From: Octopus sinensis
Taxonomy: Eukaryota
DNA: 64,000 nt
Assembly (NCBI RefSeq): GCF_006345805.1
Contig: NC_043001.1
Coordinates: 122,078,001-122,142,000, forward strand
Reading direction: 5' to 3'
Position numbers and translations under genes: made by a program. A model generated the notes under the pieces. It saw only the letters and a list, made by a program, of their open reading frames with translations. It searched no databases and was not told where the DNA came from. Positions 1 through 64,000 of the stretch are shown piece after piece (the first letter of the stretch is position 1; each line of letters opens with the position of its first letter).

Positions 1-415
1 TGGAGTCTAGCATTGCCTGGTTGTGAAACATGTGTAGTAAATATGGTAGGAACGCTGCAACAAAGTAAATTGTACATGCTTTACTGGATGTGTACTGTCG
101 GCATGCATGAACGATGGAGCACAGATGAGCTGGGAGGTAAAATGACCATCAGAGGAATTAGCTGTGTTTAAGAGAGAAGATTGCATTGGTGGGAATGTAA
201 TGCTTATGAAGGATGACAGTCAGGTGGTAAAATTTCAAATTTATGGGGGAGGAATTTGCATAATGGACAGGTATTGGAAGGAATGAAGGTGGTAACTGAT
301 GTCTGGATGTTGGGTTTCAGTCGTGAAAGGGTTAACAAGGAAGTGAGACATTGTGATGGTAAGAAACCTGCTGAGTCTACACCAGCTTGGGAAAGTGGAT
401 GTGAATAGATAGTGT
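1..415 (-). mobile_element. Heavily decayed LINE reverse-transcriptase fragment (CR1/Jockey-like), tentative
   Basis: Minus strand gives ILLLNTANSS...FMHADSTH, resembling the LFLLxINDL...YADDST RT motifs. Frame is broken and composition is less AT-rich than the flanks. Confidence 0.3.
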
Positions 416-426
416 GTGTGTATGCA

Positions 427-460
<34 letters not shown>

Positions 461-1009
461 CTCACTCTCACTCTCTCTCTCTCTCTCTTTGTATGTCTTT
501 ATTCAAGGTACATAACTCTGCTTGTTCTAGTTTGCTTGACCATAAAACAATTGGTGTATCTTTTTTTGTATCATAAAACAATTGTATTTAAAAAAAAATC
601 CAGCTCATGCTTTGTAAGATGGAAATAAAACATATACTACTAGAATGTGTATAGATTTTTGGATGTATGTGTATGAATTTTTCTATGTGCGCGTGTGTGT
701 GTGTGTATGGATACACACATAGTAAAGTAGTTAGTTTATTTCATAAAAATTTGCCATAAAGGCATTACAAAGAGTAGCTGCGAGCTGGACATATACATTG
801 ATGAGGTGAATGATGAAATAAGGATGATATTGATGAGAGAAGGCAAAAACGCCTGACAATTTTCTTCTTCTCTAAAATATTGTTCTTTTTTTAAACAGAA
901 AAGCAAAGTAGCTAGTTGTAAAATCTCAATAAGAGATGAAAGTATGATATTAATAATGAAATTATTGTATACAGTGCTCAGGTGCACCACAAGTAGTAAC
1001 TATACAAAC

Positions 1010-1868
1010 AAGTAAAGTTAATTATCACATCAATATGGCTGTTTAATGTTACTACTGTTTTAACCCAAGGCAGATCTTCTGCCAGCTGGTTATAAGTGCA
1101 GCCTGCACCCGTTATATATTATAAGCAGGGGAGCAAACTCCTACCACTCTCCAGCAGATGGTGGGATTGCAAGACCAACTTGGTTTTGAGCTAGTTTTGC
1201 TCATACTCAGTTGTGAACACCCGATCGCTAGAGAAATGGCCAGAGTCTGCTCCAGCAAGCGGTATATAGAAAGCAAAAGCGGCGAGCTGGCAGAAACGTT
1301 AGCACGCCGGGCGAAATGCGTAGCCGTATTTCGTCTGCCGTTACGTTCTGGGTTCAAATTCCGCCGTAGTCGACTTTACCTTTCATCCCTTCGGGGTCGA
1401 TAAATTAAGTACCATGTAATCGACTTAATACCTATGTCTGTCCTTGTCTGTTCCCTCTATGTTTAGCCCCTTGTGGGTAATAAAGAAATAGGTATATAGA
1501 AAGCAAAGCAACCATCGGTCACTGATTTGCACTCTTGTTGAGATTTTACAAGTAGCTACTTTGCCTGTTGCAAATCAGTGACCGATGGCCACTCAGTTTT
1601 CTATTTATTGCTTGCTGGGGCCGACTCTGGCTATCTCTCTGCCAACAGGTGTTCATGATGGAAGATGCAGGTCTGTACCATCATAGCTTGAAACAGAGTT
1701 GGTCTCGTGATTTCATTATCTGCTGGAGGGTGGTATGTGTTTGCTCCCCTGCTTGCAATATATTCGGGGTGCAGGCTGCACTTATAACCAGCTGGCAGAA
1801 GATCTGCCTAGGGCTAAAACAATAGTGACATTGAACAGCCAATATTAATGTGGCAATTAACTTTACTT
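1010..1868. mobile_element. Fold-back/MITE-like palindromic element (about 270-bp arms) interrupted by a SINE
   Basis: Left arm ggcagatcttctgccagctggttataagtgcagcctgcaccc pairs with right arm gggtgcaggctgcacttataaccagctggcagaagatctgcc. Inner stem ccatcggtcactgatttgca/tgcaaatcagtgaccgatgg. Termini aagtaaagttaatt/aattaactttactt. Confidence 0.85.
1278..1492 (+). mobile_element. tRNA-derived SINE family A, full length with TSD
   Basis: Head gcggcgagctggcagaa with B-box-like gggttcaaattcc, central tttcatcccttcggggtcgataaattaagtacc, tail aaagaaata. Direct repeat ggtatatagaaagcaaa at 1261-1277 and 1491-1507. Confidence 0.92.
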
Positions 1869-2581
1869 CCTTCCATCTGTCCATGTTTGTAGATTTGTCT
1901 ACGTATTGTGTGTTTGTAGTTACCATTTATTTTGGAATTGAATAAAACTTATTAAAAACCTGAAACCAATTATGTAATTTCTAACTATTTGTTCATTTAT
2001 TTGTTCATTGATTTTGTAATTGAAAATTAATTTTTTTGTTAATGATATAATTTATAATAAACTTCAGTCTTCATGTAAGCAGATGAATATTACTGTAAAA
2101 TTACAGTAATTAAGGAAAATCTCTTTTATAAATAGAATGTGTAACTTGTAAATAGATATGATTACTGTAGTTTGGACTATTAACCTCATTTCTGCCTCAG
2201 CCCATACAAGGATTTTAAAATGATGGTGATGATGATGAAGTTGTTTAAGCTCTCATTAATTATATTTCCAAGAGAAATAGTCAATGCATGTGTTTTAAGA
2301 CATAAAGCAGTTTTTTTAGAGCCATAATGATTTACACTTTATATGTCTTTATCTATCTCTCTGTCTACATAAAACGTGTCTTTATGTTGTTGACTAACCC
2401 CATTTTAGTTCTGATCAAGCAGATCTATAATCACAGGTACACAATACATTACCTTTTCATTTTTTTTTTTTTTTCAGGTATAAGACTTGACTATCTAATA
2501 TTTGTTCCTTTTAAATTTATTTCTCACTCCATTATTTGCAGCGTTCTTTTTATAATCTTTCATATTTGTTTATTATTTCAG

Positions 2582-2704
2582 TCTGGTATACTATCCTGTA
2601 GATGACACCGATCCATTCTTGCCCAGGCCACCTCCCTACAGCTACGGCACCCTCCCAACGGCTCCGAATGATCCTTTCCAAGTGGACGTACGCAGAAGTT
2701 ACTT
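2582..2704 (+). CDS. ttyh: Internal exon of a Tweety-homolog-like gene, cytoplasmic tail (LVYYPVDDTDPFLPRPPPYSYGTLPTAPNDPFQVDVRRSYL)
   Basis: ttatttcag acceptor and TT|gtaagt donor. 123 nt, phase 2/2, open frame, GC/CpG-rich island in AT-rich DNA. DDTDPF recalls TTYH1/2 DDDPFNP; contains PPPY. Family assignment is from recalled motifs only. Confidence 0.75.
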
Positions 2705-4739
2705 GTAAGTAAATGCGACAGCAACCACCACAACAACAGTCCTGTCTGTGGATTTGTTAGTTGCTTCTGACAGTTGATTTCACTTGGGAGGATGACTTTC
2801 TCTGCCAATTGACTTAAAGAACATCAATCAAGCTATTCAATTCTTTACTCTTTGCTAATAACTCTAGAACCATTATCTGTTATACACTATAAATATACTG
2901 TTCTATATTCTATATAATAATGTTATCTGTGTTGTGTTTAAAAAGAAAGGAAAATGGTTTATATTTTAACCACTATGATTTAAATTATATAATGTTTAAA
3001 CGAATTAGTTTTTTTTTATATAACTAAATTGTTATTGAATTTAGAATTTTCTTTTATTTAAAAAAATATTTCCTGATTGAGTTTAAAATCAGTTTTCTCT
3101 ATGCCACATGTTTTGTTTGCGCCAATTCTTTAAATATCCTTGTTCGATCTACAAGAAAAATCTCACCAGACTGTATATGCCATAAAATTCACTAAATGGT
3201 ATGAATTAGTTTGTGTGCTATGATGAAAATAAGCACAACATATGTTATATTTCTTCATTCTAAATAATACTGATACTAATAATCATCATAACCATAATTG
3301 ATTCTAATATAATTGTTGTTGTAGTGAATGGAAATAACCAAAATGTGAGAACTGAAACAGAATTAACCCTCATAATAATAGGTGCCTTGGGAATGATTTA
3401 AAAAATGCAGACAATTATATAAGCAAAGCCTCACAACTTATTCATGTACTGAACACTACCAGCAACTGGACACACATTATGTAGAACATTTTTAATATAA
3501 TAGAAAATGCAACTCAAAACAGACCACTGCACATATCCAAGCCACATAGAGCTGTGTTCAGCTTTGTAATGAAAGCATGCAATAAAGTTATGACTATAGA
3601 AACGATAACTGTTTCTATCTTAGTCACAAGACCAGTACAGAGACTATGATAATAGTAGTTTCTTTATACCTGAAGATCTTGTTTCATTACATTTGAGGAT
3701 TCTTTATATGTAAATATATTTTATAAAGGGTTTCAAAACAAAACCTGTTAGTGTGTATGCAGACAGTAAATGGGGAGAGAGAGGAAGACAATGTACTCTG
3801 ACTAACTTGAGAAACATATTTCAATAAATTCATACAGAAAGGCACCTACAAAGAGAAGATTCAGGCTACCTGCAAGCCTTGAGCCACCTTCTGCTCTGAG
3901 TACTTGCTCTTTCCTGATTGTAAACTCCAAGAAGATTTAAATCACTGGCTTTCTCATATTTACCAAATTGGCCCTCTCACACACACAATTCAGCAAATTC
4001 TGTGTAGGGTAGTATCTCTTTATCTCTCACTCTATGTATTCCTTAGACTTTAAGTTCTGCTTGAAGAAGTTGATGAGGACTTAGGTGGAGATATAGCTTG
4101 CATTCATTGTACAACCTCTTTCTCCATAGCGACCAGATAGAAGAAAACTTCTTTGCCAAAGAAGAATGGTAGGATAATCTTTACACAGGTCTCTGCCGAC
4201 AGATGAATTCATCCTGTATATCTTACAGTAGTTTGCAAATTCCTCCACATGCCAGCAATCATCAGAAGTAAAATTGAATGTTGTCTTCATTTGCTGTGCA
4301 TCTAAGACAGGCTTAACAGATGACACTGCTATCCTTACAGAGCTTATCTTGAACCTTGGAGCACTGTCATGCTCAGGTTTTCTGGAAATTCTACATAGTG
4401 TCTGCACAAAAAGTCCTCCAGAATAAACTAGTTAGGTGATCTTTGGTGATACTCAGTGCCCAACTAGAGGACTGTACCTGATGCCCAATCTTGGTCTACG
4501 TTCAACCCAGAATTATGGCTCCAACAGAGAGATGAGCTGTGGAAAAGCATATCTAACTAACACATGCTCACCCTCCATGAATTTCTGCAGATGTCAAATT
4601 TAATGCATATCTGTGAATCGTCAGCCATGGCTTTGTAAGTCTGTTGAATATGTTGGCTCATGGAGCATAGAACAGTTATTTAAATCTGGTCACTTGTAGC
4701 CTGACGGAAGATGCAACAGTCTGATGGTAATAAATAATG

Positions 4740-4893
4740 GAGGTATTTTGTCTGTCTTTATGTTCTGAGTTCAAATTCTGTCATGGTCAACTTTGCCTTT
4801 TATCCTTTTGGGGGTCGATAAATTAAGTACCTGTTGTGTACTGGAGTCGATCTAATCAACTGCCCACCCCCCAAATTTTCAAGCCTAGAAATG
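4740..4893 (+). mobile_element. SINE family A, 5'-truncated older copy
   Basis: gttctgagttcaaattc...ggggtcgataaattaagtacc core; 11-bp TSD aataaataatg at 4729-4739 and 4894-4904. Confidence 0.8.
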
Positions 4894-5384
4894 AATAAAT
4901 AATGTAGAGTCACTTCCACTGACTTTTCATAGAGAACTTTCTCTCAATTCATTTCTGGATGAGAGTAGCAACCCTGTTCACAATCACATCTCAGGTTTCT
5001 ATCCACCTGCCACTCTGGCGTTAACCAGACCCTCAAGCACCTGAATCAGGTTGTTGATCCAGCAGTATACACTACTGTCTCCGCTGATCAGCTGGTGTCC
5101 TGTTTAATGTGTGCTTCAGTTATCACCTCATATTTCTTCAGTTTAGGGTTAATTAATTCACTTACTGTGGTGTCTGAGACCAGTGTATATCAACCTGGTT
5201 CTCCTACATCTCCGCACAAGCAGACCCCCCACACACACACACCTACCGAGCAGATACTGCTGTACAGCTTCTGCACCCAAACACCTGATTTAAATTGTGC
5301 TCAGCACAATTGCAGGGTTCTGATCATTGATCTTATCAAAACTTTTTGATTAATGCAAATTTATCACAGCTAGGATTATAGCAA

Positions 5385-5612
5385 GCTACGATCTCATCTC
5401 AATCGAAGGAGAGGGGCTTTCTCCGTCCGGGTTGCGGATCCGTGGAATAAGCTGCTGGACGAAATAGTGAAGATGCTGACGACCGCTCGGTTCAAAGTCT
5501 CTCTTGACCAGAAATGGCCTGAACTCTTTGTATGAACACCCTCCCTGTACATAACTCCATGTCCCCCTACATGGCCTTGCTTTTGCTTTTTGAGCCAAAT
5601 TAAATTAAATTA
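5385..5612 (+). mobile_element. 5'-truncated CR1-clade LINE 3' end
   Basis: Reads RSHLNRRRGAFSVRVADPWNKLLDEIVKMLTTARFKVSLDQKWPELFV*, like the CR1 ORF2 C-terminus (FFSxRVVxxWNxLP...FKxxLD). Short 3' UTR and (taaat)n tail; CpGs retained, so young. Confidence 0.85.
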
Positions 5613-8269
5613 AGCTGAGAGTGATAGCACATATTTTAGTGTTGTATTACATAAAGTGAAGGTTGTCTTGGACAGATTAGTTTAGGATCATACATGTTTT
5701 CACAGGCCAAAAGACACTATCAACAACAATTGTCAACATCTTTGATAGTACCTTGGCCAGAATCCTTTAGAGTTATAAACTAGAAGTTCTCTATTTTATC
5801 TCTTCTTGTTTGTATTATTTCTCATTAGCTTCATCACTCCCTGGTTCACACTGAATGCTCCTAGTGTACTGATAGTTGTGATATAATCTGTTGAGATTGT
5901 AGCAAAGAACTCTGCCATATTACAAGAGAGTTTTTGGAGTAGGCCACCCGGCTTGGTTGTTTAATTCTCAAACAGCTGTTTTAGAAGCTGAAATTTAGTG
6001 TTTGTGCTACCTACCTCTTCTGCCATGCTTTATGATAAACTATTGAGGTAGATGTTGAATCCCACTATCTTTACTCAATTATTTATTCAAACAGTTTGAA
6101 GAAAATACTGTTAAAATCCTGCACACAGCAACTTGGAATTGGGTATCATGCTTCCTTCACAATCCTTCAAAGATTTTATCTAAGCTTGGTTGCCATGAAA
6201 CAACTCTGCTACCTGAGCCTGTTAAATGGCTTTAGAGCCCTTGTAATTTAGTACACATCTTAACTCTAATGAAACTTTCTAACTGGAAAGTTTCATTTAG
6301 CCCTTTCATTACTGTATTTATTTTGAGATGCTCTGTGTTTTTTTCAATCATTTTAAATATAACAAAGAATTTTGTAAAATAACTTAGTTATCATTAAGCT
6401 AGTGTTTGGAACATAAATTGTGACTAAGGTTTGGTGGAAGATTTTAATTCAAAACTTATGAAAACAAGAAATTTTACCACAGAGCCAGAGCCGGTTTTGG
6501 GCAGGTTAGTAACAAAAGGGTTTAAGATGTGCACAAAATTATTAATAACTCACTTATCTAGTCTAAAAGTTTCTATTACAACTTTGTTATATTTCACTTA
6601 CTCTAGATTTACTTTTTTACTCCACTCTCCATTGCTTATTTATAATCCTGCTTGCCATTTTATAGTTAGGTAACTCTCTAATCTAGTAGGTGTTGGCTTC
6701 TTGCATTGTAAACAAACAGTGCACTTAGACATCAGTAGTAAGGCCTTTATCTCAAAGTCTTATGTAGGTTGATCATACAGATTACAGACTTGGTAGTCTA
6801 TGCATTGATCCTGGAAAATGTGGACAATTTCAGTTGGTTTATATTAATGTAATTCCCCTAATTTGAAACCATTCTAAATATCAATGCTTGAAACTCTTGG
6901 TCCTTGAGTCACTCTGTAGCTTCTACTGATTAAATAAAAAAAACCATATGTGTGGATAATAGTAGAAAGTTATCTAGTGCATTAATTAAATTAGCGAATT
7001 ATTGTAAACAAGTTATAATTAGCAAAATGCTATTTTGTGAAAATGCTTGTCAGAACACCTCAGTGTCCAAGGGTTGCAGATAAACCATTTGTTCAATCCT
7101 CCTCTGACAATTCACTTTAGTAGGGCAAAAATTCCCTTAAATATATAGTTAACTATCATACTGAGTACTGATATGACCACTCAAACTTTCTGGTCTGTAA
7201 AGAGTCATTTTGAAATTTTTTCTGTTTAGTATGATGTTGTCTGCGACAGAAATTTTCTATCTTCTAATTGTTTATCACTTGAAAATATGAATTACATGTA
7301 TCAAAATATTAGAGAATTATGTAGAAGCCCCATGTAACTGAAATTTTGAATAATTTAGTAGAAAGTCATCTGTTGCATATTTTTTTTTTTAAGTGAGTTA
7401 CTTATTGTAAACAAATTATCCATTCACAAAATGATATTTCAGTGAAAACATTCTTGTTAGAATTCATGTGAATTACAACATACATTTAAGAGATTCACTC
7501 TGAAACCTTATTTCAAAGTTCTATAGGGAGAATCACTTCTCTTATTCCATGTTATTTTTGAAAATGAAAATTAATGATTTAAAAACAAAATATTGTTGGA
7601 TTCTACTGGAATAATCTTGCTGGTCAAAGTGAATTTTGAAAGTATTAACTAGTGTAGAAGAAAGGCTAAAACATTAAATCATTTCATCTTAAGAGCATAT
7701 ATTTTGTATATGTGAATATATTTTGTAATTGTGCTTCGCAATTTATAAATTTCTCCTAGACTGCTTAATTTTTATGGTGATATCTTGCTATATTTTATAG
7801 ACATAATTAAATTCATCACTTTTTTTCATCATCACTGAATGGTGAGGTCAGTATGTAGGAGTTTAAAAATTAAGTTACTGAATAGAAATAAAACATATTT
7901 TAAATATCTTTTTTTAAAAATATGGGTGTCTTTTTGATTTTGATTTTTTAGAATATGGCTTAAAGGTATTTTTGTCATATATATTGTTTTATTTGCATAT
8001 CATCTTTCTTCTATTCTTTAGTAGAATAGAATAGTTTCCTTTTTCTTTTTTTTTCTATTTTTGTGAGATATTACAAATTATGTGTAACTTAATATAGAGC
8101 TCGGTAGAAAAATTTCAATCCATTTAGTATTTTATTCTGTTTTATGTTTACAAAAAGGATTTTCTTCCTATTTGTATTGTGGTAAAGGTTCAGATACAGT
8201 TAAACTATTCTTATTTCAATTCATTTTTTCTTTTACTTTTTCATGTGAAGTAATTTTTTTTCATGAATG

Positions 8270-9900
8270 GGTCATACCCAGTCCTGGTATGCCTAGTAAT
8301 GCTATAATATTAATGAGTGAGATGTGCCTAAGATTTCCTAGCACGAAAAGAAAACCTTGTGAGTTGGTCGTATTGAGGCATAGACATTTACTTTAGTGCA
8401 TTATCTTCAGTATGTGTTTTGGTCTACAGATCTGTCATCCCAATTCTGAAAGCTCATCTTTTTGTGTCATTAACGCACCAAAATACAAGTTGTCTGAAAA
8501 AGTATACACCTCTAAATTGGTCAAGATAAGTGCAAGTGATTGCACATTTTAAACTCTTGTCTCACTGATGGCAGTCACATCTAATTCAGTTGATTCAAGG
8601 CTATTGAATTGGTGAACCTGCTTCTAGATGACTTCCAGGTTGTGAACATACAATTTTCATTCCTGCCTTTGTCACAGTCAATAAGATAAAAAAATTGGGT
8701 ATTTAGCTGGGGTTTGTTTTACCTGTTGGGCTCTTAAAGCTAGACATATGATGTTGAAGCCTCAACCTCCCTTGTTAATAAACTGATGATGCCAGTTTAA
8801 CCAAAATTGGAATTAGTGCAGGTGTGCTATATTTTATTCTCCATTAGCACATTCTTTTTTGTTTTTGTTTTTTTTTTAAACTTTATCAACTTCATGTTGT
8901 CCGTCTAGACAGTTGTAAGCAAATGCAAGAAAATTCTTTTTTGGAGGTTGGGGTAGGGTTTTGGCATTCCTGGTCTGTAACCTTCTGGATACTTTTATGC
9001 ACTATTACCATTTTGTTGCTATTTATTGCCAGGTAATATTTTACTTGGACCTCTGGCTGACTCTGTTACAGGGTGTTAATCTAATTCTGGTCACCCATTT
9101 GGTACTGATGATGGAAAAAGGAAGGCTACTATACATATATATATATATATATATATGGTCATTCTGGAGCAGAGGCCAATGGTGCTGTAACAGTATAAAC
9201 CTTGTTCTCTCTCCTTATGCTTTGTAAGTAGGGTACCTACTGGTGTTACTTCTACAACTGCCAGATATTTTTTTTCTTGTGTCTATGTGTTTTTTTTCTC
9301 CTTGGCAGAAAACTCTAAGATGGTTTCTACTACCACACATGTGACACTTGGGATTTTTGTTCTGCACCATCAGGTTGACTCATTTTAATGGATATCTATT
9401 TATTTAATATATCTGACATTATGATCTTTAGGAATCAGTTAAATTTAGATGACATACCAACCCTTTCCTATTACTTCTTGCAGCTTCCTCCTCTATGCAG
9501 CACCATCTCATACTGTTTCATAAAAGTTATGACCAGCTATCAGTCAACAATTTCACCTATTTTTCTGATTATGACTCTTGCATTTTTCTACTCCATATAC
9601 TGAGGCATAGACACATGAGTCAGCATGTTTTACATGGCTCTTGTGGGTTTTTTGCTGTGGCACAGACATATGAGTCTGTATGTTTTACATTACCACTGCC
9701 ACCCTCTCAATTTTTACAATTTGGCTTCTGGTATCATAAGCCTGGTTCCATCTTAACTCCTTGTCACATATCATACAAGGCATCTTGAAAATCCCTTCTT
9801 GGTTTCATATAGAATCCTATTTTATCTTTAGGGAAGCAGAGGTTCATCACTGTTCACTTGCATTTCTTGATAAACATTTTAGGTAACAAGACATGTTGCC
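8270..9900 (-). mobile_element. Decayed RTE-like LINE 5' region (APE endonuclease start)
   Basis: Minus strand near 8556-8584 reads LDVTAISETR, matching the xDIxxLSETR endonuclease motif. Many stops; extent uncertain. Confidence 0.4.
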
Positions 9901-10073
9901 CATATTTACCTTGCCTGTCTTGTTTCTGGCATCTTCTCCCATTTCAGTTACTCCCTCTGACATTGCCTACTGCTTATTTTTTCATTTTAACTTTGTCCTT
10001 GTTGGTGTTTAACATCCTGTTGATGTTAGCCATCACATCCATACTGTTTCCAATATTTACAATTACAGTCTCC

Positions 10074-10108
<35 letters not shown>

Positions 10109-10446
10109 ATGGTATTCTCTATTTTGATGAAGTGTCATCTTCACCTTCCTTTATGCTAGGAAGGCTGTTGCTACTATTGTGAGAGACTTGCACCACTCCT
10201 CTTGTGGAAGCCATATTTGAAAAAACTGTTTACAAATGAATCATAGCAAATTTCTTTTCTAAATAAGTGTGCTTTTTTTTTTTTTCACAAAATTAAAAGA
10301 AAAATCTCACCTTTCAAAGACTGCTTGCACACATGCATATTGCATACACACACATGCACATCATAGACACACACCACATGCTACATACACTAACCTTACT
10401 ATATTTACTGTACACAAAACACATAGACATGCACACAAAGTAAATG

Positions 10447-10713
10447 ACTTTATAGTAAAGATTGTTTGCCAACATAACATGGGCAGTCCTGGTTTAGGAC
10501 GAATGTTGCTGTAACTTAGCCCATGAAGACATCATCTCCAGCTGGCTATATGACATGATCTGTGTCCTTATATATATAAAAAAATATATATAAGGACACA
10601 GATTGTATTGTATAGCCGGCTGGAGATGATGTTTCCTGGGGCTAAATTACAGCAACATTCGTCCTAAGCCAGGACTGCCATGTTATGTTGGCAAACAATC
10701 TTTACTACAAAGT
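10447..10713. repeat. Near-perfect 267-bp palindrome (fold-back/MITE-like)
   Basis: Arms of about 130 bp, gtaaagattgtttgccaacataacatg...ctgtgtccttatatatat and atatatataaggacacag...catgttatgttggcaaacaatctttac, around a tiny A-rich centre near 10580. Confidence 0.9.
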
Positions 10714-11939
10714 GCTGTTAGTGAATATCTCACGTTGTGAGATTTAAAAATAGTAATTTTCTAAATGACTTCAGTACAAAATTTTGAAGTTAAAGTAAAA
10801 TTCTCAGAAAGTGTATGTTTGATAACAATGTTTTTTTTTTACACTTCATACTAATTTAATCATAACCGATCGTACTATTGTAACCGACAACATACTGTTG
10901 TAGTAAATTCTCAACTTACAAAGTATTCACTTTTATTGCTAACAGTCTTTTTTAAACAATGAGTACTGCAACTTCCTGTTTCCGTTTTATATCTGAAGCC
11001 TTCGTATTTAAGAAATTATCATTTGATAAAATAAATTACTACAGATGGCAGTGCATCATTAGATGAAGTAACGACAATGGTGATACTTTGCATTTTTGAT
11101 TTTAAATTCTTTCTCTGTCAAATGAGACTGACTTATAGGCCTTATGAAATATATCACCACTCTATACTGGATAAATCCAATTAACCATGCCCTTTCCACT
11201 AACTTTACAAAACTACTCCCTAGTCATTAGAAATCAGCATCATCATCATCAGTGTTATTGTGATGAGCATTGTCACCCTTAGTGTTATTGTGTTGATTTT
11301 CATTAGTGTTATTTTGATGATGGTGATGATGACCATCATCATTGTTAATTGTATGAGGGCATAAAGAAAGCATTATTGTTATTAAAGAAAATATTGTATG
11401 AGGGCAAAGAGTTGGTAGAAATAGTAAAGCACCAAATTGAATGTCTTACAGCATTTAGTTTCATCCTTCTGAATTCTAAATTCTCTTCCCACCGAAATAA
11501 ACTTTGCCTTCATTCTTTTCAAGAATTAATAAAATGATTATTTGTGATATGCGAGTGTTAGTTATATCAGTTGTACCTTTGGTCTACCTCATAATCTAAA
11601 GTAGTGGCTGTTTACATACTTATTCCATAATTATCTGTTTTTTTCTAGTATTTAATATGACATAAATATTTGAACACATACATGTGCATGCACACACACA
11701 CACACACACACCACACACACACACACACACGGACACTCTCCCTACCTCTAAGATACTTGGCCTGGTGTTCTCATTTTGGTTGCTATAGCCACAGTTTCAG
11801 CCATTGAACTCTCTGGCCTTCTTCAGGTGCCTGTCATAAAATGAATCTATTATTAAACCCACTAGAGTGTGTGTCTGTGTGTGTGTTTGTGTGTGCGCGT
11901 GTATGTATGTGTGTGTGCATGCATGCATGCATGCATGCA

Positions 11940-12290
11940 TGGTGCTATCATGCTTAAGAAGTTGGCTTTCCAACCACTGTATGACACTTTGGGCAAGAAT
12001 CTTCATCTGTAAACCTTAAGCCGACCTAAGCCTTGTGAATAAATTTGTTTGAGAGAAACTGAGAATGAAGCTCATTGATGATGAGAAGTGTGTGTGTGTG
12101 TGTGTGTGTGCATGTATGTCTTTGTTGTGACATCAAGCACTAATTGTAAACAAATGCTGTTTGTATGCAATCTTCTATGAAAACCTGTCCAATTTTGGAG
12201 AAAATTTTTACCTCTCTTGGAAACCAATGAGGGCGGGCAACTGAAGAAAGTTTTTGCCTCATTGAAATTCATTCAATCCAAGGAAGTGAG
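11940..12290 (+). mobile_element. Old CORE-type SINE, degraded
   Basis: cactttgggcaag...aagccttgtgaataaatttg head matches family B; followed by (GT)n and a decayed tail like family C/E. Confidence 0.5.
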
Positions 12291-12304
12291 GAAAAGTGAT
12301 GTTG

Positions 12305-12306
<2 letters not shown>

Positions 12307-12344
<38 letters not shown>

Positions 12345-12473
12345 ATATATATATATATGTATATAACATATACATATATATATGTATATACATATATATA
12401 TAATATATGTATATATACATATACATATATATATGTATATATACATATACATATATATATATATATATGTATA

Positions 12474-12510
<37 letters not shown>

Positions 12511-12536
12511 ATATATATATATGTATATATACATAC

Positions 12537-12567
<31 letters not shown>

Positions 12568-12654
12568 CATTATATATATATGTATATTACATATACATAT
12601 ATATATGTATATATACATATACATTATATATATATATATTATATATGTATATAT

Positions 12655-12685
<31 letters not shown>

Positions 12686-12725
12686 GTATATATACTATAT
12701 ATATTATATGTATATATACATATAC

Positions 12726-12756
<31 letters not shown>

Positions 12757-12757
12757 C

Positions 12758-12788
<31 letters not shown>

Positions 12789-12813
12789 TATAATATATGT
12801 ATATATACTATAC

Positions 12814-12846
<33 letters not shown>

Positions 12847-13516
12847 CATATATATATATATATATGTATATATAACATATACATATATATGTATATATAA
12901 TATACATATACATATATACATGTATATATACATATACATATATATATGTATATATACATATATATATGTATATACATATACATATATATATGTATATATA
13001 CATTACATATATATATGTAATATATACATATACATATATATATGTATATATACATATATATATGTATATGTACATATACATATATATATGTATATGTACA
13101 TATACATATATATATGTATATATATACATATATATATATATGTATATGTACATATACATATATATATGTATATATACATATACATATATTATGTATATAT
13201 ATATATATGTTATATACATATACATATATATATATATATATGTATATATACAATATATATATATATATGTATTATATATATATATGTATATATACATATA
13301 CATATATATATGTATATATATATATATATTATATATACATATACATATATATATATATATGTAATATATATGTATATATATAATATATATATGTATATAT
13401 ACTATACATATATATATATATATTGTATATATATATGTATATATATATATATGTATATATATATTATATGTATATATACATATACATATATATATATATA
13501 TGTTATATACATATAC

Positions 13517-13569
<53 letters not shown>

Positions 13570-13591
13570 CATATATATATATATAGTATAT

Positions 13592-13648
<57 letters not shown>

Positions 13649-13661
13649 CATATATATATTA

Positions 13662-13692
<31 letters not shown>

Positions 13693-13799
13693 TATATATA
13701 CATATATATATATGTATATATACATATACATATATATATGTATATATACATATATATATGTATGTTATATACATATATATATATATATGTAATATATAC

Positions 13800-13841
<42 letters not shown>

Positions 13842-13861
13842 GTATATATACAATATATATA

Positions 13862-13918
<57 letters not shown>

Positions 13919-13940
13919 GTATATATACATAATATATATA

Positions 13941-13973
<33 letters not shown>

Positions 13974-13976
13974 GTA

Positions 13977-14011
<35 letters not shown>

Positions 14012-14138
14012 TATGTATATATGTATATATACATATACATATATATATGTATATATGTATAATATACATATACATATATATATGATATATGTATATATAC
14101 ATATACATATATATATGTATATATACATATACATATAC

Positions 14139-14170
<32 letters not shown>

Positions 14171-14515
14171 ATGTATATATACATATATATATGTATATAT
14201 GTATATAACATATACATATATATATGTATATATACATATATGTATATATGTATATATACATATACATATATATATGTATATATACATATATATATGTATA
14301 TATGTATATATACATATATGTATATATGTATATATACATATACATATATATATGATATATACATATATATGTATATATGTATATATACATATACATATAT
14401 ATGTATAATATGTATATATGTATATATGTATATATACATATACATATATATATGTATATATGTATATATACATATCATATATATATATGTATATATCATA
14501 TACATATACATATAT

Positions 14516-14546
<31 letters not shown>

Positions 14547-14908
14547 TATATGTTATATATCATATACATATATATATGTATATATGTATATATACATATA
14601 CATATATATATGTATATATGTATATATACATATACATATATATATATGTATATATACATATACATATGTATATATGTATGTATATATACATATACATATA
14701 TATAATGTATATATACATATACATATACATATGTATATATGTATATATACATATACATATATATATGTATATGTACATATACATATACATATATATATGT
14801 ATATGTATATATACATATACATATACATATATATATGTATATATATATATATGTATATATATATGTAATATACATATACATATACATATATATATTATAT
14901 ATATAGAT
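12307..14908. repeat. 2.6-kb degenerate TA-based satellite (TATATATG/TATATACA/TATACA modules)
   Basis: Directly visible near-uninterrupted purine-pyrimidine alternation. Source of the many Y/I/C/M-rich pseudo-ORFs. Confidence 0.98.
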
Positions 14909-15128
14909 AAATACTGAATTGCAAAAAAACTTGAGAATTACATAATCTATTTCATTAGCTTACACCTGTTTCTACTGTAAGAAGTGCTCTTACAGCTGAG
15001 CATTTGTGTGATATTGCTTCCTTAGAGCCATGCTTTTTGAGGCTGTATTTTACAGATGGGTACTTTACTTGTTGCCTATTTATTTAGCCACCTCCTTTCC
15101 ACATGTATCGATATGACACGCATGTGTA

Positions 15129-15169
<41 letters not shown>

Positions 15170-15494
15170 TTACAGACACCAAAATTATGCTCACACATAT
15201 TTATATATATAACCAAAATATACTCTCTTACATATATAACCAAGCATATATATACACACTTATATATAATTGTATAAACTTGCATTTATGCATGCACACA
15301 CACATGCACACTCACACGTGCACACTCCCACATGCACACACAGACACACACACACATTATATATGTAATTGTAAACATATAATCAGGACCATGATTTCAA
15401 TAATAGAGCATCCTTATTTCTTGATAATTTTGAAAATATATCAACTGAGCATGTGTTTTGTGTACATTTTCATTAAAGCCAAAATTATCTATAT

Positions 15495-15730
15495 TATTTA
15501 CATTTACATTATTTACATTTGATGGATATTTATCCTCATCTTGTTTGTTGTTAACACAACATTTCAGCTGATATACCCTCCAGCCTTCATCACGTGAAAG
15601 ATACAGTGTATATTAGCTGATGAAGGCTGGAGGGTATATCAGCTGAAATGTTGTGTTAACAATAAGATGAGGACAAATATCCGTCAAATATAAACAGTGT
15701 GCATAATTCCTCATCTCTTAAATATTGAAC
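15495..15730. mobile_element. Inverted pair of Penelope-like terminal repeats with decayed hammerhead-like core
   Basis: Arms atttgatggatatt...ccagccttcatca and tgatgaaggctgg...aatatccgtcaaat with a spacer of about 25 nt. Core CTGATGA-A-GGCTG...CAGCT-GAAA at 15617-15648. Confidence 0.65.
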
Positions 15731-16706
15731 CAAAATTATCTGCTTAAGCCTACATAATCTTCACAATCATTATTAATGTCACACTAGCATAAATTACATT
15801 TGTGTTTCCATACCTGATTCTGATTTAACAATATAGTAAGCTATTTTGGTATGGTAGAGAACATTAAAACATATCACTCATAATCTCACTGAGTCAGTGT
15901 GACAATTCTTTTTACTGTTTGTAAAATATCGGTTTAGAACAGGATGAAGAGTCTCTGATTTGGTGCTTACTTTTTCTACCAATCTCTTTATTATGGAAAC
16001 TATTGCGGAAAGAAAAAAAATGAAAACAAAAAATAAATAAAAACAAAATATTAGAAAATAAACTGAATGAAAACAGGAAAAAGAAATTATGAAATTCAAA
16101 ACTTATATAACTTATTATATATATATATATATATATATAAATATATATATATACACAGCAAAAATGACATTATCATAAATTTTATAATTTTTTTTCTTGA
16201 AAGTTATTAAAACGAATTATCTATAAAATTGTTTTTTTGTGAACTGATTTCAAAAGATTAAAATAAAAAAATATACTAACGAGTTAAATGGTTTTTGATT
16301 AATATTTAGTAGTTAAAAAAAAAAAGGAGCTGGAAAAAAAAAAGCACTGTTTCGTTACTCTATCACCATTCACATGAAAAACAATAGTTAAGTTAGTGTT
16401 AACACGTTTAATGTTGTGAGCATGAGATATCTAATTAGAAATACTTATGTGAAGGTGTGTGATCTTATAGATAAAGGGTTGGGCTCACAGTCATAACTAC
16501 ACCGGTTCATTTCCTAGACCGGATGATATATTGTGCCTTGAGCAAGGTACTTCATTTTCTTGTTGCTTCACTTTACTTAGCTGAGAACAAGTATCAACCA
16601 AATTCTGGTGCTGTTCACTCTCCATCCCATTGTCATATCCTTGAAATTCTAGTTCAAGAGTGAGAAGTATGATATTGTATACAAGAGGGCATGAAAAAAA
16701 TCAATG

Positions 16707-16906
16707 TCTTTTACTCTTTTACTTGTTTCAGTCATTTGACTGTGGCCACGCTGGAGCACCGCCGTTAGTCGAGCAAATCGATCCCAAGACTTATTCTTTG
16801 TAAGCCTAGTACTTATTCTATTGGTATCTTTTGCTGAACTGCTAAGTTACGGGGACGTAAACACATCAGCATCGGTTGTCAAGCAATGTTGGGAGGAAAA
16901 ACACAA

Positions 16907-16969
<63 letters not shown>

Positions 16970-17145
16970 CATACATATACATATATACGATGGGCTTCTT
17001 TCAGTTTCCGTCTACCAAATCTACTCACAAGGCTTTGGTCGACCCGAGGCTATAGTAGAAGACACTTGCCCAAGGTGCCACGCAGTGAGACTCAACCCTG
17101 AACCATGTGGTTGGTAAGCAAGCTACTTACCACACAGCTACTCCT
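16707..17145 (-). mobile_element. SINE family B (tRNA head + CORE-like domain + microsatellite linker + LINE-derived tail), full length
   Basis: Reverse complement of aggagtagctgtgtggtaag...caccttgggcaagtgtcttc...(TA/TG)n...gctccagcgtggccacagtcaaatgactgaaacaagtaaaagag. The ccttgggcaagt motif is MIR/CORE-like; similar to my recollection of octopus OR-type SINEs. Confidence 0.9.
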
Positions 17146-17626
17146 AAAAATTCTAAAAAAATCACTGTGATTAATTACTGTATTTACTTATGTATAAGTC
17201 ACACCCCTAGTTTACTGTTAAATCTTGATATAAACATTTTCCCCTCGTAGTTTTAGCTTTCTCCTGTGTATGCTGTATCCCAGATTTTTCAGTTAAAATC
17301 AAGTATAAAATATTACAACTTATACACGATGAAATATGGTAATTGAAAATGCCATCTGCTTGCATGTTTAATGTGAACATTTTATGTCTGTTTATCCATG
17401 TTGGCATGGCTCAGATGAGTTTTTGGGGATAGTATTTTATGGTTGGATACTTTCCTATGACATGGAGGGACATGATGTATCTATTGCAAAACTATGGTAC
17501 AAATTTTAATAAATATGTATGTAATGAAAAGAATGTATAAACTTAATGACTAGTATATTTTTTTATTATTTTGGTAAACATGGGGGATAACTCTGGACAT
17601 ATTTCAGTCTTAATAGACCTCATTAA

Positions 17627-17845
17627 CCCTTTAGCATTTAATCTGGTCATATCAAGCCCAAATTTTCTATGTATTGTTTGTTCAAACTGGGCAGATCAGG
17701 CCCCTCACACCTATCCTACAATGTCATTCTGAAAATATTCAATCATATCATTGAAATCTTAAAGCTATGAGATAACGATGATTAATTCAAAACGATGTGA
17801 ACAAATAAGCATTACATTTGACTGATTAATCTGAATGCTAAAGGG
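17627..17845. mobile_element. piggyBac-type MITE
   Basis: TTAA|CCCTTTAGCATT...AATGCTAAAGGG|TTAA: TIRs with TTAA target duplication. Confidence 0.85.
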
Positions 17846-18209
17846 TTAAAGCATGGTATTTCTAATTAGATCTGATGCTCACTACAATGAAGTATTAACA
17901 CCAACTTAACGATTGTTTCGTAAGTTATATGTAGTAGCTGCATTAAACTTGCTTAATTCTACACTACTTGCTTTATCTCATTTGTCACAGTAATTTCTTT
18001 TGCTGTAACTTATTCGCTCTCTTTATTTCATGCTTTTTCTCTCACATATGGCTTAATTAGATGTAGTTATTTTGCATGAAAACAAAAAAAAACAAAAAAT
18101 GAGTTACAGTTTAAATCTTTAAGGCCTGAGACATATTTCACACTTTTAATATTCTCTAAGGTATTTTAAAAGTTAGGCTTGAAGAATTTGGAGGGATAAT
18201 GATGGATAT

Positions 18210-18655
18210 TAAAGCCTTTTGTTACCATATTCCTGTTGAATATATTTCTTTTGATTCAATTAATTTTCAACATCATCATCGTCGTCATCATCGTTTAACG
18301 TCCGTTTTCTGTGCTAGCATGGGTTGGACGGTTCAACTGGGGTCTGGGAAACCAGGAGGCTGCACCAGGCTCCAGTCTGATCTGGCAGTGTTTCTACAGC
18401 TGGATGCCTTTCCTAACACCAACCACTCTGTGAGTGTAGTGGGTGCTTTTTACATGCCACTGGCACAGGGGCCAGAGGAGGCTGGCAAACGGCCACAATC
18501 GGTTGGTGATAAATTCTTTTTGACATTGCTAAGCTGTTGCTTGGGACATATGTTAACATGAAATTTTGCTGGAAAATTTTAATTTAGATCTTTAAAACAG
18601 GAATATTGTATCATAGAATCATGGGCAGTCTCAGGCAGTTTGGTATCAAAAGGGT
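18210..18655. mobile_element. Second piggyBac-type MITE family, interrupted by a family C element
   Basis: Right end ggtatcaaaaggg|ttaa; degenerate left end gccttttgttacc; family C copy inserted at about 18270-18512. Confidence 0.45.
18270..18512 (-). mobile_element. SINE/non-autonomous element family C with RTE-like (GAT)n tail
   Basis: (cat)n-cgtttaacgtccg...gctagcatgggttggacgg...ctggatgcctttcctaacaccaacc; recurs many times in the window. Confidence 0.85.
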
Positions 18656-18706
18656 TAATTACTTTCAGGTACTTGTAATTTTGATGATAATCTTCCTCTA
18701 TGGTAA

Positions 18707-19160
18707 ATCATCATCATCATCATCATCATTTAACGTCCGCTTTCCATGCTAGCATGGGTTGGACGATTTTGACTGAGGGCTGGCAAACCAAATGGCTGCA
18801 CCAGGCTCCAATCTTGATTTGGCCGAGTTTCTACAGCTGGATGCCCTTCCTGACGCCAACCACTTTGAGAGTGTAGTGGGTGATTTTTACGTGCCACCGG
18901 CACGGGGGCCAGTCAGGCGGTACTGGCAATGACCTTGCTCGAATCGTTTTACATGTGTCACCGGCACAGGTGCCAGTGAAGTGACGTTGGTAGCGATCAT
19001 GCTCGAATGGTGCTCTTTTACGTGCTACGGATACGAAAGCCAATTGGCTGCTTTGGCAGCGATCACGCTCGGATGTTGCTCTTGGCACCCTACTAGCGCA
19101 AGCATAAGTGCCAGTAAGGCGCTGCTGGTAATGATCATACTCGAATAGCCACTCTGTCAT
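18707..19160 (-). mobile_element. Family C element, long copy
   Basis: (cat)n tail plus ggatgcccttcctgacgccaacc and internal gtgcc(a/g)gtg repeats. Confidence 0.85.
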
Positions 19161-19354
19161 CGATCCTTCTAAATATAGAAGGAATCTGATAAATATATTA
19201 AAACTTATAATAAAATATCAGCATACCATCATCATCATTTTAGCATCCACTTTTCCATGCCTGCATGAATTGTATAGAGTTCTAGAGTTCATTAAGACTT
19301 ATTTTCTACAGCCAGATGCCCTTTCTGGCACCAAGCCTCCCCTGTGTCCAAGTA

Positions 19355-19571
19355 CAGTAATCCCTTGCCATATTGCGGTTCACCTATTGCAGTTTATTAT
19401 TTAAGCTTATATTGATTCCTCCGTGGTGGTGTTTTGCATTTATAATAAAATAGATATATACAAATTATAAAAATAATCTAAAAAATATACAGTACAGTAC
19501 TGTTTCTACTTTGTGGATTTTCACCTATCGTGGTAAGGTTTTGGATTTTCACCTATCGTGAGGGATTACTA
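19355..19571. mobile_element. pogo/Tigger-type MITE
   Basis: TA|CAGTAATCCCT...AGGGATTACT(A) TIRs; internal duplication of ggattttcacctatcgtg. Confidence 0.65.
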
Positions 19572-19842
19572 TGAAGTTAAATTTTCTCCATGGCTGGACA
19601 TGTTTTCACAGAAGCTTGGAAATGAAGAACACCACTTTTATAGCAATGATACTCATAACAACATGCAATGTTTTGAAAAGAAGGCACACACACACACACA
19701 AATGCAGGGTTGGCTGAAGGTACCAGCAACTTGGGCGGTCACCCAGGGTGCCATCAGCTAGGGTTCGCCAAGGAGAGCATGACAAAATAAGGAAGTTTCC
19801 ATGACCTACACATTGAAGTTCGGCTTTCCCAGGGCACCAGCA

Positions 19843-19869
<27 letters not shown>

Positions 19870-19876
<7 letters not shown>

Positions 19877-20030
19877 ATAATGGGCTTCTTTTAATTTTCA
19901 TCTACCAAATCCACTCAAAGCTTTGGTGGGCTCAGGGCTACAGTAGAAGCCATTTGCCCAAAGTACTATGCAATGGAACCGAATCCAGAATTATGTGCTT
20001 AGGAAGCAAACTTCTCAACTACACAGCCAA
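19870..20030 (-). mobile_element. SINE family B 5' half
   Basis: ctaccaaatccactc...ccatttgcccaaagt... next to (CA)n. Confidence 0.7.
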
Positions 20031-20933
20031 ATTTATTCTGGGTGACTATACTTCATTTTTTGGGGAAGAATACTCTTGATTAAATCGTTATTGTTTTTAT
20101 GAAACCTTTAAGAGATTTTGAACTCAGAACTGTATGTTAATGAAAGCACTCACAGCTTAACTGTAATTAGGTGTCACTCTAAAGTGCAAAACACCACTCT
20201 AAGTAGATTAGAGAAGGTAGATCTAAACGGATACTATAAAAGTATTCAAATTTTTTTAAAAAAATATCTATTTTCTCAGATGAAAATAAAAAGTCTGTCC
20301 TGTAATACCAGATTCCTTTTTTTATACACAACTTGCAAACTTATCCAAACTCGTAAACTTTATAAATTAATTTATGATCATATTTTCCTAAGTGGGAAAA
20401 GATGTCATTTCAGAAGCAGATATGAAGTGAATAATTCTCTTTGCTTTTAAGGTTAATTAAATTAAACCAACATTTCCCAAATTAGGTTTTGCAGAACATT
20501 AATACATAATAGTATCTGGTAACTGTGTTATAGAATTTATCTATTTTAAGTTTCTTATCTAATCTGATTTAAGATATACATTGGAAGGGATGTATAATTG
20601 TTTTTCTTATTTCTTCTTTTTAGACACCGTTAGTCTAGCTGTCTTCCATGATTTAATATATTACTTACCAACATACTATTTTAGTAGGGAAGCTAAAAGA
20701 ATATTTAGTATATATAAGTGCCCTTTTATTCTACTGTTTTACTTGTTTAAGACATAGGACTGTAGCCATGTTTGAGCACTGCTTTGAAGGCTTTAGTTTA
20801 TCAAACCTACCCCAGTGCTTATTTTAAATCTCTTGTATATTCCATCAGTTACTTTTTACTGAACCACTAAGCTATGATGATATAATCAAATTCATGTTAG
20901 TTATCAAGCAGTAAGAGACGGACACATAAATAT

Positions 20934-21130
20934 ACGGCGAACTGGCAGAATCGTTAGCATGCCGGGCGAAATGCGTAGCCGTATTTCGTCTGCCATTATG
21001 TTCTGAGTTCAAATTCCGCTGAGGTCGACTTTGCCTTTCATCCTTGCGAGATCGATAAATTAAATACCAGATCTAATCAACTGGCCTTCTCTCCCCAAAT
21101 TTCGGGCTTTGTGCCTAGAGTAGAAAAGAA
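20934..21130 (+). mobile_element. SINE family A variant
   Basis: ggcgaactggcagaatcgttagcatgccgggcgaaatgcg...gttctgagttcaaattccgc...gtgcctagagtagaaaagaa. Confidence 0.88.
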
Positions 21131-21150
21131 CATTTCTTCCTACTTATGTT

Positions 21151-21213
21151 AAACGGCGGTGCATCAGCATGGCCGCAGCTCTGAGCTGAAACTAAAAAGA
21201 AAAAAAAAAAAAC
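21151..21213 (+). mobile_element. Extremely truncated LINE 3' UTR with poly(A)
   Basis: aaacggcggtgcatcagcatggccgcagctctgagctgaaact-A-rich tail; same as the 3' end of the CR1-like LINE at 55514-55567. Confidence 0.75.
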
Positions 21214-21460
21214 ATTAAAGATACATGACTGGCTTCACACATATTTTGCCTACCAAATTCTCTCACAAAGCATTGATTGGCCTGGGACTGCTGTAGAAGG
21301 TACTTGCCTAAGGATTTGCATTGTTGGACCAATCCTTAAAGCCTATAAATGCAAGGTTAACTTCTTGAATTCACAGTTATGAGTGTGCTTAAATGTTTAT
21401 GTTTACAAAAAATGTATGTCAGCTTTTGTGGAATGAAACTTGGAGACAACATTGTCTTAA

Positions 21461-21667
21461 CCTTTTAGCCTTCAGATTTCTCTATCAAATGTATTTATTC
21501 ATAATGACATGAACCAGTCACACATTACCTTGTAACTTTGAGATTTCAATGATGTGATTGTTAATTTTTAGAATAATATTGTAGGGTAAGTGTGATAGGC
21601 CAGATCTGGCCAATTTGAAGATAAAACAGGTAGAGTATTTGGCTAGATATAGCCAAATGCTAAAGAA
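21461..21667. mobile_element. piggyBac-type MITE (same family as 17627, opposite orientation)
   Basis: TTAA|CCTTTTAGCCTT...AATGCTAAAGAA|TTAA; internal similarity to the reverse complement of 17627-17845. Confidence 0.75.
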
Positions 21668-21868
21668 TTAATGTTTACTTTTCCACGCTAGCATAGATCA
21701 GATGAAATTCATTGAAGCAGATTTTCCATGACCGGATGCCCCCAACTTTTTTGGTATGGCTATCAAAATGACTGCAGTCTTACATTTGTTAATATCCATC
21801 AAAGATCATTCAACTTCACTTACACGAATCTTGAGAAAGAAGCTCAAGAGTTGGTAGAAATGAATGAA

Positions 21869-22282
21869 GGCGGCGAGCTGGCAGAAACATTAGCATGCCC
21901 GGCGAAATGCTTTGTGGTATTTCGTCCACCGCTGCGTTCTGAGTTCAAATTCCACCGAGGTCGCCTTTCCCATTCATCCTTTCAGGGTCGATAAATTAAG
22001 CACCAGTTATGCACTGGGGTCGATGTAATCGACTTAATCCGTTTGTCTGTCCTTGTTTGTCCCCTCTGTGTTTAGCCCCTTGTGGGTAGTAAAGAAATAG
22101 GTATTTCATTTGTTATTATGTTCTGAATTCAGATTCTGCCGAGGTTGACTTTGCCTTTCATCTTTCGGGGTCGATAAATTAAGTACCAGTTATGCACTGG
22201 GGTCGATGTAATCGACTTAATCCATTTGTCTGTTCTTGTTTGTCCCCTCTGTGTTTAGACCCTTGTGGGCAATAAAGAAATA
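21869..22282 (+). mobile_element. Head-to-tail SINE family A dimer (full + 5'-truncated) inside one TSD
   Basis: Two consecutive A bodies; 12-bp repeat agaaatgaatga at 21856-21867 and 22283-22294. Confidence 0.88.
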
Positions 22283-22529
22283 AGAAATGAATGATCCCTC
22301 TGTCCCACTCATTTTTATCAGTGTTGTACTCTGAAGGTCTTCTCATGACACATCATCTCTACTATCATTATTTTTATAAAGCTCGACCCAGTCACTCCCA
22401 TGCTTCTCTTCTCTAATGTGAGCAGTCATGTAGCTACTCTCCTGCAAAAAACCTATTTTGTTCTGCTCCCTTCTCTCACCCTTCTATCTCTCATCTCTTA
22501 GTATAAAGCTGCTCCCTTCAGGTTCATAG

Positions 22530-22746
22530 TCTTGTAAGCTGCATGGTGACTTCACAAGTGCTGGTGGCACTTATAGGGACCCACTACTTGCAGTGAAGTG
22601 GTCAGCATTAGGAAGGGCATCTAACCATAGAAACTATGCCAGAGTAGATACTGGAGCACAATGCCATCCTCTGGCTTGCTGGATCCTTGCAAACCATCCA
22701 ATCTATGCCAGCATGAACATGGACATTAAATGATGATGATGATGAT
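22530..22746 (+). mobile_element. Family C element, degraded
   Basis: attaggaagggcatc...gccagcatgaacatggacattaaa(tga)n. Confidence 0.75.
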
Positions 22747-22786
22747 TTATACATAAAGTGTGTTTCAAACATGGAGGAGTAATTTT

Positions 22787-23196
22787 AGGCATAGGAGGTG
22801 CTGTGTGGTAAGTAGTTTGCTTCCCAACCACATGGTTACGGGTTCAGTCCCACTGCGTGGCATCTTGGGCAAGAGTCTTCTAGTATAACCTTAGGCTGAC
22901 CAAAGCCTTGAGTGGATTTGGTAGACGGAAACTGAAAGAAGCCCGTCGTATATATGTATATATATATATGTATGTGTGTGTGTGTGTGTATGTTTGTGTG
23001 TCTGTGTTTGTCCCCCCAACATCGCTTGACAACCGATGCTGGTGTGTTTACGTCCCCGTAACTTAGCGGTTCGGCAAAAGAGACCGATAGAATAAGTACT
23101 AGGCTTACAAAGAATAAGTCCTGGGGTTGATTTGCTCGACTGAAGGTGGTGCTCCAGCATGGCCACAGTCAAATGACTGAAACAAGTAAAAGAGAG
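22787..23196 (+). mobile_element. SINE family B, full length
   Basis: Complete head, linker and tail. Confidence 0.92.
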
Positions 23197-23477
23197 ATAA
23201 ATTAAGAGATAGCTGGATTAAATGGAATCTACCATTACGAATAATGATTATCTCAATCTATTGCACGTAAAAACCTAACAATGTAGATGACCCACCTTTC
23301 TCATCTAATTATTATTAAGTAAAATCTTAATGATGTAGATGATACATTCATCATCAATCAAACACCATCACTGATCTCTTAGTGATCTTGTATTTTACCA
23401 TTTTTCTCGATGATTTTGATTTACACTGACCCATTGCTTTGCAGTCTAGAGCATCTCACACCTCTGATCTTTTGATG

Positions 23478-23735
23478 TAGAATATGATCGTTACCAGCGT
23501 CGCCTTACTGGCACTTGTGCATGTGCTAGTAGGGTGCCAATCCGAGCGTGATCGTTGCCAGAACAGCCAACTGGCTTCCGTGCCAGTGGCACATAAAAGG
23601 CACCATTCGAGTGTGATCGTTACCAACGTCGCTTCACTGGCACCTGTGCCAGTGGCACATGTAAAAAGATTCGAGTGAGGTCGTTGCTAGTGCTGCCTGA
23701 CTGGCCCCCGTGCCGGTGGCACATAAAAAGCTAAA
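23478..23735 (-). mobile_element. Family C internal fragment
   Basis: gatcgttaccagcgtcgcc...gtgccagtggcac repeats as in 18900-19150. Confidence 0.75.
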
Positions 23736-23884
23736 TTGTGTATTTGGAAGCAGACTTATTAACTTCATGGCTATGCCTGCATCTTTATAGAATAAAATTA
23801 TCATATTACAATGCTATGCAGAATGCCATTGATTTGATGGTGTTTAACAAAACAGTACCATAGACTGCGTTTGTCCCTCCAAAA

Positions 23885-24134
23885 TCGATTGTCAAGCAAT
23901 GTTGGGGGGACAAACACAGACACACAAACATATACATACACATACATATATATATATATACACATATATACAGCGGGATTCTTTCAGTTTCCATCTACCA
24001 AATCCACTCACAAGGCTTTGGTTGGCCTGAAGCCATACTAGAAGACACTTGCCCAAGGTGCCACACAGTGGGACTTAACCCGTAACCATGTGGTTGGTAA
24101 GCAAGCAACTTACCACAGCCACTCCTGTGCCTAT
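23885..24134 (-). mobile_element. SINE family B, tail-truncated
   Basis: ggggacaaacacag...ctaccaaatccactcacaaggctttgg...actcctgtgcctat. Confidence 0.88.
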
Positions 24135-24481
24135 TTGAACAATTTTAGCATAATTCAATTAAATGTTATCCATTAATAGTGATTTTACAAGGGAGATAAT
24201 CATTTCTTCATAAAATTTGGTAGGATTAGAAATTTGAATTTGAAATTAAGGAATTATAAGGTTCATAGCATTCATATTGATATCAAGGAATTATAAGATG
24301 CATAGAATTCATATTGAATTTTTTTGTTTAATTATGAAGTTTTAAAAATTTCGAGTCATTGATAATCATGTATTTATGTATAGCACTATTTCATTCTGTT
24401 TAGAAATCGCTAAGTATAATATAATCTGAGATTTATTAATCAAACATAATTTTTCTACAAAAAAGACACTAGAAGCAATAT

Positions 24482-24645
24482 GCAGGAGAGGCTCTGTGGT
24501 AAGTAGCTTGCTTACCAACTACATGGTTCCAGGTTCAGTCCCACTGCGTGGCACCTTGAGCAAGTGTCTTCTACTATAGCCTTGGGTCGACCAAAGCCTT
24601 GTGAGTGGATTTGGTAGACGGAACTAAAAGAAGCTTGTCGTATAT
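24482..24645 (+). mobile_element. SINE family B 5' half
   Basis: Head plus CORE-like part, ending in (CA)n. Confidence 0.88.
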
Positions 24646-24734
24646 ATGTGTGCACACACACACACACACACACACTCTCTCTCTCCCATCAAAGATAATG
24701 TCCTTTTCATATGTTCAGTATTTCCTGAGTATTC

Positions 24735-24945
24735 TTATTTATTTACTGCCCACAAGGAGCTACACACAGAGGGTACAAACAAGGACAGACAAAAGGATTA
24801 AATCGATTACATCGACCCCAGTGTGTAGCTGGCACTTATTTAATTGACCCCCAAGAGGATAAAAAGCAAAGTCAACCTTGGTGGAAATTGAACTCAGAAT
24901 GTAACATCAGACGAAATACTGCTAAGCATTTCAGCTGGTGTACTA
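24735..24945 (-). mobile_element. SINE family A
   Basis: Reverse complement of the family A body (acaaggacagac...catcgaccccagtg...gaactcagaa). Confidence 0.85.
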
Positions 24946-25157
24946 ATATATATTACGGAGATGTACTTGCATAGCAAGTGACTTGATTTGTGATCATGTG
25001 CTGAAACAAAATCTATTGCAGCATGGAAGGTGTTTATAAGCCATTTAAAAACATACAAAAACCGTTAGATTCATTTCAACATTTAAATTTAATTTGTCAA
25101 AATACTTTCATCACTTTGAGACCGCAACCTGTTCACTGATGAAATTCTGTGCTGCAC

Positions 25158-25188
<31 letters not shown>

Positions 25189-26439
25189 CATACATGCACA
25201 CCCATACACAATGCTCTTTCTTTCTCTGTCATCTATTCAAACTACTCCTTTGTCTCCTTCTCTTCCTTCACATTAACCTCTGACATTACTCTCTTCTCCT
25301 CTACTCCCACTCCAACTCTAGTCCTTCTGTTACTCCTCTCCCCATTACCATTTTCTTGCAATAAAACTGTTCCATACATCATGGGGTTTCTCTTGTGATT
25401 TGCAAGCTACAAGACAACCCCAGTAGTGCTGGTTCTACCAAAAACCCCCTGTACATAAAAGGTGATTAAAAGAGGTTGAGATAGGACTTGCACTCCGACC
25501 TTGTAAAATCCTCTCCAGCATTGACTACCCAAACAGATCCACAGGTTAGAGAACTGTTGCCTGAGTGGTCCAAAGGTGTTTTCTGCCAGGAGTAAGGAGT
25601 CACCAACAAATGGTAATGCATCATGTTGTTATAGCACATGCCTCCATAGTACTACTACTACTACAACACTGTAATTGTTGGCTAATCAATCTGAACAGCA
25701 ACAATGCAAGGCTTGAAAAGGCTCTTTAGGCTTACTGATGGCAAGGCAACCTCTATAGAGATGGTGCTGGGAAAAATGCACCCAGTACACACTGTGAAGT
25801 TGTTGGTGTTTGGAAGAACATCAAGCCATTGACACCATGTGAAAAATGAGCCAGAGGGAGACATGGTCCTCCAATCTATTGAATTGTGTCAAGCTATCCT
25901 ATTATTGCCAGCATGGAAAGCACATAGAAAATGACAGTGATGAGTGTGTGTGTGTGTGTGAACATTCATTTGCACACATATGAATAACATTCTGACTTTA
26001 GTTTTCAATTAGGAGAAACAGGTTCCTTTTAAACCAATAAGTGAAATGTTATCAGATGTCATGGACAACAGTTGAGAAATGGAAGTTTATATCCTTCCAT
26101 TGGCTCTGAGCTGTGTCAAAGTCTCAAATTCTTTGTTCTTAAACACCCATTTTTCCTGGTTGTAAGAAGCACAAAATGAACTTATCAACATTTTAACATT
26201 TTTCTTGTCTAACTTCTTGGCTAAGAAGTTTCCTTCCCAGCCTTGTGATACTGTATTTGATCTTACTGAATGGCATGTTGGGCAAGTTTTTTTACTATAA
26301 TCTTGAACTGAACAAGGCTTTATGAGTAAAATTTGGCAGATGGAAACCCATTATATGTATGTATGTGTGTAGGTTAGTAGGTATGCATGTAGACATGCAT
26401 ATGTAGGCATGACTGTGAAGATGGAGGCATTGTTGTTAA

Positions 26440-27230
26440 AGTTGGGCGGCATGGCTGTAAGATTAAGAAATATGTTTCCCAACTGTGGAATTTTTGCTTC
26501 AGTTCTATTGCATGGCACTTTGAACAGGTGTCTTCTGTGATATCCATAGGCTGATTAAAGTGTTGAGTGGATTTGGTAGATAGAAACTGAATCAAGTCCT
26601 TACGTATGCAGGAGTGGCTGTGTGGTAAGTAGTTTGCTTACCAACCACATGGCTCCGGGTTCAGTCCCACTGCGTGGCACCTTGGGCGAGTGTCTTCTGC
26701 TATAGCCTCGGGCCGACCAAGGACTTGTGAGTGGATTTGGTAGATGGAAACTGAAAGAAGCCCATCGTATATATGTATATATATATATATATATTTGTGT
26801 GTGTCCCCCAACATCACTTGATACCCGGTGCTGGTGTGTTTACATCCCCGTAACTTAGCGGTTCAGCAAAAGCATCCGATAGAATAAGTACTAGGCTTAC
26901 AAAGAATAAGTCCTGGGGTCGATTTGCTCGACTAATGCGGTGCTCCTGCATGGCCACAGTCAAATGACTGAAACAAGTAAAAGAGTATGTGTATTTTAGT
27001 TTCCTTGTCTTGATATTGCATGCTAGATGTAAACAAGTGTGATTGTTATATTAATTTCCTATCTTCTGTACAAATATGTTTGGTCATAAGGAAATATTAC
27101 CTTGCTTAGAAACAGACGAGGTTTGATGACAGGAAGGGCATCTGGCTCTAGAAAGTCCACCTCAGCAAATTTTATCTGACCCATGCAAGCATGGAAAAGT
27201 GGATACTAAAATAATGATGATAATAATAAT
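26440..27230 (+). mobile_element. Older CORE-head SINE with RTE-like (GAT)n tail (family E), split by a young family B copy
   Basis: Degraded B-like head at 26440-26600; body resumes at about 26990 and ends aggaagggcatctgg...aagcatggaaaagtgga...(tga)n. Confidence 0.6.
26608..26986 (+). mobile_element. SINE family B, full length, young
   Basis: CpG-rich complete copy. Confidence 0.92.
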
Positions 27231-27489
27231 GTGTGTGTGTGTGTGTGTGTTTCCATATGCCTTTGCATCAACAACATTTGGGTTGTGGTGATGTTGGTTA
27301 TACCCTGTATAAACAAAATGTTTGGCAATTCAGAATTTTCATGAGAGCAAAAAGTATCTTAGGTGATGTGGGAAACAAGGATTGGCATCAGGTAGGGTAT
27401 CCTGTGATAGAATATTTCCTCAAGATGTCTCAGCAATCCATGTCAGCATGAAAAAAGCATTAACAAAAATGATTGTGAAGTTTGTAATA

Positions 27490-27750
27490 TATCCATTCGC
27501 CAACTTTCCCATGGTTTCATGAGTCAGATGAAATGTTTTTGAGGTAGATGTTCTAGGTCCAGATGCCCTTCCTGTTGCCAACCCACCTTGTTTTAAGCAA
27601 GGAAATATTTCCTCAGGGACAGACATGTTTCTCACCGAAGGCTTGAAACGAACATCATTTGTATGATGGGTATGCTTGTTTACAGCCATGACGTCAAGAC
27701 AAGAGTGCATACATACACACGTATATATGTGTATACATCTCTCTCTCATA
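27490..27750 (-). mobile_element. Family E element
   Basis: gatgcccttcctgttgccaacc...aaggaaatattt; reverse complement of 27000-27230. Confidence 0.65.
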
Positions 27751-27789
27751 TATATATAAAAATTCTTCCTATGACCTTAAACAATACTA

Positions 27790-28145
27790 AGCCCAACCAC
27801 ACACATAGATAAACAGCCACATACACACACACACACACTCACACACCTGCACACATGCACATACCCACACATACCTCCTTCTCTTGCACTCTCTTGTCTT
27901 TGAAAGAACTTTTTCCTCACCCATTCCCTTCCGGTCATTTCAATATGTGACCGCGTGTGTATCGTTGGCGATTTTCTTTCTCCGTCTTCCCTTTTTTGGA
28001 CTTTCTCTATATTTCTGACGAAGAGTTCCACTCAAAACGTGAAATCCTCTTTCTTTTCTTCCCTTTCCTGAGCTTCCAATAACACTGTCCTTATTCCACG
28101 TCCTTGCATTGTTGTGTTTTCTCTTTGTTCATGTTTGGATTAACT
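27790..28145 (+). mobile_element. Penelope-like terminal repeat with decayed minimal hammerhead
   Basis: attt-CTGACGA-A-GAG-ttcca-CTC-aAAAC-GTg-aaat at 28011-28045; pyrimidine-rich body. Confidence 0.6.
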
Positions 28146-28159
28146 ATATATATATATAT

Positions 28160-28400
28160 ATCATCATCATCATCATCGTTTAACATCCGCTTTCTATGCC
28201 AGCATGGGTTAGACGGTTTCACTGGGGTCTGGGAAGCCAGGAGGCTGCTCCAGGCCCAGTGTGATCTGGCAGTGTTTCTACAGCTGGATACCTTTCCTAA
28301 TGCCAACCACTCCATGAATGTAGTGGGTGCTTTTTACGTGCCACCGGCACGGAGGCCAGGCAAGGCTGGCTACGGCCACGATCGGTTGGTGCTTTTTACG

Positions 28401-28404
<4 letters not shown>
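28160..28404 (-). mobile_element. Family C element
   Basis: (cat)n tail and conserved body. Confidence 0.88.
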
Positions 28405-28474
<70 letters not shown>

Positions 28475-28703
28475 TGGCAAGTTTCTTTCTGGTTCTGTCC
28501 CCTAAATTCACCCATGAGCCTTTGGTTGACCTTGGGCTATAGTAGAAGACATTTGCCCGGGGTGCCATGCAGTGTTACTTACCCCCAAGACTATGTCTTT
28601 GGGAAACAAGTTTCTTAACCTAACACCCATTATTATTATTATTATACTTTGTTTTGCTAAATTCTTGATGTGAACTTGGTTGTTGAAACAGACATTGTTG
28701 AAA

Positions 28704-29106
28704 TAGGCATAGGAGTGGCTGTGTGGTAAGTAGCTTGCCTACCAACCACATGGTTCCAGGTTCAGTCCCACTGCATGGCACCTTCGGTAAGTGTCTTCTA
28801 CTGACCAAAGCCTTGTAAGTGGATTTGGTAGACAGAAACTGAAAGAAGCCCGTCGTATATATGTAGATATATGTATGTGTGTGTATATGTTTGTGTGTCT
28901 GAGTTTGTCCCCCCCCCCCCCCAACAACAACAACGCTTGACAACCGATGCTGGTGTGCTTACATCCCCATAACTTAGCGATTTGGCAAAAGAGAACGATA
29001 GAATAAGTACTAGGCTTACAAGAATAAGTCCTGGGGTTGATTTGCTCGACTATAGGCAGTGCTCCAACATGACCACAGTCAAATGACTGAAACAAGTAAA
29101 AGAGTA
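28704..29106 (+). mobile_element. SINE family B, full length
   Basis: Complete head, linker and tail; interrupts a host repeat whose uninterrupted copy lies at 29853-30075. Confidence 0.92.
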
Positions 29107-29244
29107 ATTTGGGATGATCGTACTGTTTACAAAAGCACACACACAATCTGGCTGTATTTTACTGCAACTTTATTGCTTGTTAATTAATGTTCAAGACTTC
29201 AATTCAATACCTGAAAATTTACTGAATCTCTTCAAATTCTTGGT

Positions 29245-29624
29245 TATTTTTACCTCCACCTTAGCAAAGGTGGAGGTATTGTTTTCAGTCATGCTTGTTT
29301 GTTTGTTTGTTTGTCGATAGACAAGATATCTCAAGAACTGCTGGATGGATTCAGATTAAACTTTCAGGGATGTTTGGCCTCATGACTCACATGAACTGAT
29401 TAACTTTTGGGATTGATCTGGTACCAGACAAAACTTCTGGATTATCTTTCTGTTTTTTTTACTTAATTTTTGAGGGCAGATCTGGTTCATTTTTAGTATT
29501 CTTGTTTGTGAGAGCAGTTGAGTTTATTTCAAATATTCTCATTTTAAAAATAATCTCTGGCTGATCGTTGAGAGGACATTGGTGTTGCCTTGGTGGAGGT
29601 ATGTGCTCTCTGAGCGCTCTTGTT
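29245..29624 (+). mobile_element. Helentron-associated non-autonomous element (HINE/DINE-1-like)
   Basis: 5' stem acctccacc-ttagcaaa-ggtggaggt, (gttt)n microsatellite, 3' sub-terminal repeat ggtggaggt, then hairpin gtgctc-tct-gagcgc and tgtt; inserted in a T-run. Confidence 0.75.
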
Positions 29625-29630
29625 ATAAAA

Positions 29631-29848
29631 GGCGGCGAGCAGGCAGAAACGTTAGCACGCCGGGCGAAATGCGTAGCCGTATTTCGTCTGCCGTTACATT
29701 CTGAGTTCAAATTCCGCCGAGGTCAACTTTCCCTTTCATCCTTTCGGGGTTGATAAATTAAGTACCAGTTACGCACTGGGGTCGATAAAATCGACTTAAT
29801 CCGTTTGTCTGTCCTTGTTTGTCCCATTTGTGTTTAGCCCCTTGTGGA
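29631..29848 (+). mobile_element. SINE family A, near-consensus, lacks terminal tail
   Basis: ggcggcgagcaggcagaaacgttagcacgccgggcg...tttagccccttgtgg. Confidence 0.92.
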
Positions 29849-30217
29849 TATAGTTTTTGCAAAATTCTTGATGTGAACTTGGTTGTTGAAACAGACATTG
29901 TTGTGCTTTGGGAAGATCGTACTGCTTACAAAAGCACACGCACACACACACTGGTTGTATATTACTGCAAATTTATCTACCAATTAATTAACAAAAAGTA
30001 TTATGAATTAATGTTCCAGACATCAATTTAATACCTGAAAAGTTACGGAATCTCTTCAAATTCTTGGTTATTTTATAAGTTAATTTTAACAGATAGACAA
30101 TGTGTTTCTTTAAAAATACAGTCATGAAAAGTGTCAAATGTTTTTTATGAAGTCTGGTTAACTTAGCCTGTTACCTACCTGACTTTTGTTTTATATTTTG
30201 TAATTTTAAAATTTCAG

Positions 30218-30293
30218 GAGTGAGAGTGTTGCAGGTAGTGAGGAGACGGTACCACGTCGCCCTGGCCAGTATACAGAGTCCCCACCACCAGCA
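30218..30293 (+). CDS. ttyh: Internal exon of the Tweety-like gene (SESVAGSEETVPRRPGQYTESPPPA)
   Basis: atttcag acceptor, GCA|gtaagt donor, 76 nt, phase 2/0. Joins 2704 as TT|G = Leu. ESPPPx recalls TTYH3 ESPPPSY and TTYH2 ASPPPTY. Confidence 0.78.
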
Positions 30294-30333
30294 GTAAGTA
30301 AACTATATCCATTTGTCAGTCACTAAATATATA

Positions 30334-30378
<45 letters not shown>

Positions 30379-30418
30379 GTATGTATATATATATGTACCT
30401 TGTCTGTTTTTCACCCAG

Positions 30419-30505
30419 ACTGCTACCACTACCTCTACCACCACCACCACCACCACCACCAGCATTTCACCTTCACTCCCTCTTCAAAGTCTTTCCTTCA
30501 TGTAA
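30419..30505 (+). CDS. Candidate proximal alternative last exon (TATTTSTTTTTTTTSISPSLPLQSLSFM*)
   Basis: tgtctgtttttcacccag acceptor 125 nt after the 30293 donor, open in phase 0. Largely an (ACC)n repeat, so it may be a chance match. Confidence 0.2.
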   Translation, partial: TATTTSTTTTTTTTSISPSLPLQSLSFM

Positions 30506-30709
30506 CTTTCATGAACACCAAAAAAAAAAAAAAATTGCAAAAAGGTAAAACAAATGGTAGAAGATATATTGGTGTTTGGTTGTTCCTTTATCTTTCCCCT
30601 TTGACTCTTTCTCTCTCTCTCTTTCTCTCTCTATCTCTCTCTCTCTTTCCCTCTCTTTTGTAGTCCTGGAAACTTGAAAAAACTTTTTTCCATTTGTGAT
30701 TTGTCTGCC

Positions 30710-30773
<64 letters not shown>

Positions 30774-31119
30774 TAAAGAAGGAGGTCTCTAAGTGGTTAC
30801 TGAACCTTCTAGAGATAGGTGTCAAATCTCTCAAATCACACCTTATGTTTTTAAATAGGAAGGACACATTGTATAATCTAGTCATAAAGGTACAGACTGA
30901 AAGCAAGACCAGATGGTTGCGGCTAGAATGTCCTTGATCATTGATCAGGTTGATCAGAACTAGCCCGGGGCTAAACTGCAACAATGTGTTCTGTAAGGAA
31001 GAAAAAGCATACTGAAGTGAAATTCACTATTCTATTGGATTTATACAAATTCCAATGAACTTATTTATTTCTGGCAAATAAAATACAGGATACAAGATAT
31101 ATGTAAGGTAAATTTAGAT

Positions 31120-31278
31120 GCAGCAATTAGGAAGGGCATTAGGAAGGGCATCCAGCTGTAGAAACACTGCCAGATCAGAATGAAGCCTGGTACAGCTTCC
31201 TGGTTCCCAGATCCCAGTGAAACCGTCCAACCCATGCTAGCATGGAAAACGGACGTTAAACAATGATGATGATGATGA
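31120..31278 (+). mobile_element. Family C element 3' part
   Basis: aggaagggcatccagctgtagaaac...cgttaaacaa(tga)n. Confidence 0.85.
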
Positions 31279-31334
31279 TATATATATATATCCCTCTCTC
31301 TCTTTTGGAGAGGCACAAGCACCTTCATGCACAT

Positions 31335-31470
31335 ATACACACACGGCAGTAACTTCCGCCTACCGAATTCAATCACAAAGCTTTGGTCGGCCCAGGTCTA
31401 TAGCAGAAGACACTTGCCGAAAGTGCTATGTGGTGGGACTAAACCCGAAACCATGTATTAGGAAGCAATA
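31335..31470 (-). mobile_element. SINE family B 5' half
   Basis: acaaagctttggtcggccc...gaagacacttgcc. Confidence 0.75.
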
Positions 31471-31909
31471 AAAACCAAGTCAATTTTGTCAGAGCACCTT
31501 TTATGTCTCAGAATTATGAGATGATATGAACACTATACTGATAAAGTACTTTACCAATTTTCTTGCACTTTGAATGCTTATAGCATTAAGCCATTCACTC
31601 AGTAGTACATGTTTACAGCTAATCAGTTTGAGTTACGGAGTACATAAGATATAAATCTATATATTTTGAAGAATTTTACATAGTACTGGTTGGTTTGACA
31701 AAATTATACTTGTATAAGTTCTGCAGGTAAAAAGGCCAGTTATTAGATTATTAGATGTTATTGCCAAGAATCTATTCCACATGAATCCAGAAATTCAGTA
31801 ATCAGTAATGCAACACTAATAGTGATGATGAGAGTAATAATGATTAATGATAATAATAATAAAATGTCTGTAATGTTAACAATACCAAAGCTATACCATA
31901 TATAGTATA

Positions 31910-32050
31910 GAAAGCTATAACCACATGGTTGTGGGTTCGATTGCAGTACATGGCACCTTGGGCATGTGTCTACCATAGCCTTGGGTTGACCAATGCCTTG
32001 TGAGTGAAATTTGGTAGACGGAAGCTGTGCAGAGATTCCGTCGTATATGT
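31910..32050 (+). mobile_element. SINE family B-like 5' half
   Basis: ggcaccttgggc...gccttgtgagtgaaatttggtagacggaa. Confidence 0.75.
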
Positions 32051-32584
32051 ATGTATGTATAAATATATATATATGTATGCATGTGTGTGTATATCTTCCA
32101 CGGGCATATATTGATGAAAAATGTAAATATCGGCGAGAAAACTGCTAAACTGGTGCTTTCGAATGAAAATCCCTTGTGATATTTGTTCTGCCCGAGTTAC
32201 ACAGACAATCCCTTGTCACTCTTGCCATCGTAAATGCAGTGAACCAGTAATTGGCCCGTTGGAAACCTATAACCAACGAAGCTATTTTTTCACAAAATGC
32301 AATATATAACTATAAAAATAAAAATATATATATATATATACTTATATATACAAAACACATATTGGGTCTATTTAACCAAATTTCTTACATACTCTCTACC
32401 TCATATATTAGTGCCATACTACAGATCAGCTTTTAGAATTCATCATTTCTGCAAGACATCCAGATAGTTTGGTAAATATGGTGAACAAGTCTTCATATTT
32501 CACTGTATAATTTCTGTCATTGGTGTGAGGCACACATTCCATTGCTGCTTGTGATAGCTTGCTATATAATTTTTAATTTGTGTC

Positions 32585-32615
<31 letters not shown>

Positions 32616-32807
32616 GCATATATATATATACATATAAACACTTTGAATGCGCAGTAGATATTAAACAGTTTTGTCTTGCAAACTATTTCCTTGTGATTGC
32701 ATGTTTGATATATTTGACATTTACTATTGTTAATTATTATTATTATTTTTTTTTTTTTATAATTATTTTCTTGTTATTGTCACATGTTTAGTTCTTTGAC
32801 CTGTAAG

Positions 32808-32850
32808 CACCTCCCATCTGAACGGCTGCTGCTGGCAAAATCAAGGATTT
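32808..32850 (+). CDS. Candidate cassette exon A (HLPSERLLLAKSRI), phase 0/1
   Basis: GC-richer island with T|gtatgt donor; acceptor (tgtaag) is weak. Confidence 0.25.
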
Positions 32851-32900
32851 GTATGTTTGCTTATCTTCCTTCTTAACTGACCATTTTTTTTTTTTCACAG

Positions 32901-32951
32901 CTTAAATCTTTTTATCAGTGCAGAATGTCATCATTGAGTAAAGAGTCTTGA
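32901..32951 (+). CDS. Candidate exon B: terminal (LKSFYQCRMSSLSKES*) or cassette to 32937 (phase 0/1)
   Basis: Strong T-tract + cacag acceptor with ttaac/ctgac branch-like sites. Internal A|gtaaag donor. Stop 32949-32951 immediately followed by AATAAA (32952-32957). Confidence 0.4.
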   Translation, partial: LKSFYQCRMSSLSKES

Positions 32952-33021
32952 AATAAAGAAAATATTAAAAGCTTATTTCTCAATATATAATATATATGTG
33001 TATGCATATATATATATTTAC

Positions 33022-33058
<37 letters not shown>

Positions 33059-33807
33059 GGATCATGGAACCCTTGCAAACATGGAACATGGACATGAAAT
33101 GATGATGATGAAGATAAAATATATATATTCAGAAATGAGCTTTTAAAATATGTCTGTATACACATATGTATGTAGATAAGTATATGTGTGTGTGTATATA
33201 TATGTATATATATATATATATATATACACACACATACATATACATACACACATATAAAATATGTATATCCAGAAATGAGCTTTTAAAATATTTATGTGCG
33301 TATGCATACATATATATATGTATAAAATACAAACTTTGTCTCAGTTTATTGGAATTATAATGAAAAAGAAAAAGAGATAATAAACTGCAATTCATAAAAC
33401 GAATATTATACATAAATATATACATACATATTCTTTTTTTTTTTCATTGTAATTTATATGGAAATAAGTTGTTTGGTTGTTTTGTCTTTTTCTCAGTATT
33501 TGATATCTTGATATTCCTGGTAAAATATCTTATTCTATGGAGAGGAGATGATATGGTTGTTTAGTTAAGTACTATTTAAATAAGTAGCTATCATAATACT
33601 TAATTATCTAAGTGTTTTAAAAAGAGTTAATAAAATTTTAAATCTTCAAACTATTGGCCTCATTTTTAGAGGTGAGAAGTATTTTAATATCTACGTCTAT
33701 GCTGTTTCCTTCAACTCTGATCTTTATAAAGTGTCTTATTCCTAGATGTGTTCTAGATTTTGTACTAGACTAGATTAAGACTATGAATATTTCATTTGTC
33801 TTACTTT

Positions 33808-34258
33808 CCAACTACATGGTTTGAGGTTCAGTCCCACTGCATAGCACCTTGAGCAAGTGTCTTCTAATATAGGCCTCAGGCCAACCAAAGCCTTGTGAGT
33901 GGATTTGGTAGTTGCCAATTGAAAGCAGGCCATCGTATATATGTATATACCGGCATAAGGCAGATGTTAAACAATGATGATTGTGATGATGGTATATATC
34001 ACACACACTCACATATAATATATGTATGTGTGTATTTGTGTCTGTGTTTGTCCCCCCACCACTGCTTAACAACTGGTGTTTGTGTGTTTATGTCCCAGTA
34101 ACTTAGTGGTTCAGCAAAAGAGACCAACAGAATAAGTAACAGATTTAAAAAAAAAAAAAAATAAGCACCAGGGTCAATGCATTCAATTAAAAGATTTTTC
34201 AAGGTGGTGCCCCAGCATGGCCACAGTCTAATGACTGAAAGAAGTAAAAGAAAAAGTA
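33808..34258 (+). mobile_element. SINE family B with a family C tail fragment in its linker
   Basis: B head and tail with ggcagatgttaaacaatgatgat in between. Confidence 0.8.
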
Positions 34259-35121
34259 TAAAAAATTCAAGTATTGTTGTACACATCCAGGACTAAGACA
34301 CCCTATGACAATCAGAGATCAAGCTAACTGTAAAGTAGTGTAGATGTAAATATTGAAAATCCAGCTCTGTCTAACTGCTCCTTTTGTGCTACCATACACT
34401 GCATGTTTGGATTTGCTTGCGTCATTTTTCTAGCAATAAGTTTCTCTAACCATTCTTTTGGCAATTTAATTGAAGATTTTTAAAATGATAAGAAGGTTTA
34501 AAAGAATCATTACTTTTCCATGCCTGTTACGTATGGCCTGTTGCTTTGAAATAGCTTATCGTGCCAGTATTAACAGGGCTTAATAGCCCATTCTGAAGAT
34601 ATTTCCAAACAGATAACAGTGGTTCTTTGACAGCATTTTGCTTCTGTTGCCTGTGATTGCCGCTTTTTGTGGAGCAGTGGCTTGGTAAAATTATTTGACC
34701 ATCAAATTTCAAGAAAAGAGTTTGGTAGTTTATCAGAAAAAAGAAAGGAAAAAAAAAGGAAAAAAGAAAAGAAGTTCTTTTTGTTTCTCTATTTGTCATT
34801 TGCCCGAAGTTCAGTGATTGTATATTCTTTCGTTATTTATTCTATCATTTACAAAAACTGTTACAAACTACACAGTGTTTTTTTAAAAGTTTTTATGCTG
34901 TCTTAAGGTTGGTTGCTGTCAGAAATTGGTGTAGTTCCACATACAGGTGGAATAGTGGAATGTATGGTAAAACATCCAAAATGTTGTATGCTTGACTATT
35001 ATAGATTCGTAAAAAAGGGGCATTATTACTCTTATCTCTTTAGAGAAATGTGTGTGGTCACATTCATACCTTTCCCAAAGGTATTTAAATGCATATGAAG
35101 AATCACTACAATTTTACTTCA

Positions 35122-35315
35122 CACGTGCTGGTGGCATGTAAAAGCACCCACTACACTCTTGGAGTGGTTGGCCTTAGGAAGGGCATCCAGCTGTAGAAAC
35201 TCTGCCTGATCAGATTAGAGCCTTGTGTAGCCATCTGGTTTGCCAGTCCTCAGTCAAATCGTCCAACCCATGCTAGCATGGAAAGTGGACGTTAAACAAT
35301 GATGATGATGATGAT
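35122..35315 (+). mobile_element. Family C element
   Basis: ttaggaagggcatccagctg...ggacgttaaacaa(tga)n. Confidence 0.88.
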
Positions 35316-35639
35316 ATTTGTTTTAACTCAACATAATGAATGTGAAATATATATTGTAACAGCAGTGTGTATTTTGACAGGCTAGATGTAATATTAGATG
35401 TGATTTTAAGACACTAACATGTATTGTGACAGATATAGATGTGAAGTATTGTGGAGCTTTGCTTAAAGCCATGTAAACAGATGAAAAAAAAGAGGATCAT
35501 ACGTGCTTGGTTTATGCAGTTACTAATTTATCCTATATTTTTATCAAATTAGAACAGACTAATATGTTTATTGTAAGCTTAGTTACAGAATAGCTTTTGA
35601 ATTCAGTTGTTGCTTTGTTATGCAATAATATAGAAAAGG

Positions 35640-36115
35640 AATTTTTGTATTTGGTTTGCAAGACTCTTGAAGTGAACCTGTGTTTTGAAACAGATTTTGT
35701 TGAATCTTGGGAGGGTTATTATAATAGAACACTGGTTCTATTTCATTTCTTTTAGTCAGTTTGCTAGCTATTTAACAATTAATTTATTGCTTGAGTAATC
35801 ATTCAGTTAATCAATCAACTAGCTAGGTTCATCAAAGTCCTATTCTTACCAATTACAACTTCATCAATGCCATGCCCTCTGTGCCCAAGGATTGCTTCAG
35901 ATCTAAAATGGAAGGCATGCCATTAATGAGGTTTTGATTGGTGACAAAAAGACTTTGACAAACGTTGTTGGTTGATTGATTGGATGAACAATTACTCAAG
36001 TAGTCAATTAGTTATTTGGTTATCTAGTTTAATAATAATAACAACAATAATCATAACAAAGAAGTGAAATGCAACCGGTGCATGGGTTTTTTTATTGACA
36101 TAATGACCTTCCTAA
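35640..36115. repeat. Old repeat with internal palindrome, copy 1
   Basis: ctggttctatttcatttc...gaagtgaaatgcaaccgg inverted ends (35733-36078); ctaggttcatca and tttattgacataatgaccttcc shared with 57080-57590. Confidence 0.7.
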
Positions 36116-37275
36116 GATGCAACGAAATAGGAAAGACATTCCATAGTCTATTATGTCACTTTGTGTTTAAGTAAGTGTGAGTGAGTTAGAAGCTGGATGT
36201 TACATCTTTAGATTTTAATTGATGATTGATGGTATTACATAAAATTTTTTTTTTTCCTGAAGAACTGCAGTTTTTGTCTTCCTGTCAAAAACGTTTCAAT
36301 CAATTTTCTTTCTGATGACATATTCACTGATATCTGCCCTAATCTAGCTTGTAGAAACCCTGTAGTAAAACTCCTGGCTAAGTAGCTAATCTGCTTTGTA
36401 GTTTCCAGTGTATTTAATGTCTTAACTACTCATTTCTCCACTCTGTTCTTGTTGTACTGTTCTGTTATCATCCATTTGCTTTAAGCCCTGGAAGGAAGAT
36501 CACACTTAAGCACCATTTGTCTTAAGCTCTGGAAGGAAGATATATCATGCCTAAATACCAATTGCCTTAATATTTTGAAAGAAGATAGAATATATTACCC
36601 AGTGGGTCAATAAATTCATCTTTGTTTATTTATCCAGTTTTTGTTTCTAAATATAATGTGTTTTGGTAAAATGATTTCCCCGCCAAAAATGTGTCATGAA
36701 ATTACAAGGCATTAGTGGAGTCCCAATATTATGTGATTAGACATTTTTACAACATATCAAAGTTTGGAAGGCAGCTAATTTAAATATGAAGAGACTTTGT
36801 CCAAATGTGACATCTTTGTTGATCACATATCAACACACACACACACACACATATCTACAATTGCATATAGGCTGTGCATACTCTTGTACATATGAGCACT
36901 CACACATGTTGGCATACAATACACACTTGCAAACATATGCTTCCTTTCTCATGCACATGGATATACACACTCCTGCTCATGTACACATATGTATATAATT
37001 ATACATATACTAAAAAATATTGACAAGCATTCTCAATATATAGAATCATTTTATCAATAAAATGTGGTATTATAAAAAATATATTCAAATATAGATACTT
37101 GAATCTAAAGAATTGTTTCGATATATATATATATATTATATATATATTATATATATATATATATAATATATATATATATAAAATAATAATAATAATAATA
37201 TTAGGGAGTATAGCTCCAACTTACATGGAAAAATTCGATTTAGTATTAAATCAAATTTCACAGTATGTATATATA

Positions 37276-37306
<31 letters not shown>

Positions 37307-37391
37307 AAATAATAATAATATAATAATATTAGGGAGTATAGCTCCAACTTACATGGAAAAATTCGATTTAGTATTAAATCAAATTTCACAG

Positions 37392-37437
<46 letters not shown>

Positions 37438-37819
37438 GTTATAGTAGATAATTAAGTTTGTTTATGTAATTTGAAATATAGATCACAGCATCTTCAGCAA
37501 GGAGTTTACTTTAGTTTAACTTGAGTCTCAATCTCTCTGACAAACAAGATCTTTTAATGAATAGTAGAAAATAAACTGAAATAAGACAAAATAAAAAATG
37601 CAATGAAACAACAGAAAACTTCCGTTTTTGATATTAGCACCCATTTATGTTTAACCTCTGTCTCATTCTTAAGCTTCTTGTTGCTCTTGTTATAGCACAC
37701 CAAATTTTCTTTTATTTCATAAATGTATTTTGTTTTTTAGTTTCTAACTAAATCAGGGATTAACCAGTTTGATATAAGCTTTAGGGAGAGTTTACGAAAA
37801 GAAACAAAAGACGAAGACA

Positions 37820-37925
37820 GGTGGTGTACAAAACAAACAGATGTATTAGTATAATGCTCAGGAATAGAAAAAATCTTTTACGTTTCGAGCCTACGCTCTT
37901 CTACAGAAAGGGACACAGAAAAAAA
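37820..37925 (-). mobile_element. Penelope-like terminal fragment with near-intact minimal hammerhead
   Basis: Minus strand 37910-37875: cttt-CTGTAGA-A-GAGC-gtag-GCTC-GAAAC-GTA-aaag. Confidence 0.65.
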
Positions 37926-38077
37926 TGTGTGTAGTGGCTAACAATATATGAGCTTTAGTTTGATCCCCAGTTGTCTCTTATTTCTTAGTTGTTAGTCTCC
38001 ACATCTAACGAAACACTAATAATAAATAAATATGAATATTATAATAGAAACATATACATAAACATTTCTTTTAACAG

Positions 38078-38149
38078 CTGTGGCATTGTTGTTTTTAGTC
38101 ATTATTCTTCTTGCCTGTTTGATTTTTTATCTCTTACCAAATTCATCAG
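38078..38149 (+). CDS. Candidate 72-nt cassette exon encoding a hydrophobic helix (xVALLFLVIILLACLIFYLLPNSS), phase 1/1
   Basis: ttcttttaacag acceptor, consensus CAG|gtaagc donor, length divisible by 3. Caveat: T-rich DNA readily translates as hydrophobic. Confidence 0.4.
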
Positions 38150-38246
38150 GTAAGCTCAAGGAATTGACAAATATTTGGTAACTTCATGCATAGGTTCTAT
38201 AAACAGTTTGCATTATCTGGTGGTCACAACTGCCACCGTCATAATC

Positions 38247-38247
<1 letters not shown>

Positions 38248-38294
<47 letters not shown>

Positions 38295-38337
38295 GATGAT
38301 AATAATAATAATAATAATAATGATGATGATAATAATA
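38248..38337. repeat. (ATT)n-(AAT)n compound microsatellite
   Basis: Directly visible; self-complementary. Confidence 0.95.
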
Positions 38338-38641
38338 CTTGTGAACTTGCAATAATTTTTTTCTAGTAAACTTAAATATTTGTTGTAAATTCAAGTGCAG
38401 TGTTTTACTTAAGACTTATTTTGATTGATACCAAGACTAGAACCAGACAACAGATTGGCTAATATTATACAAATTGCTATATAATATAAGGTGATACAAC
38501 ATAAACAACACCAATCTCTAAATGATGTAAACACAGATGCACACAACACAAAATATACAATATTATATTATATATATATATATGCATATACATACATACA
38601 TACATACATACATACATACATACATACACATACATACATAC

Positions 38642-38674
<33 letters not shown>

Positions 38675-38737
38675 CATACACACACACACCACATATATAT
38701 ATATATACATACATACACATATATATATATACATACC

Positions 38738-38802
<65 letters not shown>

Positions 38803-38842
38803 TATACATATATATATATACACACACACCACACACATATAC

Positions 38843-38875
<33 letters not shown>

Positions 38876-39519
38876 TATATATATACATACATATATACAT
38901 ATACATGCACACACACTCACACACACACTTATACACACACACACACACATATATAGGACACAATCATTCCCAATGTATTTGTCAACCCATGACTGTAAGA
39001 GAAGATACTTGCCCAAGAGGCCATGCAGTGAGAAAGAAACTAGGAAATGAGTTTATGAAACACATTCTGATTATGTCAGAGACAATTATGGATAGAAATG
39101 AAAACTCCTTCATTTGCTTCACGTCCCTAAAATTACAGCAAAAATGTAACCACAATAGCTTTACAGGTGTCAGCTTTTTGTTTCTTGTCCCCACCCACCT
39201 CTGTTCCCTTCAAGAGACACCATCATCTCATCATAAATGGCATCCTTTAAAATAATAATAATTGATAAATAAATGAAGATTGGTAGATGTGTTTGTTATA
39301 TTGTTTTGTGTAAACCTCTTTGTTTCGCATTTTGTCTCCTGTGTTTTAATGTTATTTTTTTGTGTGTGTTTGTGTGTTTTTATATCAATATTTTTGTTGC
39401 TTTTATTTTCCTCCATATACACTATTATTATTATTATTATATATATATTTTTTTGCAAATGTGTTTTTCCCATTAATGTGTGTTCTGTGTGGTAACACTT
39501 GTATCGTGTTGTGTTCCAG

Positions 39520-39594
39520 TACAGCCTGCTGTGTTATAATGAACCAGCCTTCCTGCATGACGACACACCAGCTATAGTTTCAAGTGAAGCGTGA
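39520..39594 (+). CDS. ttyh: Last exon, proximal isoform (YSLLCYNEPAFLHDDTPAIVSSEA*)
   Basis: gtgttccag acceptor; phase 0 start with TAC completes SPPPAYS; GC-richer island; stop 39592-39594; AATAAA hexamers from about 39930 onward. Confidence 0.65.
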   Translation, partial: YSLLCYNEPAFLHDDTPAIVSSEA

Positions 39595-42500
39595 CCATGT
39601 TGCTGTTGTGATCACCCAAGTATGTCTGAAAACTTGGGCATTTCCTCTGTGTCATTTCCAACCAATATGTAGCTTTGGAATTGTCCCTTCTCTTCCTATT
39701 AGTATCTCCTTTTACTGTTCTTCTGCTTGTTTCTTCCACACATCCCCACCATTCACCTAATGTGCACCCTTCTTATTAACTAACGGCTGACACTACTGAA
39801 CTCATATTTTTTTCTGTGTCTCTTATGTTTGCCTAATAGCAATGAGAAATGGTTGATGCTAAATGTCCAGTTATCTACCTTTTATATTGATTCGGTTGAT
39901 ATTTTTTGTTTGTGTTTTGTTTTATGAAGAATAAATAATAAAAAAAAGCCATGGTGATGATGATGATGAATAAAATTTGTCAGAGCAATAAAGTAGTGAT
40001 GCCTTTTGGAAAAAATTGAAAAAAAAATTGAAAATTTTAAGAAAATATTCCAAAGAAAACTCTTTATCTGAAGGCAGTTAGTTCTGTAGTTTAACAGATA
40101 ATAGCTTCAAGGATTTAATTAACCCACAACCATATCCACATGACTGTCTATTTCCTTATAAAGGGACTTCTGCAAAAAGATTGAATAATTGAGGGGTAAA
40201 GGGACAAAGGTAATGGAAGAGTCAGTTGTTAGAAGAATTCAAAGGAGAAAAATTTCTTTAGACTTGAAGAGGATCAAGAGATGTGGATGATAAATCAGTT
40301 TATAACAATTATATTGAATTAATAATTTCAATAGCTTATAAAAGTAAAATTGTAATTACTTACACATAATTTAATTTGATTCAAGTAACTTTCATCACAG
40401 CATCAACCCGTTTTATTGTACCCTAGTGTCTTTTGAAGCACTTTCTGGAAAATGTTTTGATATTATACACATTTTTTTCTACAGTTTTTGTCTTTAACAG
40501 ACTTTCGTAATAAGTGTTTCATAACTTTTAATATTGTCTCAATTTGCTTCCTGTTTGCTAATCTGATAATGTAACCTGCTACCAACAAATCTTACCTCCA
40601 TATTCTCTCTCCCCTCTCCATACTCTCTCTCTTCCTCTCTCTCTCTCTCTCCTGTCCTATCTCTCACTCCTTTCCTTTCTTTCTCTCTCATGTTATGTAA
40701 AAATCTAAAACTCAGAAATATTAAGAAAGTCTTAAGAATTTAGTATATGCCGTTTTTGAAGGTATGGAGGGAGTGTATAGGTTATGTGCAGCAAAATATG
40801 GTGTATATTCTTTAGATTGGAAGAAATTTCAGTTTTGGCACTGCATTAAATCAACCATAAAACCTTCCTGCCAATGGCTAAGTAGCTCAAGAATATACCC
40901 CCAAAAAATATTCTTGCTTTTCCCATTTATTATACTACCAAGTAATTGGGGTTTAATTCAAGTCAGTGGTGGAATGCAAATTCTTGGAAACTTCAGCAAG
41001 AAATAGCATCATAAACAGCAAGCCATTGTCATGTCATAACACTTCAATATTTGATCATTATTGATACTTCTCATTATTTTATTCAAAAAACTTTCTCTGA
41101 AATTGAAAGTAAGCACTGCAATATGGTCACAGTCTAAGTGTTTGTGATGAATGGTTTATAAGTTGGTATTTTTGTGGAATATTAAACTCCTCTTTTGAGA
41201 TGAAAAAGTTTTTACTATTTTTATCTATGCCATGTTTCTATTTGTTTGATCTTTGATCATTATCATGTGTCTTATTCTTAGATTGTACATAGTACATAAG
41301 TAGTTTAGAATAGGAAATCCTTATTTCTAAACTACAGAATAATGACTATTTTTATTGAATTAGCGATTGTCCTATTTATAACCATTGTTATAATTTTAGG
41401 TTACTTATAATTACCTTTCAGTAATGGCAACCATATTGATTCAATACCAACATTGGTTTTACTGAACAGGTTTATTAATAAATATTTCTTGTTCCATTTA
41501 TGATAAGAGTTTTATGTTTATCAACTCTCTGCAATAAATGTTAGAATAATGTTTCTGAAGTGCTATTAAAATTCTCCTTATTCTTTCTCAGACCTGTTAA
41601 CTTAAATTTGCTAACAGTGTAGACTCTATACCAATTAAATTCCTATATACCTCATTGTTAATGTTACAGTGAGGATTTTCCATGTTTTCTCAGACTTCCC
41701 TTTCCTTTTCATCATTGAGTCATGCTTGACTGGTCCAGTCATATTAATACATGTGGAATAACATTAATAACACATAGTGGTGGCCCTAAATAAGATGTCC
41801 TTCTTATTAGTAATAACAGTGATATCAATAGTTTTAATAAGTTGTCCTATTAAAAACATTTGGTGATTTATTGTTTATCCTCAACTAAGTCGTGCTCAAT
41901 CAAATCTATAAGACAATCCAGACGTGCACATCTTGTCTTTTTATCTGTTAGTGTCTACATTACCTTTACCACATACAACTCCCCTTATTTAAGGTGGTAG
42001 GGTGTGATTTAAGACAGGTCATGTGATTACATAACAGCTTCCTATTTGGTTTGTTTTTTGAAGCATAGGCTTACTTTGTAGCTATTCAGTCAGTTTCAAG
42101 TATGACTTTTTTTAGGGACTTTATTTTTGACTCCTTGTTCTATTTAAATACCTTTTCACAATGGTCTAACACTTATTTCTACAACTTTTGCAGACTAAAT
42201 TATACGTTCAGAAAATCTCTTTACAGTTATTATCCATTTGAAATTGTAGTTACAACTTCTGAAGCCAACTCTGCATAAACATTTTGCTATAAATACTTCA
42301 GGCTTTTTACTGTGCCCAGTTTTGTGTGAAATTACACCATACTTCCGTGAACAATATTCATTATAGCTACTTCTATGCTGTTTACACAACATGGTTGTGT
42401 AAATAAAACTCTGGATTGTCAGGGATCCTGTTGTAAGTCTATAGTCTCATTGAATTGAACACATAATTCTTTATGGCTTATGTTCATCTTAAAATGGAAA

Positions 42501-42683
42501 GCATATGTCCTATTTTGGGGGAAAACTTATAGACAGTGATAGACTAGCAGCTTGTTCAGGAGAAGTTTTATCTCTCACTTGCCAAGTGTTATATTCAATT
42601 TTGGTTCTTGCAATATGGAAAAAGTATGACATATTTTCTTACCATTCTTTCAATTATACTTTCTTAATACTGCCTCAAACGTT

Positions 42684-42960
42684 GCCAAGATCTTCCTGTA
42701 CACTGAAAATATCTTCTCCATACAATGCTAAGATTTTTATCAGACACTGAAAACATCTCCAGCCACAGAAAAAATCTTCCCCAAACATCGTACAGACTTT
42801 CTCCAGACACTGTACAAGTTTCTCCAGACATTATATAAGTATTCTCCGGACACTGTAGATCTTCTCTAGAAATTGAAAAGATCCTTTCTCGACACTGGAA
42901 AGATCTTCCTCACCAGACACTGCAAAAATCACCTTCAATGCGGCAGAGATTTTCTCTAAC
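42684..42960. repeat. Diverged tandem array of about 23-bp units (CAGACACTGxAAAGATCTTCTC-like, about 11 units)
   Basis: Recurrent gacactg and atcttctc words at about 23-nt spacing. Confidence 0.75.
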
Positions 42961-44079
42961 CAAAGCTGATTCTTTAACTTCTCTTTCATCTTTTTGGTTA
43001 AATACAACACAAAACCAGGCTTTTGCCACTGAAATGATTAGAAGATCTTTAAGTTCTTCCAGTTAGTCTTCCAGGAATCTTGTTGCTTAGTTTTTAGTAT
43101 ATCTGCATTCCTAATCAGATTTCTTCCTTTTCACTTTCTAGTTTTAGATTTTATTTTTCTCTACTTATTCTCTATAAGAACAAGATTTTTTTCATACGGG
43201 TTGATATTTTAATTGCATCTGCCTATAAATTATGCTGTTAGGGATCTGGAATGTGGGATAAGGATAAGGAAAGTGTGAACGATAATGTTTGTTAGAATGA
43301 ATTTTTTCAATTCCTCATCTTCCATGAAGGTTCTTCAACAGTTCACCATCACACCACCATATTTGTAGTAATGGCTTTATCAGCTTTATATGTGAATGTG
43401 TGTATCTATCTATCAGTCTATTTATATATCAAAAATTATGATAAACACAAGTTTTTATAACTAGTTCCCCATGTACCTTTCACTGTTGTAATTATGTAAA
43501 ACCACTTGGATGTCCCAAGTGCAGTTGGATGCTTAACCATGGATCTTCAGGGAAACACTTTATTACATTATGTTACAAAGATCAATTATTTATAAATCAA
43601 TGTCTTTCTCTCTCCCTCTTCCTGCCACCCCCTCCCTTCTTTCCCCTTTTACATATATTCACTACATGTATTGTGTACGCTTGCTCACATTTCTTATAAC
43701 AAAATTTTATAATTTTTATATTTTAAATGTCATTGTATATAAATAAATAAAATATGCTGCTGGAACATTTATGCTATATTTCAACAAAACTCACTAAGTT
43801 TTATGTATCAACGACCCATCTTTTGAGAGAAGATTGTAATATTTGTTGTTAGCAATTCTCAGTTATTGTGTGTTGGCTGTTTTAATGTGAAATTGTATTT
43901 TTTTAATTATTTCTTTTGTTAAATTAAAAACTTGAACTACAAACTAAATATTCTTTAGTAGCTTTTCTTTTGTTTTATTGCTATTTCTTTATTTTTTCAA
44001 ATTTTTTTTTTTACTAAATTTTATTATTATTTTTTATTTAGTTTGTGATCATTATTGTTAATTTCTATATAATTTCTAT

Positions 44080-44335
44080 ATCTAATTTCTCCCACCCCTG
44101 TCTGCTAAAGTATAGCATCTCCTTTTTCTTTCTTCTGCTTTTCAGTATGCCGATTGGTTCCTCCGTGAACGCTTTTCTGCGGCCAACAAACTTGGCTGAT
44201 CTTTTCACTGTCCATACGTTGGCATATTGCTTACAGGCTGTGCCACAGTGTGAGAGCCTGTCTATCGAGCTGGCCTCCTGGATGGTTAGCTTGCTTGCCT
44301 TTGTTTGACCCCCTGTATGAACACACCTTTGCATG
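44080..44335 (-). mobile_element. LINE ORF2 linker fragment (RTE/L2-like), tentative
   Basis: KRSAKFVGRRKAFTEEPIGILKSRRKKK resembles the basic endonuclease-RT linker. Confidence 0.3.
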
Positions 44336-44740
44336 ACTTCAGGGTTTCTCTCTATCAGTTTGCCTATACATACTTATATACTTACATTCATACACATAAA
44401 CACACATGCGCAAGTGTGTGTGTGCATGTATATATATATATATATATACATACATACACACACACACATATACATACAAATACAAAAGCAGTCTTCCTAA
44501 CACTTTTATATATATATATATGAATGCACTTATATACATACATTTACAAATACTTATTTCTGTGTATATATGCATGTATGTTTTCTCTTGCTCTCTTTCT
44601 CTTTCTCTCTCTCTATATGTGTGTGTGTGTATATATATACATGTGTATGTGTGTGTGTGTATATGTATGTGTGCATATGTATGTGTGTGTATATATATAT
44701 GTATGTGTGCATATGTATGTTGTGTGTGTATATATATATA

Positions 44741-44774
<34 letters not shown>

Positions 44775-44775
<1 letters not shown>

Positions 44776-44900
44776 GCAGTTCAGCAAAAGAGAGCGGTAG
44801 AATGAATACTAGGCTTACAAAGAATAAGTCCTGGAGTCGATTTGCTTGACTAAAGGCAGTGCTCCAGCATAGCTGCAGTCAAATGGCTGAAAGAAAAAAA
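44775..44900 (+). mobile_element. SINE family B 3' half after (TA)n
   Basis: ttcagcaaaagag...ctaggcttacaaagaataagtcctgg...gctccagcatagctgcagtcaaatggctgaaa. Confidence 0.85.
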
Positions 44901-44951
44901 AGAAGTATATATATATATATTATATATATATATAATATATATATATATATA

Positions 44952-44982
<31 letters not shown>

Positions 44983-45202
44983 TACTCACAAACACATAAA
45001 AACAAACAAACACAATAGCAGTCTTCCTAACATTTACATATGCATATATATTTGTATCTGTGCAGAAATGTATGTGTATGTATATATAAATTTATATATA
45101 CACATTGTGTGTGTGTGTGTGTGAGTGTATGTGTGTCTATATATATAGATATATATATATATAGTAGATAGATATAGATATGTATATATGTGTGTATGTA
45201 TA

Positions 45203-45247
<45 letters not shown>

Positions 45248-47173
45248 GTGTGTAATATATATATGTATACATGCATACACTCACACACGCACACACATTC
45301 AACCCAAGCCAATATGGAGAATGGACATTAAATGATGATGATTGATGTTGATTATGATGACATGCATGCATATATATGCATATGAGTATATACATACACA
45401 TGCACATACATATATGCACATCATATTTTTACTCATATATTGATAACAAAGAGAATGGCTGTCACTTCATTTTTGTATGTGTGGATGTGTAACTGCATAT
45501 ATGTGTGTGCGTGTGTATCCTTTTCTGTTTTTTTTTTTTGTTTTTTTGTAATTTTCTCTCTTCTATAATCTTTTCTTTATTGCTCTCTTCCTCTAATTTT
45601 TTTCTATTTCACTCTTGTCTCCTTCGTGCATGTGCACTAGTAAATCCAGTTCAGCATGATTTTGTCCCAATCTTAACAGTTATACATACCTATGTATATG
45701 CATACAGACACATAATCAAACATACATGCATACAAATATATATAAAATATAAATATATATGAACACACACATTTACAATTTATTTTTAGAATCTTTGTTC
45801 ATACTATATAGTTTTCCCCCCCTGTTACCTGTAATTAAAATAAATATAATTACCTCACCTATAATTACTCTTGTCTTAAAATGTACCCATTTCTGCTACT
45901 ATATTGCTCGTTTGATTTTCAAATTTCACAATCCCATTTTTTGGTCCTCACATAATCATTCCAAACTATTTTACATGTTCTGTTTCCCTTTTTCTACAAA
46001 ATTTCTGGGGTTTAAAATTCAATGAGCTGTTAAAAGAACAGTCTATTTATATCAAATTAATTGTTATATGCATTTTTATAGTGAACAGCAAGATTCAAAG
46101 TGTGACTTACATATTTACTCTTAATATGTTTTGGCTGATTTGAACTTGTGTATCCTAATTGCTGTTGTGTTTCATCACAGGAGAACACCTTCCACTTTAT
46201 AATGAATGTGGGATTCTGTATAACTTGATTTAGCATCAATGAATTGTCACAAAGAAGCTGTTCTGTGTTCAAACACAACAGTGATTTGTGTATTCATGTT
46301 TGAATCTGCTGGAATATATTATGAATAAATATGAAAGCCAATTAACATTTATATTTCATTTTCTAAAGTTAAAATACTCAGGAGTTTAATTATTAATCAC
46401 AGTTATAGATAAAAACCTCTCTCTTGTGCATACCCACACAAAAGGCATTTATTTATCTTTAATTCTTATGTTTGTGTGCTTGATACTGGGATTCTTGGCT
46501 CAATTATAACTGAAATGTACAGTAATAGACAATTACCATTACTAGAGAAATATTGGGCTTTTAAGTGGAATCTTTAAAAATTCCTCAACTGTTTGTGATA
46601 TTTAAATCACATGTTGATATTTTTAAAGTTTATTAAATATTTTATACTTTAAAGTTCTTATATAGTTTAATCAAATTTACAGTTTTTGATTAAACAAATT
46701 TATAATTAGAACCAGATGGGCCGTTCACTATGAGAGCTATAATTGGAAGGAAATGACTTAAGACCGATATTTTCAAAAAACTACTTCATATATTATATAA
46801 TAAAAAGGCTTCGGTTACTTAATTATATTTGTTTTAAAACATCCAAATTAGCTGCTTCAACTGTTTAATATTTGATTTCATTTTCTTACAAGTCATTTTT
46901 AGTTTCTATTTAATTAACAGCATTTGATCTAGGGCTCTCAGCTTATATGAATTGTTACACACTTTTAGTTCTTGGTGAAAGCCAAATATTTTACACTGCT
47001 AATGCTATTGGAAAGGCTGAAGCTTCTCAAATATTCATTTCTACTCCCAAAATAACTAGCCCTTGTGCCTAAAGAAACCAACAGATTGGAGAAACTTGTA
47101 AATATCTCATTGATCTCAAAAGCTAAAACTATTTTTATTCTCCCTCTCCATATATGTGAGTATGTGTGTCTAC

Positions 47174-47206
<33 letters not shown>

Positions 47207-47261
47207 TTCATTCATATATATATGTAAATAAGCAAGTATGTATATATATGTAAAAAAAAGT

Positions 47262-47300
<39 letters not shown>

Positions 47301-47639
47301 CATGCATGCATGTATATATACATACATACATGCATGCATGCAAACATGTACAAATATATATGCTCTTAGAAATTAGCATTAAGTAGAATAATTAGTTTCC
47401 CAAGAGAAGTAGTAATAAAATCATTCCTTAAGAATTATTTACCAACTTCACTGCATTTCTTGGAATATATCACTCTTAGATAATCACAGATTATCACCTT
47501 AGGTCAAACTAAGATCCAATTATAATGGCTCTCTGTTTTATTTGGGGGGATGAAGGATAGTAATCCCATGACTGCATATTTAACTGTAGAAGGCCCACCT
47601 TTACAACTTATATGAATATATTTTTTTATATTTCTTTTC

Positions 47640-47671
<32 letters not shown>

Positions 47672-47699
47672 CCAGTATCTTTTGAAGCTTCACTTTCAC

Positions 47700-47900
47700 T
47701 ATGTTAGGTGTCTACATACATGCAAGCTGATATGGGCACCTGTCCCTCTTGGCACTCCTACCCTTGAGTCAGTAGAATTTTATGACGTAACAGCTAGGAT
47801 TGTGGGAGGGAGGGCTGCACCATTGACTGATACAGCATGAAATGAATTGAACTTATGATTGTGAGCTCAGCAGTTTAACCATGAGGCTACATGTCTCCAA
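47700..47900 (-). mobile_element. Old tRNA-SINE, degraded
   Basis: Minus strand starts tggagacatgtagcctcatggttaa (A-box-like) ... aagttcaattc (B-box-like). Confidence 0.4.
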
Positions 47901-48420
47901 TATATATATATAACATTATATTCTCATGACAGCCAATTAATGTTACTGAATGCTTTCTTGCCAAAGCCCTTTCAGAAACTGAGGGATAAAATTAGCAATC
48001 ATTAGACTTTGGCTGAATGGAAAACTCTATAGATAGATAGATAGATATTAACACTCATATTTCCATCCATCTCTTTCTCTCTCTCCCCTTGTCTGTCTTC
48101 CGTATTCCCCTTTTTTATTCCTGGGTTATAAGACCAAATGTCGCAAGACCATCTACCAATAATAAAATAATCAGGATATTAGAATTCTGAAATAGCAAAG
48201 ATGATATTACTGAATATTATTATACTGAGAAACAAAAACTTGGTTTTAATGTTAACATCATTCTATGGATATATCACTCAATTTATTATCTGATACACTA
48301 TGGTCAATATTGTGATTTTTTTAGTCTTTTAATTCTTAGCCTTCTTGCATTTGGTCCTCTGAAATTTGGTCTTATGATCAAACCCCCTCCTCCGTATATA
48401 AATACACATAAGCATATATA

Positions 48421-48462
<42 letters not shown>

Positions 48463-49110
48463 GAATATTTATAATAGCTTTTGTAATGTGTCTGTAGTTA
48501 TACACACACACACACACACACACACATATGCACATACATACATATATTTGCATGCATACACACATGCATACACACATGCATATACAACTGTGTTACATAT
48601 TAATTCAACAATAATTTTTCCTGACCTCCAAACTCCCTCCTCTGAACTTATGAACCATATTTGAAATTTATGTAAAATTAAAATGAAAATAAAGCAATAC
48701 TCAAATACTCCTTAATTTGAATCTGTTTTAGCTTTTTTTTAAAAAACTTTTTTATTAATTTGTTTTAAAAAATTATTTTTTTTGTTGCACCTAGTTCCAT
48801 GTTTTATTTGTTTACATTTGCACCTTCCCTTATGTTGTTTGTTAATTTTTTTCTTTAGTTGTTTTCTGTTAACACACTCCCACAACTAATACACACTCTC
48901 ATTGCACCTACCTATCCCCACTAGTGGGCCTTATTGTTGTATAATTGGCTGGGATAGGTTTTAGTTAATATTTTTAGAAAAATAAATAAATAAATAAAAT
49001 AAAATTAAATTAAAAATGTCTATCCTTAATAAAAATACAAATATACATTTATATACTTAAAAACAAAATTAATGAAAAATAAAATTTAAAAGATAATACT
49101 ATTCACATTA

Positions 49111-49280
49111 GAATATAAATTTAAGACCAGTTCAAAAATGCTTGGGAAATAATTGTACCTGTAAAGGTTTTTCAACTGTTTGCTGTGGAGAAAAAGAAAT
49201 CCATGACAACGTGCATTGAAAAGCTGTTACAAGTTCAAATCTCTCTCAAACATATTTGAACTGGTCTTAAATTTAGATTC
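49111..49280. other. 170-nt long imperfect hairpin (about 80-bp arms, 10-nt loop)
   Basis: gaatataaatttaagaccagttcaaaaatg pairs with catatttgaactggtcttaaatttagattc (28/30); pairing continues inward to tgga-gaaaaagaaa-tcca. Confidence 0.9.
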
Positions 49281-49661
49281 TTTCCATTATTGCTTTGCGC
49301 ACCTTCTCATAAATTCTCATTAGAATTTTCTTTGACCTTCTGTTTCTGTTTGACTGTATCTTTTATTTTACTCAGGCGCATGTATACACACAAAAATAAA
49401 GATATAATTATAAAATATTTGTTTATAATGAAATAGTGAAAGAAAGAAAAAAAAGACAAAAAAAAAATAGCCAGAAGAGACAGCTTCTTTCTGATTAGAT
49501 TCCACAATTTCCAATTTACTGTGTAACATGACTGTTTTGCAGTTTCCAAACAGAAGGAGTCGAAAACTTTAGAATCCTTTTACATGGAGCTGATCAGTAA
49601 GAAGACTATAAAACTCTAAAAGTTTTGTATCATTGGAGCTGCATCAAAGCCCTCAAAGTAC

Positions 49662-49664
<3 letters not shown>

Positions 49665-49735
<71 letters not shown>

Positions 49736-49737
49736 TA

Positions 49738-49805
<68 letters not shown>
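49665..49805. repeat. (TAT)n microsatellite
   Basis: Directly visible. Confidence 0.95.
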
Positions 49806-50867
49806 TACTTTTGAAACATTCTGCTGAATGAAAAAGAAATTTGTAAAAATGGGTGTAAAGAGAAAAGAATGTTTTTTATTCAACTTTTTAACTTCTTTTA
49901 GTAATACTTTATTTCATTTTCTCTTTTTTTTTTCTTTCTTCAATTAATTAATATTAATAGTTTTCTTATACCTGGACTGACCTAATACAAATTTGTGTCT
50001 GTCAAGTTCTGAGCAAGTTGTAGTTATCTCCCTTAATAGCCATTTTCTTTAATTTTTTTCTCTTTTTTTGTTTGGCAATTTGTATTTTTTTCCCACTAAA
50101 ATTTAATATACCTATTAACTATTAAAAAAAAATATAGTTTTATTAATCTTCAAACATTACTGTCAGAATGGGAAGGCTTGATATTGAGATATTTCATATT
50201 TAAAAAATTATTTTTGAGAAAACTATTCATTATAGAGATTTTGGTGTATAATGTTGTCTTTCGAAGCAGCATCAGTTATATACACTATTTCTTTTCTCTT
50301 CCGCCAACCTTTCATACTAAATTTTATTGTAGATACAAAAAAATGACAGCAAAAAAAAAAAGAATGAAAGAAAAAAAAACTGTAAAAAGGCAAAAATTAT
50401 GAAAATCAAATAAAAATCATTTCGTTTTGGTAGATTAGAATATGATAAATTTGTTTATAAAAGTGGTCGAGTGTTTTTTTTTGTTTTTGTTGTTTTTTTT
50501 AAATTCTTTAAAACTATCTTGTTATTTGCAACAACATGGTGTCCAAGAAAGGGTCAATATATATATATATATATTATATATATATATATAAATTAAGAAA
50601 TGTCTATTCATCTCCTCGCATTGTCTCTACTATCTAATATATACACACACACATATATATATATATGTGTATATGTATATATACTCAAGGCTTTTCTGTA
50701 TGCTTAAAGAATGGCATGGCTATATCTGTATTTCTATATATGGATTGGATGGATGCTTATATATTGAATGGGTATGCTGTGCATGCAACTTTCTTTACAT
50801 GAATTGTTGGAGTCCAATACATATTTACTTTCATTTTCTCTATGTATGTCTTGGTATTGCTAGTACA

Positions 50868-50906
<39 letters not shown>

Positions 50907-51130
50907 ATTTATGTGTAAAGAGGAATTACAATCCTGTTGCAGGGTACAGAATTTCTCAATTCTTTTTTTCTACGTCTTGAATAAAATAAAAAAAAAAAAA
51001 AAACCCTGCTAATCCAAGAATTGCCATGGTTTTATGCGTATCTGTTTAAAAAATAAACTGCTTTTCATTTGTAGATGAACATAGTTATAAAGAGAAACTT
51101 TTTTTTATGTATGTGCGATATATACATACA

Positions 51131-51168
<38 letters not shown>

Positions 51169-51188
51169 TACATATATATACTTATGTA

Positions 51189-51222
<34 letters not shown>

Positions 51223-51489
51223 CTTATGTATGTATATATATATATATATACTTATGTATGTATATATAACGTGTATGGATGTATGGAATTATTTCTTCAT
51301 TTTCCATTATCTCCCTATCTTTCATTTATTTCCTTTTATGTCTCTGCATTCAACTCTTTCTCCAAATTTCTCTCTTTTTCTGTCTGTCTGTCTGTCTGTC
51401 TGACCATCTCTCTCTTTCTTTCTCTCTCTCTCTCTCTCTTCCTCCCTTTCTCTCTCTCTCTCAATCCATTCCATTCCATTCTATTTCAG

Positions 51490-51530
51490 CATGGAAAAGG
51501 ATTCTTGGCCTAACGTCTTGTCTTCTATGA
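51490..51530 (+). CDS. Candidate alternative last exon (phase 0 HGKGFLA*; phase 1 xWKRILGLTSCLL*)
   Basis: Long (CT)n pyrimidine tract + ctatttcag acceptor followed by a higher-complexity, GC-richer block. Confidence 0.25.
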
Positions 51531-52146
51531 TGCTTGTATCTCTCAAGTTCTTTGGCTGAAGAATTATCTGCTGAATTCTGCTTCCATTTCCATTCAACAT
51601 GGCAGCAATGACGGCAGTCTCAGCAACAGATACTCACAAACCCATCCCACTCATCATATTTTCTGCTTACTTTCAAAGTTTCTTTTTTTTTTTTCATCCA
51701 GTAGAAATTTCCATTTGACAAATACGTGGGTTTGTGTATGTGTGAATGTTAGTGTGAGAGTGCGTGATTCAATTGTTCTATATATTTCATTAAAAAAAAA
51801 ACCCCTAAAACTAATACAAATGAACTTAACATCTCATTCCATCCGTCAGCTCATTATCCAGCATATTCAACATATTAATTTTATATTCATTTTTCTCAAG
51901 TTTGATATAAAATAGATTTAAAAAGAAAAAAAACAGATTCAACTGGAAAGCATGTTTGTCTGTGTATTAGAATAAATTTGTTTCTGTATATATTCATATA
52001 AGTATATATACAAACACATGTAGACCTACACACATTCTCATTCTTACTCTCTCTCTCTCACACACACACACATGCATGCATGCATACATACATTTACACG
52101 CAAGCAGGCATACATACATACATGTGTACATATATGTGCTTATACG

Positions 52147-52178
<32 letters not shown>

Positions 52179-53713
52179 GTGTGTGTGTGTGTAAATATGT
52201 ATGTGTGTATATATATATATATGTATGTATATATGTCTGTATATATATGTATATATGTCTGTATATATATATATATATTTCTGTGTGTATATATATATAT
52301 ATGTCTGTGTTTATATATATATATATGTCTATGTGTGTGTGTTTATATATATATATATATGTCTATGTGTGTGTGTGTGTTTATATATATATATATGTCT
52401 GTGTGTGTGTGTTTATATATATATATGTGTGTGTGTGTGTATATATATATGTATATAGGTGAAATTAAAATAAGCTTAGTGATTATGAAAGACTAATGCT
52501 CAAACAGATGAGACCTTGAGCTCCAACTTTATCTAGGGCCAGTGCCTGTCTCACCATTGAAAGTTAGCTGTAAGAATAATCCATATCGAGCTGTTATGGA
52601 GGTGATAAAGTAGATAAACACAGTTACGCTTGAAATATATATTTACATAGAACACAAAAATACAGATTACAGAATAAATAAAAGAAGAAAGCAAAATGGA
52701 AGAGAAGGATTATGAAAAGTCTTGACAGTTGTTTCAAGATGGCCATAAGTTATGTAATAACCATATTCATAAATAATATGCGGATGGTGCCCTAGGTATG
52801 TATCCTGTGACAAATCCTATGAAATTGCTAAAGTAAGCTAGCATCCCTTTCCAAGAGGTTATTACATAAGTTACATCCATCTTGAAACAGCTGTTGAGAT
52901 ATAATCCTTCTCTTCTGTTTTGTTTGACCTTCTTTTTGTTATCTGTGTTTTGTGCTCCATATATCTCAAGCCTAACTTTATAACTTCCTTACTACCTCTG
53001 TTTGTCTTTCTCCTACCCCATATATATATATATAATATATATATATTCGTTTAGAGTTTGTGTTATCCTCATGAAGGGATGGTTTCATCCAAGAAAATAC
53101 TGGTTCAATAACTAGTATTTTGGGGGAAGTAATTTTCCTAAAATGATAGGTATATATATATAAAAACTTAGTTTATATTCACATAAGAGAAGAAAAAGAT
53201 TTAGTCTGCTATAATGAATCCATAGACATATAAAACATACAAGGGTATATATACCTTTATATAAATATGTATATGCATGTGTGAGAATGTATATATGTGT
53301 AAGTGTATGTACTTTAAGTGGCCAGTGGTATAAATGTGGACAATTTAGACAAAGTTGTATCAAATACTATGTATGATATATTCTTGATTTATTGAAATGA
53401 TCTTCACTTCAAGATAAGAATAAAGAAATCCTCTGTTGCTATGGCATAGATGAGGAAGGGAGATAATTTCAATAACTTTAGAAATGTAATAAAATGGGGA
53501 CACTGTTATGGCAAAGAGAGTCTGATTGATCAGAGACAAGAGAATAACCATGAGATATATTTCGACATCAATAGGGCATTATCAGCACAGAAGTTGTTCC
53601 AATGAGACAACATGTGTGTATGTGTATATAAATATATGTATATTTTTATGTATTTATAAATAAGTATATGTGTGTGTGTGTGTGCATATATATGTATGTG
53701 TATGTATATGTGT

Positions 53714-54001
53714 GGAGGCGCAATGGCCCAGTGGTTAGGGTAGCGGACTCGTGGTCATAGGATCGCGGTTTCAATTCCCAGACCGGGTGTTGTGAGTGTT
53801 TATTGAATGAAAACACCTAAAAGCTCAACGAGGCTCTGGCAGGGGGTGGTGATGATCCCTGCTGTACTCTTTCACCACTCTTTTTTCTGTTGGCCTGCTC
53901 GCTTAGCCAGCAGGGTGGCGTCATTCAAAGGCTAAAACAATGCGAACGCATTGTGACCAGCAATGTGTAGCAACATCTGATGGTCTGGTCGGTCACGTGA
54001 T
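53714..54001 (+). mobile_element. tRNA-derived SINE family D
   Basis: ggaggcgcaatggcccagtggttaggg (A box TGGCCCAGTGG), ggtttcaattcc (B box), unique body ending ggtcggtcacgtga; embedded in (TA/TG)n. Confidence 0.85.
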
Positions 54002-55017
54002 GTGTATGTATATATGTACACACACACATATATATACTTATATGAGTGAGTGGGTAAATGAAAGAAGAAGCATTCAACACATTTGATTTGGTAGGGGTTG
54101 CATAAATTATTTTAAAAAATATTTTTTAAATATCATAATAATAATAAAAATAATCATATATGTCTTCTTTTGATTCTTGAAGTGGGATGTTGTATGATAG
54201 TTTCCCATTTCCTTACACAATTCTTTGCATTTATTTCAACTCTACGAGGTCCTTTGAGCTGTTGGCTAGTAGAGGGTACCCATAGTGCTGCATAATGTGG
54301 TCTGCTTCTCAACATTTACAGGTGTGTGGACCAGTCTTGCAGTCCCATTTGACCACAGTATCTATTGATCACTCAGTTCTTTATTTACAGGCAGTTATGT
54401 GTCTTCTACTAAATCCATGGTGTCTCTGAGACAGGAGAGAAGCCTCCAGAAAGTAGGGCTCCTGTATTGATTGGAAGAGGGTCATTATCAAGCTTTTCCA
54501 TCCAGATCTGGAGACATGTTTCTTCCCGAGAGGTTGTTGGGGTTTGGACATGACTGAGAAACTTTCTTGACTTTACTTGTTGGGCCAGAAGTTGACAACT
54601 ATAGAGGAGGCGGCATTCATCATTTGTATATATACATACACATACACTTGGATATATGTATGTATCCACATATAAATATATGTGTATGTAAGCATGTATA
54701 TGCATATATATGTATGTATAAATACATGTGTATTTATATATGTTTGTCTATACATATAGGTGTGTGCAGTTTTATGTATGTGCAAGCATGTCTGTGTGAT
54801 TCTGTCTGATTGTAAGCAAACATTTTGTTAGCATTTGTTTGCAATTTCCTGGGTAACTTATCCAAACTAAGGGGAAAATATAGCCTTGCTTGGAAAAAGG
54901 TACAGGCTGTTGAGAGGAAGACCATTTAGCTGCAATAAATAGGTCTCAAAGATGTCTCAAATGTGTCTGATTCATGCTAGCTTGGAAAAATAGGTGTTCA
55001 AATCATGATGATTATGC

Positions 55018-55361
55018 TCTCTGTGGCCATGCTGGAGCACTGCCTTTTAGTCAAAGAAATCGACCCCTGGACTTATTCTTTGTAAACCTGGTGCTTAGCC
55101 TATTGGTCTCTTTGGTGAACCGCTAAGTTACATGGACATAAACACACCAACATCAGTTGTCAAGTGATGGGGGACAAACACACACACACACACATATATG
55201 ATGGACTTCTTCCAGTTTCCGTCTACCAAATCCACTCACAAGGCTTTGGTCAGCCTAAGGCTATTGTAGAAGACTCTTGCCCAAGGTGCCCTGCAGCGGT
55301 TCTGAACCCTAAACCATGTGGTTGGGAAACAAGCTTCTTACCACACAGAGACACCTGCACC

Positions 55362-55363
<2 letters not shown>
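55018..55363 (-). mobile_element. SINE family B, near full length
   Basis: Reverse complement of family B with (CA)n linker. Confidence 0.88.
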
Positions 55364-55394
<31 letters not shown>

Positions 55395-55513
55395 CTATGA
55401 TGCATCATTACTCTTGTGGATTCCCAGGTCAATGCATCAGCTGTCACTCTGGGATTGTATTACCTTTGTTCCTGTGTATTCTGATTGCAATCTGTGGGCT
55501 TATTGTGGAACCC

Positions 55514-55938
55514 TTTTTTTTTTTTAAGTATCAGCTCAGAGCTGCAGCCATGCTGATGCACTGCCGTTTTGCGCTACACTGTTATTACTAGGAGCCTCCT
55601 CTAATATATGACACTTGATGAAGAATGGAATTTGATATAGCTACCCTCATTTGCACCTCTTGCCGTGAGGTGGGCTCATCTGGGACTCTCGACAGGAAGA
55701 GGTCCAACTTTGATTTAAAAGCCCCTACATCTACTTTGTGCAAGTTCCTCAGACTCTTTGGGAGAATATTAAAAAGCTGTGGGCCCCTGAAACCCAGGCT
55801 GCTCCAGTAACTGGTCCTGAAGCGTAATGGCATTGCTGGGATCTTTGGCACTTGAAAATTTTTAGCTTTGAACTGCATGTTATTTTCTTCTGCCCACTTG
55901 TATATTGCATTCAGGTCATTTTGTAGTTTTACGTTTTC
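55514..55938 (-). mobile_element. CR1-clade LINE 3' end with internal deletion and poly(A)
   Basis: LQNDLNAIYKWAEENNMQF (RT thumb) fused to RFRTSYWSSLGFRGPQLFNILPKSLRN...FKSKLDLFLSRVPDEP; short 3' UTR; A-tail at 55514-55525 (T-run on +). Confidence 0.88.
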
Positions 55939-56296
55939 ATAAGTGTGTGTGTGTGAGAGAGAGAGAGAGAAAGAAAGAAAAAGAAATTGGTTGTGTATCA
56001 GAGTCAAAATAAGAGCATTTATCCATATGAATATCGTGAGGACGTATAATATCATTCAATATTGATCATATAACAAATGCTGGCCATGAATCTGAGTTTT
56101 GTGTAAAAACTGATGCTCTACACTCTTCAGATGGCATATTAGGGTTTTAAGTTGAACACTGTAGTGTTTACCTTAAATCCATAGCATGTTATCCTGTTGA
56201 GCACTAGGCATCGGCTATACATGAGATTCAGTGTCATAGCAATTGTTTGTTAGTAGGATCGTCATTAAACTAGTATATATATATATATATATATGT

Positions 56297-56447
56297 GTGT
56301 ATATTTAGAGTTAAAACCACTAGGTGGATAACCATATGGTAGAAGAATATCACATACGATCTAACTACAAAGAAAGAATGTTCTCCAGAGAAAATCTTTT
56401 TCTAGCATATGGTTATCCACCTAGTGGTTTTAACTCTAGATATACAC
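56297..56447. repeat. Inverted repeat, about 49-bp arms (MITE-like hairpin)
   Basis: tagagttaaaaccactaggtggataaccatatg pairs perfectly with catatggttatccacctagtggttttaactcta; spacer of about 55 nt. Confidence 0.9.
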
Positions 56448-57079
56448 GTGTATTGAAATTTTTTTCTGATTCTTCAGATTTTTATATGCTAGGCTACTGG
56501 TTTTAAATTGATATTAATTAAATTAGTATTCAATTTATCTCCCTCATTATTTAAATTATATATATATACGTATATATATATATATATAACTTTTATATCC
56601 AGTCAACTTTATGTACGTAACTTAATGCATATGTACATATATAAATTAGTAGATATCTGTAATTTTTATATGTATATCAATAACATATATGTGTGTATAT
56701 AATCATTGAAACTGATCATGTATATCTGTGTATGTGTGCATCAGTGTTTTTCTTTCATATTTCTTAATATTTAGATATGACATTATTTTAATTAGAAATG
56801 GCTGAGATTTAACTCTCAGTTCTTCATCCATTTTTGGTCTTACCTTATCTTTTTGTATTTTCATTCGTCTGATATTCTATCTATGGAATATTTACGATGT
56901 TATCTGTGTAATTCATGAAAACAAGGTCATCTCATTATTCTTACTTGATTTGATTTTGAAAGTATTTGACTCATGGCTATGAATCACCAAAATTTATCTT
57001 AGATTTTTGTTTGGAACACATTCTTCATTAATAATTATGAACGCTATTCAGATTTTTAATATTGATAATTTCATGTTTG

Positions 57080-57590
57080 TGTTTTGGTTTACAAAATTTT
57101 TGATGTCAAATCATGCATTGAAACAGGCTTTACTGTATTTTGGGAGGGTCAATATACCAATAATAAACACATGCTGGTTCTATTACACTTCTTTTATTAT
57201 TATTAGTCAACTAGTTAATTACTTAATCAATTAACTAATTGATTGTTTAGTCAATCAATCAATCAGCTAGGTTCATCAGAGTCCTTTAAGCCCCATTTGC
57301 AATCTCTTCAATGACATGTTCTCTATACACCAGGCTGGTTTCCTTGTCTACAGATTTGAGGTTAAGTTTTCCTACTTGGAGCAGACTTGGATTAGAGAGG
57401 ACTTGGATTAGAGAGGACTCGGATTAGAAGCTGCAAGAGTTGATGTAAAGTCTTTGATGAACTAGCTGATTCATTGATTGACTGAGCTGTGAATTAGCTA
57501 ATTAACTGGTTAATTACTTGACTATTAATAATAAAAGAAGTGAAGCAGAACCAATGCATGCGTTTTTATTGACATAATGACCTTCCCAAG
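57080..57590. repeat. Old repeat with internal palindrome, copy 2
   Basis: Inverted ends ctggttctattacacttcttttattatt / aataataaaagaagtgaagcagaacc (57174-57554); homologous to 35640-36115. Confidence 0.7.
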
Positions 57591-57988
57591 ACATAGCATA
57601 ACATTAACAAGTTTACATGTAAATAGCTAAATTTAAGTATTGACTAGCTTAACAATATTTCCTTCCCACAGACAATACTTACACTCTAATTTAGTATTGG
57701 AAACATTTTAAAAAGCAATTTTCTTATGTATTTTGTTGTATTTTTTAAGCCTGTATTAGATGAAGCTAGATGTCAAGAGGAAACTGGTAAGGTAGAATGT
57801 TTAGGTCACAGAGGCTCTTTTGTTAAATAGTAACTTCTAATATCTATGTGTTAACCTTATTCTCAGACATCTCTATAAAGATCATTGCTGTGCTGTCACT
57901 GATGCTGCTATTGCCCTAATTGCAGCTACTGTTGCAGTAGCGGTACTGCTAAACTTCTCCCCTTTGAAGACCTGTCCTTGTATTTCAG

Positions 57989-58162
57989 TACACAACGATG
58001 CAGACCGAAAAGCACTGGGACCCTTTGCTGCCAGTTATATGTGAAGTTGTGCCGTCACCATCACCACCACCACCACCACCAATCTCAACAACACCACCAC
58101 CAACTCCACCACCTCCGCCGCCACCACCACCACCAATGCCAATCCCTTTACCCAATCCCTAG
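57989..58162 (+). CDS. ttyh: Last exon, distal isoform (YTTMQTEKHWDPLLPVICEVVPSPSPPPPPPISTTPPPTPPPPPPPPPPMPIPLPNP*)
   Basis: ctgtccttgtatttcag acceptor; phase 0 TAC completes SPPPAYTT; Pro frame kept through synonymous CCA/CCT/CCG changes; GC-rich island; AATAAA near 59014-59100. Confidence 0.6.
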   Translation, partial: YTTMQTEKHWDPLLPVICEVVPSPSPPPPPPISTTPPPTPPPPPPPPPPMPIPLPNP

Positions 58163-58249
58163 CCAGAACCGATGGTCAGCCAGGTTTGAAGGGAAAGGGG
58201 TAGATTTTTCTTGCACAATTCTCTCCCTTTCGAAATTCTTATGCCTATA

Positions 58250-58282
<33 letters not shown>

Positions 58283-59349
58283 CATATATATACATATATA
58301 TATATGACAGACAGACACAAGCACATACACACACAGTCCCCAACTTAATTGGTAACCTCTGTTCTAAGTTGAATCTTTTAATTTCTATTGATTTTTAAAG
58401 ATATTCTTAAGACATTTCTGCTTCCCACTTAATAAGGGTTATCTATAATGCAATAATTTCATCGGGTATCAAGGCATTTTATAATACACTAACGTCCATC
58501 AGATTTTAAGGGCATTATAAAACGCTAACTTTCATCAGATACCAATCGCATTTATAATACTAATTTCATCATCTTTCAATTTATAAAATATTATTCATTT
58601 TTTTAACATAATTTCATCCGATATTTCATCAGAGTTCACCAATCATTATTTAAATATCTGTATTGTATATCCAAGGAAGTTAACATTTTAATCTTCATCA
58701 AAGCCAGGGACTGTTTGCGTATATGTTGGTGTACTTTGCTATATTGTGTCTTTATATGTATATGAATATGTGTATGTGTGTGTGAATGTGTGTAAATACA
58801 CATATGTATATATACACATATATCGAACAGGAGATTGTGATTGTGTATCAGATATTTTTTTTCACTCCTGTAATCTCTATTTTAAACAAACGAGTTTTAC
58901 ATATGCAATCAATGTGCGCAATTCCTTTCACTCGAAATTGAATTCTTCAGCTTTTGAGGGGAAAAAAAAATTATAAATTTTAAAATTTAACATTTATAAA
59001 TTCAGTTCAAAAATAAATAATAAAAAGTTGTTGCTGCCTAGAGATTATAGTTGCTGAAATAACATCACATATCTCTTGAGATGACGGTAATAAATAAATC
59101 AATCAACATTTTCTTTTATAGCCATGCATGTTTCAGATATTATATAGTGTGTGTGTCCGTGTGTCCATATATATATATATATATCTATATATATATGCAT
59201 ATATATATATGCATATATATATATATATATAATATATATATACACACACACATACATACCAAAATACATATGTACATAAATATACATACATACACACATG
59301 TACACACTCGCATGAATTTGTATGCTTGAATTTGTAAGTTCTACAGTGA

Positions 59350-59404
59350 TTTTAATCTTTCTATATTTTAACATATACATACATGTATATATATATATAT
59401 ATAT

Positions 59405-59436
<32 letters not shown>

Positions 59437-59541
59437 GTATATATATATGTATACACATACATTTATATATATAAATGTGTATATATATATATATAATATA
59501 TATATGTATATGTATATATGTGTATATATACATATATCTAT

Positions 59542-59572
<31 letters not shown>

Positions 59573-59838
59573 AATGTATACTTATATATGTATACACATA
59601 CATTTATATATATGTAAATGTGTATATATATATATATATAAATGTATACATATATATGTATACACATACATTTATATATATGTAAATGTGTATATATATA
59701 TATATATAAATGTATACATATATATGTATACACATACATTTATATATATGTAAATGTGTATATATACATATAGATATATAAATGTATACATATATATGTA
59801 TACACATACATTTATATATATATGTAAATGTGTATATA

Positions 59839-59877
<39 letters not shown>

Positions 59878-60626
59878 TACTCACACGTATATATATATAA
59901 ATATATATATGTATGTATATATATTTATATAGTACATATATACATGTATTTTATGTATGTATGTATCTATGTATGAATATGTATGTATATACTGGAAGAA
60001 ATATATTTTGTTGATCATCTGCAATACATATATTATTCAGCAACATAATTTTCATAATATCATAATATCATGCTGCCATTGTTATAATTTTTTTAAACTC
60101 TCAATATTTCTGCTGCTCCGATATCATTTCCTTGTATTCACTATTTCACTCTAAGTGTGTATATGTGTGTGTGCGTGTGTGTGTGTTTGTGTGTATGTAT
60201 AGTCATATATATACACTATGTATATATATATTCCTATACATATGTGCATATATGTATATATATATATATATACAAATACATATGTGTATATGTATATATA
60301 CAGATATATATATACATATATCTATATATATATGTATATGTACACATATGTGTATATATACATATGTATATATATATATATATGTATATATATGTGTATA
60401 TATACATATGTATATATATATGTATATATATGTGTATATGTATATATATGTGTATATGTATATATATATGTGTATATATATATATATGTATATATATGTG
60501 TATATGTATATATATGTGTATATGTATATATATGTGTATATGTATATATATGTGTATATATACATATATATGTATATATATATATATATAATATATATAT
60601 ATATATGTATATGTATATATATGTGA

Positions 60627-60658
<32 letters not shown>

Positions 60659-60810
60659 GTATATGTATATATGTGAATATATACATATATATATATATAT
60701 ATATATGTATATGTATATATATGTGAATATATACATATATATATATATAATATATATATGTATATGTATATATATGTGAATATTACATATATATATATAT
60801 ATATATGTAT
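59350..60810. repeat. Two blocks of TA/TG satellite with higher-order units
   Basis: Unit of about 60 nt (gtaaatgtg...aatgtatacat...cacatacattt) about 4 times at 59560-59830; unit of about 45-50 nt containing gtgaatatatac about 4 times at 60608-60800. Confidence 0.9.
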
Positions 60811-61570
60811 GAGTACATGTTATCAGTGATTGAGTAAAAGATTTAGAAATAGTTGTCTGTTTGGTGCCAAACCATTTTAGCATGGAGCGGGTGTATTGTT
60901 GATGTCATGTGAATGTAACTGACTGAAATAAATTAAAAAAAAATATAAAATTATATAAATATATATACATCATCTAGAAGTGAGAGACTGTTGTTACAAA
61001 TGAAAAGAAACCTCTTTTACTATTATTACTGTTGTTGTTGTTGTTGTTGTTTTTGTTCTGTGCATGTATGAAAAGCATAGTAATGTTTTTTCCTCCCTTC
61101 TCTTGTTCTTGTTCTTGTTCTTCTTCTTTCTCCTTCTTAATCCTTTTTTAAATTTAAATCTAAGTTTGTATTTTTCTATTTGAAATATTTGTTTAAAATT
61201 GTTTTTTGGTTATTCAATAAACAAGCCTACCTGAAGTAATAATAAAAAAATTGTGTATAAGATTTGATATTTTATTAAGAAATTGTATCATACACACTCC
61301 TAAACCTGCTTCTTTTGTAGAAATTTCCATTTTTTTTTTTGTCTAATCCGTCTTCTTTTTCCTGAATTCTTTAAATGTTTTTGTTTTTTAACAAACTGAA
61401 AACAAACAGCAGAAAAAATGTTTTGTTTTCTTGTTTTCAACAAGCCGAATTTCAATGGTGTAACTGAACATGCTTCTACGTATGCAGATAGCTACGTAGA
61501 TATGTGTGGATGTTGATACACACACACACACACACACACACATGTATACACATATATACATATATATATA

Positions 61571-62774
61571 TTAGGTTGTCCAGAAAATTCTGAGTGTTTT
61601 TTTTAATATGCAAAAAAGAATATAAATAATTGACCTTTGCCCATCCACCAGACAATTTAAATATTCCATCAAGATAAAATTTTGAAGAAAATAGTTATCT
61701 AGGTGCATTTTGATTCCATCTAAATTGTTAATGTTTTTCCTTGCAATGAGTTCTGTGGAGACAAAAACAAGTGGTAATCAGATGGTGCAATATCAGGAGA
61801 ATATGGTGGATGGGGTAAGAGATCTCAGCCAAGTTCTTTGGGTAGCCAAAGACAGACGTAGTCGGGCATTGTCCTGTTAGAACACTACCCCTTTCCTGTT
61901 GGCAATCTCTGGCCTCAATTCTTTGATATTTTTTTGTTCAAATTAGCCAGCTGACAACAGTACACATCAAAAGAAATGATCTGGTTTTGTGGGAAAAGCG
62001 CATAATAAATAATACATTTATGATCCCACTAAACCCAAAGCATAACGTTTTTGGCATGGATATTTGTCTTTGGTTGCTGTTTTGAGGGATCTTTACGCAA
62101 ACTCCAGGATCTTTGTCACTCTGCGTTTTTGTACACAATCTATTTTTCATCTCCAGTCACAAGTTGTTTAAAAAAAGGTATGCTTTCATTCCTTTTCAAA
62201 AGCATATCAAAAACGGAATATTGGTCCAAGCAATTCTTTTCTGAGAGTTTGCGAGGGACTCATACATTATAGCAAAAAATGTATCCTGCCTTCACTAGGT
62301 GTTCATGAGCCGTACTTTTAGAAGCATCTAACTTTTCTCTGCGAGTTCTCTAGTCATGATATTCATTTTCTCCAATTTTTGCCTTCAAAAAATCTTCAAT
62401 TTTGAAGGTCTTCCATTGCGACTGTCAATTACCAAGCTAAACTTTCCAGCTTTAAATGTTGCAAACCACCTTCGTGCAGTTGGTTCACCTACAGCATAAA
62501 CTTCACAAATGCTTTTGCAAATCTTTGTAGCATTTTCTCCTTTTTTTAAAAAAGAAAAGCATTACAACACAAATATGAAATGTTTGGTTATCCATTTCAA
62601 ATATCAATAAAGGGTAACTGGAATGAAAGATAGATCTGGTTTTAGTCAAGAACAAAGAGATGAACTACCACTTCAAGCTATGCCAAAGTTTTAACCGTGT
62701 GACGTTTCAGGTGTGTTCAATGAAGCCTTAAAAGATTTAGCTTAAAAACGCTCAGAACTTTCTGGATAACCTAA
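61571..62774 (-). mobile_element. Full-length mariner (DD34D) transposon with pseudogenised transposase
   Basis: TA|TTAGGTTGTCCAGAAAATTCTGAGTGTTTTT ... AAAAACGCTCAGAACTTTCTGGATAACCTAA|TA (28/31). Minus strand ATG at 62595 (MDNQTFHI...ARRWFATFKAG), QDNAR and HPPYSPDIAPSDYHLF motifs; stops and frameshifts. Confidence 0.95.
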
Positions 62775-64000
62775 TACATATATATATACACACACACAAA
62801 CATATATACATATGTGCTTATGTATCTATGTATGTATGTGTGCATATATGTATACATACACATATATACACTCACAACACACATACACACATATATATAT
62901 ACACATACATATAATGTACTTCTACTTATATGTGTATATATATATAACACACACACACACACATATATAAATATATATATATGATACATATGTGTATGTA
63001 TATATAAAACATACATACATACATACATACATATATATGTGTGTGTGCATGTCTGTGTCTTTGTATACACACACGCACATGTATATATTTATGTATATAT
63101 GGTGTAGATAAGGTGTTCTAGTGAAGTAAAAATTCTTAACTGAAGAATTTTAAAAAATCTATTCCAATCATTTGTCAAGAATACTGATATTGCATCTTTT
63201 TATAACTTAAGAGACTTTCTCCTTTCACCTTGATTCTTAGTTGACAATATTCCACTGAAGAGACACTAGTGACCGATATGGAAAGACAATCTGTTTCCAT
63301 TGGTAGATAAATTTTGAATTTTCATATTTCATTATGGATTTTCAATGAAACCTTTCATTCTTTAAAATAACACAGCAACTTTCTTCATTATCTCCACCCA
63401 GAAAGGTAAATCGCCATAAATTCCATGTCAGAACTACACATGTTGGTACTTCTCTTCCTCTTGTAACAATTAATTATACAAGAATATGTAAGTCAGTGCT
63501 GTTTCTTGTTCCAACCAAAAGAAGTTTTACAAGGACTTCCCAAACCACTTATGGATTGATTCTTTCATTGGAAATAACATACATGCATCTACAAACTGTT
63601 CCTTCTTCACACATTCTGAAGACAGCTTTCAACCTCAGTATTATCTTTGGGAGATTTATCTTCTACTACTTACATACATCCAAATTAGCATTAATCGTGT
63701 TTACATAGGATGAATGGAACGTGAGAAAAGTTTGGACATTAAAAAAATCAAAATAAAAAGCAAAACTAAAACAAAACAATTGTTTCCTATCAGACAAAGA
63801 ATATTATGTCAGGTATTCTAAATTTTCATTTTTTTTTTCTATATTTGATTTCTTCTGAGTTGATACAAGTATTCAGAAAACAAGTTTGTATTCTTAAATA
63901 CACTCTGGATCAGATTAGGATGAAAAACACCCGACATCTGTCCTTTCGTTGTATCACAGTTCATATTTTGTTTTTATTGAACTAAAAAGAAAAAAAATCA

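What the first reader, a model, noticed from the sequence alone, without database searches (positions are those of the whole stretch)
30218..58162. Intron-split PY motif with an array of alternative last exons: a possible splicing switch for Nedd4 control of a Tweety-like protein
Seen: exon 30218-30293 ends at SPPPA|, and two well-formed acceptors 9 kb and 28 kb downstream (39520, 57989) both start with TAC, completing PPAY but adding unrelated tails. Other phase-0-compatible exits (read-through VSKLYPFVSH* to 30326, 30419, 32901, 39525, 51490) omit the Tyr. An upstream PPPY (exon 2582) is kept in all of them. Known: TTYH2/3 PY motifs bind Nedd4-2 WW domains. Inference: last-exon choice sets one versus two PY motifs and swaps the C-terminal ligand, tuning turnover and localisation. 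I know of no description of this in cephalopods.
Basis: partly seen in the sequence, partly recalled or inferred. Interest (0 to 1): 0.8.

Follow-up and report, generated by a model that had tools for sequence, protein, structure and literature searches.

The report
Octopus Tweety gene: alternative tail exons
This is the 3' end of an octopus Tweety (TTYH) membrane-protein gene, where an ancient intron splits a ubiquitin-ligase docking motif (PPAY) just before its tyrosine, and several alternative final exons, three of them starting with that tyrosine, give the protein different tails; it is real and already in gene annotations, but nobody has described it.

Summary
Exons 2582-2704 and 30218-30293 join in frame and match the C-terminus of annotated Octopus TTYH proteins exactly (Pfam Tweety E 2.6e-78 on the cuttlefish-type relative P0001).

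Every annotated tail after SPPPA maps exactly to the window:
- YSLL 39520
- YTTM 57989
- HGKGFLA 51490
- read-through 30294
- a 60-nt cassette at 32412-32471, also missed
- FFDL 32792
- FPNRRSRKL 49543

Cuttlefish genomic DNA has the same exon order. Cuttlefish RNA contigs show the shared donor spliced either to YSLL or to YADW. The intron between PPP[A/C] and Y is also present in gastropods and a chiton, so it is ancestral in molluscs.

All isoforms conserved beyond Octopus keep the Tyr. Tyr-less forms appear only in Octopus gene models and in an odd Haliotis variant. The best reading is therefore a tail swap that preserves the PY motif, with a possible lineage-specific PY on/off option. Binding to Nedd4 is untested.

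This is a new member of a known kind and of moderate interest.

The parts
2582..2704 (+). Constitutive exon A of the TTYH gene: the end of the Tweety domain (YYPVDDTDPF) and the first PY motif, PRPPPY.
   Evidence: It is identical to Octopus TTYH isoforms. It is 79% identical in DNA, and 40 of 41 aa identical, to cuttlefish L004 53059-53183.
30218..30293 (+). Constitutive exon B, ending ...TESPPPA in phase 0 at a GTAAGT donor. It carries the first four residues of the second PY motif.
   Evidence: Against cuttlefish, 8 codons are identical, 11 differ synonymously and 6 differ non-synonymously.
30294..30326 (+). Read-through (intron-retention) tail VSKLYPFVSH*. It has no Tyr.
   Evidence: It is the tail of the O. 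vulgaris model CAI9723434.1 (P0023). Conservation with cuttlefish stops about 20 nt past the donor.
32412..32471 (+). 60-nt cassette exon CHTTDQLLEFIISARHPDSL (phase 0 to 0, ag|..|gtaaat). Including it turns PPPAY into PPPAC and removes the second PY motif, while any tail can still follow.
   Evidence: Found in O. sinensis X1, X3 and X4, in O. vulgaris, and in O. bimaculoides X2 and X3. No counterpart in cuttlefish.
32792..32806 (+). Short exit FFDL*. It has no Tyr.
   Evidence: It is the tail of O. bimaculoides isoform X8 (P0017). It has an exact match with an ag acceptor and a stop codon.
39520..39594 (+). Alternative terminal exon YSLLCYNEPAFLHDDTPAIVSSEA*, probably the ancestral last exon. 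Its acceptor tract is weak and GU-rich.
   Evidence: Found in O. sinensis X5 and O. vulgaris. The cuttlefish orthologue is L004 96416-96487, with a conserved acceptor and stop. Cuttlefish RNA contigs L001-L003 carry at least 1.6 kb of 3'UTR colinear with the genome. The tail resembles other mollusc tails: an aromatic residue at +5 and a C-terminal SSE[A/T/S].
39615..39638 (+). Conserved inverted repeat CCCAAGT..ACTTGGG in the 3'UTR, 21 nt after the YSLL stop codon.
   Evidence: The same arms occur in cuttlefish. Both fold as a 7-8 bp hairpin, but the energy is not exceptional.
44146..44199 (+). It has the strongest pyrimidine tract of the array and is the most conserved alternative exon.
   Evidence: Found in O. 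sinensis X6 and O. bimaculoides X5. The cuttlefish orthologue is L004 109945-109998, 13 of 17 aa identical, with 8 synonymous against 4 non-synonymous codon differences, including TAT versus TAC for the Tyr. The protein carrying this tail is indexed in 84 blocks of RNA-seq assemblies, and the contigs splice exon B directly to it.
49543..49572 (+). Short exit FPNRRSRKL*, seen only after the cassette. It has no Tyr.
   Evidence: It is the tail of O. bimaculoides X2 (P0024). It has an exact match with a cag acceptor.
51490..51513 (+). Short exit HGKGFLA*. It has no Tyr.
   Evidence: Found in O. sinensis X4 and X7 and in O. bimaculoides X3 and X7. No cuttlefish counterpart was found.
57989..58162 (+). 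Alternative terminal exon YTTMQTEKHWDPLLPVICEVV followed by a proline-rich stretch encoded by a CCA/CCG repeat. It gives PPAYTTM and a poly-Pro tail.
   Evidence: Found in O. sinensis X1 and X2 and in O. vulgaris. In the Argonauta hians model P0019 this tail is 57 of 57 identical, while the rest of the protein differs at 35 of 489 positions. No counterpart lies within the 10 kb of cuttlefish sequence available downstream of YADW.

Best explanation
The window holds the 3' third of an Octopus Tweety-homologue (TTYH) gene.

Two constitutive exons encode the cytosolic tail just after the last membrane helix. Exon A (2582-2704) carries a complete PY motif, PPPY. Exon B (30218-30293) ends with PPPA, so an intron falls exactly before the tyrosine of a second PY motif, PPAY. 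That phase-0 intron is ancestral in molluscs.

In coleoid cephalopods the single downstream exon has become an array of alternative terminal exons spread over 28 kb. The donor at 30293 can pair with 39520 (YSLL..SSEA, probably the ancestral tail), 44146 (YADWF..) or 57989 (YTTM.. plus poly-proline). Each of these begins with a Tyr codon. So the conserved isoforms all keep two PY motifs and differ in two things: the residues just after the shared Tyr (YSLL, YADW, YTTM) and the C-terminal end.

Inferred mechanism: the proximal exon has a weak GU-rich acceptor and the next exon a strong one, which fits regulated choice among alternative last exons, each with its own 3'UTR. The swap would change which cytosolic partners read the region around the Tyr. 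WW domains would always be able to bind. YSLL and YTTM fit the YxxΦ (Φ = bulky hydrophobic residue) sorting-signal pattern, YTTM also fits the SH2-type YxxM pattern, and the poly-Pro tail could bind other ligands.

On top of this, Octopus gene models include a 60-nt cassette (32412-32471) and several short exits that replace the Tyr and leave one PY motif. These may be a lineage-specific off-switch or low-level by-products.

Shown here: gene identity, exon coordinates, junction use in cuttlefish RNA, conservation, and the age of the intron. Inferred: regulation, partner binding, and any effect on ubiquitination or trafficking.
For: Identity:
- The 66-aa joined peptide hits full-length Tweety proteins at E 5e-30.
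- Pfam Tweety scores E 2.6e-78 on the relative P0001, and the Octopus proteins carry a precomputed PF04906 domain.
- Octopus X1 matches solved TTYH2 and TTYH3 structures at E 1e-40.

Exons: all annotated tails map exactly to the window with canonical splice sites.

RNA evidence: cuttlefish contigs splice exon B to YSLL, with a 3'UTR colinear with the genome for at least 1.6 kb, or to YADW, skipping YSLL. YADW is in 84 index blocks and YSLL in 3 runs.

Synteny: the cuttlefish locus has the same exon order.

Selection: the YADW exon has 8 synonymous against 4 non-synonymous codon differences, and its Tyr-Ala-Asp codons all differ synonymously. The Argonauta YTTM tail is 57 of 57 identical.

Tyr-first enrichment: 3 of 7 annotated acceptors against a background of about 5%, P about 0.003.

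Ancestral intron and motif: PPP[A/C]|Y is split by a GT..AG intron in Gigantopelta, Biomphalaria, two Haliotis species, the chiton Liolophura and cuttlefish. All the molluscs sampled have both PY motifs.

Background from papers: TTYH2 and TTYH3 are regulated by Nedd4-2 (PMC8273234 and PMC2824488, citing He et al. 2008).
Against: - No octopus RNA reads could be examined. Octopus isoforms rest on RefSeq and GenBank gene models only.
- Poly(A) sites are not mapped. AATAAA is everywhere in this AT-rich DNA, so 'terminal' is shown only for the cuttlefish YSLL exon.
- The YSLL tail is only about 43% identical between octopus and cuttlefish.
- The YTTM tail is half low-complexity, and its only outside support is an Argonauta model built by an unknown method.
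- YADW does not fit a known Tyr-based motif.
- Contig counts in assemblies are not expression measurements.
- Homology of the second PY motif to the vertebrate TTYH2/3 PY rests on a non-significant local alignment (ESPPPA to ESPPPSY).
Confidence: 0.7

Rival explanations
1. Choice of last exon, or exit, is a regulated switch between one and two PY motifs that tunes Nedd4-family ubiquitination and turnover of TTYH.
For: - Octopus gene models in three species include Tyr-less products: the cassette exon plus any tail, [20 protein letters not shown] and the read-through. They leave only PPPY.
- Haliotis models in two species insert DFQ exactly at the same junction (PPPA|DFQ|Y), which also destroys PPAY. 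This hints at a recurring toggle at this intron.
- ErbB4 CYT-1/CYT-2 is a precedent for a PY motif that splicing switches on and off (PMC4303208).
Against: - None of the Tyr-less exons has a detectable cuttlefish counterpart.
- All 8 cuttlefish-type RNA-derived proteins keep the Tyr.
- The Tyr-less tails are 4-10 aa, about what random sequence gives after an acceptor.
- The Haliotis DFQ form needs a non-canonical GT..AT intron in both genomes.
- There are no read counts and no binding data.
Confidence: 0.25
2. The alternative terminal exons are selected mainly for their different 3'UTRs, which would affect mRNA localisation, stability or translation, for example in neurons. The peptide tails are secondary.
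For: - Each alternative exon brings its own downstream sequence.
- The cuttlefish YSLL transcript has a 3'UTR of at least 2 kb.
- A short inverted repeat right after the YSLL stop is conserved between octopus and cuttlefish.
Against: - The YADW coding part shows synonymous-biased divergence, and alignable sequence conservation fades soon after its stop codon.
- Tyr is the first codon in all three conserved exons.
- Apart from the hairpin, no 3'UTR conservation was detected by BLASTN.
Confidence: 0.2
3. Most of the array is splicing noise or annotation artefact in a long, repeat-rich 3' region. Only one product is functional.
For: - By a crude rule, 166 acceptor-like sites lie downstream of the donor.
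- Several annotated tails are very short.
Against: Two alternative exons (YSLL and YADW) are conserved in sequence, order and use between octopus and cuttlefish lineages. This is incompatible with pure noise for those two.
Confidence: 0.1

Closest known systems
Vertebrate TTYH2/TTYH3 and their C-terminal PY motif, regulated by Nedd4-2 (He et al. 2008, as cited in PMC8273234 and PMC2824488)
   Same: - Same protein family (Pfam Tweety; PDB TTYH2 and TTYH3 at E 1e-40).
- A cytosolic C-terminal tail with an (E)SPPPxY string. Human TTYH3 reads ESPPPSY in the alignment.
- The DDxDPF stretch after the last helix aligns with TTYH2.
   Different: - Molluscs have a second, upstream PY motif (PRPPPY) that was not seen in the aligned TTYH2 sequence (DPFNPQA).
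- The alternative Tyr-first terminal exons are documented here only for cephalopods.
- Whether vertebrate genes have an intron at PPPx|Y could not be tested.
- RefSeq names the octopus gene 'tweety homolog 1-A', but it scores closer to TTYH2 and TTYH3 than to TTYH1 (4.5e-34).
ErbB4 CYT-1/CYT-2 isoforms
   Same: Alternative splicing decides whether a cytosolic PPxY motif is present, and in CYT-1 that motif sits in a 16-aa stretch that also holds a p85 SH2 binding site (PMC4303208). By the general YxxM consensus, the octopus YTTM exon creates PPAYTTM, which has the same overlapping layout.
   Different: - In ErbB4 a 16-aa cassette carries the whole motif. Here the motif is split by the intron, and the Tyr is supplied by whichever terminal exon is chosen.
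- No phosphorylation or binding data exist for TTYH.
Alternative last exons that rewire C-terminal short linear motifs (the general phenomenon)
   Same: One donor, several mutually exclusive 3' exons each with a stop codon and its own 3'UTR, giving different tails.
   Different: - All the conserved alternatives are constrained to start with the same codon, because an ancient intron cuts through a motif.
- The intron is older than the exon array: it is present in chiton and gastropods, where the gene models seen (and, for Haliotis, every listed isoform) use a single last exon.
Vertebrate TTYH splice variants (two to five per gene, functional relevance unknown; PMC8273234)
   Same: The TTYH family is already known to be alternatively spliced and to vary most at the C-terminus.
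   Different: No link between splicing and the PY motif is reported there, and there are no cephalopod data.

Membership tests
Tweety / TTYH family (Pfam PF04906) | Match to the Tweety domain above the gathering score | tested here: met
   P0001, 89% identical to the window peptide, scores 264 bits at E 2.6e-78. Octopus isoforms whose last 66 or more residues are identical to the window carry PF04906. The window peptide alone gives no Pfam hit, because only the last few domain positions lie in exon A.
Tweety / TTYH family (Pfam PF04906) | Sequence similarity to solved TTYH structures across the membrane domain | tested here: met
   Octopus X1 against TTYH2 (7rtt) gives E 1.1e-40, against TTYH3 (9qnr, 7p5c) about 1e-40, and against TTYH1 (7p5j) 4.5e-34, covering residues 9-439. 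The membrane exons lie outside the window.
PY-motif substrates of Nedd4-family HECT ligases | [L/P]PxY motif in a cytosolic segment | tested here: met
   PPPY sits in exon A. PPAY forms across the 30293 junction with the 39520, 44146 or 57989 exons. The cytosolic location is inferred from published TTYH topology and was not tested.
PY-motif substrates of Nedd4-family HECT ligases | Physical binding to WW domains and ligase-dependent ubiquitination | not testable with these tools
   Known only for human TTYH2 and TTYH3, from cited literature.
PY-motif substrates of Nedd4-family HECT ligases | Homology of the second PY motif to the TTYH2/3 PY motif | tested here: inconclusive
   ESPPPA aligns to ESPPPSY of TTYH3 only in a non-significant second HMMER domain (score -3.8). 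The motif is conserved across the molluscs sampled.
Alternative last exon (tail-swap) loci | One donor spliced to two or more mutually exclusive downstream exons, seen in RNA | tested here: met
   In cuttlefish RNA contigs the junction runs 76521 to 96416 (L001-L003) or 76521 to 109945 (L005-L010). For octopus there are gene models only.
Alternative last exon (tail-swap) loci | Each alternative exon ends in its own 3'UTR and poly(A) site | tested here: inconclusive
   The cuttlefish YSLL 3'UTR is colinear with the genome for at least 1.6 kb. YADW contigs stop at a T-run about 130 nt after the stop. Poly(A) hexamers are uninformative in this AT-rich DNA.
Alternative last exon (tail-swap) loci | Regulated (tissue- or stage-specific) usage | not testable with these tools
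   No read-level RNA-seq access. Contig counts of 84 against 3 suggest only that YADW is the common form in cuttlefish.
Splicing-toggled PY motif (ErbB4 CYT-1/CYT-2 type) | Isoforms with and without the motif produced from one gene | tested here: inconclusive
   Present in Octopus gene models (the cassette at 32412-32471 and the short exits). Not seen in the 8 cuttlefish-type RNA-derived proteins, and the cassette is absent from the cuttlefish locus. The Haliotis DFQ variant needs a GT..AT intron.

The most novel reading that the evidence does not exclude
The phase-0 intron that cuts the second PY motif before its tyrosine is an ancient regulatory hinge, at least as old as the molluscan ancestor. 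Different lineages would exploit it with different splicing devices:
- Tyr-first alternative terminal exons in coleoids
- a 60-nt cassette in Octopus
- a 9-nt acceptor shift in abalone

These devices would either re-contextualise the shared Tyr (WW-binding PPAY combined with a YxxΦ sorting-signal pattern, where Φ is a bulky hydrophobic residue, a YxxM pattern or a poly-Pro tail) or delete it. That would give cell-type-specific control of TTYH ubiquitination, endocytosis and signalling.
Probability: 0.2. Interest if true: 0.6.

Novelty: new member of a known kind. Interest (0 to 1): 0.4.

Why it matters
TTYH proteins are abundant in nervous systems, and their molecular role is disputed: ion channel or something else. 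The only regulatory handle cited in the reviews read here is Nedd4-2 acting on TTYH2 and TTYH3.

A motif split by an ancient intron, with every conserved alternative exon forced to begin with the same tyrosine, is a clean natural experiment. It shows which part of the tail is indispensable (PPAY) and which part evolution lets vary (everything after the Tyr). It gives concrete peptides and isoforms to test for WW, AP-2 or SH2 binding.

It is also a worked example for genome annotation: alternative terminal exons as short as 17 codons can be recognised by conservation across more than one cephalopod order.

Tried and rejected
- **Short-peptide searches.** The 66-aa peptide gave nothing in the word-index protein search, in PDB or in Pfam. 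Only the full HMMER scan identified it. The word index missed proteins that are 100% identical.
- **Dscam-like docking and selector RNA pairing** downstream of the 30293 donor. Conservation with cuttlefish ends about 20 nt into the intron (GTAAGTAAA..CTATAT) and then becomes an AT microsatellite. I dropped the idea.
- **Cuttlefish counterpart of the cassette.** The only hit, CHTTNQ at L004 86139, has no acceptor and soon runs into a stop codon. It is a chance match.
- **Origin of the alternative exons by duplication, or from repeats.** Self-BLAST finds no similarity among them or to other parts of the window.
- **Octopus and Argonauta genomic loci for DNA-level comparison.** They were not retrievable.
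- **Intron position in vertebrates.** A profile built from mollusc TTYH plus TTYH2 and TTYH3 sequence read off the PDB alignments returned only molluscs. No other collection here holds vertebrate DNA.
- **He et al. 2008 (PMC3259790).** It is not held, so I cite it only through secondary sources.
- **Poly(A) signal scan.** It is uninformative in DNA of about 30% GC.
- **Rfam on the whole window.** No family matched.
- **Conserved 3'UTR hairpin.** It is not thermodynamically unusual.
- **Micro-exon RPRQHEFELI**, seen in one decapodiform (squid or cuttlefish) RNA contig. It has no counterpart in the window or in the cuttlefish locus.
- **Second look at the isoform cluster.** It listed the same 15 of 27 members.

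Full report
**What is in the sequence**

- Exon 2582-2704 lies between ...tttcag| and |gtaagt. It starts with one base of a split codon and encodes LVYYPVDDTDPFLPRPPPYSYGTLPTAPNDPFQVDVRRSY(L).
- Exon 30218-30293 lies between ...tttcag| and |gtaagt and encodes SESVAGSEETVPRRPGQYTESPPPA, ending in phase 0.
- The two join in frame.
- The acceptors at 39520 and 57989 both begin with TAC and give two unrelated tails.
- The read-through tail and the sites at 30419, 32901, 39525 and 51490 read as described.

**Is it more than chance?**

Taken alone, no. A crude acceptor rule requires at least 10 of 16 pyrimidines, a pyrimidine at -3 and no upstream AG. It finds 166 sites between 30294 and 64000 at least as good as 39520, and 8 of them start with TAY. 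One of those six, 44146, turned out to be the most important exon of the locus.

**What the gene is**

The 66-aa joined peptide found nothing in the word-index protein search, in PDB sequences or in Pfam. A full HMMER scan of 1.84 billion representatives found two proteins that match it end to end at 89% identity (E 5e-30).
- P0001 is a 511-aa product of RNA-seq assemblies.
- P0002 is the annotated TTYH of the cuttlefish Acanthosepion pharaonis.

P0001 is a Tweety-family protein (PF04906, E 2.6e-78). Searching with it brought in 'protein tweety homolog 1-A' of Octopus sinensis. Its cluster holds 27 isoform sequences from O. sinensis, O. vulgaris, O. bimaculoides and Argonauta hians.

Across the two window exons, the Octopus proteins are 100% identical to the window and the Argonauta model differs at three residues. 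Octopus isoform X1 matches the solved TTYH2 and TTYH3 structures at E about 1e-40 and TTYH1 at 4.5e-34. The alignment runs through ...YYPVDDTDPFLPRP against TTYH2 ...YDDIDDDDPFNPQA.

**The real exon inventory**

The annotated isoforms differ only after SPPPA, and each tail maps exactly to the window with canonical splice sites.

| Window position | Product | Where annotated |
|---|---|---|
| 30294-30326 | read-through VSKLYPFVSH* | O. vulgaris model |
| 32412-32471 | 60-nt cassette CHTTDQLLEFIISARHPDSL | O. sinensis X1, X3, X4; O. vulgaris; O. bimaculoides X2, X3 |
| 32792-32806 | FFDL* | O. bimaculoides X8 |
| 39520-39594 | YSLLCYNEPAFLHDDTPAIVSSEA* | O. sinensis X5; O. vulgaris |
| 44146-44199 | YADWFLRERFSAANKLG* | O. 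sinensis X6; O. bimaculoides X5 |
| 49543-49572 | FPNRRSRKL* | O. bimaculoides X2 |
| 51490-51513 | HGKGFLA* | O. sinensis X4, X7; O. bimaculoides X3, X7 |
| 57989-58162 | YTTM...PNP* | O. sinensis X1, X2; O. vulgaris; Argonauta |

Its 30419, 32901 and 39525 are in none of the 15 members I could see; 12 others were not listed. It missed 44146 and the cassette. Three of the seven annotated acceptors begin with a Tyr codon, against a background near 5% (P about 0.003).

**Evidence from another cephalopod order**

The cuttlefish genomic locus L004 has the same layout:
- exon A at 53065
- exon B at 76447
- a YSLL-type exon at 96416
- a YADW exon at 109945

RNA-seq contigs show both junctions.
- L001-L003, from three runs, splice exon B (ending at 76521) to 96416. 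They continue colinear with the genome for at least 1.6 kb, so this exon is a true terminal exon.
- L005-L010 splice 76521 directly to 109945 and skip the YSLL exon. The protein carrying this tail is indexed in 84 blocks of assemblies.

It does not yet answer it in octopus RNA.

The YADW exon is under purifying selection. Between octopus and cuttlefish, 5 codons are identical, 8 differ synonymously and 4 non-synonymously. Tyr-Ala-Asp is written TAT GCC GAT in one species and TAC GCT GAC in the other. The pyrimidine tract is also conserved.

The YSLL exon is more diverged, at about 43% identity. It keeps its acceptor, its first four residues, its stop position and its C-terminal SSE[A/S].

The Argonauta model has the YTTM tail 57 of 57 identical, while the rest of the protein differs at 35 of 489 positions. 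I do not know how that model was built. The cassette and the short Tyr-less exits have no detectable cuttlefish counterpart, and the one CHTTNQ hit is a chance match.

**How old the split motif is**

Every mollusc TTYH retrieved has both motifs: PRPP[P/A]Y after the last helix, and [S/T]PPP[A/C/S]Y near the end. The species were the gastropods Gigantopelta, Biomphalaria, Pomacea and Haliotis, the bivalve Solemya and the chiton Liolophura.

In each of the six non-octopus genomes I could fetch, a GT..AG intron sits exactly between PPP[A/C] and Y in phase 0. These were Gigantopelta, Biomphalaria, two Haliotis species, Liolophura and the cuttlefish. The intron-split PY motif is therefore ancestral in Mollusca and is not a cephalopod feature.

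The non-cephalopod tails share a pattern: Y, three residues, then an aromatic residue. In Haliotis and Gigantopelta they also end in SSE[A/T]. The cephalopod YSLL exon fits both patterns. I therefore take 39520 to be the ancestral last exon, YADW a coleoid addition and YTTM an octopod addition. This assignment is inference.

Self-BLAST gives no sign that the added exons arose by duplication.

**A parallel in abalone**

Haliotis rubra and H. cracherodii RefSeq isoforms differ at exactly this junction: ESPPPA|YHPGRY against ESPPPA|DFQ|YHPGRY. The extra nine bases, GACTTTCAG, lie directly upstream of the normal acceptor. In both genomes they are preceded by AT, not AG. The variant therefore needs a non-canonical intron and should be verified before any weight is put on it.

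**Interpretation**

The conserved isoforms all retain two PY motifs. What changes is the sequence just after the shared tyrosine (YSLL, YADW, YTTM) and the C-terminal end. The most economical reading is a tail swap constrained to preserve PPAY.
- YSLL and YTTM fit the general YxxΦ sorting-signal pattern (Φ is a bulky hydrophobic residue).
- YTTM also fits the YxxM SH2 pattern.
- PPAYTTM has the same overlapping layout as the CYT-1 insert of ErbB4, where a WW-binding PPxY and a p85 site share a 16-residue stretch and are removed by exon skipping (PMC4303208).

These motif readings come from general knowledge of the consensus patterns and were not tested.

The weak GU-rich acceptor of the proximal exon and the strong tract of the next one are both conserved in cuttlefish. 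This fits regulated choice of the proximal exon.

It has no conservation beyond Octopus and no read-level evidence, so I rate it a minority possibility.

Nedd4-2 regulation of TTYH2 and TTYH3 is known from the literature (He et al. 2008, cited in PMC8273234 and PMC2824488). The alignment of the octopus ESPPPA to TTYH3 ESPPPSY is suggestive but not significant on its own.

**Novelty**

The isoforms are already in RefSeq and GenBank. The full-text search found no paper describing TTYH splicing in cephalopods: three papers contain both 'tweety' and 'octopus', and none addresses this by title or abstract. The family review states only that vertebrate TTYH genes have two to five splice variants of unknown relevance. 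Alternative last exons that rewire C-terminal motifs, and PY motifs toggled by splicing, are known kinds.

New here:
- conservation of two alternative exons across cephalopod orders, with RNA evidence
- the molluscan age of the PY-splitting intron
- the rule that every conserved alternative exon starts with Tyr

I rate it a new member of a known kind and of moderate interest.

**Limits**

- There was no access to octopus RNA reads or to octopus, Argonauta or vertebrate genomic DNA. The genes exceed the retrieval limit, and the profile search reached only molluscs.
- Poly(A) sites are unmapped.
- Contig counts are not expression levels.

Noticed in passing
window 39615-39638 (and L004 about 96505-96527): An inverted repeat, CCCAAGT..ACTTGGG, lies 21 nt after the YSLL-exon stop codon. 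Its arms are conserved between octopus and cuttlefish while the loop differs. It folds as a 7-8 bp hairpin, but the folding energy is not unusual (z -0.1 and -0.4).
   Followed up: partly
L013 23747-23755 and L014 24755-24763 (Haliotis rubra and H. cracherodii): RefSeq isoforms insert DFQ between PPPA and Y, which destroys the second PY motif. The nine bases GACTTTCAG are preceded by 'acat' in both genomes, so the variant implies a non-canonical GT..AT intron.
   Followed up: partly
window about 12000-15000 and 59373-60810: A satellite of about 3 kb, extremely AT-rich (GC 13%) and of TA/TATACA type, lies inside the 27.5-kb intron between exons A and B. A 1.4-kb AT dinucleotide array lies downstream of the last exon. 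Both produce long spurious ORFs.
   Followed up: no
window 55588-56055 (- strand): A 155-aa ORF between the HGKGFLA and YTTM exons looks by eye like the C-terminal end of a retroelement ORF2. Pfam gives nothing significant (DUF5894, E 0.036).
   Followed up: partly
L014 1-1396 (-) and L015 1-1290 (-): In both abalone and chiton, the TTYH gene lies head-to-head with a protein-kinase gene (Pfam Pkinase). This suggests conserved microsynteny across mollusc classes.
   Followed up: no
protein P0029 (RNA-seq assembly from a squid or cuttlefish relative): One transcript-derived protein carries a 10-aa insert, RPRQHEFELI, between exon A and exon B. This suggests a 30-nt micro-exon in that species. 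No counterpart was found in the window or in the cuttlefish locus.
   Followed up: partly
window 1096-1400 and 1546-1825: ORF translations on opposite strands share strings such as CSPAYNI and CSPACNIFG. This suggests two copies of a short interspersed repeat upstream of exon A.
   Followed up: no
method: The word-index homology search reported no candidate for a 66-aa query that is 100% identical to proteins in its own collection. Only the exhaustive HMMER scan found them. A negative from the index on a short query should not be trusted.
   Followed up: yes
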